From Leucoraja ocellata (taxonomy: Eukaryota), in assembly GCA_036785375.1 (NCBI GenBank), contig JAWMAR010000363.1, positions 1,922,001-1,986,000 of the forward strand: DNA of 64,000 nucleotides, given 5' to 3'. Within the stretch, counting starts at the first letter, position 1, and the number at the start of each line of letters is the position of its first letter. Position numbers and translations under genes: made by a program. Below the pieces are notes generated by a model. That model saw only the letters and a list, made by a program, of their open reading frames with translations, was not told where the DNA came from and ran no database searches. Shown piece by piece: positions 1-64,000 of this stretch.

Positions 1-133
1 TGTCCCTAGTGCATATTAGATCGTGCTAATATATGAGGTGATTGCTGGGTGGCGTAAACTCGGTGGGCCGAAAGGCCTGTTTTCATGCTGTATCTCTAAA
101 CTAAACTTACTAAAAAAAACTAAAGTAAACTAA
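1..133 (+). mobile_element. HE1-like V-SINE, 3' end
   Basis: Tail GGTGGGCCGAAAGGCCTGTTTTCATGCTGTATCTC(TAAAC)n is shared with many copies in the window. Confidence 0.8.
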
Positions 134-653
134 AATTCATTGTAGACACTTTGATTGGCATTATTTTCATCCATGAACTCCAACCCAGCACAAGGTGCCA
201 CCTACAAAGCACACAACATGAAACAGACCCTTCAGCCCAACTCGAACATGCTGACCAAGATGCCCTATCTTAGCTTGTACCATTTGCCCATGTTTGGCCT
301 GTATCTCTCTAAACCGTTCCTATCCATGTACCTGCCCAAATGTTTTAAATGTTGTTATTATACCTGTCCTGCCTCAACTATTTCCTATGGCAACTCACTC
401 GAAGTATTTAATGTGAATGTGAAAGAGAATAGGTTAAAGGGAAATAAGTGAGGAAATGGGACAATGCTCTGGGAAGAATAAACTTAATGGTCGGTATGGT
501 ATCCACTGATTTTGTCAAATTCCTCCACATGCTTCATGCGGAATGACATCTTCCCAAGTATCCCAGGCATAGAAATTGTATCAAATAGAAAGAAACATAT
601 AATGAGGTTTTAATGTAGTTGAAACATTGCTGCTTTCACATCTACTCAAAGTA

Positions 654-748
654 CAGTCTGAAGAAGGGCCCTGACCCGAAATGTCACCTAACCATGTCCT
701 CCAGAGATGCTGCCTGAACCAACTGAGTTATTCCAGCACTTTGTGTTT
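654..748 (+). mobile_element. Penelope-derived short element with a degenerate hammerhead core
   Basis: CTGAAGA-AGGGCCCTGACCC-GAAATGTC is followed by the GATGCTGCC...CCAGCACTTTGTG tail also seen at 4536-4628. Confidence 0.7.
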
Positions 749-1212
749 TACTCAAAGTTCATTAGTGTCTGTCACCAGAGTACGCCTGTGAAATCTGAAT
801 GTATTCTGAAACAGCAAAGTAATTACTACATCATAGCAGAAAACTAAAAAGTTCAACATTTTATGTATATTTGAACCCAATAATATCAGGAAGGGAGTTG
901 GACTTGACACTGCACATTGCTGCTTTCTAAATTGTCATTATCATCTTTCATTGTTGCTTTTTACCATCTTTTTGCATCCTTCTGGAGTGTTTCAGCTTAC
1001 TAAGATTTTTTAAGATAACACAGCGAACGACTCGGCAACTATGAGACACTTCATTTCATTCCACGCTGTCAAAGCCTTGACCTAATCTACATCCTTCTCT
1101 GAGTGATGGACTACCCAGGGCAGAGGGCAGCCACTTATTGAGTATTACACGTCTGTAAATTGCCATAACCCACTGGCTAACCAGTTGTCCATAGTGTGCA
1201 GAACTTCATCCT

Positions 1213-1480
1213 TTAGACTTTAGAGATGCAGTGCGGAAACTGGCCCTTCAGCCCACCGAGTCCACGCCGATCAGCGATCACACCGTACACTAGCACTATC
1301 CTACACTCTAGGAGCAATTTACAATTTAACCAAAGCCAATTAACCTACACACCTGTACGTCTTTGGAGTGTTTGAGGAAACTGGAGATCCTGGAAAAAAC
1401 CCACGCGGTCACAGGGAGAACATACAAACTCCGTACAGACTGCATCTGTGGTCAGGATTGAACCTCTGCGCCACTGTGCT
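1213..1480 (-). mobile_element. HE1-like V-SINE
   Basis: Reverse complement of the SINE body and tail found at 43037-43340. Confidence 0.8.
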
Positions 1481-4223
1481 GCTCCATTCATTCACAATCT
1501 GCAGATTATCAGTCTGTAGGAATAGTTAGTTAATTTATGATATGACTACCAGGCTCTTCAGCGGAGAGTATCGTTTTGTATTGTTGACTACAGCACACCC
1601 AGAAATCCTATCTGAGGAAGCAACCTTCTAGGCACACTCTGGTGAAACAATACAATGGATTATATTATAAAAGCATTTAAAAGGCACTTGGACAAGGATA
1701 GGATACATTTAGAGAAATATGGGCCAAATGCAGGCAAATGGGATTAACTTAGATGGGGTATCTTGGTTGGCATGAATTAATTGGGCCAAAAGCCCTCTTT
1801 CTGTGCTGTATAACTATGATTCTGAGATATGTACAGCACAATCAAATTCTTGTAAGAGATTAATAGGGTTAATTGGAAAGAGTGTGTTGATGTAATATGC
1901 CTTAAACTGCAAAGTCAACACACTAACAATAAAAACGGCTGGAAGAACACAGCAAGTAGAGTTGTAGCTGTAGAGAAAAGGGATTGCCAGCATTTCGGGA
2001 CAAGAGCCTGCATCAATTTCTTTCCCCCACAGATACTGCTTGACTCACTGAGTTTCTCCAACATTTCCTTTCTTGCTCCATATTCCAGCATCTGCAGTCT
2101 CTTGTGTTTCCATAATGAAAACAAAGTAATTTTACCATATCTGAAAAGCTAATAAAATTTCAAGAGTCAAGTGTGTAGAATTGTCGCATGTATCAATGGA
2201 ACAATGAAATGATCTGATGGAGATTTGCTACCTTCAAACACGACAGTGCCTTCAGTACTTTTCGACGGTAACCCTGACTGCTCCTTAGACACTTTCAATA
2301 ACTGCTCCAATTTCCTCCGTCCTACTGTCTTTCTCCTCGGTAAATACAGAGGAAAAATACTCATTTAGGAACTTGCCCATCTCCTGTGGCTCCACACTGA
2401 GGTGGCTGCTTTGATTTCTGAGAGGTCCCACTCTCTCTCGTTACCCTTTTCACCCTTATGTATTTATTAAATCTTTTGAGATTGTCCTTAATGCTACCTG
2501 CTAGAGCTATCTCTGGGCCCTTTTTGCCCTTCTGATTTCCTTTTTTACTTTACTCCTTAGTTCCCGAAATTGCTCCAAGGATGCATGTGATTGCAGCTGC
2601 CTATACCTGTCCCATGCATCCTTCTTGTTTTTGACTAACTTCTCAATTTCCCTCGTCAGCCAAGGTTCCTTACATTTGCCTGGTTTCCCCTTCATTCTAA
2701 CGGGGACGTACACACCCTGAGCTTTCTTCAGTACACTTAAAAACATCCCACTTGGCCGATGTTCCTTTCCCCTCAAATAATCTGCTCCAGTCAACTTGAG
2801 CGAGACCTTCTCTCATACCCTCTAAGTTGGCCTTATCCCAGTTGACCATTTTAACACCTGTCCCTATCCATAACTATCTTAAATCTAATCAAACTGTGGT
2901 GACTTGTCCCAAAAGGCTTATTCACACAGACTTCATTAACTTGCTCTTCCCAATTTCCCGATACTAGATCCAACGTTGCCCTCTCACATGTGGGGGCTTC
3001 CACGTTCTGCTTAAGAAAACTCTCCTGAACACTTTTGAGGAATTTCACCCCATCTAAACCCTTCATGCTATGATTGTCCCAGTCTATATTGGGCAAGTTA
3101 AAATCCCTGACAACAACAACCTTATTTGACCTGCAGCTGTCTGCAATCTCCTGGCACATTTTTTCTTCTAATTCCCGTTGACTATTTGGGGGTCTGTAGT
3201 ACACCCCCAACAAGGTGATCATCCCTTTCTTGTTCCTCAGCTCCATCCATATAGCCTCACTAGATGAACCGTCCGTAGTGCCACCTCTGAACACATCCGT
3301 GACATCCCCATTAACCAACAATGCCAACCTCCTCCTCTTTTTCCCTCACCCCCGTCTCTCCTGAAGCTCCTGTACCGCGGAACATTGAGCTGCCAGTCCT
3401 GCCCGTCCCTTAAACAGGTTTCAGTCATGGCTACAACGTCCCAGTCGCTCGTACCTATCCATGCCCTGAGCTCATCTGCGTTATCCGTCAGGCCCCTTGC
3501 ATTAAAATACGTGCAGTTTAAACCAACCCTCCTACTTCACTCTCCGCCTTTCACCTGCCTATTGTGTCCACTAACCTTTTCCACACTACCTCCCATACCA
3601 ACTTCTAGCCAATCACGTGCCTCTGTCCTGCATGAGATCCCACCCCCCTGCCAATCTAGTTTAAACCCTCCGTGTAGCATTAGTAAACCTTCCCGCTAGG
3701 ATGTCGGTCCCCTTCCAGTTTAGACTCAGCCTGTCCCTTTTATACAAGTCACCCCTGCCCCGAAAGAGATCCCAATGATCCAGAAATCTGAATCCCTGCC
3801 CCCCTGCACCAACTCCTCAGCAACACATTCATTTCCCCTATCTTCATATTCTTACCTTCACTTGCACGAGGTACTGAAAGCAATCCTGAGATCACTATCC
3901 TGCAGGTCCTGCCTTTCAGTCTTCTACCCAATTCAGTAAATTCTTGTTGCAGAACCTCCTTCCTCGTCCTACCTATATCATTTGTGCCAACATGCACAAC
4001 AACCTTTTGTTGTGGCTGCTCCCCCTCACTCTTGAGGATGCCGTGCAGCCACTCCGATACGTCCTGGACCCTAGCACCAGGGAGGCAACACACCATCCTG
4101 AAGTCTCGCCTGCTGCCGCAGAATCTCCTGTCCGCACCTCTGATGATGGAGTCTCCCACCACTACGGCTCTGCCTGACGTCACTCTTCCCCGTTGAGCCT
4201 CGGCACCAGGATTGGAATCACAG

Positions 4224-4628
4224 TACCTACAATAACCTACCTGAACTGCTGGTGGCTCAGCACTTCAACTCCCCCTCCCATTCCCAATCTGACCTCTCTG
4301 TCCTGGGTCTCCTCCATTGCCAGAGTGAGCAACACCGGAAATTGGAGAAACAGCACCTTATATTCCGCCTGGGTTGCTTGCGTCCGGATGGCATGAACAT
4401 TGATTTCTCCCAATTTTGCCAGCCCTTGCTGTCTCCTCCCCTTCCTTAACCCTCGAGCTATATCCTCCCATCCCCCCGCCCTCGGGCTCCTCCTCCTCCC
4501 TTTTTCCTTCCTTCTCCCCCCCACCCCCCATCAGTCTGAAGAAGGGTTTCGGCCCGAAACGTCACCTATTTCCTTCGCTCCATAGATGCTGCTGCACCCG
4601 CTGAGTTTCTCCAGCATTTTTGTGTACC
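4224..4628 (+). mobile_element. 5'-truncated Penelope-like element inserted in CR1 ORF1
   Basis: GIY-YIG C-terminus VAQHFNSPSHSQSDLSVLGL...EKQHLIFRLGCLRPDGMNIDF. 12-bp TSD TTGGAATCACAG at 4212-4223 and 4629-4640. Confidence 0.88.
4536..4563 (+). ncRNA. Minimal type-I hammerhead ribozyme core (Penelope-associated)
   Basis: CUGAAGA-A-GGGU[UUCG]GCCC-GAAA-C-GUC, with a palindromic ACGU at stem III. Confidence 0.7.
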
Positions 4629-6057
4629 TTGGAATCACAGCCCTGGCTTCCACTCAATCTTGTTGTATCGTCCACTCCCAAGAGGGTGCACCTGTTTTCA
4701 GTAGGTACAGCCACCGGGTTCTCCTGCACTCCACGTTTGCTCCTCTTTCTCATAGTCACCCACCTTCGCTCTTCCGGTATACTCGGTGTGACAACCTCAC
4801 TGTCCGTACTGTCCAGGAAAATCTTGTTTTCCCGGATGCCCTGAGGCCATCCAGCTGCTGCTCCTGTTCCCCAACACATTCATTCAGGAGTTGCACCTGG
4901 ACACAATTTCTGCTGGTGTAGTTGTACATCTTGTACGGTTGGGAACATTGGTCACCTTTGCTCTCTTCTACACATATCACAGAGTAGAAAGTGGCAGAAA
5001 TGAACAACTCTGACAACTGGAAAATTGGATTTAAATATAGATATATTACAAATGAAGTCCTTCAACAGGATTGATCAGACACCAGTGGTCATCCAGAGGG
5101 GTGATCGAAACATGAACTGTAATCTACAGTCGGGGTATCTTTGAGAACTGAGGGTACCATGATACATTATTGTAAAAGCCAATGCTGTTATTTTAAGATT
5201 TGGCTGTCTTCCATTTTGTTGATTGATCCACCTTTGTTATATGCTATTTTAAACAGTAAAACATAAGATAGACATTAATTGATGATGAGTTTTTTTGTAA
5301 TGTACCAGACGATAGTATAACACATTTTCTAGTGAACTCAGTGAGTTTAAAGGGAATCAGAAACAGAGTTCCACTGAGTTTAAATGGAGTGCAGGAAAAA
5401 GATGTCTGTGACATTAAGGTCGAATGTGTTACGTTATAGAATCACCCTCTGGGCCCTGGCCCTTGTCACAAACCTTCTGTGCTCCTGATCCCTCGTGTTC
5501 CCCTCCGGACCCTGTCTTCGGCTACAGTAATATAAGGCTGATCTGTGAAGAGAAGGTCCAACACTGAATTATTGGAATATTGTGTTCCTCAAAATCAGGG
5601 GATTATAGGGTTGACAGTTTGGGTACGTCCCAGCAAGATTTGGACATGTGTCTACATTATTGGTGGACAACAAATAAGACAACCACGACACTATGTTGGC
5701 CTGGGTGAGCTCATCATGGGAATTTGAGGGTCCAAGAGAGCTGGCCATTGGGATTGATTGATGAAGTCGGTCATGGGGATTGGTTGGTGTGGTGAAGAAG
5801 CCACTATTGGGTGCTGAGAAGCCAGCCATGGAGATCAATGAGTTGGGTGAGGCCAGCCACATTGGGGCGATAAAAGATTTCCATAACTCAAGGCATCTTA
5901 AGTAAGGACAACTTGTGCCACTCTCAGTTACTTGCCGGCCTCCAATGTTCCTGCACTGGGAGTAAGAGCATGTTCTCCTGGAAGTTCCCTGAATTGGGTG
6001 CCCAAGGACAGCATGGTTCCAATTCTCCCACAACGCTGCACCAGGAATGCATTATTG

Positions 6058-7099
6058 TAGGTATGTTGCAAAACCTACCTTAAGCGTCGCTGAAGATCTG
6101 TCCCAGCCCGTGTGTGCGATTATGGCGCCGTTTAGAGGGGGGCGGGTTTAAAACGCGATTTTCCCTAGGTTGTTCAAATCGAGCTTGTTCAGCCTACTAA
6201 GTTGCTGATGAAAAATCGCTTGGAGTTTCGCTCGCTGGAGCTATTTTTACATTTTACGGGTTTATTTAATTATTATAATAAGTTAAAAATTAACCTCTAA
6301 ACCCGCGACCACCGACAACGGGACGGATCTCATACAGGGGACAACGGAAGGTAGGTTGTTTATTTTTACATTAGAAAGCGTTTCTTAAGATCACTTTATA
6401 CAAAGTTTTATGTTGCGAGTAGCTAATTTGGGGCCCTATTAAATCCTGCAGTATTTTTCTGGGCATTTGGGGCACAAATCTACCGCAATGTGAACATTCT
6501 AAACCAGCGCGTTCCACAGGATCCCACTCGAAAGCTGATTTAAATGGCCATTAATTTACAGCAATTGAACACTAAATTCCTTCCATTTGGCCTATAAATT
6601 AATGTAAATGAGATTTAAAAATCATGTTTTATTGTGAATTCTTTGTGAATGTTATTTGGACACTTAGGCTATTTAAAAATGTTAATCTTTTCTTAAGAAA
6701 TGGATAGATGTTTAGATCTAGTAATTGAAGTTTGGAATTAGCTACAATTGGGTAACTAACTAATTATATGCTTTAATTTCAGGTAATCCAAGTAAGATTG
6801 TTTTATATTTGTTTCAGAATGCTTCAATCTATGATAACTGAAAATTTCATTCAGTTTTCTTAATTTTTAAGAAAGTTATGGGCTTTTGACTGTCCACGAT
6901 CGCAGCTTTTTTGTTATGTCCATAGAAAATCAATAGGGAACAAGATGCTAATTTCCGAGTATGAAAAGGGCCATAACTTTTTTAATACTTGAGATATGAA
7001 AGTGAATTTGGTGTCAAATTAAACTTCTTTTTATGCTTTATCTGATGGGATAAATTGCAGACTTGATTTTTTAAATCTCAAAATTGTGTAACATTGCAA
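6058..7099. mobile_element. Non-autonomous DNA transposon with a 7-bp TSD (hATw-like?)
   Basis: ATTATTG repeated at 6051-6057 and 7100-7106. Imperfect TIRs TAGGTATGTTGCAAAA and TTGTGTAACATTGCAA (11/16). No ORF. Confidence 0.6.
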
Positions 7100-8842
7100 A
7101 TTATTGCATGCATCCATGATATGGAAACTGTATCAGATTAGCAGAAGTGAATTAAGCTTTGGCCAACAATGAGATTTACTCCAAGTTAAGTTTGTTAACT
7201 GTGTGGCTCTGAGCTAACCACTGAACTTCTGACAAGCTAGTGATGTAAAATTATTAGTTATTTCAGGCTTCAGTGATAACACAGTAAGTTACATTAAAGG
7301 GAATATAAAATAGCAAAGTGTAAATTAAAATTAATGTCAGTTTTATTTATACAGTGTGACATTTCAGTTTATCATTTCATGATTTTCATTAATAAAAATA
7401 AATGAAAGAGAAGCAGAACAAAAGGTTATAGGAACCTTTAGAGAGTGCACAACAGAATTCCTCATGTTGCACGAGAGAAGATTAAATAATCCACCTCCTT
7501 GTCAACTGGGCTTATGAGCTGACATAATTGATAACATGCCCTCAGTTGCCGCACACAGTACCTCTTTATGAACTTAATTATCGGAATCCTTTGCTGAAAG
7601 GTCCTCACTTTCCTCCCAGCTTCAAAATACAAATGAGAGGGAGACATAATGAATCCCGGCATGTCCTCATTCCCACTGTGACATGGCGTCTGCCTAGTGA
7701 ACGGCTGAGATGAACATGTTTATATTAAGAACTGACAATGATAAAATTAGTACCAAAAAATAGTAAGACGAAATAGATCCTCATGCAAAGTGCCTATTTA
7801 GCATTTACCTTTATGATAGAAGCCAATATTTTATCATATTTAAGTGTAGATCCTTGCCCCCTGTATTTAATCAGAACACCAGATGAAAGACTAAGGCTCG
7901 TAAATTTCACTGCCCAATACTTAAAGTAGTTCCTTAATATCCATGTCGCTGTTTTTCTTGTAGGCAAATGAGGAAATATGAAAGGCCTGTTTTGACATTG
8001 GACTCGCTTGACATGTTTTCAAAGCCCAAGTCATTAATAGACTGGTACATGCAGTAGGTACAATTAAAATGATCAGTTGCTTATTTTCTGTATTGTTCTG
8101 TAATTACCTGAAGTTGCCTATACTTACTCTACCTGTATGTGTATCTGGGACCTATTTGAATCCCTGAGCACATCATCTACAAGTTGGGGGCTGCCTATAT
8201 TCCACCAAAGTCGTGAGATTAAGAAAGCATCAAAAATAATTGTTAATGACACAATTCTGTGCATTGATACTGATGGATCATTATTAATTATGAAGTAATA
8301 ATTGTTAATTGAAATAATTATTCATTATAATTAAGTATAGAACTACATGCACCTGACTTTATATTGGTTCTTGCAAAGTTCACAGTGTTGATAGGAATCA
8401 GTGGCAAAAATTAGCAGTTGCTAAACAATACATGGTATGTAAATATATGAAACTACATTATATGGTTTGAATTGTTAATCATCTTATCTAGGAAAATTTT
8501 AAACCAGAAATTTTTTTTTAAAAAAGAGCTGCACATGCTGGTAATCTGAAAAGTATTTTTTAAGGCGGAGATTGACAGCAGAATTAAAATTTCAGTAGGT
8601 TTCGGACACTGTCTAAAACTTGAATGCAGCTGCCATTCATAAACCAGAGGACCAAAACCACACCCCAAAACCCCAAGCATTAACTGAGGTTGTAGCACTG
8701 ATACACAATGAAACCAGAATGTAAAACCTTGTGTAAAGAATGCTGCAGTAACTTTTTTTCAGAGGAGAATGTATAGCAAAAATAATCATTACTTTAAGCC
8801 TGTTATCCACATAGTGTTTATCATCAGATTACTGATGATTAC

Positions 8843-9100
8843 AGTGGCACAATGATGCAGTTGGTAGAGCTTTTGCCTCACAGTGTTAGAGACCCGGGTT
8901 CGATCCTGACCTCGGATGCTGTCCGTGGAATTTGCACGTTCTCCATGTAGGTAACCCACATGGGTTTCCTCTCTTTGCTCCAGTTTCCACCCACATCCAA
9001 AAGACATGGACTAGTGTGAACAGGTGATCAATGGTCAGCTTGGACTTTGTGGGCCAAAGTGCTTCTTTCTATGCTGTATCTCTAAACTAAAACTAAACTC
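8843..9100 (+). mobile_element. HE1-like V-SINE
   Basis: B box GGTTCGATCC, V-domain-like body and (TAAAC)n tail. Confidence 0.8.
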
Positions 9101-9818
9101 TAACTAATGCTGGCTAGAAAATACACCGTTTACCATCAGTATCATCATGCATTGTCCATTTGGATGATTCTTACAAAATCTATTTAAATCTTGACAATTC
9201 TTGATGCATTAATAAAATAAACAAAAATGAAATATTGTGATACTGTGCCTATTACTCCAATATAGTACTGGTTTACATTGGAAAAATAGAATAGCATTTC
9301 CCATTCAGACAAGGTTAAGGACCAGGGTGCACAGATGTAATTTTTTTTTAAACGACAATGGGGATTTGAGGAGAAATTATTTTTATTGAGAGTACTTATA
9401 ATTCGCAATTCACTGGCTGCACAAAGACAGAATCAATCACTGCTCTCAAAAGGGAATTTGTTTAAGTACTTACAAACAAATAATTTGCAGGAATGTGAGA
9501 GAAGAGGGGTAGAATGAGGCTGATAGGATGTTTCAACCAGGAGCCAGCAGAGATTCAATGAACTAAATGGTCTACTTCTTTGTCTGGACAATTCCATGAC
9601 GGTATTAAATATTTGCTGTAAAATCTTTTAGCAAAATGGATCATTCTACAATTTTAACTTGGTAGATCATCTTACTTTTCAATGTACAATTTTGAGATCT
9701 CTAACTTTTACATAAATGTATACTTGCCCTCCTGTTCAGGCTGTCTTTGAATTGTGCTCCAAAATTAATAAGAGGATCTGCTGAAAAATGCAATCCTTCT
9801 CTGGGTTTGCAAGGACTT

Positions 9819-9856
9819 CCCCGCCCCTTACAGTTTCACTAATCAAGAGGCGGGAC
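9819..9856 (+). promoter_or_regulatory. Two GC boxes in the putative Islet-like promoter
   Basis: CCCCGCCCC at 9819-9827 and GAGGCGGGAC at 9847-9856 sit in AT-rich DNA, 150-190 bp upstream of the ATG at 10008. Confidence 0.4.
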
Positions 9857-10007
9857 ACGGCTATCGACTCTGCAAAACTCCACTGAATGAGAGTGAATCA
9901 GGGAGACAGATAGTGAAAGACAGGAGTTTTCAAAATACTCTGGCATTATTCTGTCAATGCCAGCAAGGTAACCATCGGCTTCTCAGAAAACCAGAGTAAC
10001 AGCTTCA

Positions 10008-10080
10008 ATGCCAACTTCACCTGATACCAGAGAGGGCATACAGGATCTCAACTTAGGGAATATGGGAAAATCTTCGAAAA
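10008..10080 (+). CDS. ISL: Islet-like exon 1 ([24 protein letters not shown])
   Basis: LGNMGKSSK resembles ISL2 LGAMGDHSK and ISL1 MGDMGDPPK. The AAA A|GTAAG phase-1 donor fits exon 2. An alternative ATG lies at 10062. Confidence 0.75.
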
Positions 10081-13000
10081 GTAAGATGCGCTTTTATTTG
10101 TTTTCAAAACTGCCATTATTTTATTGCAAACTGAATTTAATATGTGAATCTAAATACATGCAGCTCTGTTTTTCAGATGCAGCAGGGTATATTTTGTAAA
10201 TTACTTGGAATACACAAGATAATTGTAGCTGTGTTCTGCTAAAGAATACTCTCTAGGACAAATGCATAAGTTTTTTCTAACTGTTCTTTATATCCAACAG
10301 GCATAAATATGTTTTAGAAATGTTTTTAAAATCTCAATACTCACATTTCTTGATCCTGATTATGGTTAAAGCAACATATAGTCTTCACCAGGGAGTTATC
10401 TTATTTATGTGCATTTAGAATCTGAAAGTAGGAAGTTGTAACAATAAAGGCTGAGTAATTTTATAAATAATATTTTTCTGCAAAATATATATTGTACTAA
10501 TCTGTGAGTGTTGGTAGGTTAGCAGTCTGTTTTTAGAGAGCTAGATATTGTTATTCAGTCATGTCAATAAGATTGTAGGAAATATTTATTACTTTGCATC
10601 GCCATAGCATCCTGCAACATATGAATTTATCTTTATGCATTGTGATCTATTTCATTAAAAAAAATCTGCTACTAAATGTTAAATATGTTTAAAGATCTAT
10701 TTCATTAAAAAAATATATAATATTTTTATGTTCCAGAGAAATTACCAAAAATGCTACTGAACGTTAAATGTGTTTAAAGATCTATTTCGTTGCAAAAAAT
10801 TATAATATTTTTATGTTCCAGAGAAATAATCAAAAATGCTACTGAATGTTAAATGTGTTTAAAGTTTGTAAATATTAGGTTGACATGATGATCATTTTTT
10901 TTTAGAACATATTATAGAATTCATTGATTTGTTTTGTGAAATTGAGTTCTGTGACTCTACTTTTCAAAGTATACACACAAGATGACCTTGCAAACACCTG
11001 ATCGGCTTGTTCGTGTGATAAATGACTAATTTAATTTCTATAAGTTCTGGTTCAAGGTACACTGGTAAGAAATTATTCAAATCTTAGAATTTAAGCCGCA
11101 CCTCTAAGTATTAAAATCCTAAATAGTTTAAATAGCATGACAACTTCATTGTGCAACAAAATCCAAACATCCAATTTGTCGTTTTTGTACGCACTATTAA
11201 AACTAAAACTAAAATTATTGACAATAATTCAATAATTTCTGCTGAGTGGTTTTACTGAATGAGATTATTTTAAATGTATGTACAGTACATGGCAAGAGAG
11301 ATATGCAGAAGGTAAATTAGGCGAAGCTAAAAACCACTGTCAGTTGTCAAGCATCTAGCACCAAGACTGTTTGTCATTTGTACTGTTCATGGAACAATTA
11401 AATTCTTCCTGGCTGCAGCTTAAAAGGCTTGTAAATGCAATAGTACATAAGTGTATAATAATCAATAATACAAGAAAGTAATAACGATAATACCAGGTAC
11501 CATAACAATGCAAATAAAAATAGTAAAAATACCATAGAAGATCATAGTTGCTCATGTTAGTGTTGTACACTGTTCAAGACCTGATGGTTACTAGGAAGAA
11601 GCAGTTCTTGAACCTGGAGGTCACAGTTTTCAGGCTCCTGCACTTTCTTCCCAATGATAGTCATAAAATGAAAGCATGGGCAGAGAGGTGGGGGGGAGCG
11701 GTGGGCGGGGGCGGGGTACATAACGACATAGACATTTTCAGCACATAGTGGGAACCCTTGAGCTCATCATGCCTATTACAATTCCAACCAAAAACGATTG
11801 TACTCATGTTTATTCCACTTCCCAGTTCTCAGTCCATATCCTTATAAACTTTCACATTTCAAGTGCTCATCTGACTGTTTATGTGACGAGTGTTCTTGCC
11901 TCCACTATACTTTTAGACAGTTTGGATGATAAAAACAAGCTCATTTATAAGTTCTATAAAATCAGTGTCTTCTAGCTATTGACTTCTCTGCCAAGGATTA
12001 GAAGTCAATCCTGTTCACCCTCTCCAGATAATCTCTCTATAGTCTCCTTTATTCTAAAGGGACCAGTACCAGCCTTCTTGGTCTCTGCTCATAACTAGAG
12101 TTCACCTGCCCTGCAGTATCATTGTAAGTTATTCTTGCACCACTTCTAGTGCTCCCACTTCCTTCCCGTGGTGTGGTGACCTAAACCATATGTACAACTC
12201 CAGCTGTGACCTAGTTTGTGTTATAAAGTTTCAGCCTGACTTCTTTAGTCTCACACCGTAAGTATCCTGGCTTGAACTGTCGTCCCTCCACAGATGCTGC
12301 CTGACTCGCTGAGTTCCTCTAGCATTTTGTTTTTTTTGCTCAAGATTCCAGCATTTGTAATTTCCTGTGTCTCCCTTCCAGATCTTGTATTCCCTGCCTC
12401 AGACAATAAAGGCAAATGTCCCAAATCCTACTTTATCAATGTACACACTTGTTCTGTTAATTTCAGGGATCTGTGGACATGCAGCGTAGATTGCACTGTT
12501 TACTTAAAATTTATAGTGTTAGAGCATTTACCAGGCAACCCCTTACCTGTTTGCCCTCTTGAAATGCATAACCTCACACTTCTTCAGTTTGAATTCCATT
12601 TGCAATGCCATTTGGATGCAATTTACTGTTTGAATAAAAATATTGAGATAGAAATCAATATTAATACTAGATTTGATGGTAGTTTGCACAAATTTAAATT
12701 TATGTTTGCCACAACAAAAGAACTGAAAGGGCACATAATGTCCCATGAAGCAGTATAATACATAGCAGCATTATAGATCAAGATTAATAACGATCGTACT
12801 GACACTTATTCTGCATTGAAATGTATGCATTCGGTGAACTGCATACAGTCACTGATGACTGAATTACCTTCCTTATGGCCACAAGCAGGACCTCCAGGTT
12901 TGTTATCTCCGGTTTGCTTCCAGTTCTTCGTGCTGGCGAGAGCAGGAACAGGGAGATACGGGACCTGAATGTGTGGCTGAGGAACTGGTGCATGGTGCAG

Positions 13001-16000
13001 GGATTTAGATTCTTAGATCACTGGGATCTGTTTGGAGTAAGGGGGAACTGTACAAAAGGATTGCTTCTTAACAGGTGGGGGACCAGCATTCTGGCAGGCA
13101 GGTTTGCCACTGCTACACGGGTGGTTTTAAACTGAATAAGGGGGGTGGGGTGTCAAATGGGATAGTCGAGGATGGAGTTAAAAGGAAAGGGTTTCTTAAA
13201 TGTGTGAGCAGAGAGACAGAGGGCTGTAAAATGAGGGTAGAAGCAATAGGTAGCAAGGTGAAAAGTAAAAGTGGCAGGCAGACACATCCAGGACAAAAAT
13301 CAAAAGGGCCACTTTTCAACATAATCGTATAAGGGGTAAGAGTGTTGTAAAAACAAACCTGAAGGCTTCGTGTCTCAATGCAAGGAGCATTTGTAATAAG
13401 GTGGATGAGTTGAATGTGCAGATAGCTATTAATGACTATGATATAGTTGGGATCACAGAGTCATGGCTCCAGGGTGACCAAGGCTGGGAGCTGAACGGTA
13501 GGCGGCGCGACTCTCGTCAGCAGCGGCCTCTGCAGCCCGTCTGCGTTTTTATTATTTTGGTCTATGTTTCTATGTAGTTTTTGTTATTTTTTGTTGGGGT
13601 GTGTGCGTGGGGGGGTGGGGGTGGGGTGGGAGGGAGGGGGTAATTTTTAAATCTCTCCCTGCACGGGAGACCCGACCTTTTCTTTGTTGGGTCTCCGTTG
13701 TCGTTGGGGCTGCAACGAGGAGTGGCCTGCAACAGGAGAAGACCGGGGACTCTGGTGCCGACGACTCACCTCACCGTCGCGGAGCTGGCCGAGTCCAAAG
13801 CGGGTGGAGCGGTGGTGGAGCGCTGCTGCTGCTGCGGCCCGACCTCCGGAGATTCGGAGGCTGCAACTGCGGGTCTGGCGAATGGCGGGAGACCGCTTTT
13901 CAGGGCTCTCGCAACGGCGACTTCTCCCGCCCGAGTTGCGGGGTCGAAGAGCTCCTGGAGCGGGGCCTTACAGCACTGCCCCGCGCGGCTTGGAATGGCC
14001 GCGGGACTCTGCGAGCGCACGCCGGGGGCTCTAACATCAAGACCTCGCACCACCCGGTGTGGCTTTAATGGCCGCGGGACAATCGCCATCACCAGCCGGG
14101 GGCTTTGACTTTGACTCCGACATCGGGGGGGGAGAGTGCAGTGGAGAGATAAGTTTTTTTGGTCTTCCATCACAGCGATGTGATGGATGTTTATGTAAAT
14201 TATGTTGTGTCTTGGGTCTATTTGTTTGTAATGTATGGCTGCAGAAACGGCATTTCGTTTGGACCTCAATGGGTCCAAATGACAATTAAATTGAATCTTG
14301 AATCTTGAATCTCTTGAATCTTGAACATCCAGGATATTCAATATTCAGGAGGGATAGACAGAAAGGAAAAGGAGGTGGGGTAGCGTTGCTGGTTAGAGAG
14401 GAGATGAATGCAATAGAAAGGAAGGACATTAGCTTGGAGGATGTGGAATCAATCTGGGTAGAGCTGTGAAACACTAAGGGGCAGAAAACGCTAGTGGGAG
14501 TTGTGTACAGGGCACCTAACAGTAGTAGTGGAGTTGAGGATTGCATCAAACATGAAATTAGAAATGCGTGCAACAATGGTAAAACAGTTATAATGGGTGA
14601 CTTCAACCTACATATAGATTGGGTGAATCAAATTGGCTGGGGTGCTGAGGAAGAGGATTTCTTGGAATGTATGCGGGATTGTTTTCTAAACCAACATGTA
14701 GAGGAACCAATGAGAGAGCAGGCTATTCTAGACTGGGTATTGAGTAATGAGGAAGGGTTAATTAACAGTCTTGTTGTGCATGGCCCCTTGATTATGTTGA
14801 CATAATTAATTCCGAAACAAGGGTTCTGAACTTAAAGAAAGGTAACTTTGAGGGTCTGAGACGTGAATTGGCCAAGATAGACTAGCAATTGATTCTTAAA
14901 GGGTTGACGGTGGATAGGCAATGGAAGGCATTTAAGGACTGCATGGATGAACTATAAAAATTGTTCATCCCAGTTTGGTAAAAGAATAAATCAGGCAAGG
15001 TAGTGCATCCGTGGATAACAAGGGAAATCAGGGATAGTATCAAAACAAAAGATGAAGCATACAAACTAGCCAGAAAAAGCAGCCTACCAGAGGACTGGGA
15101 GACATTCAGAGTCCAGCAGAGGAGGACAAAGGGATTAATTAGGAAAGGGAAAATAGATTATGAAAGAAAACTGGCAGGGAACATAAAAACTGACTGCAAA
15201 AGTTTTTATAGATATGTGAAGAGAAAAAGATTAGTTAAAACATATGTAGGTCCCTTGCAGTCAGAAACAGGTGAATTGATCATGGGGAACAAAGACATGG
15301 CAGACCAATTGAATAACTACTTTGGTTCTGTCTTCACTAAGGAAGACATAAATAATCTGCCGGAAATAGCAGGGGACCGGGGGTCAAATGAGATGGAGGA
15401 ACTGAGTGAAATCCAGGTTAGCCAGGAAGTGGTGTTAGGTAAATTGAATGGATTATAGGCTGATAAATCCCCAGGGCCAGATAGGCTGCATCCCAGAGTA
15501 CTTAAGGAAGTAGCCGCAGAAATAGTGGATGCATTAGTGATAATTTTTCAAAACTCTTTAGGTTCTGGAGTAGTTCCTGAGGATTGGAGGGTAGCTAATA
15601 TAACCCCACTTTTTAAAAAGGTAGGGAGAGAGAAAACGGGGAATTACAGACCAGTTAGTCTGTAGTGGGGAAACTGCTAGAGTCAGTTATTAAAGATGGG
15701 ATAGCAGCACATTTGGAAAGTGGTGAAATCATTGGACAAAGTCAGCATGGATTTATGAAAGGTAAATCATGTCTGACGAATCTTATAGAAGTTTTCGAGG
15801 ATGTAACTAGTAGAGTGGATAAGGGAGAACCAGTGGATGTCTTATATCTGGACTTTCAGAAGGCTTTCGACAAGGTCCCACATAAGAGATTAGTATACAA
15901 ACTTAAAGCACACGGTATTGGGGGTTCAGTATTGATGTGGATAGAGAACTGGCTGGCAGACAGGAAGCAAAATGTAGGAGTAAACGGGTCCTTTTCACAA

Positions 16001-19000
16001 TGACAGGCAGTGACTAGTGGGGTACTGCAAGGCTCAGTGCTGGGACCCCAGCTATTTACAATATATATTAATGATTNNNNNNNNNNNNNNNNNNNNNNNN
16101 NNNNNNNNNNNNNNNNNNNNNNNNNNNNNNNNNNNNNNNNNNNNNNNNNNNNNNNNNNNNNNNNNNNNNNNNNNNNNNNNNNNNNNNNNNNNNNNNNNNN
16201 NNNNNNNNNNNNNNNNNNNNNNNNNNNNNNNNNNNNNNNNNNNNNNNNNNNNNNNNNNNNNNNNNNNNNNNNNNNNAAATTAGCGGCAACCTGCTGCGAC
16301 TATGACGTGGTGCCGGCAAGTCGCCAAAAAAATCGCGTGTGGGACAGGTCCTTAATTCTTTCACATTCATAAAGTTATGTGTTGGCGATATATTAAACAT
16401 GCATTTGCTTTAACATTGCATCTTTCAAAATGTAAGTATTGCCTATAGCAGTGATTCCCAATGTTTTGATACCCATGTACCCTTTCGTGAATTTTCGTAA
16501 GCATCTTGTACCCCTCGTTAAAACATTGGGGGTACGCGTACCCCACTTCGGGAAATACTGGCCTATAGGAATACCGACCAATTGCATATGTTTACGGATA
16601 CATAACAGAATAGTCCATGACACAAAGATTTGCTGCCTTACAGTGCCAGAGACCCGAGTTTGATCCTGACTATCTGTCTGTACGGAGTTTGTATGTTCTC
16701 CCCGTGAGGCCTTGACCACATGGGTTTTCTCCCGGAGTTCCGGTTTCCTCCACATTCAAAGTCGTACAAGTTTGTATGTTAAATTAGCTTTGGTAAGAAT
16801 TGTAAATAGTCCCTGGTGTGTTGGATAGTGTTAATGTATGGGGGATGACTGGTCAGTGCGGACTCGGTGGGCCAAAGGGCTTGTTTCCGAGCTGTATCTC
16901 TAAGACTAAAATAAAACTAATGTAAATTTAGAAAATTATATTATGCTGTCTGGTCACTCTTCCTAGCAGCAGCATAAACAAGGAAAAGAGTTAAGGCCAA
17001 GGCAGCTACCTTGTGCTACACCAAAGGGTATATCATGCAGCTGTGACCCTTAGTCCCCAAGGCTAACAAAGTACTTCCATCCACATATACGATTGGATCG
17101 AACTTAGTACCTGATCTGACATGCTAACCCAGTTTTCGAGGCGATCTATAAGAATACTGTGATCTATGGTGTCAAAAGCTGTTGTGAGGTCTAAGAGGAT
17201 CAGCACTGAGACTGTGTCCTCATCAGTGCTAACTCTAAGGTCACTGACTATTTTTTATCAGGGCAATCTCAGTGCTGTCATTTGCTCTGAAACCAAATTT
17301 AAATTTCTCTAAAATGTCATTTTGATTCAGAATGTAATTTGGTTGAATACAACGTTTGCATTTAGTTGAGCACCACTTTCTCCAGTATCTTGCTGATAAA
17401 GTGTAGATTTGATATGGGTCTGTAATTACTCAGTAGCCCACCGTCTACATTTGGTTTCTTCGACAGAGGCTTTACGACAGCGGTTTTATAAGTATCTGGG
17501 AAAATTCCAGTCTCAGGAAGATTTTATAATTGTAAGCACAAAACTGGATAAACTGTTAAAAACATTATTTAAAAACCTTGTAGGAACCACGTCAAAATGA
17601 CAGGTAGTGGATTTGCTCTCAGCCCCAACATTACAAAGTTCTGAGGTAGAAATAACTATAAAACTGCTCATTTTTGCCTGCGCCTTACTAGGTCGGCAGC
17701 AGAGGACAGTAGAATCCAAAGGGATACTAGCTATGATAGTTTGAACCTTATCTTTAAAATAATCAGCAAAGCTCACATTTTTCAGCAGAAGCTTGGCTTC
17801 AAAAATCAGGGCTTGAAGCAGTTTTCGTAATCTCTCAATGGTGGAGAACAAAATCTTACCTTTTCCACCACTTTTGCGATAATTTGAGAAAAATTGATTC
17901 TCCTTGCAGATCTTACAGCATTATTGTAATTAGCAATGGTTTCTTTATAGATGCTAAGATATACTTCTAGTCCTGTTTTTCTCCACTTTCTTTTGGCTAC
18001 TCTACATGATTTTTTAAACATATGAGCAGAGTTTATTTAACCATGGAGATGGTTTAACCCTTGCTTTCCTTTGAATCTTGAGAGGTGCAACTTTATCAAG
18101 TGTCCTGCTAGGTTCAGTGCTGCCAACTCTCACCTTTGAGTGTGAGAATCACGCCCTCAAGCAAACTCTCACGCCCTCACGCTGATCAAAAATTTCTCAC
18201 ACTCTGGTGAGAAATTCCGTGATCAACGAAAATGTCAAAACTCAGATAAACTGCATGGTCTGCGGGTGTTGGAGAGCTGGGGCTGAAGGAGGGGATGGGA
18301 GCAGAACCAGCGGCACGAACAGATGCGGGGAGCCGGGACTGGCGAGTGTTTGCCGGGGCTGCGAGTCGCTCGCTGCAGCTCTGGCCATGGAGCACTCTGG
18401 ACAGTGCAAGTCCCGGGCGTCGGAGGCGTCGGAGGCGTCGCCGCTGCCGCTGCCGCGAGAGTCTCTGTGCCGAAGGGACAGACTCTCAAATGGAGGTGGA
18501 GAGAGAGAGAGGGGAAGGAGACAGCGAGATAGTGGGGAGAGAGAGAGGGGGGTGAGAGGAGAGAGGGGAGAGACAGAGGGGGAGTGAATGGAGAGAGAGA
18601 AGGGAGTTGGGGGGGGGAGAGGGGAGAGAGTTAGAGGAGAGAGAGGGGGAGAGAGAGGGGGGAGAGAGAGAGGGGCAAGAGGGAAGAAAGAGGGAAGAGA
18701 GAGAGGGGGTGGAGAGGGAGGAGAGGGTAGGAGAGAATGGGAGAGAGAGGGGAAGAGAGAGGGGTGGTAAAAGAGAGTGGGGGAAGAGAGAAACGGGGGA
18801 AAGAGAGAGAGATGGGGGGGGCAAAGAGAAAGAGGAGATAGAGACAGAGGAGAAAGAGAGAGTGGAGAGAGAGCCAGGAGGAGAGTGAGATGAGGGGGAG
18901 AAATGGGGGAGAGAGAGGGAGAGAGAGGGGGAAGAGAGAGAGATGAGAGGAGAGATAGAGAGAGGGGAGAGTGTGTGGAGAAGGAGAGAGAGGGGGAGAT

Positions 19001-22000
19001 AGAGAGGGAGGGAGAAAGAAAGAGAGGGGAGGAGAGGGGGAAGTGAGGGGGGAGAGAGAGAGAGGGGGAGAGAGAAAAGAAAGAGAGGGGGACAGAGAGA
19101 GGGGGAGAGAGAGTTAGGGGAAAGAGAGGGAGAGAGAGTTAGGGGAAAGAGAGGGGAGAGAGCGGGAGAGGGGAGAGAGAGAGAGGAGAGAGGGGACGTG
19201 AGAGAGNNNNNNNNNNNNNNNNNNNNNNNNNNNNNNNNNNNNNNNNNNNNNNNNNNNNNNNNNNNNNNNNNNNNNNNNNNNNNNNNNNNNNNNNNNNNNN
19301 NNNNNNNNNNNNNNNNNNNNNNNNNNNNNNNNNNNNNNNNNNNNNNNNNNNGCCGAATTTGCCCAGGTGACCGGCATGGATCAGGCTGCAGCTCGGTGCA
19401 TCCTGGAGGACAACCAGTGGCTGCTGGAAGTAAGTACCAAGCACTGGGTAGAAATGGTGGAAGATAGTGGATTTCAAATGGGGGTGGTTGGAGAAAGCAT
19501 CCTGCTTGCCTGCTAGATTTTCACTTACTGTAACTGCAGGAAAATGTTCCCGATGTTGGGAGCGTTCAGAACCATGGGTCACAGTTTAAGAATAAACTGT
19601 TCGCCAGTTACGACTGAGATGAGAACAAACTTTCTTCACGCAGAGAGTTGTGAATCCGTGGAATTCTCTGCCACAGAAGGCAGTGCAGGCCAATTCACTG
19701 GATGTTTTCAAGAGAGAGTTACATTTAGTTCTTGGGGCTAACGACATCAAGGGATATGGGGAAAAAACAGGAAAGAGGTACTGATTTTAGATGAATAGCC
19801 ATGATCATATTGAATGGCAGTGCTGGCTCGAAGGGCCAATGGCCTATTTCTGCACCTATTTTCTATGTTTTTATGCTCGAGTATATGGCAATAAAACTCG
19901 ATCACTTGATTTTGAAGCATTCATGCATGGTGGAGGTTTAATGTAGTCATAGAGTGATACAGTGTGAAAACAGGCCCTTCGGCGCAATTTGCCCACACCC
20001 ACCTACGCCACCTCCAAACCTGTCCTATCCATGTATCAGTCTAATTTTTTCTTAAATGTTGGGATGGTCCCTACCTCAACTACCTCCTCTGGCAGCTTGT
20101 TCCATACACCCATCACCCTTTGTGTGGATAATGTTACCCCTTAAAAAGTTACCTCTTAAAAATACTTCATACAAAAAACATTGAAATCATACTTCTACAG
20201 TGCACTAAAACATGATTTTAATACATCAAATTTCAAAATGTTCCTACCCTGGGAGGGGGGCCACCTTTCTTCCACACCCTCTCCCCACTTGGTTGCTCAC
20301 CCCCTCACCGGGTACCCCCAAGGCCAGTGATCAATGATCACACAGCCTCCCCCCTTTCAAAAACGTTCCAATCCAATTTAAAGCATATATATTGCATTCA
20401 AGTGTAAGTTAAAAGACTCGCTACATGCACCATATTGCACAATTTCAAGCTGAAAATGCAAACATTCCGTACCAATGGAAGGGGGACACCCTCCTCCCAC
20501 CCACCCCCCTCCTCCCAACCACCCCCTCCTCCCACCCACCCCCTCCTCCCCAACCACCCCCCTCCTCCCACCCACCCCCCTCCTCCCAACCACCCCCCTC
20601 CTCCCACCCACCCCCCGTCTCTACGCTCCCTCGGGCTTGGTCCATCACAATTTCTCACTCCCAACTTTCACCCAATGTTGGCAGCCCTGTAGGTTACTGT
20701 TAAAAGCTTTTATAATTTTGTCAACAGAATCTCCCTGGGTGAGAGGAGCGTATGTACTTACAAGCTCAGAAAATTTGAGTTCTGCTGCTGGATCTAAAAA
20801 GCACCTTTTACATGTGGACTCCAAAAGGCGCCTAACCAACTTTAAAAACACATCAAAAAACACACAGTAATGGTCAGAAATAGTAAAATCAGGCACCAGG
20901 ATGTTATGAATTTTGAACCCTCGGGATATCTCCAGTCTTCTTCTTGCGTATGACGTGCACGGTGTAAAGTTGTAGATCAAGGGCAGACGTCCAGGCCAGG
21001 GCAGCATCAGTTGCTGGGTGGATGGCGTTGATGCCCCCAGGGAAAAGCCTCAGTGGGCAGTCATCCACGATGTGTGGGATGGTCTGGTCTGGATGTCCGC
21101 AGTCGCAAGCAGGGCTGTCTGTCATCCCCCCACTTATGCAGATGATGGGCTGTTCTTGCATGGAGGGTGCAGATTCTGTTCAGGTTTACCCATTGCTTGC
21201 GATGGAGGTCAAAACCCGGTGATTTCATTGTGGGGTCTGTGGTGACCTCTCCGTTGTTGGTGTTGGCGTCTTTCAAGGCTCTGCGCCACTCCGTCCCGGA
21301 GTCAAAGTCTTCCAGGGATTTAACGGAAGACCAGAAGCGTTTGCGGGACTTCAGGCGCATGCTGGGCAGATTGTTTAAGTCAGTATGGAAGGGAAGGTCA
21401 GGGTTAGCCTCGATGGTGCACACATTTTTCAACATCCTCTCCCTTCTGCGTATGCTGGGAAGGGCGATATGAGAGAGGACAGGGAGCCACTGCAAAGGTA
21501 TTGACTTAAACGTCCCTGTGATGACTCATATTGCAGAATTAAGGACAGTGTCAACTCGTTTGGAGTGGGAGCTATTCGTCCATGCTGTTTTGCAAAACTC
21601 AGCTGTTGAGTGGACTAGGGCTAAACGTGCGGTACGGAGACTGTGTGCATTGGATCCCCAGCTGTTGCCTGCAAGTTTCCTGATGATGTTGACCCTTGCT
21701 CTCAGTTTATCAGCCACCCTCTTCAGGTGTCCATGATAGGTGGGGGTGCGATCCAGGGTGACACCGAGGTACTTGGGGAATTCTTCATTCTTCACCTGCT
21801 TACCACAAAAGGTCACTCGGAGCTTTGCATTGGCGAGCCGATTGCTGAGGTGAAGAGCAGTGACAGTTGTCTTAGATGGATTAGGGCAAAATCGCCAGAA
21901 GGTGAAGTACTCCTCCATCCCCTTCAGGTCTTTAGTTAGCACTCTGCTGATATCCTCAAAGGCAGCTCCCTGGTAGGCAAGGGCAAGGTCAGTGCTTATG

Positions 22001-25000
22001 CAAACTTCTTGGACGAGGCAGTTGGCATATCAGTCACATAAATGTTGAAGAGTAGAGGAGCTAGGACAGAGCCCTGGGGGAGACCATCATTCAGGGTCCT
22101 GACAGAGCTGGTCCAGTTCAACATGTAAATGGGGCCACTCCATCAATGTGCAACCATGTCTCCACCAAAAACATAAAATGTAGATTATTTTCAGATATTA
22201 TGTCATTGATGATAAAAGTCTTCTTGGTTACTGATCTAACATTGAGCAGACCCGTATATACTGTTCCATGCATGTAATTTCAGATTGCAGAGAAGAGGTT
22301 CTCGTGGTTGATTGTTTTACTGGCATTAGATTTAATCTATCCACAGTGTACAGATATCTATTTAAAATGGGTCTCGATGTAATCCTCACAGGGATTGTTC
22401 AGAGAGTCTATGTAAAATTGAGGAAGAACTACAGTTTTTATTTGAAACATGAGCGGGCTGGGCAGAGATTTTCTGCCAGAGCAGAGGGGGAGGGAGTGTT
22501 TGTGGGCTAAGGACTGTGGCCGTAGGTATGTCCAGATCATGGCCAGCATGTGGGGATGAATTAATAAGTCGGTCATGTGGGGTCATATGCACCACGTGTA
22601 ATTGATTATTAGACAGCTTTCGTGAGCCAAGGCTGTGAGGGTGAATGCTGTCTTTCATAAAAAGTGCTGGATTTCCCCAGAAAATATTAAAATTGGCAAC
22701 AAAATGAAAGCTGTTTGAGCTGCAAAATATCCGCAACCACATGTGGAAATGTAAAATCCTGCTAGAGCAACAACGTTCATGATTAAACGTCAGAATTGGT
22801 CCTGAGACAAAAATACCTTTCTCCGAGTCCTTCAATGAGTTTAAAATGGAAACTAAATCACGTTCCAGTTGCTCGGATTGTTCCTGGGATGTGTCATTTG
22901 TGCCCACATAGATAATGACATTTTTCACTTCTGGATATTTCTCAAGAAGGCTCGGAATCTGCGCTACGACGTCCAAGACCTTAGAACCAGGGAAAGACTA
23001 AGTTACAGCTGAATTCTCCCTCACGCTTTTCATAATGAAGTCACCAATTATAAGCAACGTCGGAGGAGGGGGGGTGGGGGAGGTCGTCTCTTGAGTCCTG
23101 CTGGAACCACAACGTGAGAGGCACCCCGTGTAGGAGGGGGCGGACGCCTCCAGGTCTTCCCCGGAGCTACAACATGGGAGGCTGATGCCATAGCGGGGGA
23201 GAGACTGCCCGGGTCCACCACTGAGGCTACAGGGCCTGTCCCACTTGGGCCTCATTTACACGACATCATTTACGCGTCACGACGCGCCGTCGTGACACAG
23301 GCAGTAACGCGCAGTCGCGCGCAGTGCCCCAGGATTTTGGGATTCACAAAATCTTCGTGCACCACCTGCGTGACGCGCAAATGACACCCAAGTGGGACAG
23401 GCCCTTAAGGGTGGACAGCTCTGGATGGGCAGGGCCAGCGAGAGGAACTGGAGCATAATCAGCGTGTGGCGATGCATGCCTGGTCGCAGTTGGCGGATCC
23501 AGGGGAGATGAGCCAGGAGGAACAGTATGGCCATGCAGTGACGGGAATTCATGCTCATCCAGGATGTTAAATCTATCGGTTAGTTGGAGAGGTGCGATGG
23601 TGGGAGGCGAGAGGGCCGTCTTCCACGTTGCTTTCCTCTATGGACTACAGACCACGGCTCTGATGGACAAGGTGTAGAGCTGGTCTTAGCCCAGGGTCTG
23701 GCTCCATGCTGTGTCCAGGGGCAAGGGACTTTGTTGTGGAACGGTACAGTAAAACACCAGACAGTAGAGTCCGACCGAATACTCAGCTACACTAGTGGGT
23801 CCAGCAGGACCTAAGGCCACCAGGGAGTCGAGGACTATTTTATCCTCGCGGATTATGTGTAAGACGGATAATCTGCCTTCCAACTCCACGATTTTCTTAC
23901 TCCGGCAGACACAGCTGCCACATCCAGGTGTAGAGGTGAGTGGGGGCATGACGAAGTGTCAGTAGAATGATCCGTTGATGTCTGGCTCAGCCTCCACGCC
24001 GCTCCCGCTCACTCTCTGGGTCCACAGGTTCACCTTGGGCAACAGAGCCTCAACAAACTCCATTCTGCAGGTGCTGGCGGCCCGCGGCTACTCAGCGCTG
24101 TCCCCGACCTGCCCCGTGCGCTCAGGCCTGGGTCTCGCCGTGCTGCCCTCACTGGCGGGGGCCGGCTTATTGCACGAGTCCACTTCGGGCGGCAGGCACT
24201 TGGTGGCAAAGATTATAGAGGAGCTCCTCTAGGATCTTTGCTTGGTGGTGCACTGTGTGTCGCTGGGCTCCGGGGCCGGACCGGCAGCACGGTGAGGTGG
24301 CGGCAGCCTCTGCGCCTGCTGCACCTGTTGATGGGAGTGGAGCCGCCTGATGATGTCCGCCATTTGACAAACTTTGACAGTCATACCATTATTTCATACC
24401 CATTTGCATGGTATTTATGGCCCATAATTTTGCAGCAATCTTCATTTGATCCATGTATTTCCTTATTTTATCCAAATAATGAATTTTCGCCCAGATTTAA
24501 ATTCCCTTTCCAAGTATCTATACATTAAATCACTTTACAGAAAGGTTTATTTTCAATTTGTTGATCTCAATTAGAAAGCCATTTGAAATCATATGATAAA
24601 CGATATGCCAGTAAATTTTCAATAATTATTTTCATTAATGAAGGGACTGTGAAGAAGAATGACCTTGCATTCATAAAACTCTATTCACATTCTCTGAATG
24701 TTCCATGCACTTTATAGCTGATGAATTATGGTTGAATTCATCATAATTACTGTAAGAAAACCCTGAAATTAATTTGCACTTTTTTTTTCAAATTTATTAA
24801 CTACAATAACTCACTAATGAAGATATTTAACACATTTGTTTGGTAATTAGAGAAATTAGCAAAAGTGCCATTATCCGCCTTGAGTTTTCCCACTGCTCCA
24901 CCTACATTGCCTCAGCAAACATAACATCCATCTTACCTTCTATCACTCGTTGTGAATATTTGCAGCCATAGTAAAACCAATGCACATTCATTTAGTTTAG

Positions 25001-28000
25001 TTTAGTTTAGAGATACAGCATGGAAATAGGCCCTTCGGCCCACCGGAGTCCACGACAACCAGCGGTCCATGCACATTAACACCATCCTACACACACCAGG
25101 AACAATTAACACTTATACCAAAGCCAATTAACCTACAAACCTGTACGTCTTTGGAGTGTGGGTAGAAACCAAAGATCTCGGAGAAAACCCACGGGGAGAA
25201 CGTACAAACTCCGTACAGACAGCACCCATAGTCGGGATCGAACTCAGGTCACTGGAGCTGCAAGAGCTGTAAAGCAGCAACTCTACCGCTGCGCCACCTT
25301 CTATTAAATGTTAAAAGTTTCTGTCTCCACAAATGCTGCCTGGCTTACTGGATGTTTCCAGCATTTTCCTTTTTAATTTCAGATTTCCGGCATCTGCATT
25401 TTCAATGCTTTTTTTAATGCAGCTATGATGATAATGGACATAATATCACTCTTAGTTGTCGACATTCATGTTTCTGTACCGCACCACTAGAATCGACAGT
25501 TTATCATACCACCTACACCTTAGTGTTTCCATGTCATTCTGCTTCCACGCATTTTGACCCAGAGCTAAGGCAGGTATTAATGCCACATAATCCTGCCTGG
25601 CGCCACAGTGAGGTTCTATAGTGCAGTGAAAATCTCCCAATGTCTAACCAAAATGTATTCCTCAACGTTGAAGGTACAAAGAGATAGCCTGTCGCTTGAT
25701 GCAATGCCATCTTAGGGGTTTGCAAAATGACAATGTCAAAAGAAATTAATGTACAAGTAAGAATTTCATTGTTCTGTTTGGGACATATGACAATTACATA
25801 CTCTTGACTCGTGACTCTACTGTGATTCAAACAGACTTTGAAAGGTTCAAACCACCTTTCTTTCTTATGTTTTTCTCATTATTCCACTCATAAAATTCAG
25901 ACTGCATTCGGTGCTTAGGCCATCATGGTTTTGATGTCAAGTCAATTTCTTATTCTTTTTTACTATAGTTGAACAAGCCAGTTAACACAATAACACAGGT
26001 AAATATTATAATAATCAATAATACAACAAATAATCAATAATAATACAATCAATAATCTATAATACAATAAATTAATAACAATAATACGAGGCAACCATAG
26101 TGCAAAATCTAAGTCTGTAGTGCAACCAAATTACAGTGTGATTTTGTCTGCTAAGTTTAGTTTAGTTCAGAGATACAGCATGGAAACGGGCCCATCGGCC
26201 TTCCAAGTCCAATCCAACCTGCACACTAGTACTTTCCTACATACTGGGACCAATTTGAATCAGCCAATTAATCTACAAACATGCATATCTCTGAGGATAT
26301 GGCATGGACATCACACGCCGCAGCACTCGTGAGTAAGGCAAGGCAGCGCCTTTATCACCTCAGGCAATTGAGGAAATTCAGAGTGTCTCCGACGATCCTC
26401 GAGTGCTTCTACTCAGCGGCTGTGGAAAGCATCTTGTCCGGAAATATTACCATCTGGTTTGGGAATTGCTCTGCCCAGGACAAGAAGTCTCTGCAGAGAG
26501 TAGTGCGTTCGGCTGAACGCACTATGGGAACTTCACTCGCCCCCCTGCAGGAACTATACAACAGGAGGTGCAACTCCAGAGCAAATAAAATCATGGGAGA
26601 CCCCTTCCACCCATGCAACGGACTGTTCCAGCTGCTACGGTCAGGCAAACGCCTCCGTTGCCATACGGTGAGAACGGAGAGGTTGAGAGGAGTTTCTTCC
26701 CAGAGGCCATTCGGTCTGTAAACTCCCATCTCACCAGGGACTAACTTTACTACGTTTTTCCTTCCAATATTTAATATGTAAAAGAATATGTGTGTGTTTA
26801 TGATTGTGTTTATAGTTTGTTTGTCTTTTTGCACAAAGTCCGCGAGCATTGCCACTTTCATTTCACTGCACATCTCGTATGTGTATGTGACGAATAAACT
26901 TGACTTGACTTGACTTGATCTCTGGAATGTGAGAGGAAACCGGAGCACCCGGAGAAAACCCACATGGTCACAGGGAGAACGAGCATACGGACAGCTCCCG
27001 TAGGCAGGATCAAACCCAGGTCTTGCTGTACGGCAGCAGCTCTACTGCTGCGCCACTGTGCCACCCTTAATGTCTCATTTAGTTGGTTAATATCCAGTGT
27101 AAATTCATTATGGTTTTTATCTGGGTTGCAGAGGAAGTCCCACTGTCTACCTGTAGGGGCTGTAGTAAACACATTACCGACCCATACATTCTGAGAGTCT
27201 ATCCTGACTTGGAGTGGCATGCAGCCTGTCTCAAGTGTGTGGAGTGTAACCAGAATCTGGACGAGAGCTGTACTTGCTTCATCAAGGAAGGAAAGATATA
27301 CTGCAAGACTGACTATTTCAGGTGAGCAATAACATTTGTCCTATCCTTGCTGCCGTTCATACAGTCTACGTGTATTAAATGCTAGTTAGCATGCCATCTG
27401 CGACACAAGAGAAGTCAAAATCAAATGTAGCCTAAATGGAAATAATGTGAAGATACAAAGAACTGCAGATGATAATTTACAAAGAAAAGATGCAAAGTGC
27501 TGGAGTAACTCAATGGGTCAGGCATCATCACAGAGGGTCAGATAGCATCCCTGTGCCCCACCTGTATTTGCACCTTTTTCTTGCCTTCCTCCTCCATCTA
27601 TATTCCTTTGTCAAGCTTCATACCATATCCTTATTTCATACTTTTTGTCTTTCCATCCCAAATCCAATGAAAATCCACCTTTGCCTGTATCCACCTATCA
27701 CTTTGTCCTGCCCTAGCGTGGCGTGCACAAACAGATGATCAAACAGAACAAGTCGTCTTACAACTTTAGGCTGTGCACACCATACGCAAGAAGAAGAAAC
27801 AGACCATGTGATATTTTGTGCAGCTCGATCTTGTTCATCTGAAACAATTTATCAATGTCCATCATTTCTTGTAAATGTCAATAAGGTCACAGGTTGGGCA
27901 GGCTACGACTTTATTCATTGATGAGCAGAGGTTGAGGGGTGATCTTATAGAGATGTATAAAATAGTGAGGGGAATCAATTGGGTGAATGCAGAGGGTGCA

Positions 28001-31000
28001 TCTAGAACTAGAGTTTAAGGTGAGAAGGGCAAGATTTAATAGGAACCTGCACAGGTGGGTATATGAAATGAGCTGCTAGAGGACATAGTTGAGGTAGACA
28101 GAACAACATTTAAAAGAATGTTGTTATTTATTTAAATAACAACATTTAAAATATATTTGGGTATCTTGGATAATAAAGGCATACGGATAATTAAACGTTA
28201 TTCTCTTATCATGTATCTGTACAATGCAAATGACTCGATTGTAATCATGTATTATCTTTCCACCGGCTGGTTAGCATGCAGCAAAAGCTTTTCACAGCAC
28301 CTCGGTACATGTGGTAATAAACTAAACAGATAGGAAAGATTTAGAGCAATGTGGGCCAAATGCAGGTAAACTAGCTTAGATGGGGCATCTTAGTTGAGCT
28401 GGATCGCAGGACCTGTTTGCATGCTGTATTACTATATGATTCTAACAACTGAACTCTCCTGTGCTGTTCCTTAGCAAATTTTCTGTGAGATGTGCTCAGT
28501 GTCAGGCGGGATTGTCATCTTTAGACCTGGTCCTAAGGGCTGGAGACCTCACCTATCACCAACGATGTTTCTGCTGTGTGGCCTGCAGTCGGCAGCTCAT
28601 GCCTGGAGATGAGTTCACGCTGCGATTTGACGGACCATACTGTATTCAGGACGGTGGGCTTCCAGATTCCAGCTTAAACCACAAGGGTGTTTTCAGTCCT
28701 CTAGCCAACACCAGCAACTTATATCTGTCAGGTCAGTTGATGCTTGTACTCAAATGCTATCATGCAGGTGAACAATAGCCTATCTCTTACATTCCTGGAC
28801 CAGTATCCAAAGATATGCGCTGTCCTTTCAGAATTTAGTTTAGTTTAGAGATACAGCATGGAAACAGGCCCTTAGAGCTGCCAAGTCCATGCCAACCCAT
28901 TCACACATGTCCTATGTTATCTCACTTTCTCATCCACTCCCCAGGGGGCAGTTTGTAGAGGCCAATTAACCTACAAAACCACATGTGTTTGGGATCTGAG
29001 AGGAAACCAGAGCACATGGTGTCGACCTTTATGGTTACAGCGAGAACATGCAAATTCCATACAAACAGCACCTGAGGTCAGGATTGAACCCAGGTGTCTG
29101 GCACTGTGAGGAAGTAGCTCTGCTAGCTGACATGAATACAAGAAGCATGTTAAAATCCAACTATGCCACAGAAGACTTAAAGTCATTAAATAGAATCATA
29201 GTGCTGTATAGCATGAAATCAGGCCCTTTGGCCCAGCTTGGACAGGCTGGGCTATACATTTGCCTACATTTGGTCTCTCTAATCCCATCCTATCCATCTA
29301 TCTACTCAATTATGTCTTGTAGTTGTGTCTGCTTCTGTGGCTTCCTCTGTTAGCTTATTCAAGATCCAGGCCTGAGTGAAAAAGTTGCCCAAAGTCTTCA
29401 AGCACAGGGTTTCCCCATGTTACAAATGACGTGATTTGACCACACAATGAAATGACCACAAAATGTCTCTCATTCACATTTAAAGCATTTTTTCAAGCTA
29501 GAAATATGAATAATAAAATGTTTCATTGTGTTCTTTAATGATTGAATATTGGTATATATTCTTTTTGTTTAATTATGGTTGGTGTTAGGACGATTTTTCA
29601 ATTAAACTGAAGAGTTATAGCAGGTGTATGTGAAGCCATATATGTTACCATAGAAAAATATTGTTTCTGACTTAAAGAGAAAAGGGCTTTTGGATAATAA
29701 TCATAGAATGGTAGCATAAGCTGCGGACTGCCTCTAATGGTGAACATGAAAGCACTAGATTGTCATTAACACCACACCTGTGTCACCAATGTTTTCACGC
29801 AAAACCTGATATTTTTTACCTATTCTGGATTATATGTGTGGAGAATTATCAGTCCTGGTCTTAACAAATGACTGAACGAGCATGAAGAACCACATTCCCT
29901 CAGACCACCAGAAACCTGGATCGTTCTTGACCTCAGATGTTGTCTGTGGTGGAGTTTGCATATTTTCCAGGTGGTCTATTTTCCTTCCAAGGACATGTGG
30001 GTTTGTAGGATTACTTGATCCATTCCTAGAGGTCCAACAGTATTAATAAATCTGCCAATAGAGTCAAACAGCTGGAAACAGGCCCCTCGGCCCAACTCGA
30101 CAGATGGCGCAACGGGCTAAGTGTTCGGCTGGCGACCAGAAGGTAGCCGGTTCGAATCCCGCTTGGAGTGCACACTGTAGTTGTGTCCTTGGGGCAAGAC
30201 ACTTCACCCACCTTTGCCTGTGTGTAAATGTAATGTAATTATGTGAAGCACTTTGGGGTCAATGCAAGTTGACTAAAAATGTGCTATATAAATAAGATTA
30301 TTATTATTATTATTATAACTCGTCCAATGCAGACCAAGGTCTCCATCTAAGCTCATCCCATTTGCCCGCATTTAGTCCATATCCCTCTGATCATTTTGTT
30401 CCCATGTACCTGTCCCAATGGTTTACAATTCTTTTATGTTGAATATTTCTATATCATGGCAGAAAAACTCAAAGCCCACCGATCAGCAGCACATGCTGCA
30501 AAACACTCGGATACGATAACCCGTGTACGGACGGTGCTGAGCGAGCAGCAGTTGCTCACGCTGCGGACATGTTATGCGGCAAACCCGCGGCCAGATGCAC
30601 TCATGAAGCAGCAACTGATAGAGATGACGGGCCTCAACTCGAGGGTCATCAGGGTCTGGTTTCAGAATAAACGGTGCAAGGACAAAAAGAAGAGTGTTTT
30701 GCAGAAACACATAGACCAGCGCGACAGGGACAAAGCAGTAAGTGGATCTTGTCTTAAACTGTGTGCCGTGGAAATTCTTGCATTAATATTCTTTTGATTC
30801 CCTCTACTTTTCTCCTGGCTCAGATGCAGTTCCACAGTCTTCCAGTAGCTAAACCAAGTTTGCAGAAGGATCCAGACCCGAAACGTCACCCATCCTTTCA
30901 ATAGACAATAAACAATAGGTGCAGGAGTAGGCCATTCGGCCCTTCAAGCCAGCACCGCCATTCAATGTGATCATGGTTGATCATCCACAATCGGTACCCC

Positions 31001-34000
31001 GTTCCTGCCTTCTCCCCATATCCCCTGACTCTGCTTTCTTCAAGAGTCCTATCTAGCTCTCTCTTGAAAGTATCCAGAGAACCGGAATTTCTCTCCAGAG
31101 ATTCTGCCTGACTCACTGAGTTAGTCCAGCACGTTATGTCTATCGTTTATTAGTTTAGTTTAGTTTCATTTAGTTTTTTGTAGTTTAGTTTAATTTAGTT
31201 TAGATATACAGGTTCTATGGCCCATTGAGTCCACACTGATGACCGATCACCTGTTCACACCAGTTCTATGTTGTCCCACTTTCTCATCCACTCCCGATAC
31301 AAAGGGGCAATTTACAGAGGCCAATTAGCCTACAAACCCACACATCTTTGGAGTTGTGCGAGGAAATCAGAACACCCTGAGGACGCCCACTTGGTAACAG
31401 GGAGTACGTGCAAACTCCATACAGACAGCACCTGAGGTCAGGATGGAACCCGGGTCTCTGGTGCTGTGAGGCACTGCTCCACAGTGCTGCCCTGTAACCT
31501 TATTTGTTTATCAGATATGCTGTGATAAATCAGGTATTTAGAAACATAGGAGCAGGAGGAGGCCATTCAGCCCTTCGAGCCAGCACCGCTATTCATTGTA
31601 ATCATGGTTGATCGTCCCCAATCAATAACCCGTGAATGCCTTCTCCCCATATCCCTATATTCCACCAGCCCCTAGAGCTCTATCTAACTCTCTCTTTGAT
31701 TGCTGCATCGGCCTCATCAGCCACCCCCAGAACCCACAGAACCAACCTGGAAGCAAGTCATTCCCAAACCTGAGACACTCCCTGATGAGTTGATATTGTT
31801 AACTGAATAGACAAATTGAACATTGTTGGGAGTAATTACAATGGAGCAATTACTTTCCTTCTGCTGTTTCTTAATGGAATGCTTTAAAGCATTTTAAAAT
31901 TAAAAAATAGTTGTTGGCTAACTATTGATCAGCGCAGCCTTGACCTGCAGTTTAAGTAAACTGACGGGCAAATGTCTGGTTGTGATGCCTCCCTGCTGAA
32001 CTGTGGGGCAGCTACAGAACCTAAGAACACTGGAGGATAGAGGAGATGGGGAGGGAGAGGAGGTAGGGAGGGGAGAGTGACTGGGGAGAGGTGAGTGCTC
32101 AGGGAGGGGGAAGAGGGTACTGCAGGGAGAGATGGGGGGTGAGTGGTAGGAAAGGGAGGGGGAGCGGGTAGGAGAAAGGGAGCAGAGAGGAGAGGGTGTG
32201 TGGGAAAGGGAAGGGTTAGGGGAGAAGGAGTATGGAGGGGCCTGTGATGGGAGGGAATGGGAAGGTGAGAGGTTGGAGAGGGAAGAAGGGCTGGGATGGG
32301 GGAGTGGGGTAGGGAGGGGAAAGTGAAAGGAGGAGGGAAGGTGTTAGGGATGGGAAATCTTTAGATTTCCTTAATATCCAGAACTCCCACCCCCTCTGTG
32401 CTGGGAAAAGGTTCTGACTGTCTACATTATCATTGCCTCTCAAAATGTTATATATTTCCATCTGGTCTCTCCTCAACCTCCGGCATTCCAGGGTAAACAA
32501 TCCAAGTCTGTCTAAACTCTCCCTGTAGCTAATCCAGGCATCGTTCTAGTAAACCTCTGAGGTACCCTCTCCAAAATCTCCTCATCCTTCCAGTAATTGG
32601 GCGACGAGAACTCTCTGTAATATTCCAAATGTGGTAAAGCAAAGGTGCAAAGCTGCACAAAGTACGGTCGACTAAATGTGATCGAACCAAAGTCCTACAA
32701 AGCCGCATCATAAGAGACTTCCTGATGCTTACACTCAATGACCTAAACAATGAAGACAAGCATACCATATGTCATTGTTGCCACTTTATTTACTTGTGTT
32801 GCCATTTTCAGATAGTTGTGGACTTGATCCATATCCAAGATCCCTCTGTACATCAATACTGTTAAGGGTCTTGCCAATAGTGTTAAGGGTTGAAGAGGAG
32901 TGAATGATCTTGTGGCCTCCATTCCCTCTAACAGCCCTTAAGAAAATTTGTTAACCACAGCTATCCTTCTGTTGAAAGGCATTCCTATAGTGCTGCAGGA
33001 TCGCAGAATTTTGATCATGAGAATGGCAATGAAAGAATAACGATATGTTTTGAATTTTGATTTGAATTTGATTCCTTTATTGTCATTCAGACCTTTCGGT
33101 CTGAACGAAATTATGTTGCCTGCAGTAATACACAGTAACAATAAATAACAAAACATACAATAAACACAAATTAACATCCACCACAGTGAGTTCACCAAGC
33201 ACCTCCTCACTGTGATGGTGGCAAAAGTCTTAGTCTCTGTCTCTTCCCTCCTTGTTCTCCCTCTGCGCTGAGGCGATCGATCCAGGCCGAAGATGCCGCT
33301 TTCCAGTCCAGCGGACCTCCGTGGTGATGTCGCCGCTGCCGAAAGCCGGAACGCCGTCTCAGCTCCTAGTCGGCCCGCCACAGCCTCAGCTCCGAGTCCC
33401 GCTGCATCAGCTCCAAGTCCCGCAGCCTCAGCTCCGTATCCCGCTGCAACAGCTCCAAGTCCCGCAGCCTCAGCTCCAGGCCGCTGAATCAGCTTTTAGT
33501 CCCGCTGCAACAGCTCCGAGTTCCGCAGCCTCAGCTCCGAGTCCCGCTGCAACAGCTCCGAGTCCCGCAGCCTCAGCTCCGAGTCCCGCTGCAACAGCTC
33601 CGAGTCCCGCAGCCTCAGCTCCGGGCCGCTGCATCAGCTCTGAGTCCCGCTGCAACAACTCCAAGTCCCGCTGCATCAGCTCCGAGTCCCGCAGCCTCAG
33701 CTCCGAGTCCCGCTGCAACAGCTCCGAGTCCCGCTGCCCCAGCTCCGAGTCCCGCAGCCCCAGCCCAATTCTGTCTGTTTTACAAGGCAGGATGATGTGT
33801 GACTTGGAAGGAAACTTGCAGGTTTCCTGTAGGGCAGCACACTGGCACAGCAGTAGAGTTACTGCCTTACAACACTACAGACCTGGGTTTGATCCTGACT
33901 ACTGGTGCTGTCTGTGCGTAGTTTGTATATTCTCTCTATCACCGCATGAGTTTTCTCCCGGTGCTTCAGTTTGTCACACTCCAAAGACGTACAGTTTTGC

Positions 34001-35304
34001 AGGTTAATTGACTTTGGTAAAATTGTAATTTGTCCCTAGTGTGTGCGATTATGCTAGTGTATGGGGTGATCGCTGATCGGCGCGGACTTGGTGGGTGAAG
34101 GGCCTGATTCCATGTTGTATCTCCAAAGTTTAAAGTTGGTGATGTTGCCACCTGCCTGGTGGCCTTTTTCCAGGAGGTAAAGATTGTGAGTTTGCAAGAT
34201 ATTGACAGAGCAATTCTGAACAAATATGCAATGCATTTTTTAACTTTTGTAAGTGAGACATCACTCAAGTTTTCTCAAGAAATCTACAGTACATTTTTCT
34301 TTGAATTTTTCAACAGGATATCCGAGGGTTGATTGGAACCTTGATGGTAGCCATGAGTCCACTAACACAGAAAGTTGATTTATACTGCAGTCCTATTGCG
34401 GTTCACAAATGTTACACACCATGGGAAGATCTAAAGGACTTTACACAGCAGGTAGCTGTAACCACAATAACATTACATTTCCCTTGCCTGATTGTTCCTG
34501 CAGCAGAACTGGTTCTTACTCATTGTATGCTGAGTAGTCCATGAGAAACCAATATCCACAATGACCAACTCTCCCCTCCCTCTGGCATGTGAGCGCCCCT
34601 CTTCTCAATGGAGATAGAATCGATCCTGACTAAGTCCAACAAAAAGGATTATCTGAAGCGGTGCCACAGCTGGTAGAGCTGCTACCTTCAACATCAAAGG
34701 CCCGGCTTTGATTCTGAACACGTGCTGTATGTGTGGAGTTTACATGTTGTCCCTGTGACCACATGCGTTTCCTTAAGTTGATCCAGTTTTCTCATCTGTC
34801 TGTCTGTCTATCTCATTTCTTTCTTTCTATCGATCTATCTATCCATCTAGCCACCTATCCATCCATCCCTCCCTCCCTCCATCCCTCCCTCCCTATCTCC
34901 CTCCCATCCATCTATCCCATCCAATCCATCTATCTCAAAGAACACTTGCCTTGCCAAGGTGGATGAAGGCTTGAATTTTGGAAAATCCTCAAAATTGCAA
35001 TCTCCTTGGATCTTTCATGGTGATTATCTTCCCATCTTCTCCCTTTTCTCCCAAGATACTAACTCTACATCCTATGCCACTTTTCTTCCGCAATGTCGCA
35101 GAATGTTATTTTTCATGGATATTTTTTTTCTTTATTTTGAGGATGTTTTGTTCCTATTAATAAATATACTCTTTTTTTTCTCCACAGGTAGCCTTTTCTG
35201 GTGGAAGATGCCACTCAAACTGCAGTAGTAGTGAGGTGTCAGCTCCAAGTTCTCAACTTCCAGATACACTGAGCAGCGGAGGATCCCAAGCAGCAGATCT
35301 CTGA
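10008..35304 (+). CDS. ISL: Islet-family LIM-homeodomain transcription factor, six coding exons, 348 aa (paralogue identity unresolved)
   Basis: Exons of 73+190+257+275+135+117 = 1047 nt join in frame with GT-AG introns of phases 1,2,1,0,0. The product has two LIM domains, an Islet homeodomain, an Lhx3-binding-like segment and an SSQLPDT tail. Confidence 0.92.
10644..10863 (+). repeat. AT-rich tandem repeat with an 85-bp unit
   Basis: Units start GATCTATTTC at 10644 (shortened, 50 bp), 10694 and 10779. Confidence 0.85.
11346..11690 (-). mobile_element. Degenerate Rex1/Babar LINE 3' end
   Basis: CCTGATGG..GGAAGAAGCAGTTCTTGAACCTG is the reverse of the RFKNSFFP-like C-terminus. Confidence 0.55.
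12878..16076 (+). mobile_element. CR1-clade LINE (end of ORF1, endonuclease, RT), interrupted and running into a gap
   Basis: Motifs [56 protein letters not shown] and [16 protein letters not shown]. Several stops are present. Confidence 0.93.
13497..14321 (+). mobile_element. GC-rich non-autonomous retroelement with a (TTGAATC)n tail
   Basis: Splits the CR1 codons for WELN/IQG. TSD TGAAC at 13492-13496 and 14322-14326. A second full copy lies at 54033-54922. Confidence 0.85.
16077..16276. other. Assembly gap (200 N)
   Basis: Run of N. Confidence 1.
16277..16331. mobile_element. Right end of a Harbinger-like MITE
   Basis: Ends GTGGGACAGGTCCT followed by TAA, like the TIR of 23231-23405. 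Confidence 0.6.
16449..16560. mobile_element. hAT/Charlie-type MITE, 112 bp
   Basis: TIRs CAGTGATTCCCAA and TCGGGAAATACTG. Perfect 8-bp TSD GCCTATAG. Confidence 0.88.
16630..16920 (+). mobile_element. HE1-like V-SINE
   Basis: TGCTGCCTTACAGTGCCAGAGACCC head with the standard body and tail. Confidence 0.8.
18495..19206 (+). repeat. GA-rich polypurine low-complexity tract
   Basis: About 700 bp almost entirely G and A, ending at the gap 19207-19351. Confidence 0.95.
20488..20615 (+). repeat. C-rich minisatellite, unit of about 18-19 bp
   Basis: Repeated CCCCTCCTCCCA(A/C)CCAC. Confidence 0.9.
20937..22111 (-). mobile_element. Vingi-like (Ingi group) LINE, 5'-truncated
   Basis: Motifs [35 protein letters not shown] and [15 protein letters not shown], with a C-terminal [15 protein letters not shown]. 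(GAA)n tail. TSD TCCAGT at 20931-20936 and 22112-22117. Confidence 0.82.
23231..23405. mobile_element. PIF/Harbinger-like MITE inside L2 ORF1
   Basis: Perfect 19-bp TIR AGGGCCTGTCCCACTTGGG, flanked by TAC and TAA. Confidence 0.85.
24207..24240. mobile_element. 34-bp palindromic mini-element with an 8-bp TSD
   Basis: CAAAGATTATAGAGGAGCTCCTCTAGGATCTTTG is flanked by CTTGGTGG on both sides. Confidence 0.8.
24992..25300 (-). mobile_element. HE1-like V-SINE
   Basis: Near full-length reverse copy with a (TTTAG)n tail. Confidence 0.85.
26154..27066 (-). mobile_element. HE1-like V-SINE interrupted by Rex1
   Basis: SINE halves at 26154-26293 and 26918-27066. Confidence 0.8.
26294..26917 (+). mobile_element. 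Rex1/Babar LINE 3' fragment (young)
   Basis: [15 protein letters not shown]...[17 protein letters not shown]...LQRVVRSAE with a (CTTGA)n tail. TSD ATCTCTG at 26287-26293 and 26918-26924. Confidence 0.9.
27132..27321 (+). CDS. ISL: Islet-like exon 2 (LIM1)
   Basis: ttgcag|AG..TTCAG|gtgag, 190 nt. Zinc ligands CRGC, HAAC, CVEC and CKTD, plus the [18 protein letters not shown] signature. Confidence 0.96.
27714..27798 (+). mobile_element. Short Vingi-tailed element
   Basis: TACAACTTTAGGCTGTGCACACCATACGCAAGAAGAAG matches the Vingi-like 3' end at about 20937-20975. Confidence 0.65.
28475..28731 (+). CDS. ISL: Islet-like exon 3 (LIM2)
   Basis: ccttag|C..TCAG|gtcagt, 257 nt. Zinc ligands CAQC, HQRC, CVAC and CIQD, plus [14 protein letters not shown]. 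Confidence 0.95.
28835..29125 (-). mobile_element. HE1-like V-SINE
   Basis: Reverse SINE body and (TTTAG)n tail. Confidence 0.75.
30100..30316 (+). mobile_element. tRNA-derived SINE with an L2-type tail
   Basis: A box TGGCGCAACGG (30105), B box GGTTCGAATCC (30149), CORE-like GTCCTTGGGGCAAGACACTT and tail AGCACTTTG..GTGCTATATAAATAAG(ATT)n. TSD AACTCG. Confidence 0.88.
30463..30737 (+). CDS. ISL: Islet-like exon 4 (homeodomain)
   Basis: ggcag|AA..GCA|gtaagt. Encodes [59 protein letters not shown]. Confidence 0.97.
31150..31495 (-). mobile_element. HE1-like V-SINE
   Basis: Reverse SINE with a long (TTTAG)n tail. Confidence 0.75.
32400..32880 (-). mobile_element. CR1 LINE 3' fragment, degenerate
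   Basis: [10 protein letters not shown] and [20 protein letters not shown] motifs. Confidence 0.75.
33050..33766 (-). mobile_element. GC-rich non-autonomous retroelement (related family) with an internal minisatellite
   Basis: On the minus strand it has CCATCACAG..CTGTGGTGG and TTCAGACC-GAAA-GGTCTGAATGACAATAAA hairpins followed by a TCAAAT-type tail. Confidence 0.7.
33357..33766 (+). repeat. 21-bp minisatellite with alternating variants (42-bp higher-order unit)
   Basis: CAGCTCCGAGTCCCGCTGCAA alternates with CAGCTCCGAGTCCCGCAGCCT. Confidence 0.95.
33832..34135 (+). mobile_element. HE1-like V-SINE
   Basis: GGGCAGCAC head, B box and standard tail. Confidence 0.8.
34317..34451 (+). CDS. ISL: Islet-like exon 5 (Lhx3-binding-domain-like)
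   Basis: caacag|[36 protein letters not shown] aligns to ISL1 NIQGMTGTPMVAASP..NPVEVQSYQPPWKVLSDF. The donor CAG|gtagct is weak, and an in-phase alternative lies after 34457. Confidence 0.85.
35188..35304 (+). CDS. ISL: Islet-like exon 6 (C-terminus)
   Basis: Strong polypyrimidine tract then ccacag|[41 protein letters not shown] versus ISL1 [38 protein letters not shown]. Absent from the ORF track because it is short. Confidence 0.92.
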   Translation, partial: VAFSGGRCHSNCSSSEVSAPSSQLPDTLSSGGSQAADL

Positions 35305-35370
35305 CTTTGTAACCTGCCATTAACCAAGACTTTATTGGAAAACCAACAAGAATGACTTTCATAAAGACAC

Positions 35371-35376
35371 AATAAA
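35371..35376 (+). terminator. Candidate polyadenylation signal
   Basis: AATAAA 66 nt after the stop codon. Confidence 0.5.
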
Positions 35377-38300
35377 CTGCAGTTGATAGAATCTCAAGCA
35401 AAAATAGTGCTGCAGGAACATTAGTTGAGGCAGCATCTGTGGAGTGAAACGAACAGACGTTTCGGATCGGGACCCAGTCCTGTTTCTATTTGTCATGTTC
35501 AGAAAGATGAAGCAAGTTTAGTACTTCTAAAGTCGTACAAGATGTAGTGAAGCTGCATTTGGGGTATTGCGTTCAGTTTTGTTCACCCTGTTGTTAGAAA
35601 AGTGCCATGATGGAAGGACTATTCAGAAGCTTGATAACAGAGGGAAAGAAGTACGTAAGGGTTTAATTGTTGACTGGCAAATGAACATTGAAATTCTTAC
35701 TTGCTGCAGCTTTACACGCCCATTACAACACAACAAATAAAGTCTATAAAGTACAAGCTGAAGTACCTAGTGTAACCTACAAAAAGTCCATAGCGGGCAT
35801 AGCTTTAAGATGAAAGGGGCAAAGTTCAAAGGAGATGAGCGGGGGCAAGGTTTTTTACACCGAAAGTGGTGGGTGCCTGGAACACATTGCCAGAGGTGGT
35901 GATGGAGGCAGGTATGACAGTGTTGTTTAAGGTGCTATTAGATCGGCACATGGATATCGAGGGATCTGGATCATGTGTAGGCAGATGAGATTAGTTTATC
36001 TTGGCATCATGTTCAGCACAGTCATTGTGGACCACTGGGCCTATTCCTATGCTGTACTGTTCTATGTTCTAAATTCAAAATGCGAGAAGAGCAAGAATAG
36101 AAGTTATCAAAAAGGAGTTGCAGAACTATTATGTTAATCCAGTTCAGTAAATGCGATCACTGCATTGATGACCTTAAAGAATTCTTCTACCACTTCAGCT
36201 TTGAATCAGAGTGCATGATTTAGAAAACCTGTCCTTGAATTTCACTGGCAATATGATATCAATTGAAACTGGCAACTATGGGCTACTCCCAGATTATGAT
36301 ATTCTCATTATTTGATTTAATCTAATTTTCGTATTTTTTTTAATCCTTTAGAGTTGAAAAGTTAACAAATATTGTGTAAAAGAAACCACCCACATTTCAG
36401 CAGGTTTGTGTAAGATTCCATGTTTTAATTTTGTGCACTCATCCACCAGAAGACATTAATAAGAACAGGAATCATAGTCCTAGAGGGACCCACCCTACAC
36501 ATTCATAAAATTCATCTTGATTATTACAGACTGTAGCCAGATAGTTGAGGTTTCAAGTGAGGCAGGAAAAGTAACGAAAACTGTCAGACATTTCAACAAA
36601 TAAAGAACCAAACCGAGATCAATAAATCCCTATTTCAATGGTACTGGTTTACTATTGTCATGTATATTGAGATACAGTAAAATGCTTTATTTGCATGCAA
36701 TCCAGTCAAATCAAATCATGACTACCATCAAGCCATACACAAGTACAGCAGGTAGTGCAAAGGAAAAAAAACAGAATGCAGAATATAGTGTCATAGCATT
36801 TTTGTCTTACAGTTACAGAGGGAATGTCTAAGGTCCACAATGAGATAGGTTGAACGATCACCCTGGCCTATAGTAGGATAGTTCAATAGTTTGATAACAG
36901 GGGGAAGAAGCTGTTCCTGAAATCAGTAGAAGGTGCTTTCAAGCTTCTTTCCCAATGGGAGAGGGGAGAAGGGTAGAAGAGGGAACGACTGGATGAAAAT
37001 TGACTATGTTGGCTACTTTGCAATGTCAACATGAAGTGTAGACGGAGTCGATGGGGGGGAGGAGGCTGGTCTGTATGATGGACTGCACTACATCCACACT
37101 CTCTGCTCAAATAACCCTTCACATTTTTATTGAACCATTGAAACACAGATGAAACCATTTCATTTATAAGCAAGAACCTGAAATTAGTTTGATCAGATGT
37201 AATTTTAGTTTCTTGATGAGTGTAGAATGGATTTAGAGGTAAAACATAGGAACCTAGAAGCACAGGCAAAGGGAAGCAGAAGTAGGCCCTTAGGTCATGG
37301 AGTCATAAAGACATACAATGTGGAAACAGGCCCTTTGGCCCAACCTCCACACCAACCAACATGGTCCATTTACTCTAGTCCCATTTGCTTGTGTTTGGCC
37401 CAAATCCCTCCAAACCTGCCCTATCCAGGTACATGTCCAAATGTTTCATAAACATTGCAATAGTCCCTGCCTTAACTACCTCCTCCAACAGCTCTTTCCA
37501 TACACCCACCACCCTTTGTGTGAACCTTCAGGTCCTTCAGGATCAAGGAAGACACTACAACTGGTTTCAGGAACACCTTCCTTCCTTCCATTATCAAATC
37601 TCAATACCATATGCCTTGCGGCCTTTTGTATTGGGAAATCTGTCTCCTTCTTAAGCAAGGTGCAGATGCTTGTTTACACAAAATGAGGCATCCTTTAACA
37701 TGTTCAGCCACGTGCCTCCTTAGTTCTCGGTGGTGGAAAAAGGAAGTTCTGTATCAAATTATTCTGACATCGCTAGGATACCTCCTTTCAAATTGGCTAA
37801 CTTTATAAATTATAGACAAAACTAAATATAATCTTTTAATCACAAGAAATTAATAAGGGATAAAACCAAAAATATATATTTTTGCTTCTCATCTAAATTT
37901 TGATGATAATACCATATACTTCAATAAACATTTATTCAAAATTCATCCATAAATAAATTATTAAATTCTGCATCAATGCAATAAATTCTACTCATCGTGT
38001 ACCCTATTCTATGTGTTAGAGAAAAAAAATTAAGATTCTTGGAATCATAAGCTGAAGTTTCATTCTTAATAAGGTTACTGATATCACGTTACGGAAGTGA
38101 GTCATTCCAAGGTTGAACATGATAGTTATTTCCAGAACAGACCATTGACCACACATTCTTAATCTCAACCTCTGAAGAGCAGCCTTTTACAGATTCAATA
38201 CAAACATGTAATTCTTCTCTTCAGGAGCCCCTGTGAGATTGGCAATTTACTTCAAATTAGTTTAGTATTGCAAATATAAATTAGTTTTATATCTTGAATA

Positions 38301-38539
38301 TCACTCAATTAGAACAAACCCCAATTCATCTGGAACATGTTACATTCTTAACAGATAAAAGGGATTAAGAAAAGATCATGTTATGCTGTTTAAAAGTGCC
38401 AATTGAGAGAATATGATGCTTAAGATACTCTCATCTCATTCCTGAAACATCTCCTTGGGATATTTTATGTTCACCCGAGTGAACTGACATTTAATGTCTC
38501 ATTTGATGGATGTCATCCTTGGTGTAACCTTAAAGAACT

Positions 38540-38990
38540 GTGGGCAGACCACAATTGGAGCAATGTATGCAGTTCTGGTCGCCTTACTACAGGAAGGATG
38601 TGGTGGCTTCTGGAGAGGGTGCAGAAGAAGTTTACCAGAATGCTGCCTAGATTAGAGGGTATTGGTAATAACGAGAATTTTGGACAAACTTGGATAGTTT
38701 TCCCTGGAGTATCAGAGGTGGAGGGGAGACCTAATAGAATAATATAAAATTATTAGAGGCATAGAGAGGGTAGACAGTCAGAATCTTTTTTTCCCCCAGG
38801 CTGGTGAAGCCAAAGACTAAAGGGCATCGTTTTAAGGTGAAAGAGGCAAACTTCAAAGGAGATGTGTGGAAAAGATTATTTTTTGCAGAGGGCGGTGGGT
38901 GTCTGGAATACGGTGCCAGAAGTGATGGTGGCGGAAGATATGTTAGTGGCATTTAAGAATCTTTTAGATAGGCTAATGGATATGTGAGGT
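38540..38990 (+). mobile_element. CR1 LINE 3' fragment, degenerate
   Basis: CMQFWSPYYRKDVV, ERVQKKFTRMLP and RRWRGDLIE-like segments. Confidence 0.75.
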
Positions 38991-39534
38991 TTAGTTTCGT
39001 TTAGAGATACAGTGCGGAAACAGTGTCTTTGGTTGCACTATGGACTTTGGATTTGTTTAGAGTTTAGAGATACAGCATGGAAACAGACCCTTCAGCCCAT
39101 TAAGTCATGCGACCATCGATCACCTGTACTCTAATTCTATGCTATCCCATCCTACACACTCGGGGCAATTTTCAGAAGTAAATTAACCTACAAACCTGCA
39201 CATTTATGGAATGAGGGAGGAAACTGGAACACACGGAGGAAACCCATGTGGCCACAAGGAGCACGAATAAACTGCACAGACATCACCCATAGTCTGGATC
39301 GAATCTAGGTCTCTGGCACTTTGAGGCAGCAGATCTACCACTGCACCAATGTGTCTGACTTGATCTATTATGGTTACCTCATATTACTGTTATTGATTCA
39401 TTGTATTATTGATTATCATATATTTATTTGTGTTTTATTGAGTTAACAAAGCTGCAGCATTTAAGAATTTCATTGTTCCATTGTCAGTTCATAGGACAAT
39501 TAAATTCTCTTGACTTGACTTCAATCTGTTGTTA

Positions 39535-39554
39535 CCTGCTCCCTCTAGTGGTCA
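39535..39554 (-). promoter_or_regulatory. CTCF-like motif
   Basis: Minus strand reads TGACCACTAGAGGGAGCAGG, close to the CTCF core consensus. Confidence 0.5.
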
Positions 39555-40709
39555 GACTACAGCAAAAATAAACGGCTTGTACAAAGATACAAATGGGAAA
39601 TACCAATGAACTACAATTGCTCTCTGTACAGATTCCACATGGTGGCCAAAAGGGGAACTTGTAATGTCAAAGAACAGTTGTTACAAAGCCCAAGTATGAA
39701 GTCTGTTTTTGCATTCTTTGTTGTTCTTGGTAGGAGCCTTTTTCTTTTAAATTATCCTATCTTTCTCTGCCACGTTTTATTGTCCATTTTTTGTCCGTTT
39801 ATGTCATAGAGACATAGAGTCATACATCATGGAAACAGGCCCATTGGCTCAAATTTCCCACACCGCCCATCATGTCCCATCTACACCAGTCCCACCTGCC
39901 TACCTTTGGCCCATATCCCTCTAAACCTATCATATCCTGTCTTCTCCCTTCTGGTTCCATGCATCAATGCTTGATCTTGAAAGAAAATATGTCATTAATT
40001 TGGAAAGGGTGCAGAAGGGCATTCCGTTGGTTTATGTTTCATTCGCAAGACGAAGATGATGATCAGGATGTTTCCCGGGTTTGCAGGCTTGTGTTATAGA
40101 GAGCGGTTGGATCGGCTGGGAGTTTCTTCTTAGGAGCATAGGAGGCCGAGGAGTGACCTTAATGAGGTGTACAAGATCACGAGGGATATGGATAACGTGA
40201 ATGGCCACAGTATTTTTTCTCAGGGTCGAGGTCTCTCATACTAAAGGACATAGGTTTAAGGAACAAGGCGAAAGATTTATGAAGGACTTCAGAGGCAATT
40301 TTTTTCACTCCAAGGGAGCTATAGACATGGAGAAAATTATAATCTTCAAATGACGTAAACAGATATATGGATAGGACTGGGCAAATGCAGGCAAATGGGA
40401 CTAGCTCAGATTAACAACTCAGTCAGCGTGGAAAAGTTGGGCTAAAGCATCGTTTAATGATTCAGTGATGAGTACAGGTGAAGCTTTGATCTTATTATCT
40501 CCATTATCCAACGGTGCTAATGTTGTTCATTGACAGTATTAGGGCACCACAAATTTGCCCTTGTTACCTCGATAATAAAATGTTTTCATTTATATATCAA
40601 TTTAGTTGCCTTTTCATGAAAATAGAAGCAAGAGGCATTTCAGATGAAGTATTAAATGTTCATATGTTCAAGTTTTTGCTTGAAGTTTTCAATCCTTTTA
40701 AATTACATA

Positions 40710-40868
40710 AAAAGACACAAGGTGCTGGAGTAACTCAGTGGGTCGGGCAACATCCCTGGAGAACATAGATAGGTGACGTTTCGGGTCGGGACCCTTCTTC
40801 AGACCATTTTCATGTTCTCCATAGATGCTGCCTGAACCGCTGAGCTACTCCAGCACTTTGCGTCTTTT
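40710..40868. mobile_element. Inverted (hairpin) Penelope-derived element containing a hammerhead core
   Basis: Arms GACACAAGGTGCTGGAGTAACTCAG.. and ..CTGAGCTACTCCAGCACTTTGCGTC. Minus-strand core at 40775-40802. Confidence 0.75.
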
Positions 40869-43036
40869 CATTTTGTCTTTTTCAGACGTAGCTAATTTGT
40901 TTTTGATATTACAGCAGCTAATTTGTTCCTAATCATTATTTTAGCTTTATATTTGTTTTACTTGCAAAGATTATTATCCAGAGAGGCAATTATCCTCTCA
41001 AATCTGCCAAGGATACATCATCCATAGTTAACACAATGTGCTGCCAATCACATTCTCAGTGGGTAGGGGGGGGGCTTGATTAAAGTGGAACAGGTAACAA
41101 AGGTGACATCTTAGGGGAAATCAACGGAATGCACGCTACAAGCTATTTAAGTAGGTGGCTAATGTTGTCTGAATTCTTCAATACTTTCTTTACTTCTTGT
41201 ATGTTGGACAGAGCTAAAACTATAAATGTGTAGAAAACTCCATTGAGAGTGTAAAAATGTGGGTTTTAATTTGTCCCAGTTCTGTTGTGGCCAGTAAAAA
41301 TCTTTCTTATTTAACAATTCAAACAGAGAATCCCAATTTTTGGAAGCATATCGTGGAAATTTGAGTACCCACTGAAACAGATTTTTTACAAATAACTTAA
41401 ATGGCCAGAAATTATATTATCTAGAATCCAGTTGTCATAACTGTTCTTCCTTGAAATATCTCCATAAAATGTATTATAAAGAAATCATACATCTTACGTC
41501 AAAACTGTGAACAATATGAAGAATGTCATTACTAATGAGTGAAATAGCTTGTGTGACAAATGTTCTCACAATATTAGAAAGAACGAACTGCAGATACGGA
41601 TTTACAAAAAAAGTGCTGGAGTCACTCAGCAGGTCAGGCAGCATCCCTGGAGAACGTGGATAGGTGCATGTTTTAGGTCTGGACTGAATAAGGGTATTGG
41701 AGCTGGAGTAAAAAGTAGAAACAAAGCAGATAATCTGAAATAGAAACATAAAATATAAGGGATATTCTGTAGTGCAGCATCTGTGGAGGCAGAAAGGGTT
41801 GATTTTACATATCCATGACATTTCATCAGATGGGGAAGACTATCAGAATCTTTTTTTCCCAGGGTGGAAATGTCAAATCCTAAAGGATATAACTTTAAGG
41901 TGAGATGGGAAAAGTTTAAAGGAGATGTGCGGAGCAAGTTTATTTACAGAGTGGCAGATTCTGGAATGTGGTGATGGATGCAGATATGATAGTGGCACTT
42001 AAGAGGCTTTTAAATAAGCACATGGATATACAGGGGAAAGCGGGATATGGATCATGTGCAGACAGAAGGAGTGAGTTTAGTTTGGCATCATATTAGGCAT
42101 GGACATCATGGGCCACAAGGGGCCTGTTCCTGTGTTGTATTGCTCTATGTTTAATGTAATATTTTGATCAGATAAGCTAGAACGTTGCTGAAGAAATGAC
42201 AGTAGGGCGGGCTTCAGATTACTGGCCTACTGGATCTAGTTCTGGGATAGGAGGGACTCTTCAAAGTAAAAAATCTGAATCTCAACAAGGCTGTTACGTA
42301 TGTCACGATGGATTAACAAATGTTGTGAGTCAGACTTTAAACCAATTTTAAACTAATTGTTTAGTCTAATTTTTGGATTAGCTCTTCATGTGTGTAAATG
42401 CATGGACTGTGGTAAATACAATTGCCGAGCCTCACTCACAAGTTGTCACCGGGAACTAAAATAGAATAGAATAAAAGAGAATTGGTTCATATGAGGAGAT
42501 TTGGGAACTTGGTATTCCTGAGCTGAGGGTTATATGGGACTGATAGAAAAGGGCAAACTTTCAAAGTAGAGTGGAGCCAGGGATGTATAGTAATAAGGAA
42601 GCTATAACAGAACTGGTCAAGGTTCAACAATGGGGTACCCAAAAAGCAGAACCTCTCTGGTTGGAATTGAGGGAATGTGCTATTCATTGTGGGCAACTAA
42701 CAGCGGGAGGGAGATTGAGGAGATAAATGTGCAAATTAGAAGAGAGTGCAATGATAAGAAAGGATGTCAATTGTTTATTTATAGACTGAGATAATAACAA
42801 TGCAGAGGGCAGAAATAATGGATATGTGAGCAGGAAGTGGCTCGAACAATGTTTTCAACTCAATGAGAAAGGAAGCAATAAAATGGCAGAAAGTAAACCA
42901 GAATGTTTCCTGGCTGTTGACTTGAGACTTGTTATTTTTTTCAGGATGTTAAATATAGACTTGTAAACTACAGTAAACACAAAACACAGCCATGTCCCAA
43001 GCATTGAAGAGGACAGTAACAGACTTCAGGCAACTA

Positions 43037-43340
43037 GGGCGGCATGGTGGTGCAACAGTAGGGTTGCTGCCTTACAGCGCCAGACCCAGGTTCGATCCTG
43101 ACTATGGGTGCTTGTCTGTATGGAGTTTATACATTCTCCCCGTGAGTGGGTTTTCTCCGGGTGCTCTAGTGTCCTCCCACACTCCAAAGGTGTACAGGTT
43201 TGAAGGTTAATTGGCTTGGCGTGATTGCAAATTGGTCTCTGGTGCGCGTACAATAGCGTTTGTGTGCGGGGATCGCTGGTCGGCGATGACTTGGTGTACT
43301 GAAGGGCCAGTTTCCGTGCTGTATCTCTAAACTAAACTAG
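43037..43340 (+). mobile_element. HE1-like V-SINE, full length
   Basis: GGGCGGCATGGTGGTGCAACAG head, GGTTCGATCC B box and (TAAAC)n tail. Confidence 0.88.
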
Positions 43341-44674
43341 GCATAAGCAAGATGCAATTTTATTTAACACTATTTAACAGTGAAGAGAAAAGTGATAGGT
43401 ACTGAAGGGAACACAAAAGCAGTCAATGAACAGCAAGTTGTGGCTAAAAGCCTACAAAGGCACGATATGCTGAACCTTCCTCAGCATTTTATGCTTCTGT
43501 GCATCTAAGTATTTCACTATATTTATACAACCCATTAGATGCTGTTCTATTTATTGCAGCCTATATATTAAACTAATTGCACAACCAGAGTGTTAACTTT
43601 CAATTCTTCTTAATTATGCCATCGTTAAAGTGGCACATAAAGTCAAACCATTTAGAAAATAAAATACAACTTTCAGATGATTTTAAATTTCAGTGATTTG
43701 TGAGTTATTTGAAGTAAGAAGTAAGAAGTTAATGATGGGAAAGCAAAGCAACTGTGCTGAATAGTTTGACCTCCATCATAATGAGGTCTTCAAAATGCAC
43801 CGATCTGCACAGTGCATTATTCCACACAGTATTCTACATTCGCAAAAATGTTGGCACAGTAGAAACATCACGTGCTATTAGATGATTAGATGGATAATTT
43901 GTGAATGGTACAAATCTCATTACATGCATTGAGGAAACTTCCCAGAGTCTCGAGCCACTATGCATTGATGATTCTCTTATTATTCTGGCACTAATGAATA
44001 TACAATGGGGCATACCCTTGACCACACAGTTTGAAAGCAATTGGAAATCCTGGCTGATTCACTGAAGCCAGACTGAACTGTTTTTTTGTTCAGACGGTAC
44101 AATAATAAAGGTTACGATGTGGAAATTTTCGAAATGTAATCCACACAAAGCAGTATCACGTATTAGAGACTATAGCATTAAAGAGTAGAGGTTTAGGACA
44201 TGGGCATTACTGACAAGGCCACAGAAATTAGACTAAACAGTACTATCTGTTCCTTGAGTTGCCTCAATGATAAATCTGCAGTCAGGTCACCCTCAAACCA
44301 ATATTCGACATAAATTTGAGAGACAGGAACTCGAATGATCTAATATCTATAGGATCCTTGATGACTTCATTGAAGTTAGCTGATATTATCCTGCATATTT
44401 TCTTGATGAGCAAAGGTTCTGTAACCTCTCAATGGATGGTCTTCTCTGGTGCAGGCTTTCCATTTGATAGACACAAAATACTGGAGTAACTCAGCGGGTC
44501 ACACTGGAGAAAAGGAATAGCAGCTTGATCATTTATCTTGTTGAATCCTCTACATCACTGTATTTTTCAGTTCCTGAGACTTTTCTTTAAGTTCCTGCTC
44601 CAAGGCATTGTCATCCTTCAGTGTAGCAAACCATGTTGTTAGAAACTATTCAACCAGAACATTTTTATACTTTG

Positions 44675-45497
44675 CTGGTGGCGCAGCGGTAGAGTTGCTG
44701 CCCGACAGCGCCAGAGACTCAGGTTTGATCCAGACTGTGGAGGCTGTTTCCATGGATTTTGTACGTTCTCCATGTGACCTGTGTGGGTTTCCTCCGGCTG
44801 CTCCAGTTTCTACCCGCACACCAAAGACATACAAATTTGTTGGTCAATTAGCATGGTATAATTGTAAATTGTCCCTAGTCAAGTCAAGTCAAGTTTATTC
44901 GTCACATACACATACGAGATGTGCAGTGAAATGAAAAGTGGCAATGCTCGCGGACTTTGTGCAAAAAGACAAACAAACAAACAACCAAACAAACTATAAA
45001 CACAATCATAAACACACACATATTCTTTTACATATTAATTATTGGAAGGAAAATGGTTCAGTAAAGTTAGTCCCTGGTGAGATAGGAGTTTACAGTCCGA
45101 ATGGCCTCTGGGAAGAAACTCCTTCTCAACCTCTCCGTTCTCACAGCATGGCAACGGAGGTGTTTGCCTGACCGTAGCAGCTGGAACAGTCCGTTGCATG
45201 GGTGGAAGGGGTCTCCCATGATTTTATTGGCCCTGGAGTTGCACCTCCTGATGTATAGTTCCTGCAGCGGGGCGAGTGAAGTTCCCATAGTGCGTTCGGA
45301 CGAACGCACTACTCTCTGCAGAGCCTTCTTGTCCTGGGCAGAGCAATTCCCAAACCAGATGGTAATATTTCCGGACAAGATGCTTTCCACAGCCTCAGAA
45401 TAGTGTGTGCAGGATAGTGTTAGAGTGTGGGGATCACTGGTTGGCACGTACTTGTTGGGCCTGTTTCCGTGCTGTATCTCTAAACTAAACTAAACTA
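44675..45497 (+). mobile_element. HE1-like V-SINE interrupted by Rex1
   Basis: SINE halves at 44675-44879 and 45401-45497. Confidence 0.8.
44880..45400 (-). mobile_element. Rex1/Babar LINE 3' fragment, near-identical to 26294-26917
   Basis: [18 protein letters not shown]...[22 protein letters not shown] at 44876-44879 and 45401-45404. Confidence 0.9.
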
Positions 45498-45763
45498 GTA
45501 CCACGCTGTCTGAAATTCACTCCTTCAAAAAACCTATGGTTGCAAATGAGTACTTTCTTTAGTTTGCTCTAACTTATGACAGAATGAAAATTTATTTTTC
45601 AAAAGAAACACCTTTGCCTGCCATGGAATCCGAAATTTCTGAAATACATCTTATACTCACTTCTTTTGGTTTTGGTCTATTATTGTCACGTGACCCACGG
45701 TATGTTGAAAAGTTTTGTTTTGCATGCTATTTGATCAAATCTGATCTGCCAAGGCCTAATGAA

Positions 45764-46165
45764 TCTCCCAGTTGCTAACCATTTAAACTCCTTTTCCCAT
45801 TCACTGACCTTTCTGTCTTGGGCCTCCTCCATTGTCTGAATGAGGCCACATGCAAACTGGAGGAACAGTGTCTCATATTCCGTTTGGAATATCTGACAAT
45901 TTGGGCAGCGTACTAATTTTAAGTAACATTTAACAACCCCCCTCCCCTGTACTCCACCTAGATTCACACATACTTCTCCCCTCCCCCTCCGTCTCCACCA
46001 ACATTCCTTCCCCTTGTTTCACAATTCGCAACTCTACAATGCTTTTGTCTCACACCTTTTTTCATCTCTGGCCTTTGTCCAACCTTCTGCCTATTAAACC
46101 CTCCCCACACCTGTGTTCACCTACTACCTGCCCCTTCTCTCTTCTAGCTTCCCCCATCCACCCGC
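45764..46165 (+). mobile_element. Degenerate Penelope-like 3' fragment
   Basis: PVANHLNS..DLSVLGLLHCLNEATCKLEEQCLIFRL. Confidence 0.75.
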
Positions 46166-46199
46166 CAACATGACTTTCTTTATAGAGTGTCATCCAGCC

Positions 46200-46800
46200 T
46201 ATAAATTCATAGTGAAGTCAATATGTTGATATCATCTTCAATTAATACATTCCAAAGCACAAATGTCACTTATGTGGCCTTATTAAACAGTGCATCCTTC
46301 AAGTGTGCACAGGATACAACAGTGTGTAATGGCTGCAGGACCTTAAATTGTAGTCCTTCTCACAAAGCCTTTGCATTGGTTGCACCAAGCTTTAGTGTGT
46401 CCCTTGGCACACAACCTGCACACTGGAACGTGCCAGGCAGCAGCATTCGCTTTTGAACATCTCATTGCAATGGAAGACCAATGGGTATCGAGCCAATGAT
46501 CTCCGGCAGCACTATGCTTATCTCGATGTGTGTCTCTGGCAACAAGCCATACATCAAAGTCCTCCAGTACACAACTGGGGACAAACCTCGACAAGAACCT
46601 TTCCGTCCTTTCGACTAATAAGGACAGTGTCCATTGCTCGCTGCTGAGCTCTGGTGATGAGGCATTTTGTCACGTGGTTTTGAAACCATCCCACAATGTA
46701 CATTGTGTCCTTCTCCCAGACAACCTAAAGGGCATTTTGTGCTGATCACTGCTGCTGGCCATGGTCAAAAGCATTTTTCTAAAGGCACTTTTCTGCAAAG
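46200..46800 (-). mobile_element. Tx1/L1-group LINE 3' end, highly degenerate
   Basis: Frameshifted FAEKCL.KNAFDH, QNASSPELS, FLSRFVPS and LVFHCNEMFKSECCCLA resemble a Tx1 ORF2 C-terminus. Confidence 0.65.
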
Positions 46801-47007
46801 AACAAGCAGTGCATTAAAGTCTCAAGGTTTTGGCAACCAAATCAAACTTAAAGTAGCACCTTCATTTGCAGTTAACAGACTCAGCACACTATACTGGTTA
46901 GCTAAAAGGGGAATATTTTACCATGAAAGCGACATTATCTGGTGTTGTGCATTAGCAGTGATTTCAGCTGAAGAGAATTAAGAGATTGCCTGTATTCGAT
47001 ATATTGG

Positions 47008-47795
47008 GCTTTAGTGTAATGGTCGAGTTGCTGCCTTACAATGCCAGAGACCCGGGTTCGATCCAGACTACGGATGGTGACAGGGGTGCGGAGTTTATTC
47101 GTTCACCCTGTGACTACGTAAGTTTTTTCTGGGTGCTCCGGTTCAAAGGTTCAAAGGTCTTTTATTGTCACGTACATTAATTAAAGTAAAGTGATATTCG
47201 ATTTACCATACAGCTATACTGAAAAAAGCAAAAGGACCCACAACTACATAAAAGTCAACATAAACATCCACCACAGCGGTTCCCCACATTCCCCCTGTGA
47301 TGGAAGGCAATAAAGTCTAATCTTCTTCCCTCTTTATTCTCCCGCAGTCAGGGCAGTCGAACCATCCGCAGTCGGGGTGATCGAAGCTCTCACAGCCGGC
47401 GATGGAGCTCCCAAAGTTGGTCCCTAATCAGGGACCACGAGCTCCACGATGTTAGGCCGCAGTGCAGACGGAGATACGATATGGAAAAAAATCGCATCTC
47501 TGTCAAGGTAAGAGATTAAAAAAAGGTTCCCCTAACCCCCCACATAAAACAAGCTAAAATACACTAAAACATACATTTAACACATACTAAAAATAACAAA
47601 GAAAGAAAAGGACAAGACAGACTGTTGGCGAGGCAGCCATTACGGGCGCCACCTCTCCCACATTTCAAAGACGTGCAGCTTTGGAGGGTAATTGGCTTCT
47701 GTAAATTATCCCTTGTGCGTAGTTTAGAACTGGTCAATGAGTGATTGCCGGTTGGCATGGACTCGTTTCCATGCTGTACCTCCAAACTAAACTAA
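47008..47795 (+). mobile_element. HE1-like V-SINE interrupted by an insertion
   Basis: The SINE breaks at CCGGTT (47143) and resumes at TCTCCCACA (47654). Confidence 0.75.
47144..47653 (-). mobile_element. Non-autonomous retroelement related to 13497-14321
   Basis: 5' GGTGGCGCCCGTAATGGCTGCC, T-rich tract, G run, CCATCACAG..CTGTGGTGGATG hairpin, GTGACAATAAA and (CCTTTGAA)n tail. Confidence 0.72.
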
Positions 47796-48257
47796 CAAGA
47801 TATTAAACACACATTTCCAAGAGAGACAATCCTAAAATTAGATGGTTAAATGGGAATCTGAACAGAAACACCAAAAATGGCAACCCAATGCTGGAAGACA
47901 ATGGGTCCAGATCCAACATGGGTTTCTTTCTAGATGGAACGAGAAGCCATCAGATTGGAAGATTATGTGTCCATATTGTGCCACCTCCTGAATGCTTGGA
48001 CTTGCATTGCTTACATGGGTGAATATATAATAGGTAAAGCCTGGCATGAACATAGCCACAGATGATAACATTTGCATCATAGAAGGATTGGGAAAATTGG
48101 CTGTTTTTCATTGACTACAGCTTGGCACTCAATACCAAAATTCTCTCCAAACTCAGGGAACTGGATCTCTGTTCATCTCTTTGCAACTGGATCCCCAACT
48201 TCCTCATCGGCAAAGCACAATCAATATGAATTTGCAACAATACTTCCTTCTCGATGA

Positions 48258-48955
48258 CCAACAGCACAGGATCACCTCAAGGCTGGGTGCTCAGTTCCCT
48301 GCTCCACTCACTTTAAACTCAGTACTGTGTAACCAGATACAGTTCCAATGCCTTCATTAAATTTGCCAACTGCACCACAGTTATTATTGAATAATTAGCA
48401 ATGATGAGTCAGAGTATGGGAAGGAGATTGAAAATCTGACTGAATGGTTCCAGAACAACAATCTTGCTCTCAACATTTACAAGACCAATGAGCTGAGTGG
48501 TGACTTTGGAAGGGTCTGTATCTCTGGGTTGACAGTGGAGAGAATCAACAACTTCAAGTTCCTGGGCCCCGTACATTGAAGCAATCATAAAGAAAGCTTA
48601 TCAATTCCTCTAATTCGTTAGAAGACTAAAGGTGATTCAGTATGTCAACGAACACTCGCTTGGTGCGTGGTAGACAGCATATTTACTGGTTGTATCAGGC
48701 CCTGGTTCAGCAACTCAAAACACCCAGGGACAAAGAAGATTACAAAAAGTGGTAGACATTACAGGTACTGACCTTCCCGCCATTGAAGGGATTTATAGGA
48801 GGCGCTGCCTCATAAAGGCAGCCGGTGTCATCAAAGACCCACACCATCCTGGCCATGCTTTTTTGGGAATCTGGAAACCATGGCCACCATCCTTAAGAAT
48901 AGCTTCTTCCCAACTACCATCAGGCTCTTGAAGACTGCACAACACTAACCTCAGC
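48258..48955 (+). mobile_element. Old Rex1/Babar RT fragment
   Basis: STGSPQGWVLS, IKFANCTTV, WFQNNNLALN and IKDPHHPGHA. Confidence 0.8.
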
Positions 48956-50139
48956 AAAATGTTGCCAGTTTGGCTCGTCAATAGAGTAGGAGCAGCTCAG
49001 TGGAATAAGCTGTAATCTTCAGAAATGCTTCGGTCCTTATGAAATAAAAACAGAAAATGTTAGAAACATTCAGCAGGTCTGGCACCAAAACAGAGCTAAT
49101 GTTTCAAATTGAAGACCCTTCAGTCCAGATAATCTTTAACACTCCTGGGATTAAATTCAGGAAGAGATTTGAGGGTCTTTCTGTGAGATTATGCTGCTTA
49201 TTCCTGATAGCGAAGTGTGATCTTGGCACAAAGTATGATGACTACGTGGTGGATACTGAAGCAAGCAGTGCAAGAATTTATCAAAGTAGGTTTAATGAAG
49301 CTTAAAATGGTAAAACGTTAATCCACTTTTACATGCACAGCAGCCCTCTCACAATTAATGTGGTATTTCTCTATTGGTTTATTTCTTACAGTTAGTATTC
49401 AGATTGATGCTGCTACTGTACAAAAGCTACTTCCTATTTTTTTTAAAGTTGTATGAAACCAAAATGCTTATTCCAGATCTTTAAAACATCTCTATGGAAA
49501 AGCGTCTTAGTGGAGCTTAAAACATCAAAACCCTTTGCTAAAGTACTGGTACATCTGTATCAACACACAGGACACAGAATGCTTGATTACATGTTTGAGA
49601 AAGTAGTCCATCTCAAGGCAGTTCCAACCACAAATGTTGACTGCAATGTGATGAATGGAGTAGATCACGCATGTTGTAAACAAAAACTAATCGTTGAGGT
49701 TGAGTGTTTGAGCAATCAATGATCTTCGTTGAGCTGAGTATCAGTTATGCATTTACTAATTAAGACATGGGACATCAATTCAACACCTATGGTAGTTTGA
49801 AGAAGGCTCCCGACCTGAAACATCGTCTGTCATTCTAAAGAAGGGTCCTAACCTGAAATGTTGTCTGTCCATTCCCTCCACTAATGCTATCTGACCTGCG
49901 GAGTTCCTCCAGCACTTTGTTTTTTGCTCAAGATTCCAGCAACTGCAGTTTCTTGTGTCGGCACCTTTGTAATTGGTAGTCAGACAAAAACTAAAGCTGC
50001 AAACATGTTGCAGCAAAACTACATGTAATCAGGTTACATATTTTCAATGTCTTGTATTTCAAATATAAATGTTATTTCTAAAATAATATATGCAAAAAAA
50101 AACTTACCAATACATGCTTTCTTTCCATTCAGAGGGTAA

Positions 50140-50935
50140 TCCAGTATATACAGGTCAGTATATTGATAATATCTTCAAGTTAATACATTCTATGTACAAA
50201 GCACCAATGCCACTGATGTAGCTTCATTAAACAATGCACCCTTCAAGCGTATACAGAGCACAACCCATCAGTGTCCAACGGCTCCAGGAGAAAGCCCTTG
50301 TCCCACTTATGTATCCTTGGCACGCTAATTACGCGACCTTGTCGTCACGTTGAGGCGCGACGGTCTTGCGAGAGTCGCGCGCGTCATCATGCGCCCGCAC
50401 AGCCGTCTGGAGTGCATGACGTCATTTGAAGATGGACACAAAATGCAAGAGTAACTCAGCGGGACCGGCAGTATCTCTGGAGAGAAGCAATGGATGATGT
50501 TTCGGGTCGAGACCCTTCTTCAGTCTGAAACGTCATCCATTCCTTCTCTCCAGAGATGCTGCCGGTCCCGCTGTGTATGCCTATAGCCCAGAGTGTCCTC
50601 TGTTACCCAGCTGCTCAGGACAAACCTCGACAAGGACCTTTGGTCTCTTTCTCACACCCCGTTTGCAACCTATGAGGGCAGAGTGCATTGAGACTCTGAC
50701 CGTACAGGAAGGATCGGATGGAGAGAGTCCCTCTTACTCCCAGCCGAGCAAAACTCTTGGTCCTTGCTGATGAACTCTGGCAATGAGGCATTTTGCCAAG
50801 TGGTTTTGACATTTGGGGAACTGTTCCACAAGATGCATTGTGTTCTTCTCCACACGGCTGACAGGACATGCTATGCTGATCACAGCCTTGTGGACATGGT
50901 CACCAGTGTTTCTCTCAAGGCACTTTTCTACAAAG
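50140..50935 (-). mobile_element. Second degenerate Tx1-like 3' end, interrupted at about 50293-50573 by Harbinger-like and Penelope-derived pieces
   Basis: FVEKCLERNTGDH, KTTWQNASLPEF and IRSFLYGQSL..CP. Homologous to 46200-46800. Confidence 0.65.
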
Positions 50936-51029
50936 TCTTAAGGTTTCAACAACCAAATATGCAACCTTCTCTTGCATGCAGTTGTGCTGCAACATGTTTG
51001 CAGCATTTAGCTAAATGGGCAATCTTTTA

Positions 51030-51425
51030 ATCATCATCATTGGCAGTCACTCGAAACGAGTATGACTGTCCTCTTTATGGGGGACGCCTGTGCATGACTT
51101 TATTTAACGTGGGGAGACTGGTGCACAGACAGCCACCACACAGTCCTTGACAGATCTGGGTCAGGATCCAGTGGCATGGAGTCCAAGGCGACCGGTGACC
51201 CTTTTCTGCTGCAGCCTTCATCCGCCTTCTGAGCCGTTGTGATGTTCCCCCAGAGTCAGACATCATCCTCCGCCTGTTCCACCGTTGAGGTCTTGGTTGG
51301 ATTGCTCTTTGTCACGGACATCCCCCTTGACCCTACCACCATGGGTGGCCAGGAGCATAGCTGCAGACGGCATCGCTCTCAGGATCTCAGGACCACGCAA
51401 GCTTCTCCACCACGACGAAGTGACA
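51030..51425 (-). mobile_element. Non-autonomous RTE-derived element (5'UTR-like head fused to an RTE-like tail)
   Basis: Minus-strand head GTCGTGGTGGAGAAGCTTGCGTGGTCC..GAGAGCGATGCC and tail CATACTCGTTTCGAGTGACTGCCA(ATG)n. Absent from the paralogous block near 46920. Confidence 0.65.
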
Positions 51426-52844
51426 ATGCTAACTGGTGATGTGCAAGGGGCAGTCACTCCAGCTGAGTAGAATTAAGAGATTAACTGTACTCTACATCAT
51501 AGATATTAAGGGCACAATTCCAGGAAAGAGTAATCTGCAAATAGATTGTTAAATGGAAATCTAAAGAGAGACACCAACAATTGCAACCCTATGCTGGAAG
51601 ACAACGGCTTGAAAAATAACTATTTCCAACAAGACTAGATCCAGAACTAACATGGGTTTCTTTCTGAGGAGCCATCAGATTAGAAGATCATGTGTCCATA
51701 TTATACCACCCACTGCGTGGTTAGACTTGCATTGCTTACATCTACATACCTGGCCATTTTTGTTTGGCGAGAGTGGGTTAGAATTGAACGCAAAGTGTCT
51801 GATCACCAATTTTAACATCTTCAAATGTTTTTTTTCCAAAAGTGATTAAACGGGGATCTTCAGCAGTGCTTCAGTCCTTGTGAATTAAAAACAGAAAATG
51901 TTACAGAGATACAGTGGTACATTAGAAATAACATCCAAGGTAAACACTGATAATTCCAAGCAAAATTCACTCCAGCTGGGTGAAATATTTCCCAGTGTCA
52001 TCCATTTGCCCATTGACACCATCAGTGTGTGGCACAGCCAATTCTTACTTTAATGACATAAATCGGGATAATCTTTGGTCACACATTTGGGGAACATAGG
52101 TTTCATTCATAAAAGCAAGCCAGAGATAAATCTTACATCAAAAATCATGTAACTGGAAATTGTTCAAAATGCATAAGCTCGATTGGCAATATCCACAGGC
52201 TGGTTGGAGATAAAAGTGATGTATCTGACCAAACTACACTTCATGGTGATGAGGATCACATGTTCCAAGTATGGAATTGTGCACAAGGAGTATGAAACTA
52301 TACTATTTTAACAATTTATCTAAACCATGGAGTCCATTTTTCTGCCAGAGGTAAAGCTGGCATTGTGGATCACTTAAATGCAGACAGAAGAAACTGCAGA
52401 TGCTGGTTTACAAAATAAGACTGAGTGCTGGAGTAACTTAGCAGGTAAGGCAGCATCTCGGGAGAACATGGATTGGCGATGTTTTGAGTTGGGGCCCTTC
52501 TTTAGACTGATTGCAAAGTGAAGTGGAGGTGGGACAAAGCCTGGCATGTGATCCTTTATAACTTTCACCTTCATTAAGATCAAGTGTAAAATTTGTACCG
52601 TGATCTCTTTAATTGTGATTCATTTTGTGGAATGATCCTTTCATTCTCCTACATTAAATCCCCAAACACCTAAATTTGATTCACATTCTATAATTTGACT
52701 CTCAATCCAACTACATACTCATTAGCTACTCTATGTTGTACACTAAAGCAGTCCTTTAACTTCCAACACATCTCAGCAAATAAGTAACACATTTTTATTT
52801 TCGACCCAAAACATCACCCATTCCTTCTATGCAGAGATTATAAA

Positions 52845-53495
52845 GTCATAAGGTCATAGATGATAGTAGTATGAGATCATTCGGCTTATCACGTCTACTC
52901 CACCATTCAATGATGGCTGATCTATCTCTCCCTCCTAACCTCATTCTCCTACCTTCTCCCCACAACCTCTGGCACACATACTAATCGAAAATCTATCTAT
53001 CTCTGCCTTAAAAATATCCACTGACATTGTCTCTACGGCCTTCTGTAGCAAATAACTCCACAGATTCACCACCCTCTTACTAAATACATTTCTCCTCATC
53101 TCCTTTCTAAAAGAACGTCCTGTAATTTTAAGACTATGACTAGTCCTAGACTCTCCCACTAGTGGAAACATCTTCTCCGCATCCACTCTATCCAACCCTT
53201 TCACTATTCGGTAAGTTTTAATGACGTCTCCACTCATCCTTCTAAACTCCAGCGAGTACAGACCCAGTGCTGACAAACGTTCGTCATTGGTTACCTCCTC
53301 ATTCCTGGGATCATTCTTGTAAATCTCCTCTGGACCCTCTCCAGAGCCAGCACATCCTTCCGCAGATGTGGTGCCCAAAATTGCTCACAATATTCCAAAT
53401 GCGGCCTTACCAGTGCCTTATAGAGCCTCAGCATTACATCCCAGTTTTTGTACACAAACCCTCTTGAAATAAATGCCAGCAGTCAGTTTGCTTTC
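52845..53495 (-). mobile_element. CR1 LINE 3' end
   Basis: LYKALVRPHLEYC, LGLYSLEFRRMSGD and FSKRVVNLW, plus a CR1 3' UTR. Confidence 0.88.
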
Positions 53496-53554
53496 TGTCT
53501 GTCCCGCTGAGTTCCTCCGGCATTTTGTGTCTATCATCAGTGTAAACCAGCATC

Positions 53555-54022
53555 ACCACTTTCTCCAGGGGCACCATAGAGAGCATTTTGACCAGCTGCA
53601 TCTCTGTCTGGTTTGTGGACTGTAAAGCCTCCGACTGGAAGTCCGTGCAGAGTGGTGAGGACGGCTAAAAAAATAATCGGGACTTCTCTTCCTTTAATGC
53701 GGGACATTGCGTGCAAACGTTGCTTGTCCAAGGCCAACAGCATTATAAAAAAAACCACACATCTCCATCATGGTCTGTTCACTCTGCTGCCCTCGGGCAA
53801 AAGGTATCGCAGTATAAGGAGCAGAACGGCCAGGTTTTGCAACAGCTTCTTCCCCCGAGCCATCAGACTCTTGAATTCCACATAATGTGCCGCCACTATT
53901 ATCTATTTTATCTTTTTATCTATTTTATCCTTTTGTTATTTATGTTGCACGGTGAGCCAGACAAAATTTCGTTCAGACTTGCATTTGTTGGTGTATTTTT
54001 GAATGACAATAAAGTCTTTGAT
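53555..54022 (+). mobile_element. Rex1/Babar LINE 3' end
   Basis: GTIESILTSCISVW and LFTLLPSGKRYRSIRSRTARFCNSFFPRAIRLLN. 3' end ATTTCGTTCAG..TGAATGACAATAAA. Confidence 0.88.
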
Positions 54023-54032
54023 TAAAAAAAAA

Positions 54033-54922
54033 TCAAGATTCAAGATTCAAGATTCAAAATTCAATTTAATTGTCATTTGGACCCCTTGAGGTCCAAACGA
54101 AATGCCGTTTCTGCAGCCATACATTACAAACAAATAGACCCAAGACACAACATACTTTACATTTTACATAAACATCCATCACATCGTTGTGATGGAAGGC
54201 CAAAAAACCATCTCTCCACTGCACTCCCCCCCCCCCCCCCCCCCCCCCCCCCCGATGTCAGAGTCAAAATCAAAGCCCCCGGCTGGCGATGGCGATTGTC
54301 CCGCGGCCATTAAAGCCACGCCGGGTGGTGAGAGGTCGCACACCGGGTCCTGGTGTTGGAGCCCCCGGCGTGCGCTCGCAGAGTCCAAGTCGCGCGGGGG
54401 CGGTGCTGTAAGGCCCCGCTCCAGGAGCTCTTCGACCCCGCAACTCGGGCGGGAGAAGTCGCCGTTGCAGGAGCCCTGAAAAGCGGTCTCCCTCCAGGGA
54501 CCCGCGGGCTCCCGGTGCCGTCGTCCGCCAGACCCGCAGTTGCAGCCTCCGAATCTCCGGAGGTCGGGCCGCAGCAGCAGCAGCGCTCCACCATCGCTCC
54601 ACCCGCTCCGGACTCGGCCAGCTCCGCGACGGTGAGGTGAGTAGTCGGCACCAGAGCCCCCGGTCTTCTCCTGTTGGAGGCCGCTCCTCGTTGCAGCCCC
54701 AACGACAACGGAGACCCGACAAGAAAAGGTCGGGTCTCCCGTGCAGGGAGAGATTTAAAAGTTACCCCCTCCCTCCCACCCCACCCCCACCCCCACCCCC
54801 ACCCCCCCCACACACACCCCCCAACAGAAAATAACAAAAACTACATAGAAACATAGACAAAAAATAATAAAAACGCGGACGGGCTGCAGAGGCCGCTGCT
54901 GACGAGAGTCGCGCCGCCTACC
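54033..54922 (-). mobile_element. Second full-length copy of the GC-rich (TTGAATC)n-tailed element
   Basis: Same 5' end GGTAGGCGGCGCGACTCTCGTCAGCAGC as 13497, and near-identical apart from indels. Confidence 0.88.
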
Positions 54923-55044
54923 AGATTAGTAGTCAATTCTTTCAAAAGCTGGCTTTGATGAATAACTTGTGGAACAAGATCAATAAAGTGAGACCAAAAC
55001 TATGGAAAGCCATTAAATTGAATGCAACTATAAATTAATGACAT

Positions 55045-55415
55045 GGCATAAGGCTTAGATAGAGTGGATGTGGAGAGGATGTTTCCAGTAGTGGGAGAGT
55101 CTAGAACCAGAGGGCACAGCCTCAGAATAAACAGATGTACCCGTAGATTGGAGTTGATGAGGAATTTCTTTAGCCAGAGGGTGATGAATCTATGGAATTC
55201 ATTGCCACAGATAGCAGCAGAGGCAAAGCCATAGGGTATTTTTAAATCAGAGGTTGATAGGTTTGTGATTAGCAAGGGCATCAAAGGTTACAGGGAGAAG
55301 GCAGGAGAATGGGGTTGAGAAGGGAACATACAGTAGATCTGCCGTGATCGAATGGCAGAGCAGACGCGATGGACAGAATGGCCTAATTTTGCCTCGATGT
55401 GTTATGGTCTCATAG
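55045..55415 (+). mobile_element. CR1 LINE 3' end
   Basis: GLDRVDVERMFPVVGESRTRGHSL..NFFSQRVMNLWNSLP. Confidence 0.85.
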
Positions 55416-57103
55416 TCTTAATGTAAATACTAATAGTTTATAAAACATTTCATAAAGGTAATAAATTATCACATCAAAGTCCTTGGCAGTAGGTCACAGC
55501 ATACCGTTAATGTTAGGAGTGATCACTACTCAGAATGACATTGGATCGACTTCTTCTGCATATCAATGGCACAAGATTTTATATCACCCTAACTCTTAAC
55601 TTGCAAACAAAAGAATGGCAGTGATTTACGGACCCTCTGCCGTGTTGAACTTGAGCAAACACATTACGGTGAGTTGAATGCACCTTTGGGAAAATGTGCT
55701 GGGATACACAAGATTTAAATCAAGCTGCACCGAACCAGTGTGCCCTCTATTCACAATACTCGGGGAACTGACTCATAGAATTATTTAGCACAGGAGAACA
55801 CTCAGCCCATTGTGCTGGTGCCAGCTCGTTCAGCAAGATACCAATTACTCCAACTAGTCGTCCCTTTCCCCGTAACTTGCAATTATTTCCTCTCTTCGAC
55901 TATATATCACACATTTAAATTTACAGGCCAAACATTTAAATTCAAAATAATTATTTCACAAAATAATATTCTTCTCTTCTGTCTGAATCTTAAAAAATAT
56001 ATTTTTAATCTGTTACCTATTACAGAGGACTAGACATGAAGAAATACACCCAGAAACAGGTCTTTCATCTTACTGAGTCCATGTCCATGTCAACCATTGG
56101 ACAGTCGTCAGCATGGACTCGATGGGCCGAAGGATCCGTTTCCACGCGGTATTTCTAAATTAAACTGAACTAAATCAGGCACACATTTACACTAATTTGA
56201 CAATAAATCTATTTATTCTCTCCACATTTCCATCGACTTCCTGCAGATTTTACCACACACTTAAACACTAGGGCAAATTTTGCAGTTGGCCATTTAACCT
56301 GCAAAACCACAAGTCTTTGGGATGGGGGAGGAAATCAGAGCAAACCCACATGGTCACAGAAATAATATTACACTCCACACTGATAGCACCGGACACAGGA
56401 CTGAACCCGATGGGCTAGAGTTGTGAGGCAGTATTTCTACTAACACTGTCACTGTACTGCTCCAAGGCTTCTCGCATTTGAATCACTTGTCCTTAATTCA
56501 AGGATGGGGGAGGAACTGATCAGCTGCAACCAAGACTAGAGGCAGCATTGACATGTAGAAATGCAGGAGACCCATGAGAAGCACTTTAAAGAAATGAATC
56601 AAGCAATAGTGTGTATTATTCAGTATGGGAGCTCTGAGTTTATTATTTTTAAACTGTATGAACACATTCTCAAGATCATATTTATTTTTGAAACTTTATT
56701 GTGGTTGGTACCTTCAACAATCAAGTACAGTGCTCGCTTTTTTATTCTGAGATTTTTGGTTTAATTCTGCTTAATTTGTGGGGTGTAAAATGCTGGGATG
56801 ACCTACATTCTTGTACACAGTTTAGCTGGCAGCATAAGATTATAAAAATACTTTCAATAGCAGGATTTGGTAAATAGTTCAGTCAGTGTATTTGTTGGGC
56901 ATAATTACCAGCAGTGACTATTCTATTGCAGTTCATATCCCGGATTGATTAAAAATAATATAAATGCAAAATAGGAACAGGCGTTAAGGACTAGTTAATA
57001 TTCCATGGTGCTGCCAACGGGGATGATGCCAAGGGCAATGTTCAGGTTCAGGAAAGATAACTGAACCCAAACCAGGGTGCAGGGTAGGATGAAGCAGAGT
57101 GAT

Positions 57104-57370
57104 GGGCGGCATGGTGGTGCACCTGGTAGAGCTGCTGCCTCACAACGCCAGAGACACAGGTTCAATCCTGACCTCGGGTGCTGTCGGTGTGGAGTTTGCA
57201 CATTCACTTTGTGACCGTGTGGGTTTCCTCCAGGTGTTACGTTTACTCCCACATCTCAAAGACATGAGGGTCTGTAGGTTAATTGGCCTCAGTAAATTGC
57301 CCCGAGTGTATAGTGGACGAGAAAGTGGGATAACATAGAATTAGTATGAACATGTAATCGAAATTCGGCA
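57104..57370 (+). mobile_element. HE1-like V-SINE
   Basis: GGGCGGCATGGTGG head and body. Confidence 0.78.
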
Positions 57371-59137
57371 TGTGCTCGATAGGGCAAAGGTCATAAGGTC
57401 CTCCGTGATAGGAGTAGATTTAGACCATTCAGCCCATCAAGCCTGCTCCGCCATTCAATCATGGCCGATCTATCTCTCTCTCCTTGCCCCAAACTCCTGC
57501 CTTCTCCCTATAACCTCTGAGATCTGTTCCAATTCCGTATCTCTATCTCTAAACTGATATGGGTAAGAAGGGAGTTGAGGGAAATAAGGAGGGCACATGC
57601 TCGGAATCAAGATGGAATGTGGAACATGGAGAGAGAGTGATAATGGAAGAACACTAACTGGAAGGAAATGAAATGGAATGATAGAGGAAAGATGGTGAAA
57701 AAGGAGAGGTGTGATAGAGTTGTAGCCACGGATTACTTATTACTTAAGTATATATTCAGCCTCATAGGATAGGGCATAGGAGTTCTGGAGACACATAAGA
57801 CTGTAAATGCTTATGCAGCATTTTTTTAATTCCGGTCTAACCCTTCCTCAATTGTGGAAACATTGTTCAAACAATACTATCTGTCATCTGTGCTTTGGTA
57901 TCCTTCAGTTGATTGAGCATAGATCCTGGGAGAAAAAGGACAGAACATGGGATCCTGATTTGAACCCATCAATTTCTTGCTTGCATCTTAATTATGGCAG
58001 GTACATCCATAACCTTCACCATATTTCTGGCATAACAGGTAAATCCGCTCTTTTTCTTCCTTAGGCTCCAAATTCTACAATCAGCTCCAAATGTCTCACG
58101 GCAGGGCATGTTTTGCATTGCTAATCATTTGTTTTTCCCCTCGATCACTGGTTTGTTTGTCTGGCGTTTTGCCTGTTGAGTCTTGGTTTCACTTTGGCTG
58201 AAAGTGAGATTGCAAAAAGAAAGCAATCCATCTAAGTTTATCTCAAATAAGCATTACACAGTGCAAAATGATGAGAAAGTTTCAATTAAATTGATATTTA
58301 TTTGGTAAAGAATGGATAAAGTATAAATATGCTCGTTTACACTTCGGCAGTTCTTTTTTTCTTGGGCAGTTCTTTGATGGGTTGTTTTGACTTAGTTCTA
58401 AGATTGATTAATTAACATGGCTGTTGTCATTCATAACACAAAAGACACAGAGACAGAGGGGCTTAAAGGGATGGGCATGTTTAGGTCTAGGTTCATGATT
58501 GTTACTTGTAAGGTAAAGCTTTTATTTGTGTGCTATCCAATCAAATCTGGTAATATTATAAATGAATACAATGAAGCCAAACACAAAAGGCAGAGCAATG
58601 GGAAAGATAACAGAGAGCAGAATAGAATTCTCAACATTTTAGTTGAACAGTTCCAGATAAAAAGTCCAACGTCCACGATGAGGCAGGTTGGAGAATCGGG
58701 AATGTACCCTAGTTTATAGAAGGACCGTTCAGAAGTCTACCACAGAATACCTATGCTGAATTTTGGCTAATACCTGATGAAAGGACGAGGTCTAGTGACA
58801 TCCAAATGCTTCTCCATTTTGAGTTGTTATGCACCAGTTATATGTTTTCATTGGATGCTTTGAGAATAATTTCTTCTTCACATTGCAGTCCCTTGTCAGA
58901 GTCTGGGAGTCTGATCTTGGGCTTGCTATTGATATACCTTCCCACTGGAGCCAACTAAGAGTAATTAGAGGTGAAGACGTTGGCATTGCTTTTCTTATCC
59001 TGCAAATGAATGTGGATAATTTTGCAGATACAGCGTTGATGGTACCTCTCTTATGCTCTGAGGTGCCTTATGTAGAGAAAGTTAAGGATCATTGTTGTGG
59101 TAGATAATAAGCCTTGTGCTGGAGCTGAGGATTTTTC

Positions 59138-59447
59138 AGTTTTAGTTTTAGTTGTAGAGATACAGTATGGAAACAGGCCCTTCCGCCCCACGAGTCCACG
59201 CCAACCAGCAATCCCCGTACACTAGTACTAACACTAGGCACAATTTATAATTCTTACCGAACCCAATTGACCTCCAAACCTGTACTTCTTTGGAGCGTGG
59301 GAGGAAACCAGAGCACCCGAGGAAAACCCACGTGGTCACAGGGAGAATGTACAAACTCTGTGTGGACAGCACTGTGTGGATAGCACGTAGTCAGGATTGA
59401 ACCTGGGTCTCTGGCGCTGTAAGACTACTGCTGCGTCACCATGCCGC
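59138..59447 (-). mobile_element. HE1-like V-SINE
   Basis: Reverse copy with tail. Confidence 0.8.
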
Positions 59448-60659
59448 TGAACAGGTCTTCATCTTCCAATGTCCTTCTCCGCTAACATAAACTGTGAGGC
59501 ACTGACAGCTGCTTAAACAGGAGTAAAATCGGGTATGCACGTATGAATTTCTGATTGACACTTCCCTTCAAAAATGTGAACTATGCTGTAAAATGAGCTT
59601 TTGTTTACATAATAGGATTGTGCTAATAAGTTCCAACACCAAATAGATTTGAATTCAATTGAGGCCCTGTTGACAACAGGCTGCTAACACACAGAAACTT
59701 ACTATGTGCATTGAAAACAGGCCAAGCTGGTTTTGAAGCCCCTTTGAAGGTTGCCATTCTTCTGTGTAATTGCACTGATTTAGCTGAGCAAACCATTACA
59801 CAGTGCAGACTGCACGAGTAAAACATTTCCTCAACGTATATTTCCCTCCAGCACTGGCTATTTACTCCTACAGTATTACATAGGATCATAGAAAATGACA
59901 TGGTTGCTTACCATTTAAACTCCCCTTCCCATTCCTATGCTGACCTTAGATTCAAGTTTCAAGATTCAAGAGAGTTTATTGTCATGTGTCCCAGATAGGA
60001 CAATTAAATTCTTGCTTTGCTTCAGCACAACAGAATTATAGAAGGCATGAATACGGAACAGATAAGTGTGTCCATATACCATTGTATAAATATATACACA
60101 CATATACATGCAGTCTTCAGGCTCCTGTACCTTCTACCTGAAGGTAGCGGGGAGATGAGTGTGTGGCCAGGATGATGCTGCCAGCCTTTTTGATAGACAC
60201 AAAAAGCTGGAGTAACTCAGCGGGAGCATCTCAGGAGAGAAGGAATGGGTGACATTTGGGAGTGGAGTCCCTTCAGACTGGTTAGGGATAAGGGAAACGA
60301 GAGATATAGATGATGATGTAGAGAGGTAATGATCAATGAATGAAAGATATGCAAAAAACTAACGATGATACAGGCCATTGTTAGCTGTTTGTTGGGTGAA
60401 AACGAGAAGCTGGTGTGACTTGGGTGGGGGAGGGATAGAGAGAGACTGAATGCCGGGATTACTTGAAGTTAGATCCCATCCCGCTAATTCACAGTGCCAC
60501 TCACTGGCTTCAGGGAACGCATTAAAAATAAGGCCTGGCTTGTGAATAAGAAGCTGAAGCCTCTTAACAGTAGGAGTCTACCACATCACCTTATTGCACC
60601 AACAATGCCTTGGCCCAAATATTCACTATAGCTTCTGCTCTCTAAGCGATTTGATCTAC

Positions 60660-60985
60660 AGTATTTTCCGCTAGTGGGAAAGTCTAGGACTAGCGGTCTC
60701 AGAATTAATGGATGTTCCTAAAGGAAAGAGATGAGGAGGAATTTCTTTTGCCAGAAGATGGTGAATCTGTAGAATTCATTGCCACAGAAGGCTGTGGAGG
60801 CCAAGTCAATGGATATCTCTTCGATAGATTCTTGATTAATACGAGTGTCAGGGGTTATGGGGAAAAGGCAGGAGAATTGGGTTACGGGGGAGGAGATAGA
60901 TCAGTCATGACTGAATGGCGGTGTTGACTTGATGGGCCAAATGGCCTAATTCTGTAATTTATGACCTTCTGACCTTCTTACCTTA
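60660..60985 (+). mobile_element. CR1 LINE 3' end
   Basis: [24 protein letters not shown] and a CR1 3' UTR. Confidence 0.8.
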
Positions 60986-62069
60986 TGACTTTATTTTGGG
61001 TATAACCCAATCCAGAACAAGAGCCACACAGTTGCACAAGCTCACAGGTCAATAACGTAAAGTGACAGTTTCTCAACCATTGCACCTTGACCAGTTCTTT
61101 TCTTATTCCATTTTATAATTTAAGAACATACTTGGAATCCAAAATTTCTCTCTGCTAAGTCAACTTTTAACCATTGCTAAAGTTACAAAATCAATTTGAA
61201 TTGTAACCAGATAAATTCATGATAAATTGGACCTATAATCTCAAAGGAAGATTTTCTATTCCAATAGATTTTTTAACAACCCTAAGATATTTTTAATTGA
61301 TGAATTAATTACTGTATCTACTAGTGATGAAGCAGACATATTGTACCCAGTAAGATCCCAGGAACATCAAGAAGATAATGATCAGATAATGTTTTTTAGT
61401 GATGTTAATTTGGGAATAAATAGTGATTTGGATCCTGAAGGGAACTCTCTTGTTCTCCTGATTCCAGAGTAACGTATAACGTACCAGAGCTAACACGTAA
61501 GGTTATCGGCACACACCATTCTAACATTTTTAATGAGTTGAAATGTATTACCAGTTACATTGCATTTGAATATTTGATAAAAGTTCATTGACAGTGTGCA
61601 TTCTAAGTAAACTTCAATTAACTTGAAGATCTATACCTGGTCAAGAACATGATCCAGATCTCTATTCTTGAGATTGTTGGGGCTTCTAAAAGTATTTAGA
61701 ATCAACACAATGGGAATACAATTAGTTTCTGAGTGAAGATATATGGAAAATAAACATATTTGACGCAGAAGTACGAATGTTAATATGAATAAGTACAAGT
61801 TGATATTTAATACTATGGAGATGGTACAGAGACTAAATTGAATACTTTGGTCAATAAACTAAAGCTCCAGATATGATGCCATTTGTGACTCCCCCAGTCA
61901 CTAATTGGTCATTAATAGCTTAGGACTTACCGAGCTTCCAAGACGACGTACAGTAAGAAAAATCTAGAGCGTGGGGTTGAATTCCGTGCTAGAGCTGGTG
62001 GCAGATGTAGGATGAAGAAAATCTACCGTACATATCAGAGTCCAAAAAAGGATTTTCATGACACTTTCA

Positions 62070-62380
62070 GCAGCACGGTGGCACAGCTGGTAGATCTTCT
62101 GCCTCACCGCGCCAGAGACTCAAGTTCGATCCTGACCTCAGGTGCTGTCTGTGTGGAGTTTGCACGTTCTACCAGTGACTGTGTGGGTTCCTGCTGAGTG
62201 CTCTGGTTTACTCCCACATCCCTAAGATGTGCAGGTTTGTAGGTTAAATGGCGTCTGTAAATTGCTCCCTAGTGTGTGGGGAGTGGATATGAAAGTGGGA
62301 TAACATAGACCTAGTGTGAAAGGCTGATTGGGTGGACCGAAGGACCTGTTTTCATGCTGTTTCTCTGAGCTAAGCTAAAA
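62070..62380 (+). mobile_element. HE1-like V-SINE
   Basis: GCAGCACGGTGGCACAG head, B box and tail. Confidence 0.8.
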
Positions 62381-63221
62381 GCTTTAAAAGAATCACAACA
62401 CGTGACTTATTCCTATTTCTATTCCAATCACCACACACATAACCATCATGGGTAAATAAGTCATTCATTGTTACACTACTCTTTTGAACCAATCCTAAAT
62501 TGAAGCGACTAAAAACAGGAGGCTAAGTCACATGCCGATTGTGAGTGACCGTGTTGCTAAATTTATCATTGCTATTTTAACAATTTATGAGGAATGATGT
62601 ATTCATCTCATCTAAATGTGAAACTATCAATCATCCATCGTATGGGGGTCAATGCAAAACAATTCCCAATGCACAGCTCACTCTCTATGCTACTGACCTG
62701 AATACTTTAATATTAGGATGGAGAGAACAGTTCTTATTCAAGCCTTGAATGTCTGCTCTAATTCATTTTGTGAATTAACTAGAATAGGAAAGGAAATGCA
62801 AAAGAGCCATTTTCTGATTGTTTAAAACGTGATGTTAAATTAGGCAACACAGGAAGACTTCAAGATCCAGTTGAGTGCATAAATGTACATCAACACAGCT
62901 GAATGGTGTGGAATTATCAGTGAGACCTTTTTCATCTGTGATGTCAAACAAACATGGCGTCTGCTCTTTAATTTGGATGCAAATGTTCCCATGACAAAAT
63001 GTTGTAAAACAACAGGGTGTATCCAAAGTTTCCATCCAATACTTATGCTACGATGAAAATGTGTCCGTTGCAAATTGACTGCCACGTTCCGAGCATTGCG
63101 AGATTACGAGACGTTAAGACAATGTTGGCTGTAGAGCACTTTGGGAAAGACCATGGCTGTGAATGGTGTCGGAAAGTTGGCATATTGTAGTAAAAATGAA
63201 CTGCAGATGCTAGTTTACACC

Positions 63222-63420
63222 AGATATAGACACAAACTGCTGGAGTAACTCTGCGTGTCTAGCTGCATCTCTGGAAAAAATGGATAAATGATATTTTGTG
63301 TTGGGATCCTTCTTCAGACTCAGAATCTGAAGAGGGATCCTGACCCAAAATGTCAACGATCCATTTTCTCCAGAGATGCTGCCAGACCGGCTGAGTTACT
63401 CCAGCACTTTGTATTTATCT
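63222..63420. mobile_element. Inverted (hairpin) Penelope-derived element
   Basis: Two head-to-head copies meet at CTTCTTCAGACTCAGAATCTGAAGAAG. Confidence 0.75.
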
Positions 63421-64000
63421 TCGGAAAGTTGTGTTTACCATGATTCGTTCTGAGCAGGAAGAAATTAGAAACACCCAAACAGAAATATCACTTGGAACTG
63501 AACTATATATATATTTGCATAATATATACTTCTAACAGTGCTTGGCATTATCCCTACCGTGCAGTTCAACAATTCTCAAAAAACATAAATAGATCTTAAG
63601 GAAACAAAGGCTTGAGTGGTAGAGACTGTTTCCTGTGGTCTGACAGCTGTAACAGCATACCATGGGAAGCTATTCAAGCTGTTGTGTGCAAGCAGTGTTT
63701 ATACTGCCAAATTAAATTGTAATTGTCGTCTTCATGTTCTTGGTGCCTTGTGTAGTTCTAAATCAACATTGGACAAATTTAGCAAGGCTACATCAAAGTA
63801 GGGCAGGGGAAAAAAAACAAGAATCCTGAAATTACAATGCACTATTCAGTATATGAGCTTGTACTTTGAAACGTATCTCTTTGCCCATGCTTTTTGTCAC
63901 ACGGGCTAATCTCAGTGTGGTTTAATGTCAGACTTTGCCTTTAAACACGCATTGAAAAGCTTAGGGGTAAATTTACAATATTACAATCACGAAATACATG

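What the first reader, a model, noticed from the sequence alone, without database searches (positions are those of the whole stretch)
10008..35304. A complete but strongly divergent Islet gene: candidate third vertebrate Islet paralogue
Seen: six exons splice into an uninterrupted 348-aa ORF with all 16 LIM zinc ligands. Against human ISL1 recalled from memory, I count about 14/55 differences in LIM1, 23/55 in LIM2 and 9/60 in the homeodomain. Known: ISL1 and ISL2 homeodomains are almost identical, and mammals have only these two genes. Inference: this is neither orthologue but a retained whole-genome-duplication paralogue lost in mammals, possibly related to the divergent teleost isl1-like gene. 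It would add an uncharacterised member to the LIM code for motor neurons, heart and pancreas.
Basis: partly seen in the sequence, partly recalled or inferred. Interest (0 to 1): 0.85.

Follow-up and report, generated by a model that had tools for sequence, protein, structure and literature searches.

The report
Hidden third vertebrate Islet gene
This skate has, besides the well-known developmental regulators ISL1 and ISL2, an intact and faster-evolving third Islet gene, likely left over from the early vertebrate genome doublings and likely also kept by sharks, coelacanth, turtles, eels and salmon, but its job is untested.

Summary
Confirmed. The same skate genome holds separate canonical ISL1 and ISL2. 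The gene lies just upstream of basigin, an HCN2-type channel and POLRMT (the human 19p13.3 / chicken 28 block), which two published reconstructions pair with the ISL1 chromosome at the second genome duplication. In ML trees it forms one clade (100/99) with mislabelled 'ISL-1/2-like' models from sharks, rays, coelacanth, turtles, eels, tarpon, arapaima, pike and trout, branching like the species tree. One RNA-like contig of a related species joins exons 4-5-6; allele differences are mostly silent (7 of 11). Ten literature searches found no description. Tissue, function and partner binding are untested; synteny outside skates was not checked.

The parts
10008..10080 (+). Coding exon 1 (ATG 10008; second, better-context ATG 10062); phase-1 donor
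   Evidence: homology to shark N-termini; both ATGs and the GT unchanged in two DNA relatives; no RNA support
27132..27321 (+). Exon 2, LIM1 (27152-27316)
   Evidence: Pfam LIM E 8.9e-15; covered by a 204-nt contig of run X1
28475..28731 (+). Exon 3, LIM2 (28491-28655) and linker
   Evidence: Pfam LIM E 2.5e-12
30463..30737 (+). Exon 4, homeodomain (30516-30695), recognition helix identical to ISL1
   Evidence: Pfam Homeodomain E 4.9e-16; joined to exon 5 in contig of run X1
34317..34451 (+). Exon 5, Islet LIM-interaction domain (34335-34424), 12 of 30 residues as in ISL1
   Evidence: aligns to the ISL1 and ISL2 peptides of PDB 2RGT and 6CME (with the Amblyraja orthologue); spliced
35188..35304 (+). 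Exon 6 coding part to stop codon; the RNA-like contig runs on to 35429 (3' UTR)

Best explanation
This is an intact third Islet-family LIM-homeodomain gene, separate from the skate's own ISL1 and ISL2, likely the copy made beside ISL1 in the second vertebrate genome duplication and likely still working as a DNA-binding partner of LDB and LHX3/4 proteins. Shown: gene structure, separate ISL1 and ISL2, position before BSG-HCN2-POLRMT, one clade with shark, ray, coelacanth, turtle and teleost proteins, splicing of exons 4-6 in a relative. Inferred: it sits on the gene-poor, fast-evolving 'beta' chromosome copy, so it changed faster and was lost repeatedly (mammals certainly; apparently birds, squamates, amphibians). 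Predicted mechanism: the unchanged recognition helix reads the same TAAT-type sites as ISL1; the two LIM domains bind LDB1/2; the partly kept LIM-interaction domain docks on LHX3/4; changed surfaces in LIM2, helices 1-2 and the interaction domain would tune partner affinity, so it would act as a weaker Islet in a narrow expression domain rather than a full ISL1 substitute.
For: Own ISL1 on C4382 and ISL2 on C61. Order gene(+), basigin-type exon(+), HCN(+), POLRMT(-) on both C363 and C6; basigin is the best PDB hit, narrowly over neuroplastin; the ISL2 contig C61 carries its own HCN4-type and neuroplastin-type genes. The little-skate orthologue's chromosome length equals Leri_29C, listed as LOC19 = GGA28, CLG-C 2beta, partner of GGAZ (PMC10115646 SI Table 3); Lamb 2021 puts EMB in quadruplicate A and BSG in B of an ((A,B),(C,D)) paralogon. 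Five of 5 intron positions and phases match own ISL1/ISL2 where their flanks were read. Four-fold sites differ at 34/52 (ISL1) and 31/48 (ISL2), like ISL1 vs ISL2 42/69. Tree of 32 proteins: clade of 14 at 100/99 with species-tree order; 94/91 and 100/99 branches keep that shape without the isl1-like rows. Alleles: 7 silent, 4 replacement in 1047 nt, pN/pS 0.16, binomial p 0.003. Skate vs sevengill shark: homeodomain 3/60 but linker 25/43 differences. Helix 3 identical to ISL1 in 22 of 24 clade members listed. A 17%-identical nematode interaction domain still binds its LHX3 partner (PMC5496915 passages).
Against: Protein trees do not resolve the sister: third+ISL1 p 0.40, third+ISL2 p 0.14; a few LIM2 residues are shared with bony-fish ISL2, and the neighbours look more like HCN4 and neuroplastin than HCN1 and embigin. 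AU rejection of an elasmobranch-only duplicate is marginal (p 0.054 and 0.043; 0.048 and 0.047). The HCN2 label rests on elimination and on POLRMT adjacency; the PDB search could not separate HCN2 from HCN4. Synteny of the coelacanth, turtle and teleost genes was not seen. Expression rests on one low-depth contig pair (depth about 3) from one run that the tool labels 'RNA? (probably DNA)'. ISL1 H272 and P264 equivalents are changed.
Confidence: 0.78

Rival explanations
1. It is a third ohnologue, but the second-round sister of ISL2 rather than of ISL1.
For: LIM2 residues shared with ISL2 at 4 sites vs 2 with ISL1; neighbour HCN N-terminus is HCN4-like and the basigin exon hits the neuroplastin locus at 55% vs embigin 43%; AU does not reject (p 0.14).
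Against: Two published chromosome reconstructions pair GGA28 with GGAZ; the shared residues are mostly bony-fish ISL2 states, not uniform in chondrichthyan ISL2 (alignment); tree leans to ISL1 (83/89).
Confidence: 0.12
2. It is a lineage-specific duplicate of ISL1 or ISL2 in elasmobranchs, and the turtle, coelacanth and teleost genes are separate fast duplicates drawn together by long-branch attraction.
For: All members have long branches; AU rejection is marginal; non-skate synteny unseen.
Against: It lies in the paralogous block, not beside ISL1 or ISL2; silent sites are saturated; the clade's inner order follows the species tree and an equally long control (Denticeps, 1.14) is not drawn in; turtles + teleosts + control is rejected (p 0.035).
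Confidence: 0.05
3. It is the orthologue of the divergent teleost isl1-like (isl1l/isl1b) gene.
For: AU tests do not reject isl1-like as sister to the whole clade (p 0.48) or to its teleost members (p 0.27).
Against: Best trees put Denticeps and Engraulis isl1-like with ISL1 (76/94; 81/25) and the clade has other teleost members; a review treats isl1b as a teleost-duplication paralogue (PMC7916704 passage). Zebrafish isl1l itself was not in hand.
Confidence: 0.08
4. It is a decaying remnant under little selection.
For: About ten times more change than ISL1 between ray and shark; little RNA evidence; repeated losses.
Against: Open frame and all ligands in 13 of 13 elasmobranch proteins checked; domain-biased conservation; pN/pS 0.16.
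Confidence: 0.04

Closest known systems
Vertebrate ISL1 (Islet-1)
   Same: LIM-LIM-homeodomain-interaction domain layout, five intron positions, all zinc ligands, identical recognition helix; likely second-round sister chromosome
   Different: 65 of 200 domain residues differ from the skate's own ISL1; different locus; much faster evolution; patchy retention
Vertebrate ISL2 (incl. teleost isl2a/isl2b; database names 'ISL-3' belong here, e.g. Polyodon P0171)
   Same: Same architecture and introns; a few shared LIM2 residues
   Different: 68 of 200 domain residues differ; ISL2 lies with HCN4/NPTN on another contig
Teleost isl1-like (isl1l / isl1b)
   Same: Also a divergent Islet gene; not detected in early zebrafish embryos by qPCR (PMC5247716 passage)
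   Different: Divergent clupeiform isl1-like proteins group with ISL1, outside this clade
Cryptic ohnologues lost in mammals (Pdx2, Pax10, wnt6b, cspg5)
   Same: Two-round duplicate kept in sharks/coelacanth and some bony lineages; beta-segment copies show more loss and faster evolution (PMC10115646, PMC4362833 passages; Pax10 from a search listing only)
   Different: No paper found describing the Islet case; retention in turtles but apparently not birds or squamates

Membership tests
Islet (ISL) LIM-homeodomain family | Two N-terminal LIM domains with 8 zinc ligands each | tested here: met
Islet (ISL) LIM-homeodomain family | Islet-type homeodomain | tested here: met
   best homeodomain hit in the PDB is ISL1 1BW5, E 2.5e-30 vs LHX4 5e-11 (Amblyraja orthologue); helix 3 identical
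Islet (ISL) LIM-homeodomain family | C-terminal LIM-interaction domain sequence | tested here: met
   12/30 identical to ISL1; M265, V266 kept, V282 to I
Islet (ISL) LIM-homeodomain family | Binding to LDB1 and LHX3/4, and to DNA | not tested
ISL1 orthologue | Is the genome's ISL1 locus / nests in the ISL1 clade | tested here: not met
   a separate 98-100% ISL1 exists on C4382; tree
ISL2 orthologue | Is the genome's ISL2 locus / nests in the ISL2 clade | tested here: not met
   separate ISL2 on C61 with HCN4- and NPTN-type genes; ISL2 clade 99/98 excludes it
Two-round WGD ohnologue | Lies in a paralogous block of the same paralogon | tested here: met
   BSG-HCN2-POLRMT block; LER29 = GGA28; paralogon 7 of Lamb
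Two-round WGD ohnologue | Duplication older than the cartilaginous/bony split | tested here: met
   clade with coelacanth, turtles, teleosts 100/99; silent-site saturation; long-branch caveat
Two-round WGD ohnologue | Conserved synteny of the bony-vertebrate members | not testable with these tools
Two-round WGD ohnologue | Resolved sister paralogue | tested here: inconclusive
   AU p 0.40 (ISL1) and 0.14 (ISL2); published chromosome pairing favours ISL1
Teleost isl1l/isl1b orthology group | Groups with divergent teleost isl1-like proteins | tested here: inconclusive
   not in best trees but not rejected by AU; zebrafish protein not in hand
Retrocopy or pseudogene | Lost introns or broken frame | tested here: not met
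   five introns at ancestral places, open frame on both haplotypes

The most novel reading that the evidence does not exclude
A pan-gnathostome third Islet, hidden under wrong database names in sharks, coelacanth, turtles, eels and salmonids, that reads ISL1's DNA sites but has rewired LIM and interaction surfaces and so acts as a distinct, competing letter of the LIM code in a cell type that mammals lost or rebuilt.
Probability: 0.2. Interest if true: 0.78.

Novelty: new member of a known kind. Interest (0 to 1): 0.55.

Why it matters
Islet genes are core regulators of motor neurons, heart field, pancreas and hindlimb and are treated as a two-gene family in jawed vertebrates. A third ohnologue changes the ancestral inventory (at least three of four copies kept), corrects many database labels (coelacanth 'ISL2', salmonid 'ISL-2B', turtle 'ISL-2-like'), warns that Islet read-mapping, probes and Isl1/2 antibody work in skate, shark, turtle and salmon may miss or mix a paralogue, and gives a testable case of a beta-subgenome transcription factor kept for over 400 million years in scattered lineages. 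The pattern itself (cryptic ohnologues such as Pdx2 or Pax10) is known, so it is not a new kind of system.

Tried and rejected
No run on record as RNA was listed as holder. Runs X8 and X9 showed no exon cover; X1 and X2 laid nothing on exon 1: no conclusion. PDB search could not tell HCN2 from HCN4. PARP marker search hit only an unrelated contig. Motif scans for CDC34, serine protease, SCAPER and PARP in 80 kb upstream and 100 kb downstream found nothing (recalled motifs, weak). Search for shared non-coding elements with 40 kb each of the ISL1 and ISL2 loci gave exon hits and scattered single hits that were not followed. Shared-derived-residue counts were not decisive: sharks share 8 with turtles, 4 with teleosts, but 6 with the long-branch control. 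The 55-row careful tree did not finish; its quick tree had the same split at SH-aLRT 84. 'Isl1-2', pelvic-fin enriched in the skate genome paper, was considered as this gene and rejected: neighbouring gene numbers are Bbs12, Etnppl and Il6st, which fits canonical ISL1. Cross-species dN/dS could not be computed (no relatives' coding DNA). Four look-ups in earlier scan findings returned nothing.
Full report
Observation. A six-frame scan found LIM and homeodomain motifs on the + strand at 27152, 28491 and 30522. Pfam confirms two LIM domains and a homeodomain. Against mammalian ISL1 (P0131) the differences are 14/55, 23/55 and 9/60, and 18/30 in the LIM-interaction domain. All 16 ligand positions are kept in the window protein and in 12 of 12 other elasmobranch proteins checked; turtles and most teleost members swap the last ligand for His or Glu.

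The organism and its other Islet genes. The homeodomain exon is 100% identical to a Leucoraja erinacea model named 'ISL-1-like', so the window is from a skate. A search of the genome with that exon gave 5 matches among 133 candidates scored: the window (C363), a copy on C6, one on C4382 and two on C61. C4382 encodes ISL1 (98-100% to Amblyraja ISL1 over clean exons) and C61 encodes ISL2 (76-92% to basking-shark ISL2). The C6 copy is about 97-98% identical over introns and has the same neighbours, so it is likely the other haplotype. Its coding sequence differs at 11 of 1047 bases, 7 silent and 4 replacement; pN/pS 0.16, binomial p 0.003. All five introns fall at the same place and phase as in own ISL1 and ISL2 (the last ISL acceptors were not read, the donors were). 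Four-fold sites differ at 34/52 from ISL1 and 31/48 from ISL2, against 42/69 between ISL1 and ISL2: the three are about equally old.

Synteny. On both C363 and C6 the gene is followed on the same strand by an Ig-plus-transmembrane exon (C363:2,020,854; best PDB hit basigin 1.4e-26, neuroplastin 3.7e-26, embigin 4.4e-9), an HCN gene (C363:2,083,316) and, on the other strand, POLRMT, whose 14 exon matches fall only on these two contigs. BSG(+), HCN2(+), POLRMT(-) is the human 19p13.3 order (own knowledge; BSG at human 19:0.57 Mb, chicken 28, gar LG19 is in Lamb's table). The ISL2 contig C61 carries an HCN4-type gene and the neuroplastin-type hit; C453 carries an HCN1-type gene and the embigin-type hit (HCN type labels use recalled motifs and elimination). 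The little-skate orthologue lies on a 31,094,262-base chromosome, which is Leri_29C in the skate genome paper's supplement, while its ISL1 lies on Leri_1C. SI Table 3 of that paper lists LER29 = LOC19 = GGA28 as the 2beta copy of linkage group C, paired with GGAZ; Lamb 2021 lists EMB, BSG and NPTN as quadruplicates A, B and D under an ((A,B),(C,D)) pattern. Both make this block the second-round sister of the ISL1 block. The same skate paper reports more loss and faster evolution on beta segments.

Relatives. Three homology searches and one representative search (only the best 120 or 150 of each are listed) with three name look-ups gave members in 16 named shark and ray species, coelacanth, 23 turtle species (both suborders), two eels, conger, tarpon, arapaima, pike and a cluster of 22 salmonid proteins. 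All carry automatic names such as 'ISL-1-like', 'ISL-2-like', 'ISL-2B' or 'ISL LIM homeobox 2'. A two-profile screen of all 419 proteins then held added coelacanth and trout and showed no mammal, bird, crocodilian, squamate, amphibian, lungfish, gar or chimaera member; that absence is weak because lists were truncated. Loss in human is established knowledge.

Trees (232 domain columns, LG+C20+F+G4). With elasmobranch members only (21 rows) the clade has a 0.63 stem in an unresolved vertebrate fork; nesting with a skate ISL1 or shark ISL2 gave AU p 0.054 and 0.043. With 32 rows, 14 members form one clade at 100/99, ordered (sharks and rays, ((coelacanth, turtles), teleosts)); two divergent clupeiform isl1-like proteins sit with teleost ISL1 at 81/25. 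In the 29-row tree an equally long control branch was not drawn in, and turtles + teleosts + control was rejected (p 0.035). Not rejected: isl1-like as sister to the clade (p 0.48) or to its teleost part (p 0.27), third+ISL1 (0.40), third+ISL2 (0.14). Rows were chosen by me from the 58 aligned; the divergent hagfish protein and redundant species were left out of the careful trees.

Expression. No holder is on record as RNA. In run X1 (a relative at about 96-97% identity; labelled 'RNA? (probably DNA)') a 764-nt contig lies in three contiguous pieces on 30460-30737, 34317-34448 and 35185-35429, which are the predicted 4/5 and 5/6 joints once a repeated CAG is allowed for; a 204-nt contig covers exon 2; depth is about 3 (table 8). 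This is what a spliced mRNA gives; it is one run, tissue unknown. Exon 1 has no RNA cover. Three skate database models each use a different first exon, whereas shark models begin with a stretch homologous to the end of this exon 1, and the zebra-shark model's extension resembles its start; I keep exon 1 but cannot choose between 348 and 330 aa.

How it likely works. The recognition helix is identical to ISL1 in 22 of 24 clade members listed, with single conservative changes in the other two; the skate's nine homeodomain changes lie at positions 1, 9, 11, 14, 32, 35, 41, 42 and 59, outside the base-reading helix (standard homeodomain knowledge), so DNA specificity is predicted to be ISL1-like. 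Between skate and sevengill shark the homeodomain differs at 3/60, LIM1 7/55, LIM2 13/55, the interaction domain 12/30 and the linker 25/43, against 0, 0, 1, 0 and 2 for ISL1: constrained, but far looser than ISL1. The interaction domain keeps the Met-Val hotspot and a hydrophobic residue at V282 but loses P264 and H272; a nematode domain with 17% identity still binds its LHX3-type partner (PMC5496915, passages), so binding is likely kept, perhaps weaker. LDB genes are present in the genome. I therefore read it as a working but relaxed Islet with a narrow role; binding, tissue and function are inferred, not shown.

Literature. Ten full-text searches found no description of a third jawed-vertebrate Islet. 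Seen as passages: PMC5247716 (four zebrafish genes, isl1l divergent and not detected early), PMC7916704 (isl1a/b, isl2a/b as teleost paralogues), PMC7530604 (Islet-Scaper block, only Isl1 and Isl2), PMC4362833 (catshark pancreas, Pdx2), PMC7269912, PMC8040251, PMC10115646, PMC5496915, PMC7797366, PMC4598079. Supplements searched: PMC10115646 (spreadsheet cut when stored, one scanned file unreadable; its SI Table 3 as held is a chromosome table, not the list of 68 differentially retained ohnologues cited in the text, so this gene may be on a list I could not see), PMC8040251 (cut; no ISL1/ISL2), PMC5901865 (19 files, no hit). Subscription papers and bioRxiv supplements are not covered, and gene-tree databases may already separate the clade.

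Verdict. Real, intact, likely a third 2R Islet ohnologue (about 0.9 for ohnologue of either sisterhood, 0.78 for the full reading). New member of a known family and of a known evolutionary pattern; apparently undescribed; function open. Interest 0.55.

Noticed in passing
G000:C6:477436-506169 (L040-L043): Second copy of the whole gene with the same neighbours, about 97-98% identical; with paired copies of ISL2 and HCN4 on C61, HCN1 on C453 and LDB on C194 this suggests uncollapsed or mis-joined haplotypes in a 3.44-Gb assembly.
   Followed up: partly
L035:1495-1713 (G000:C6:1285970): Follistatin-domain exon about 650 kb beyond HCN2 that matches follistatin (E 1.5e-38) far better than FSTL3 (about 1e-21) while another follistatin exon lies on C75: a slow-evolving FSTL3 orthologue or a further retained ohnologue.
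   Followed up: partly
L013 (G000:C175:4004626) and C857:18846: A fifth, weaker-scoring HCN-type locus besides four canonical types.
   Followed up: no
window 2854-3345 (-), 14470-14802 (+), 15659-16000 (+): Fragments of non-LTR retrotransposons (endonuclease and reverse-transcriptase Pfam hits) upstream and in the 17-kb first intron.
   Followed up: partly
window 33386-33755; 18492-19206: 21-bp minisatellite (17.8 copies) in intron 4; long GA-rich tract in intron 1.
   Followed up: no
proteins P0155, P0414, P0410, P0171: Database labels mislead: coelacanth H3ARN3 'ISL LIM homeobox 2', salmonid 'ISL-2B' and tarpon 'ISL-2-like' belong to the third clade, while Polyodon 'ISL-3-like' is ISL2; the name Isl3 is thus already taken.
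   Followed up: yes
protein P0221 (Eptatretus burgeri): A second, divergent hagfish Islet; it fell next to ISL2 in the quick tree only and shares no derived residue with the shark clade.
   Followed up: partly
PMC10115646 SI Table 4, LE13721: The label 'Isl1-2' for what is likely canonical skate ISL1 implies a second gene annotated Isl1 in that data set, possibly this one; 'Isl1-1' was not found in the stored part of the file.
   Followed up: partly
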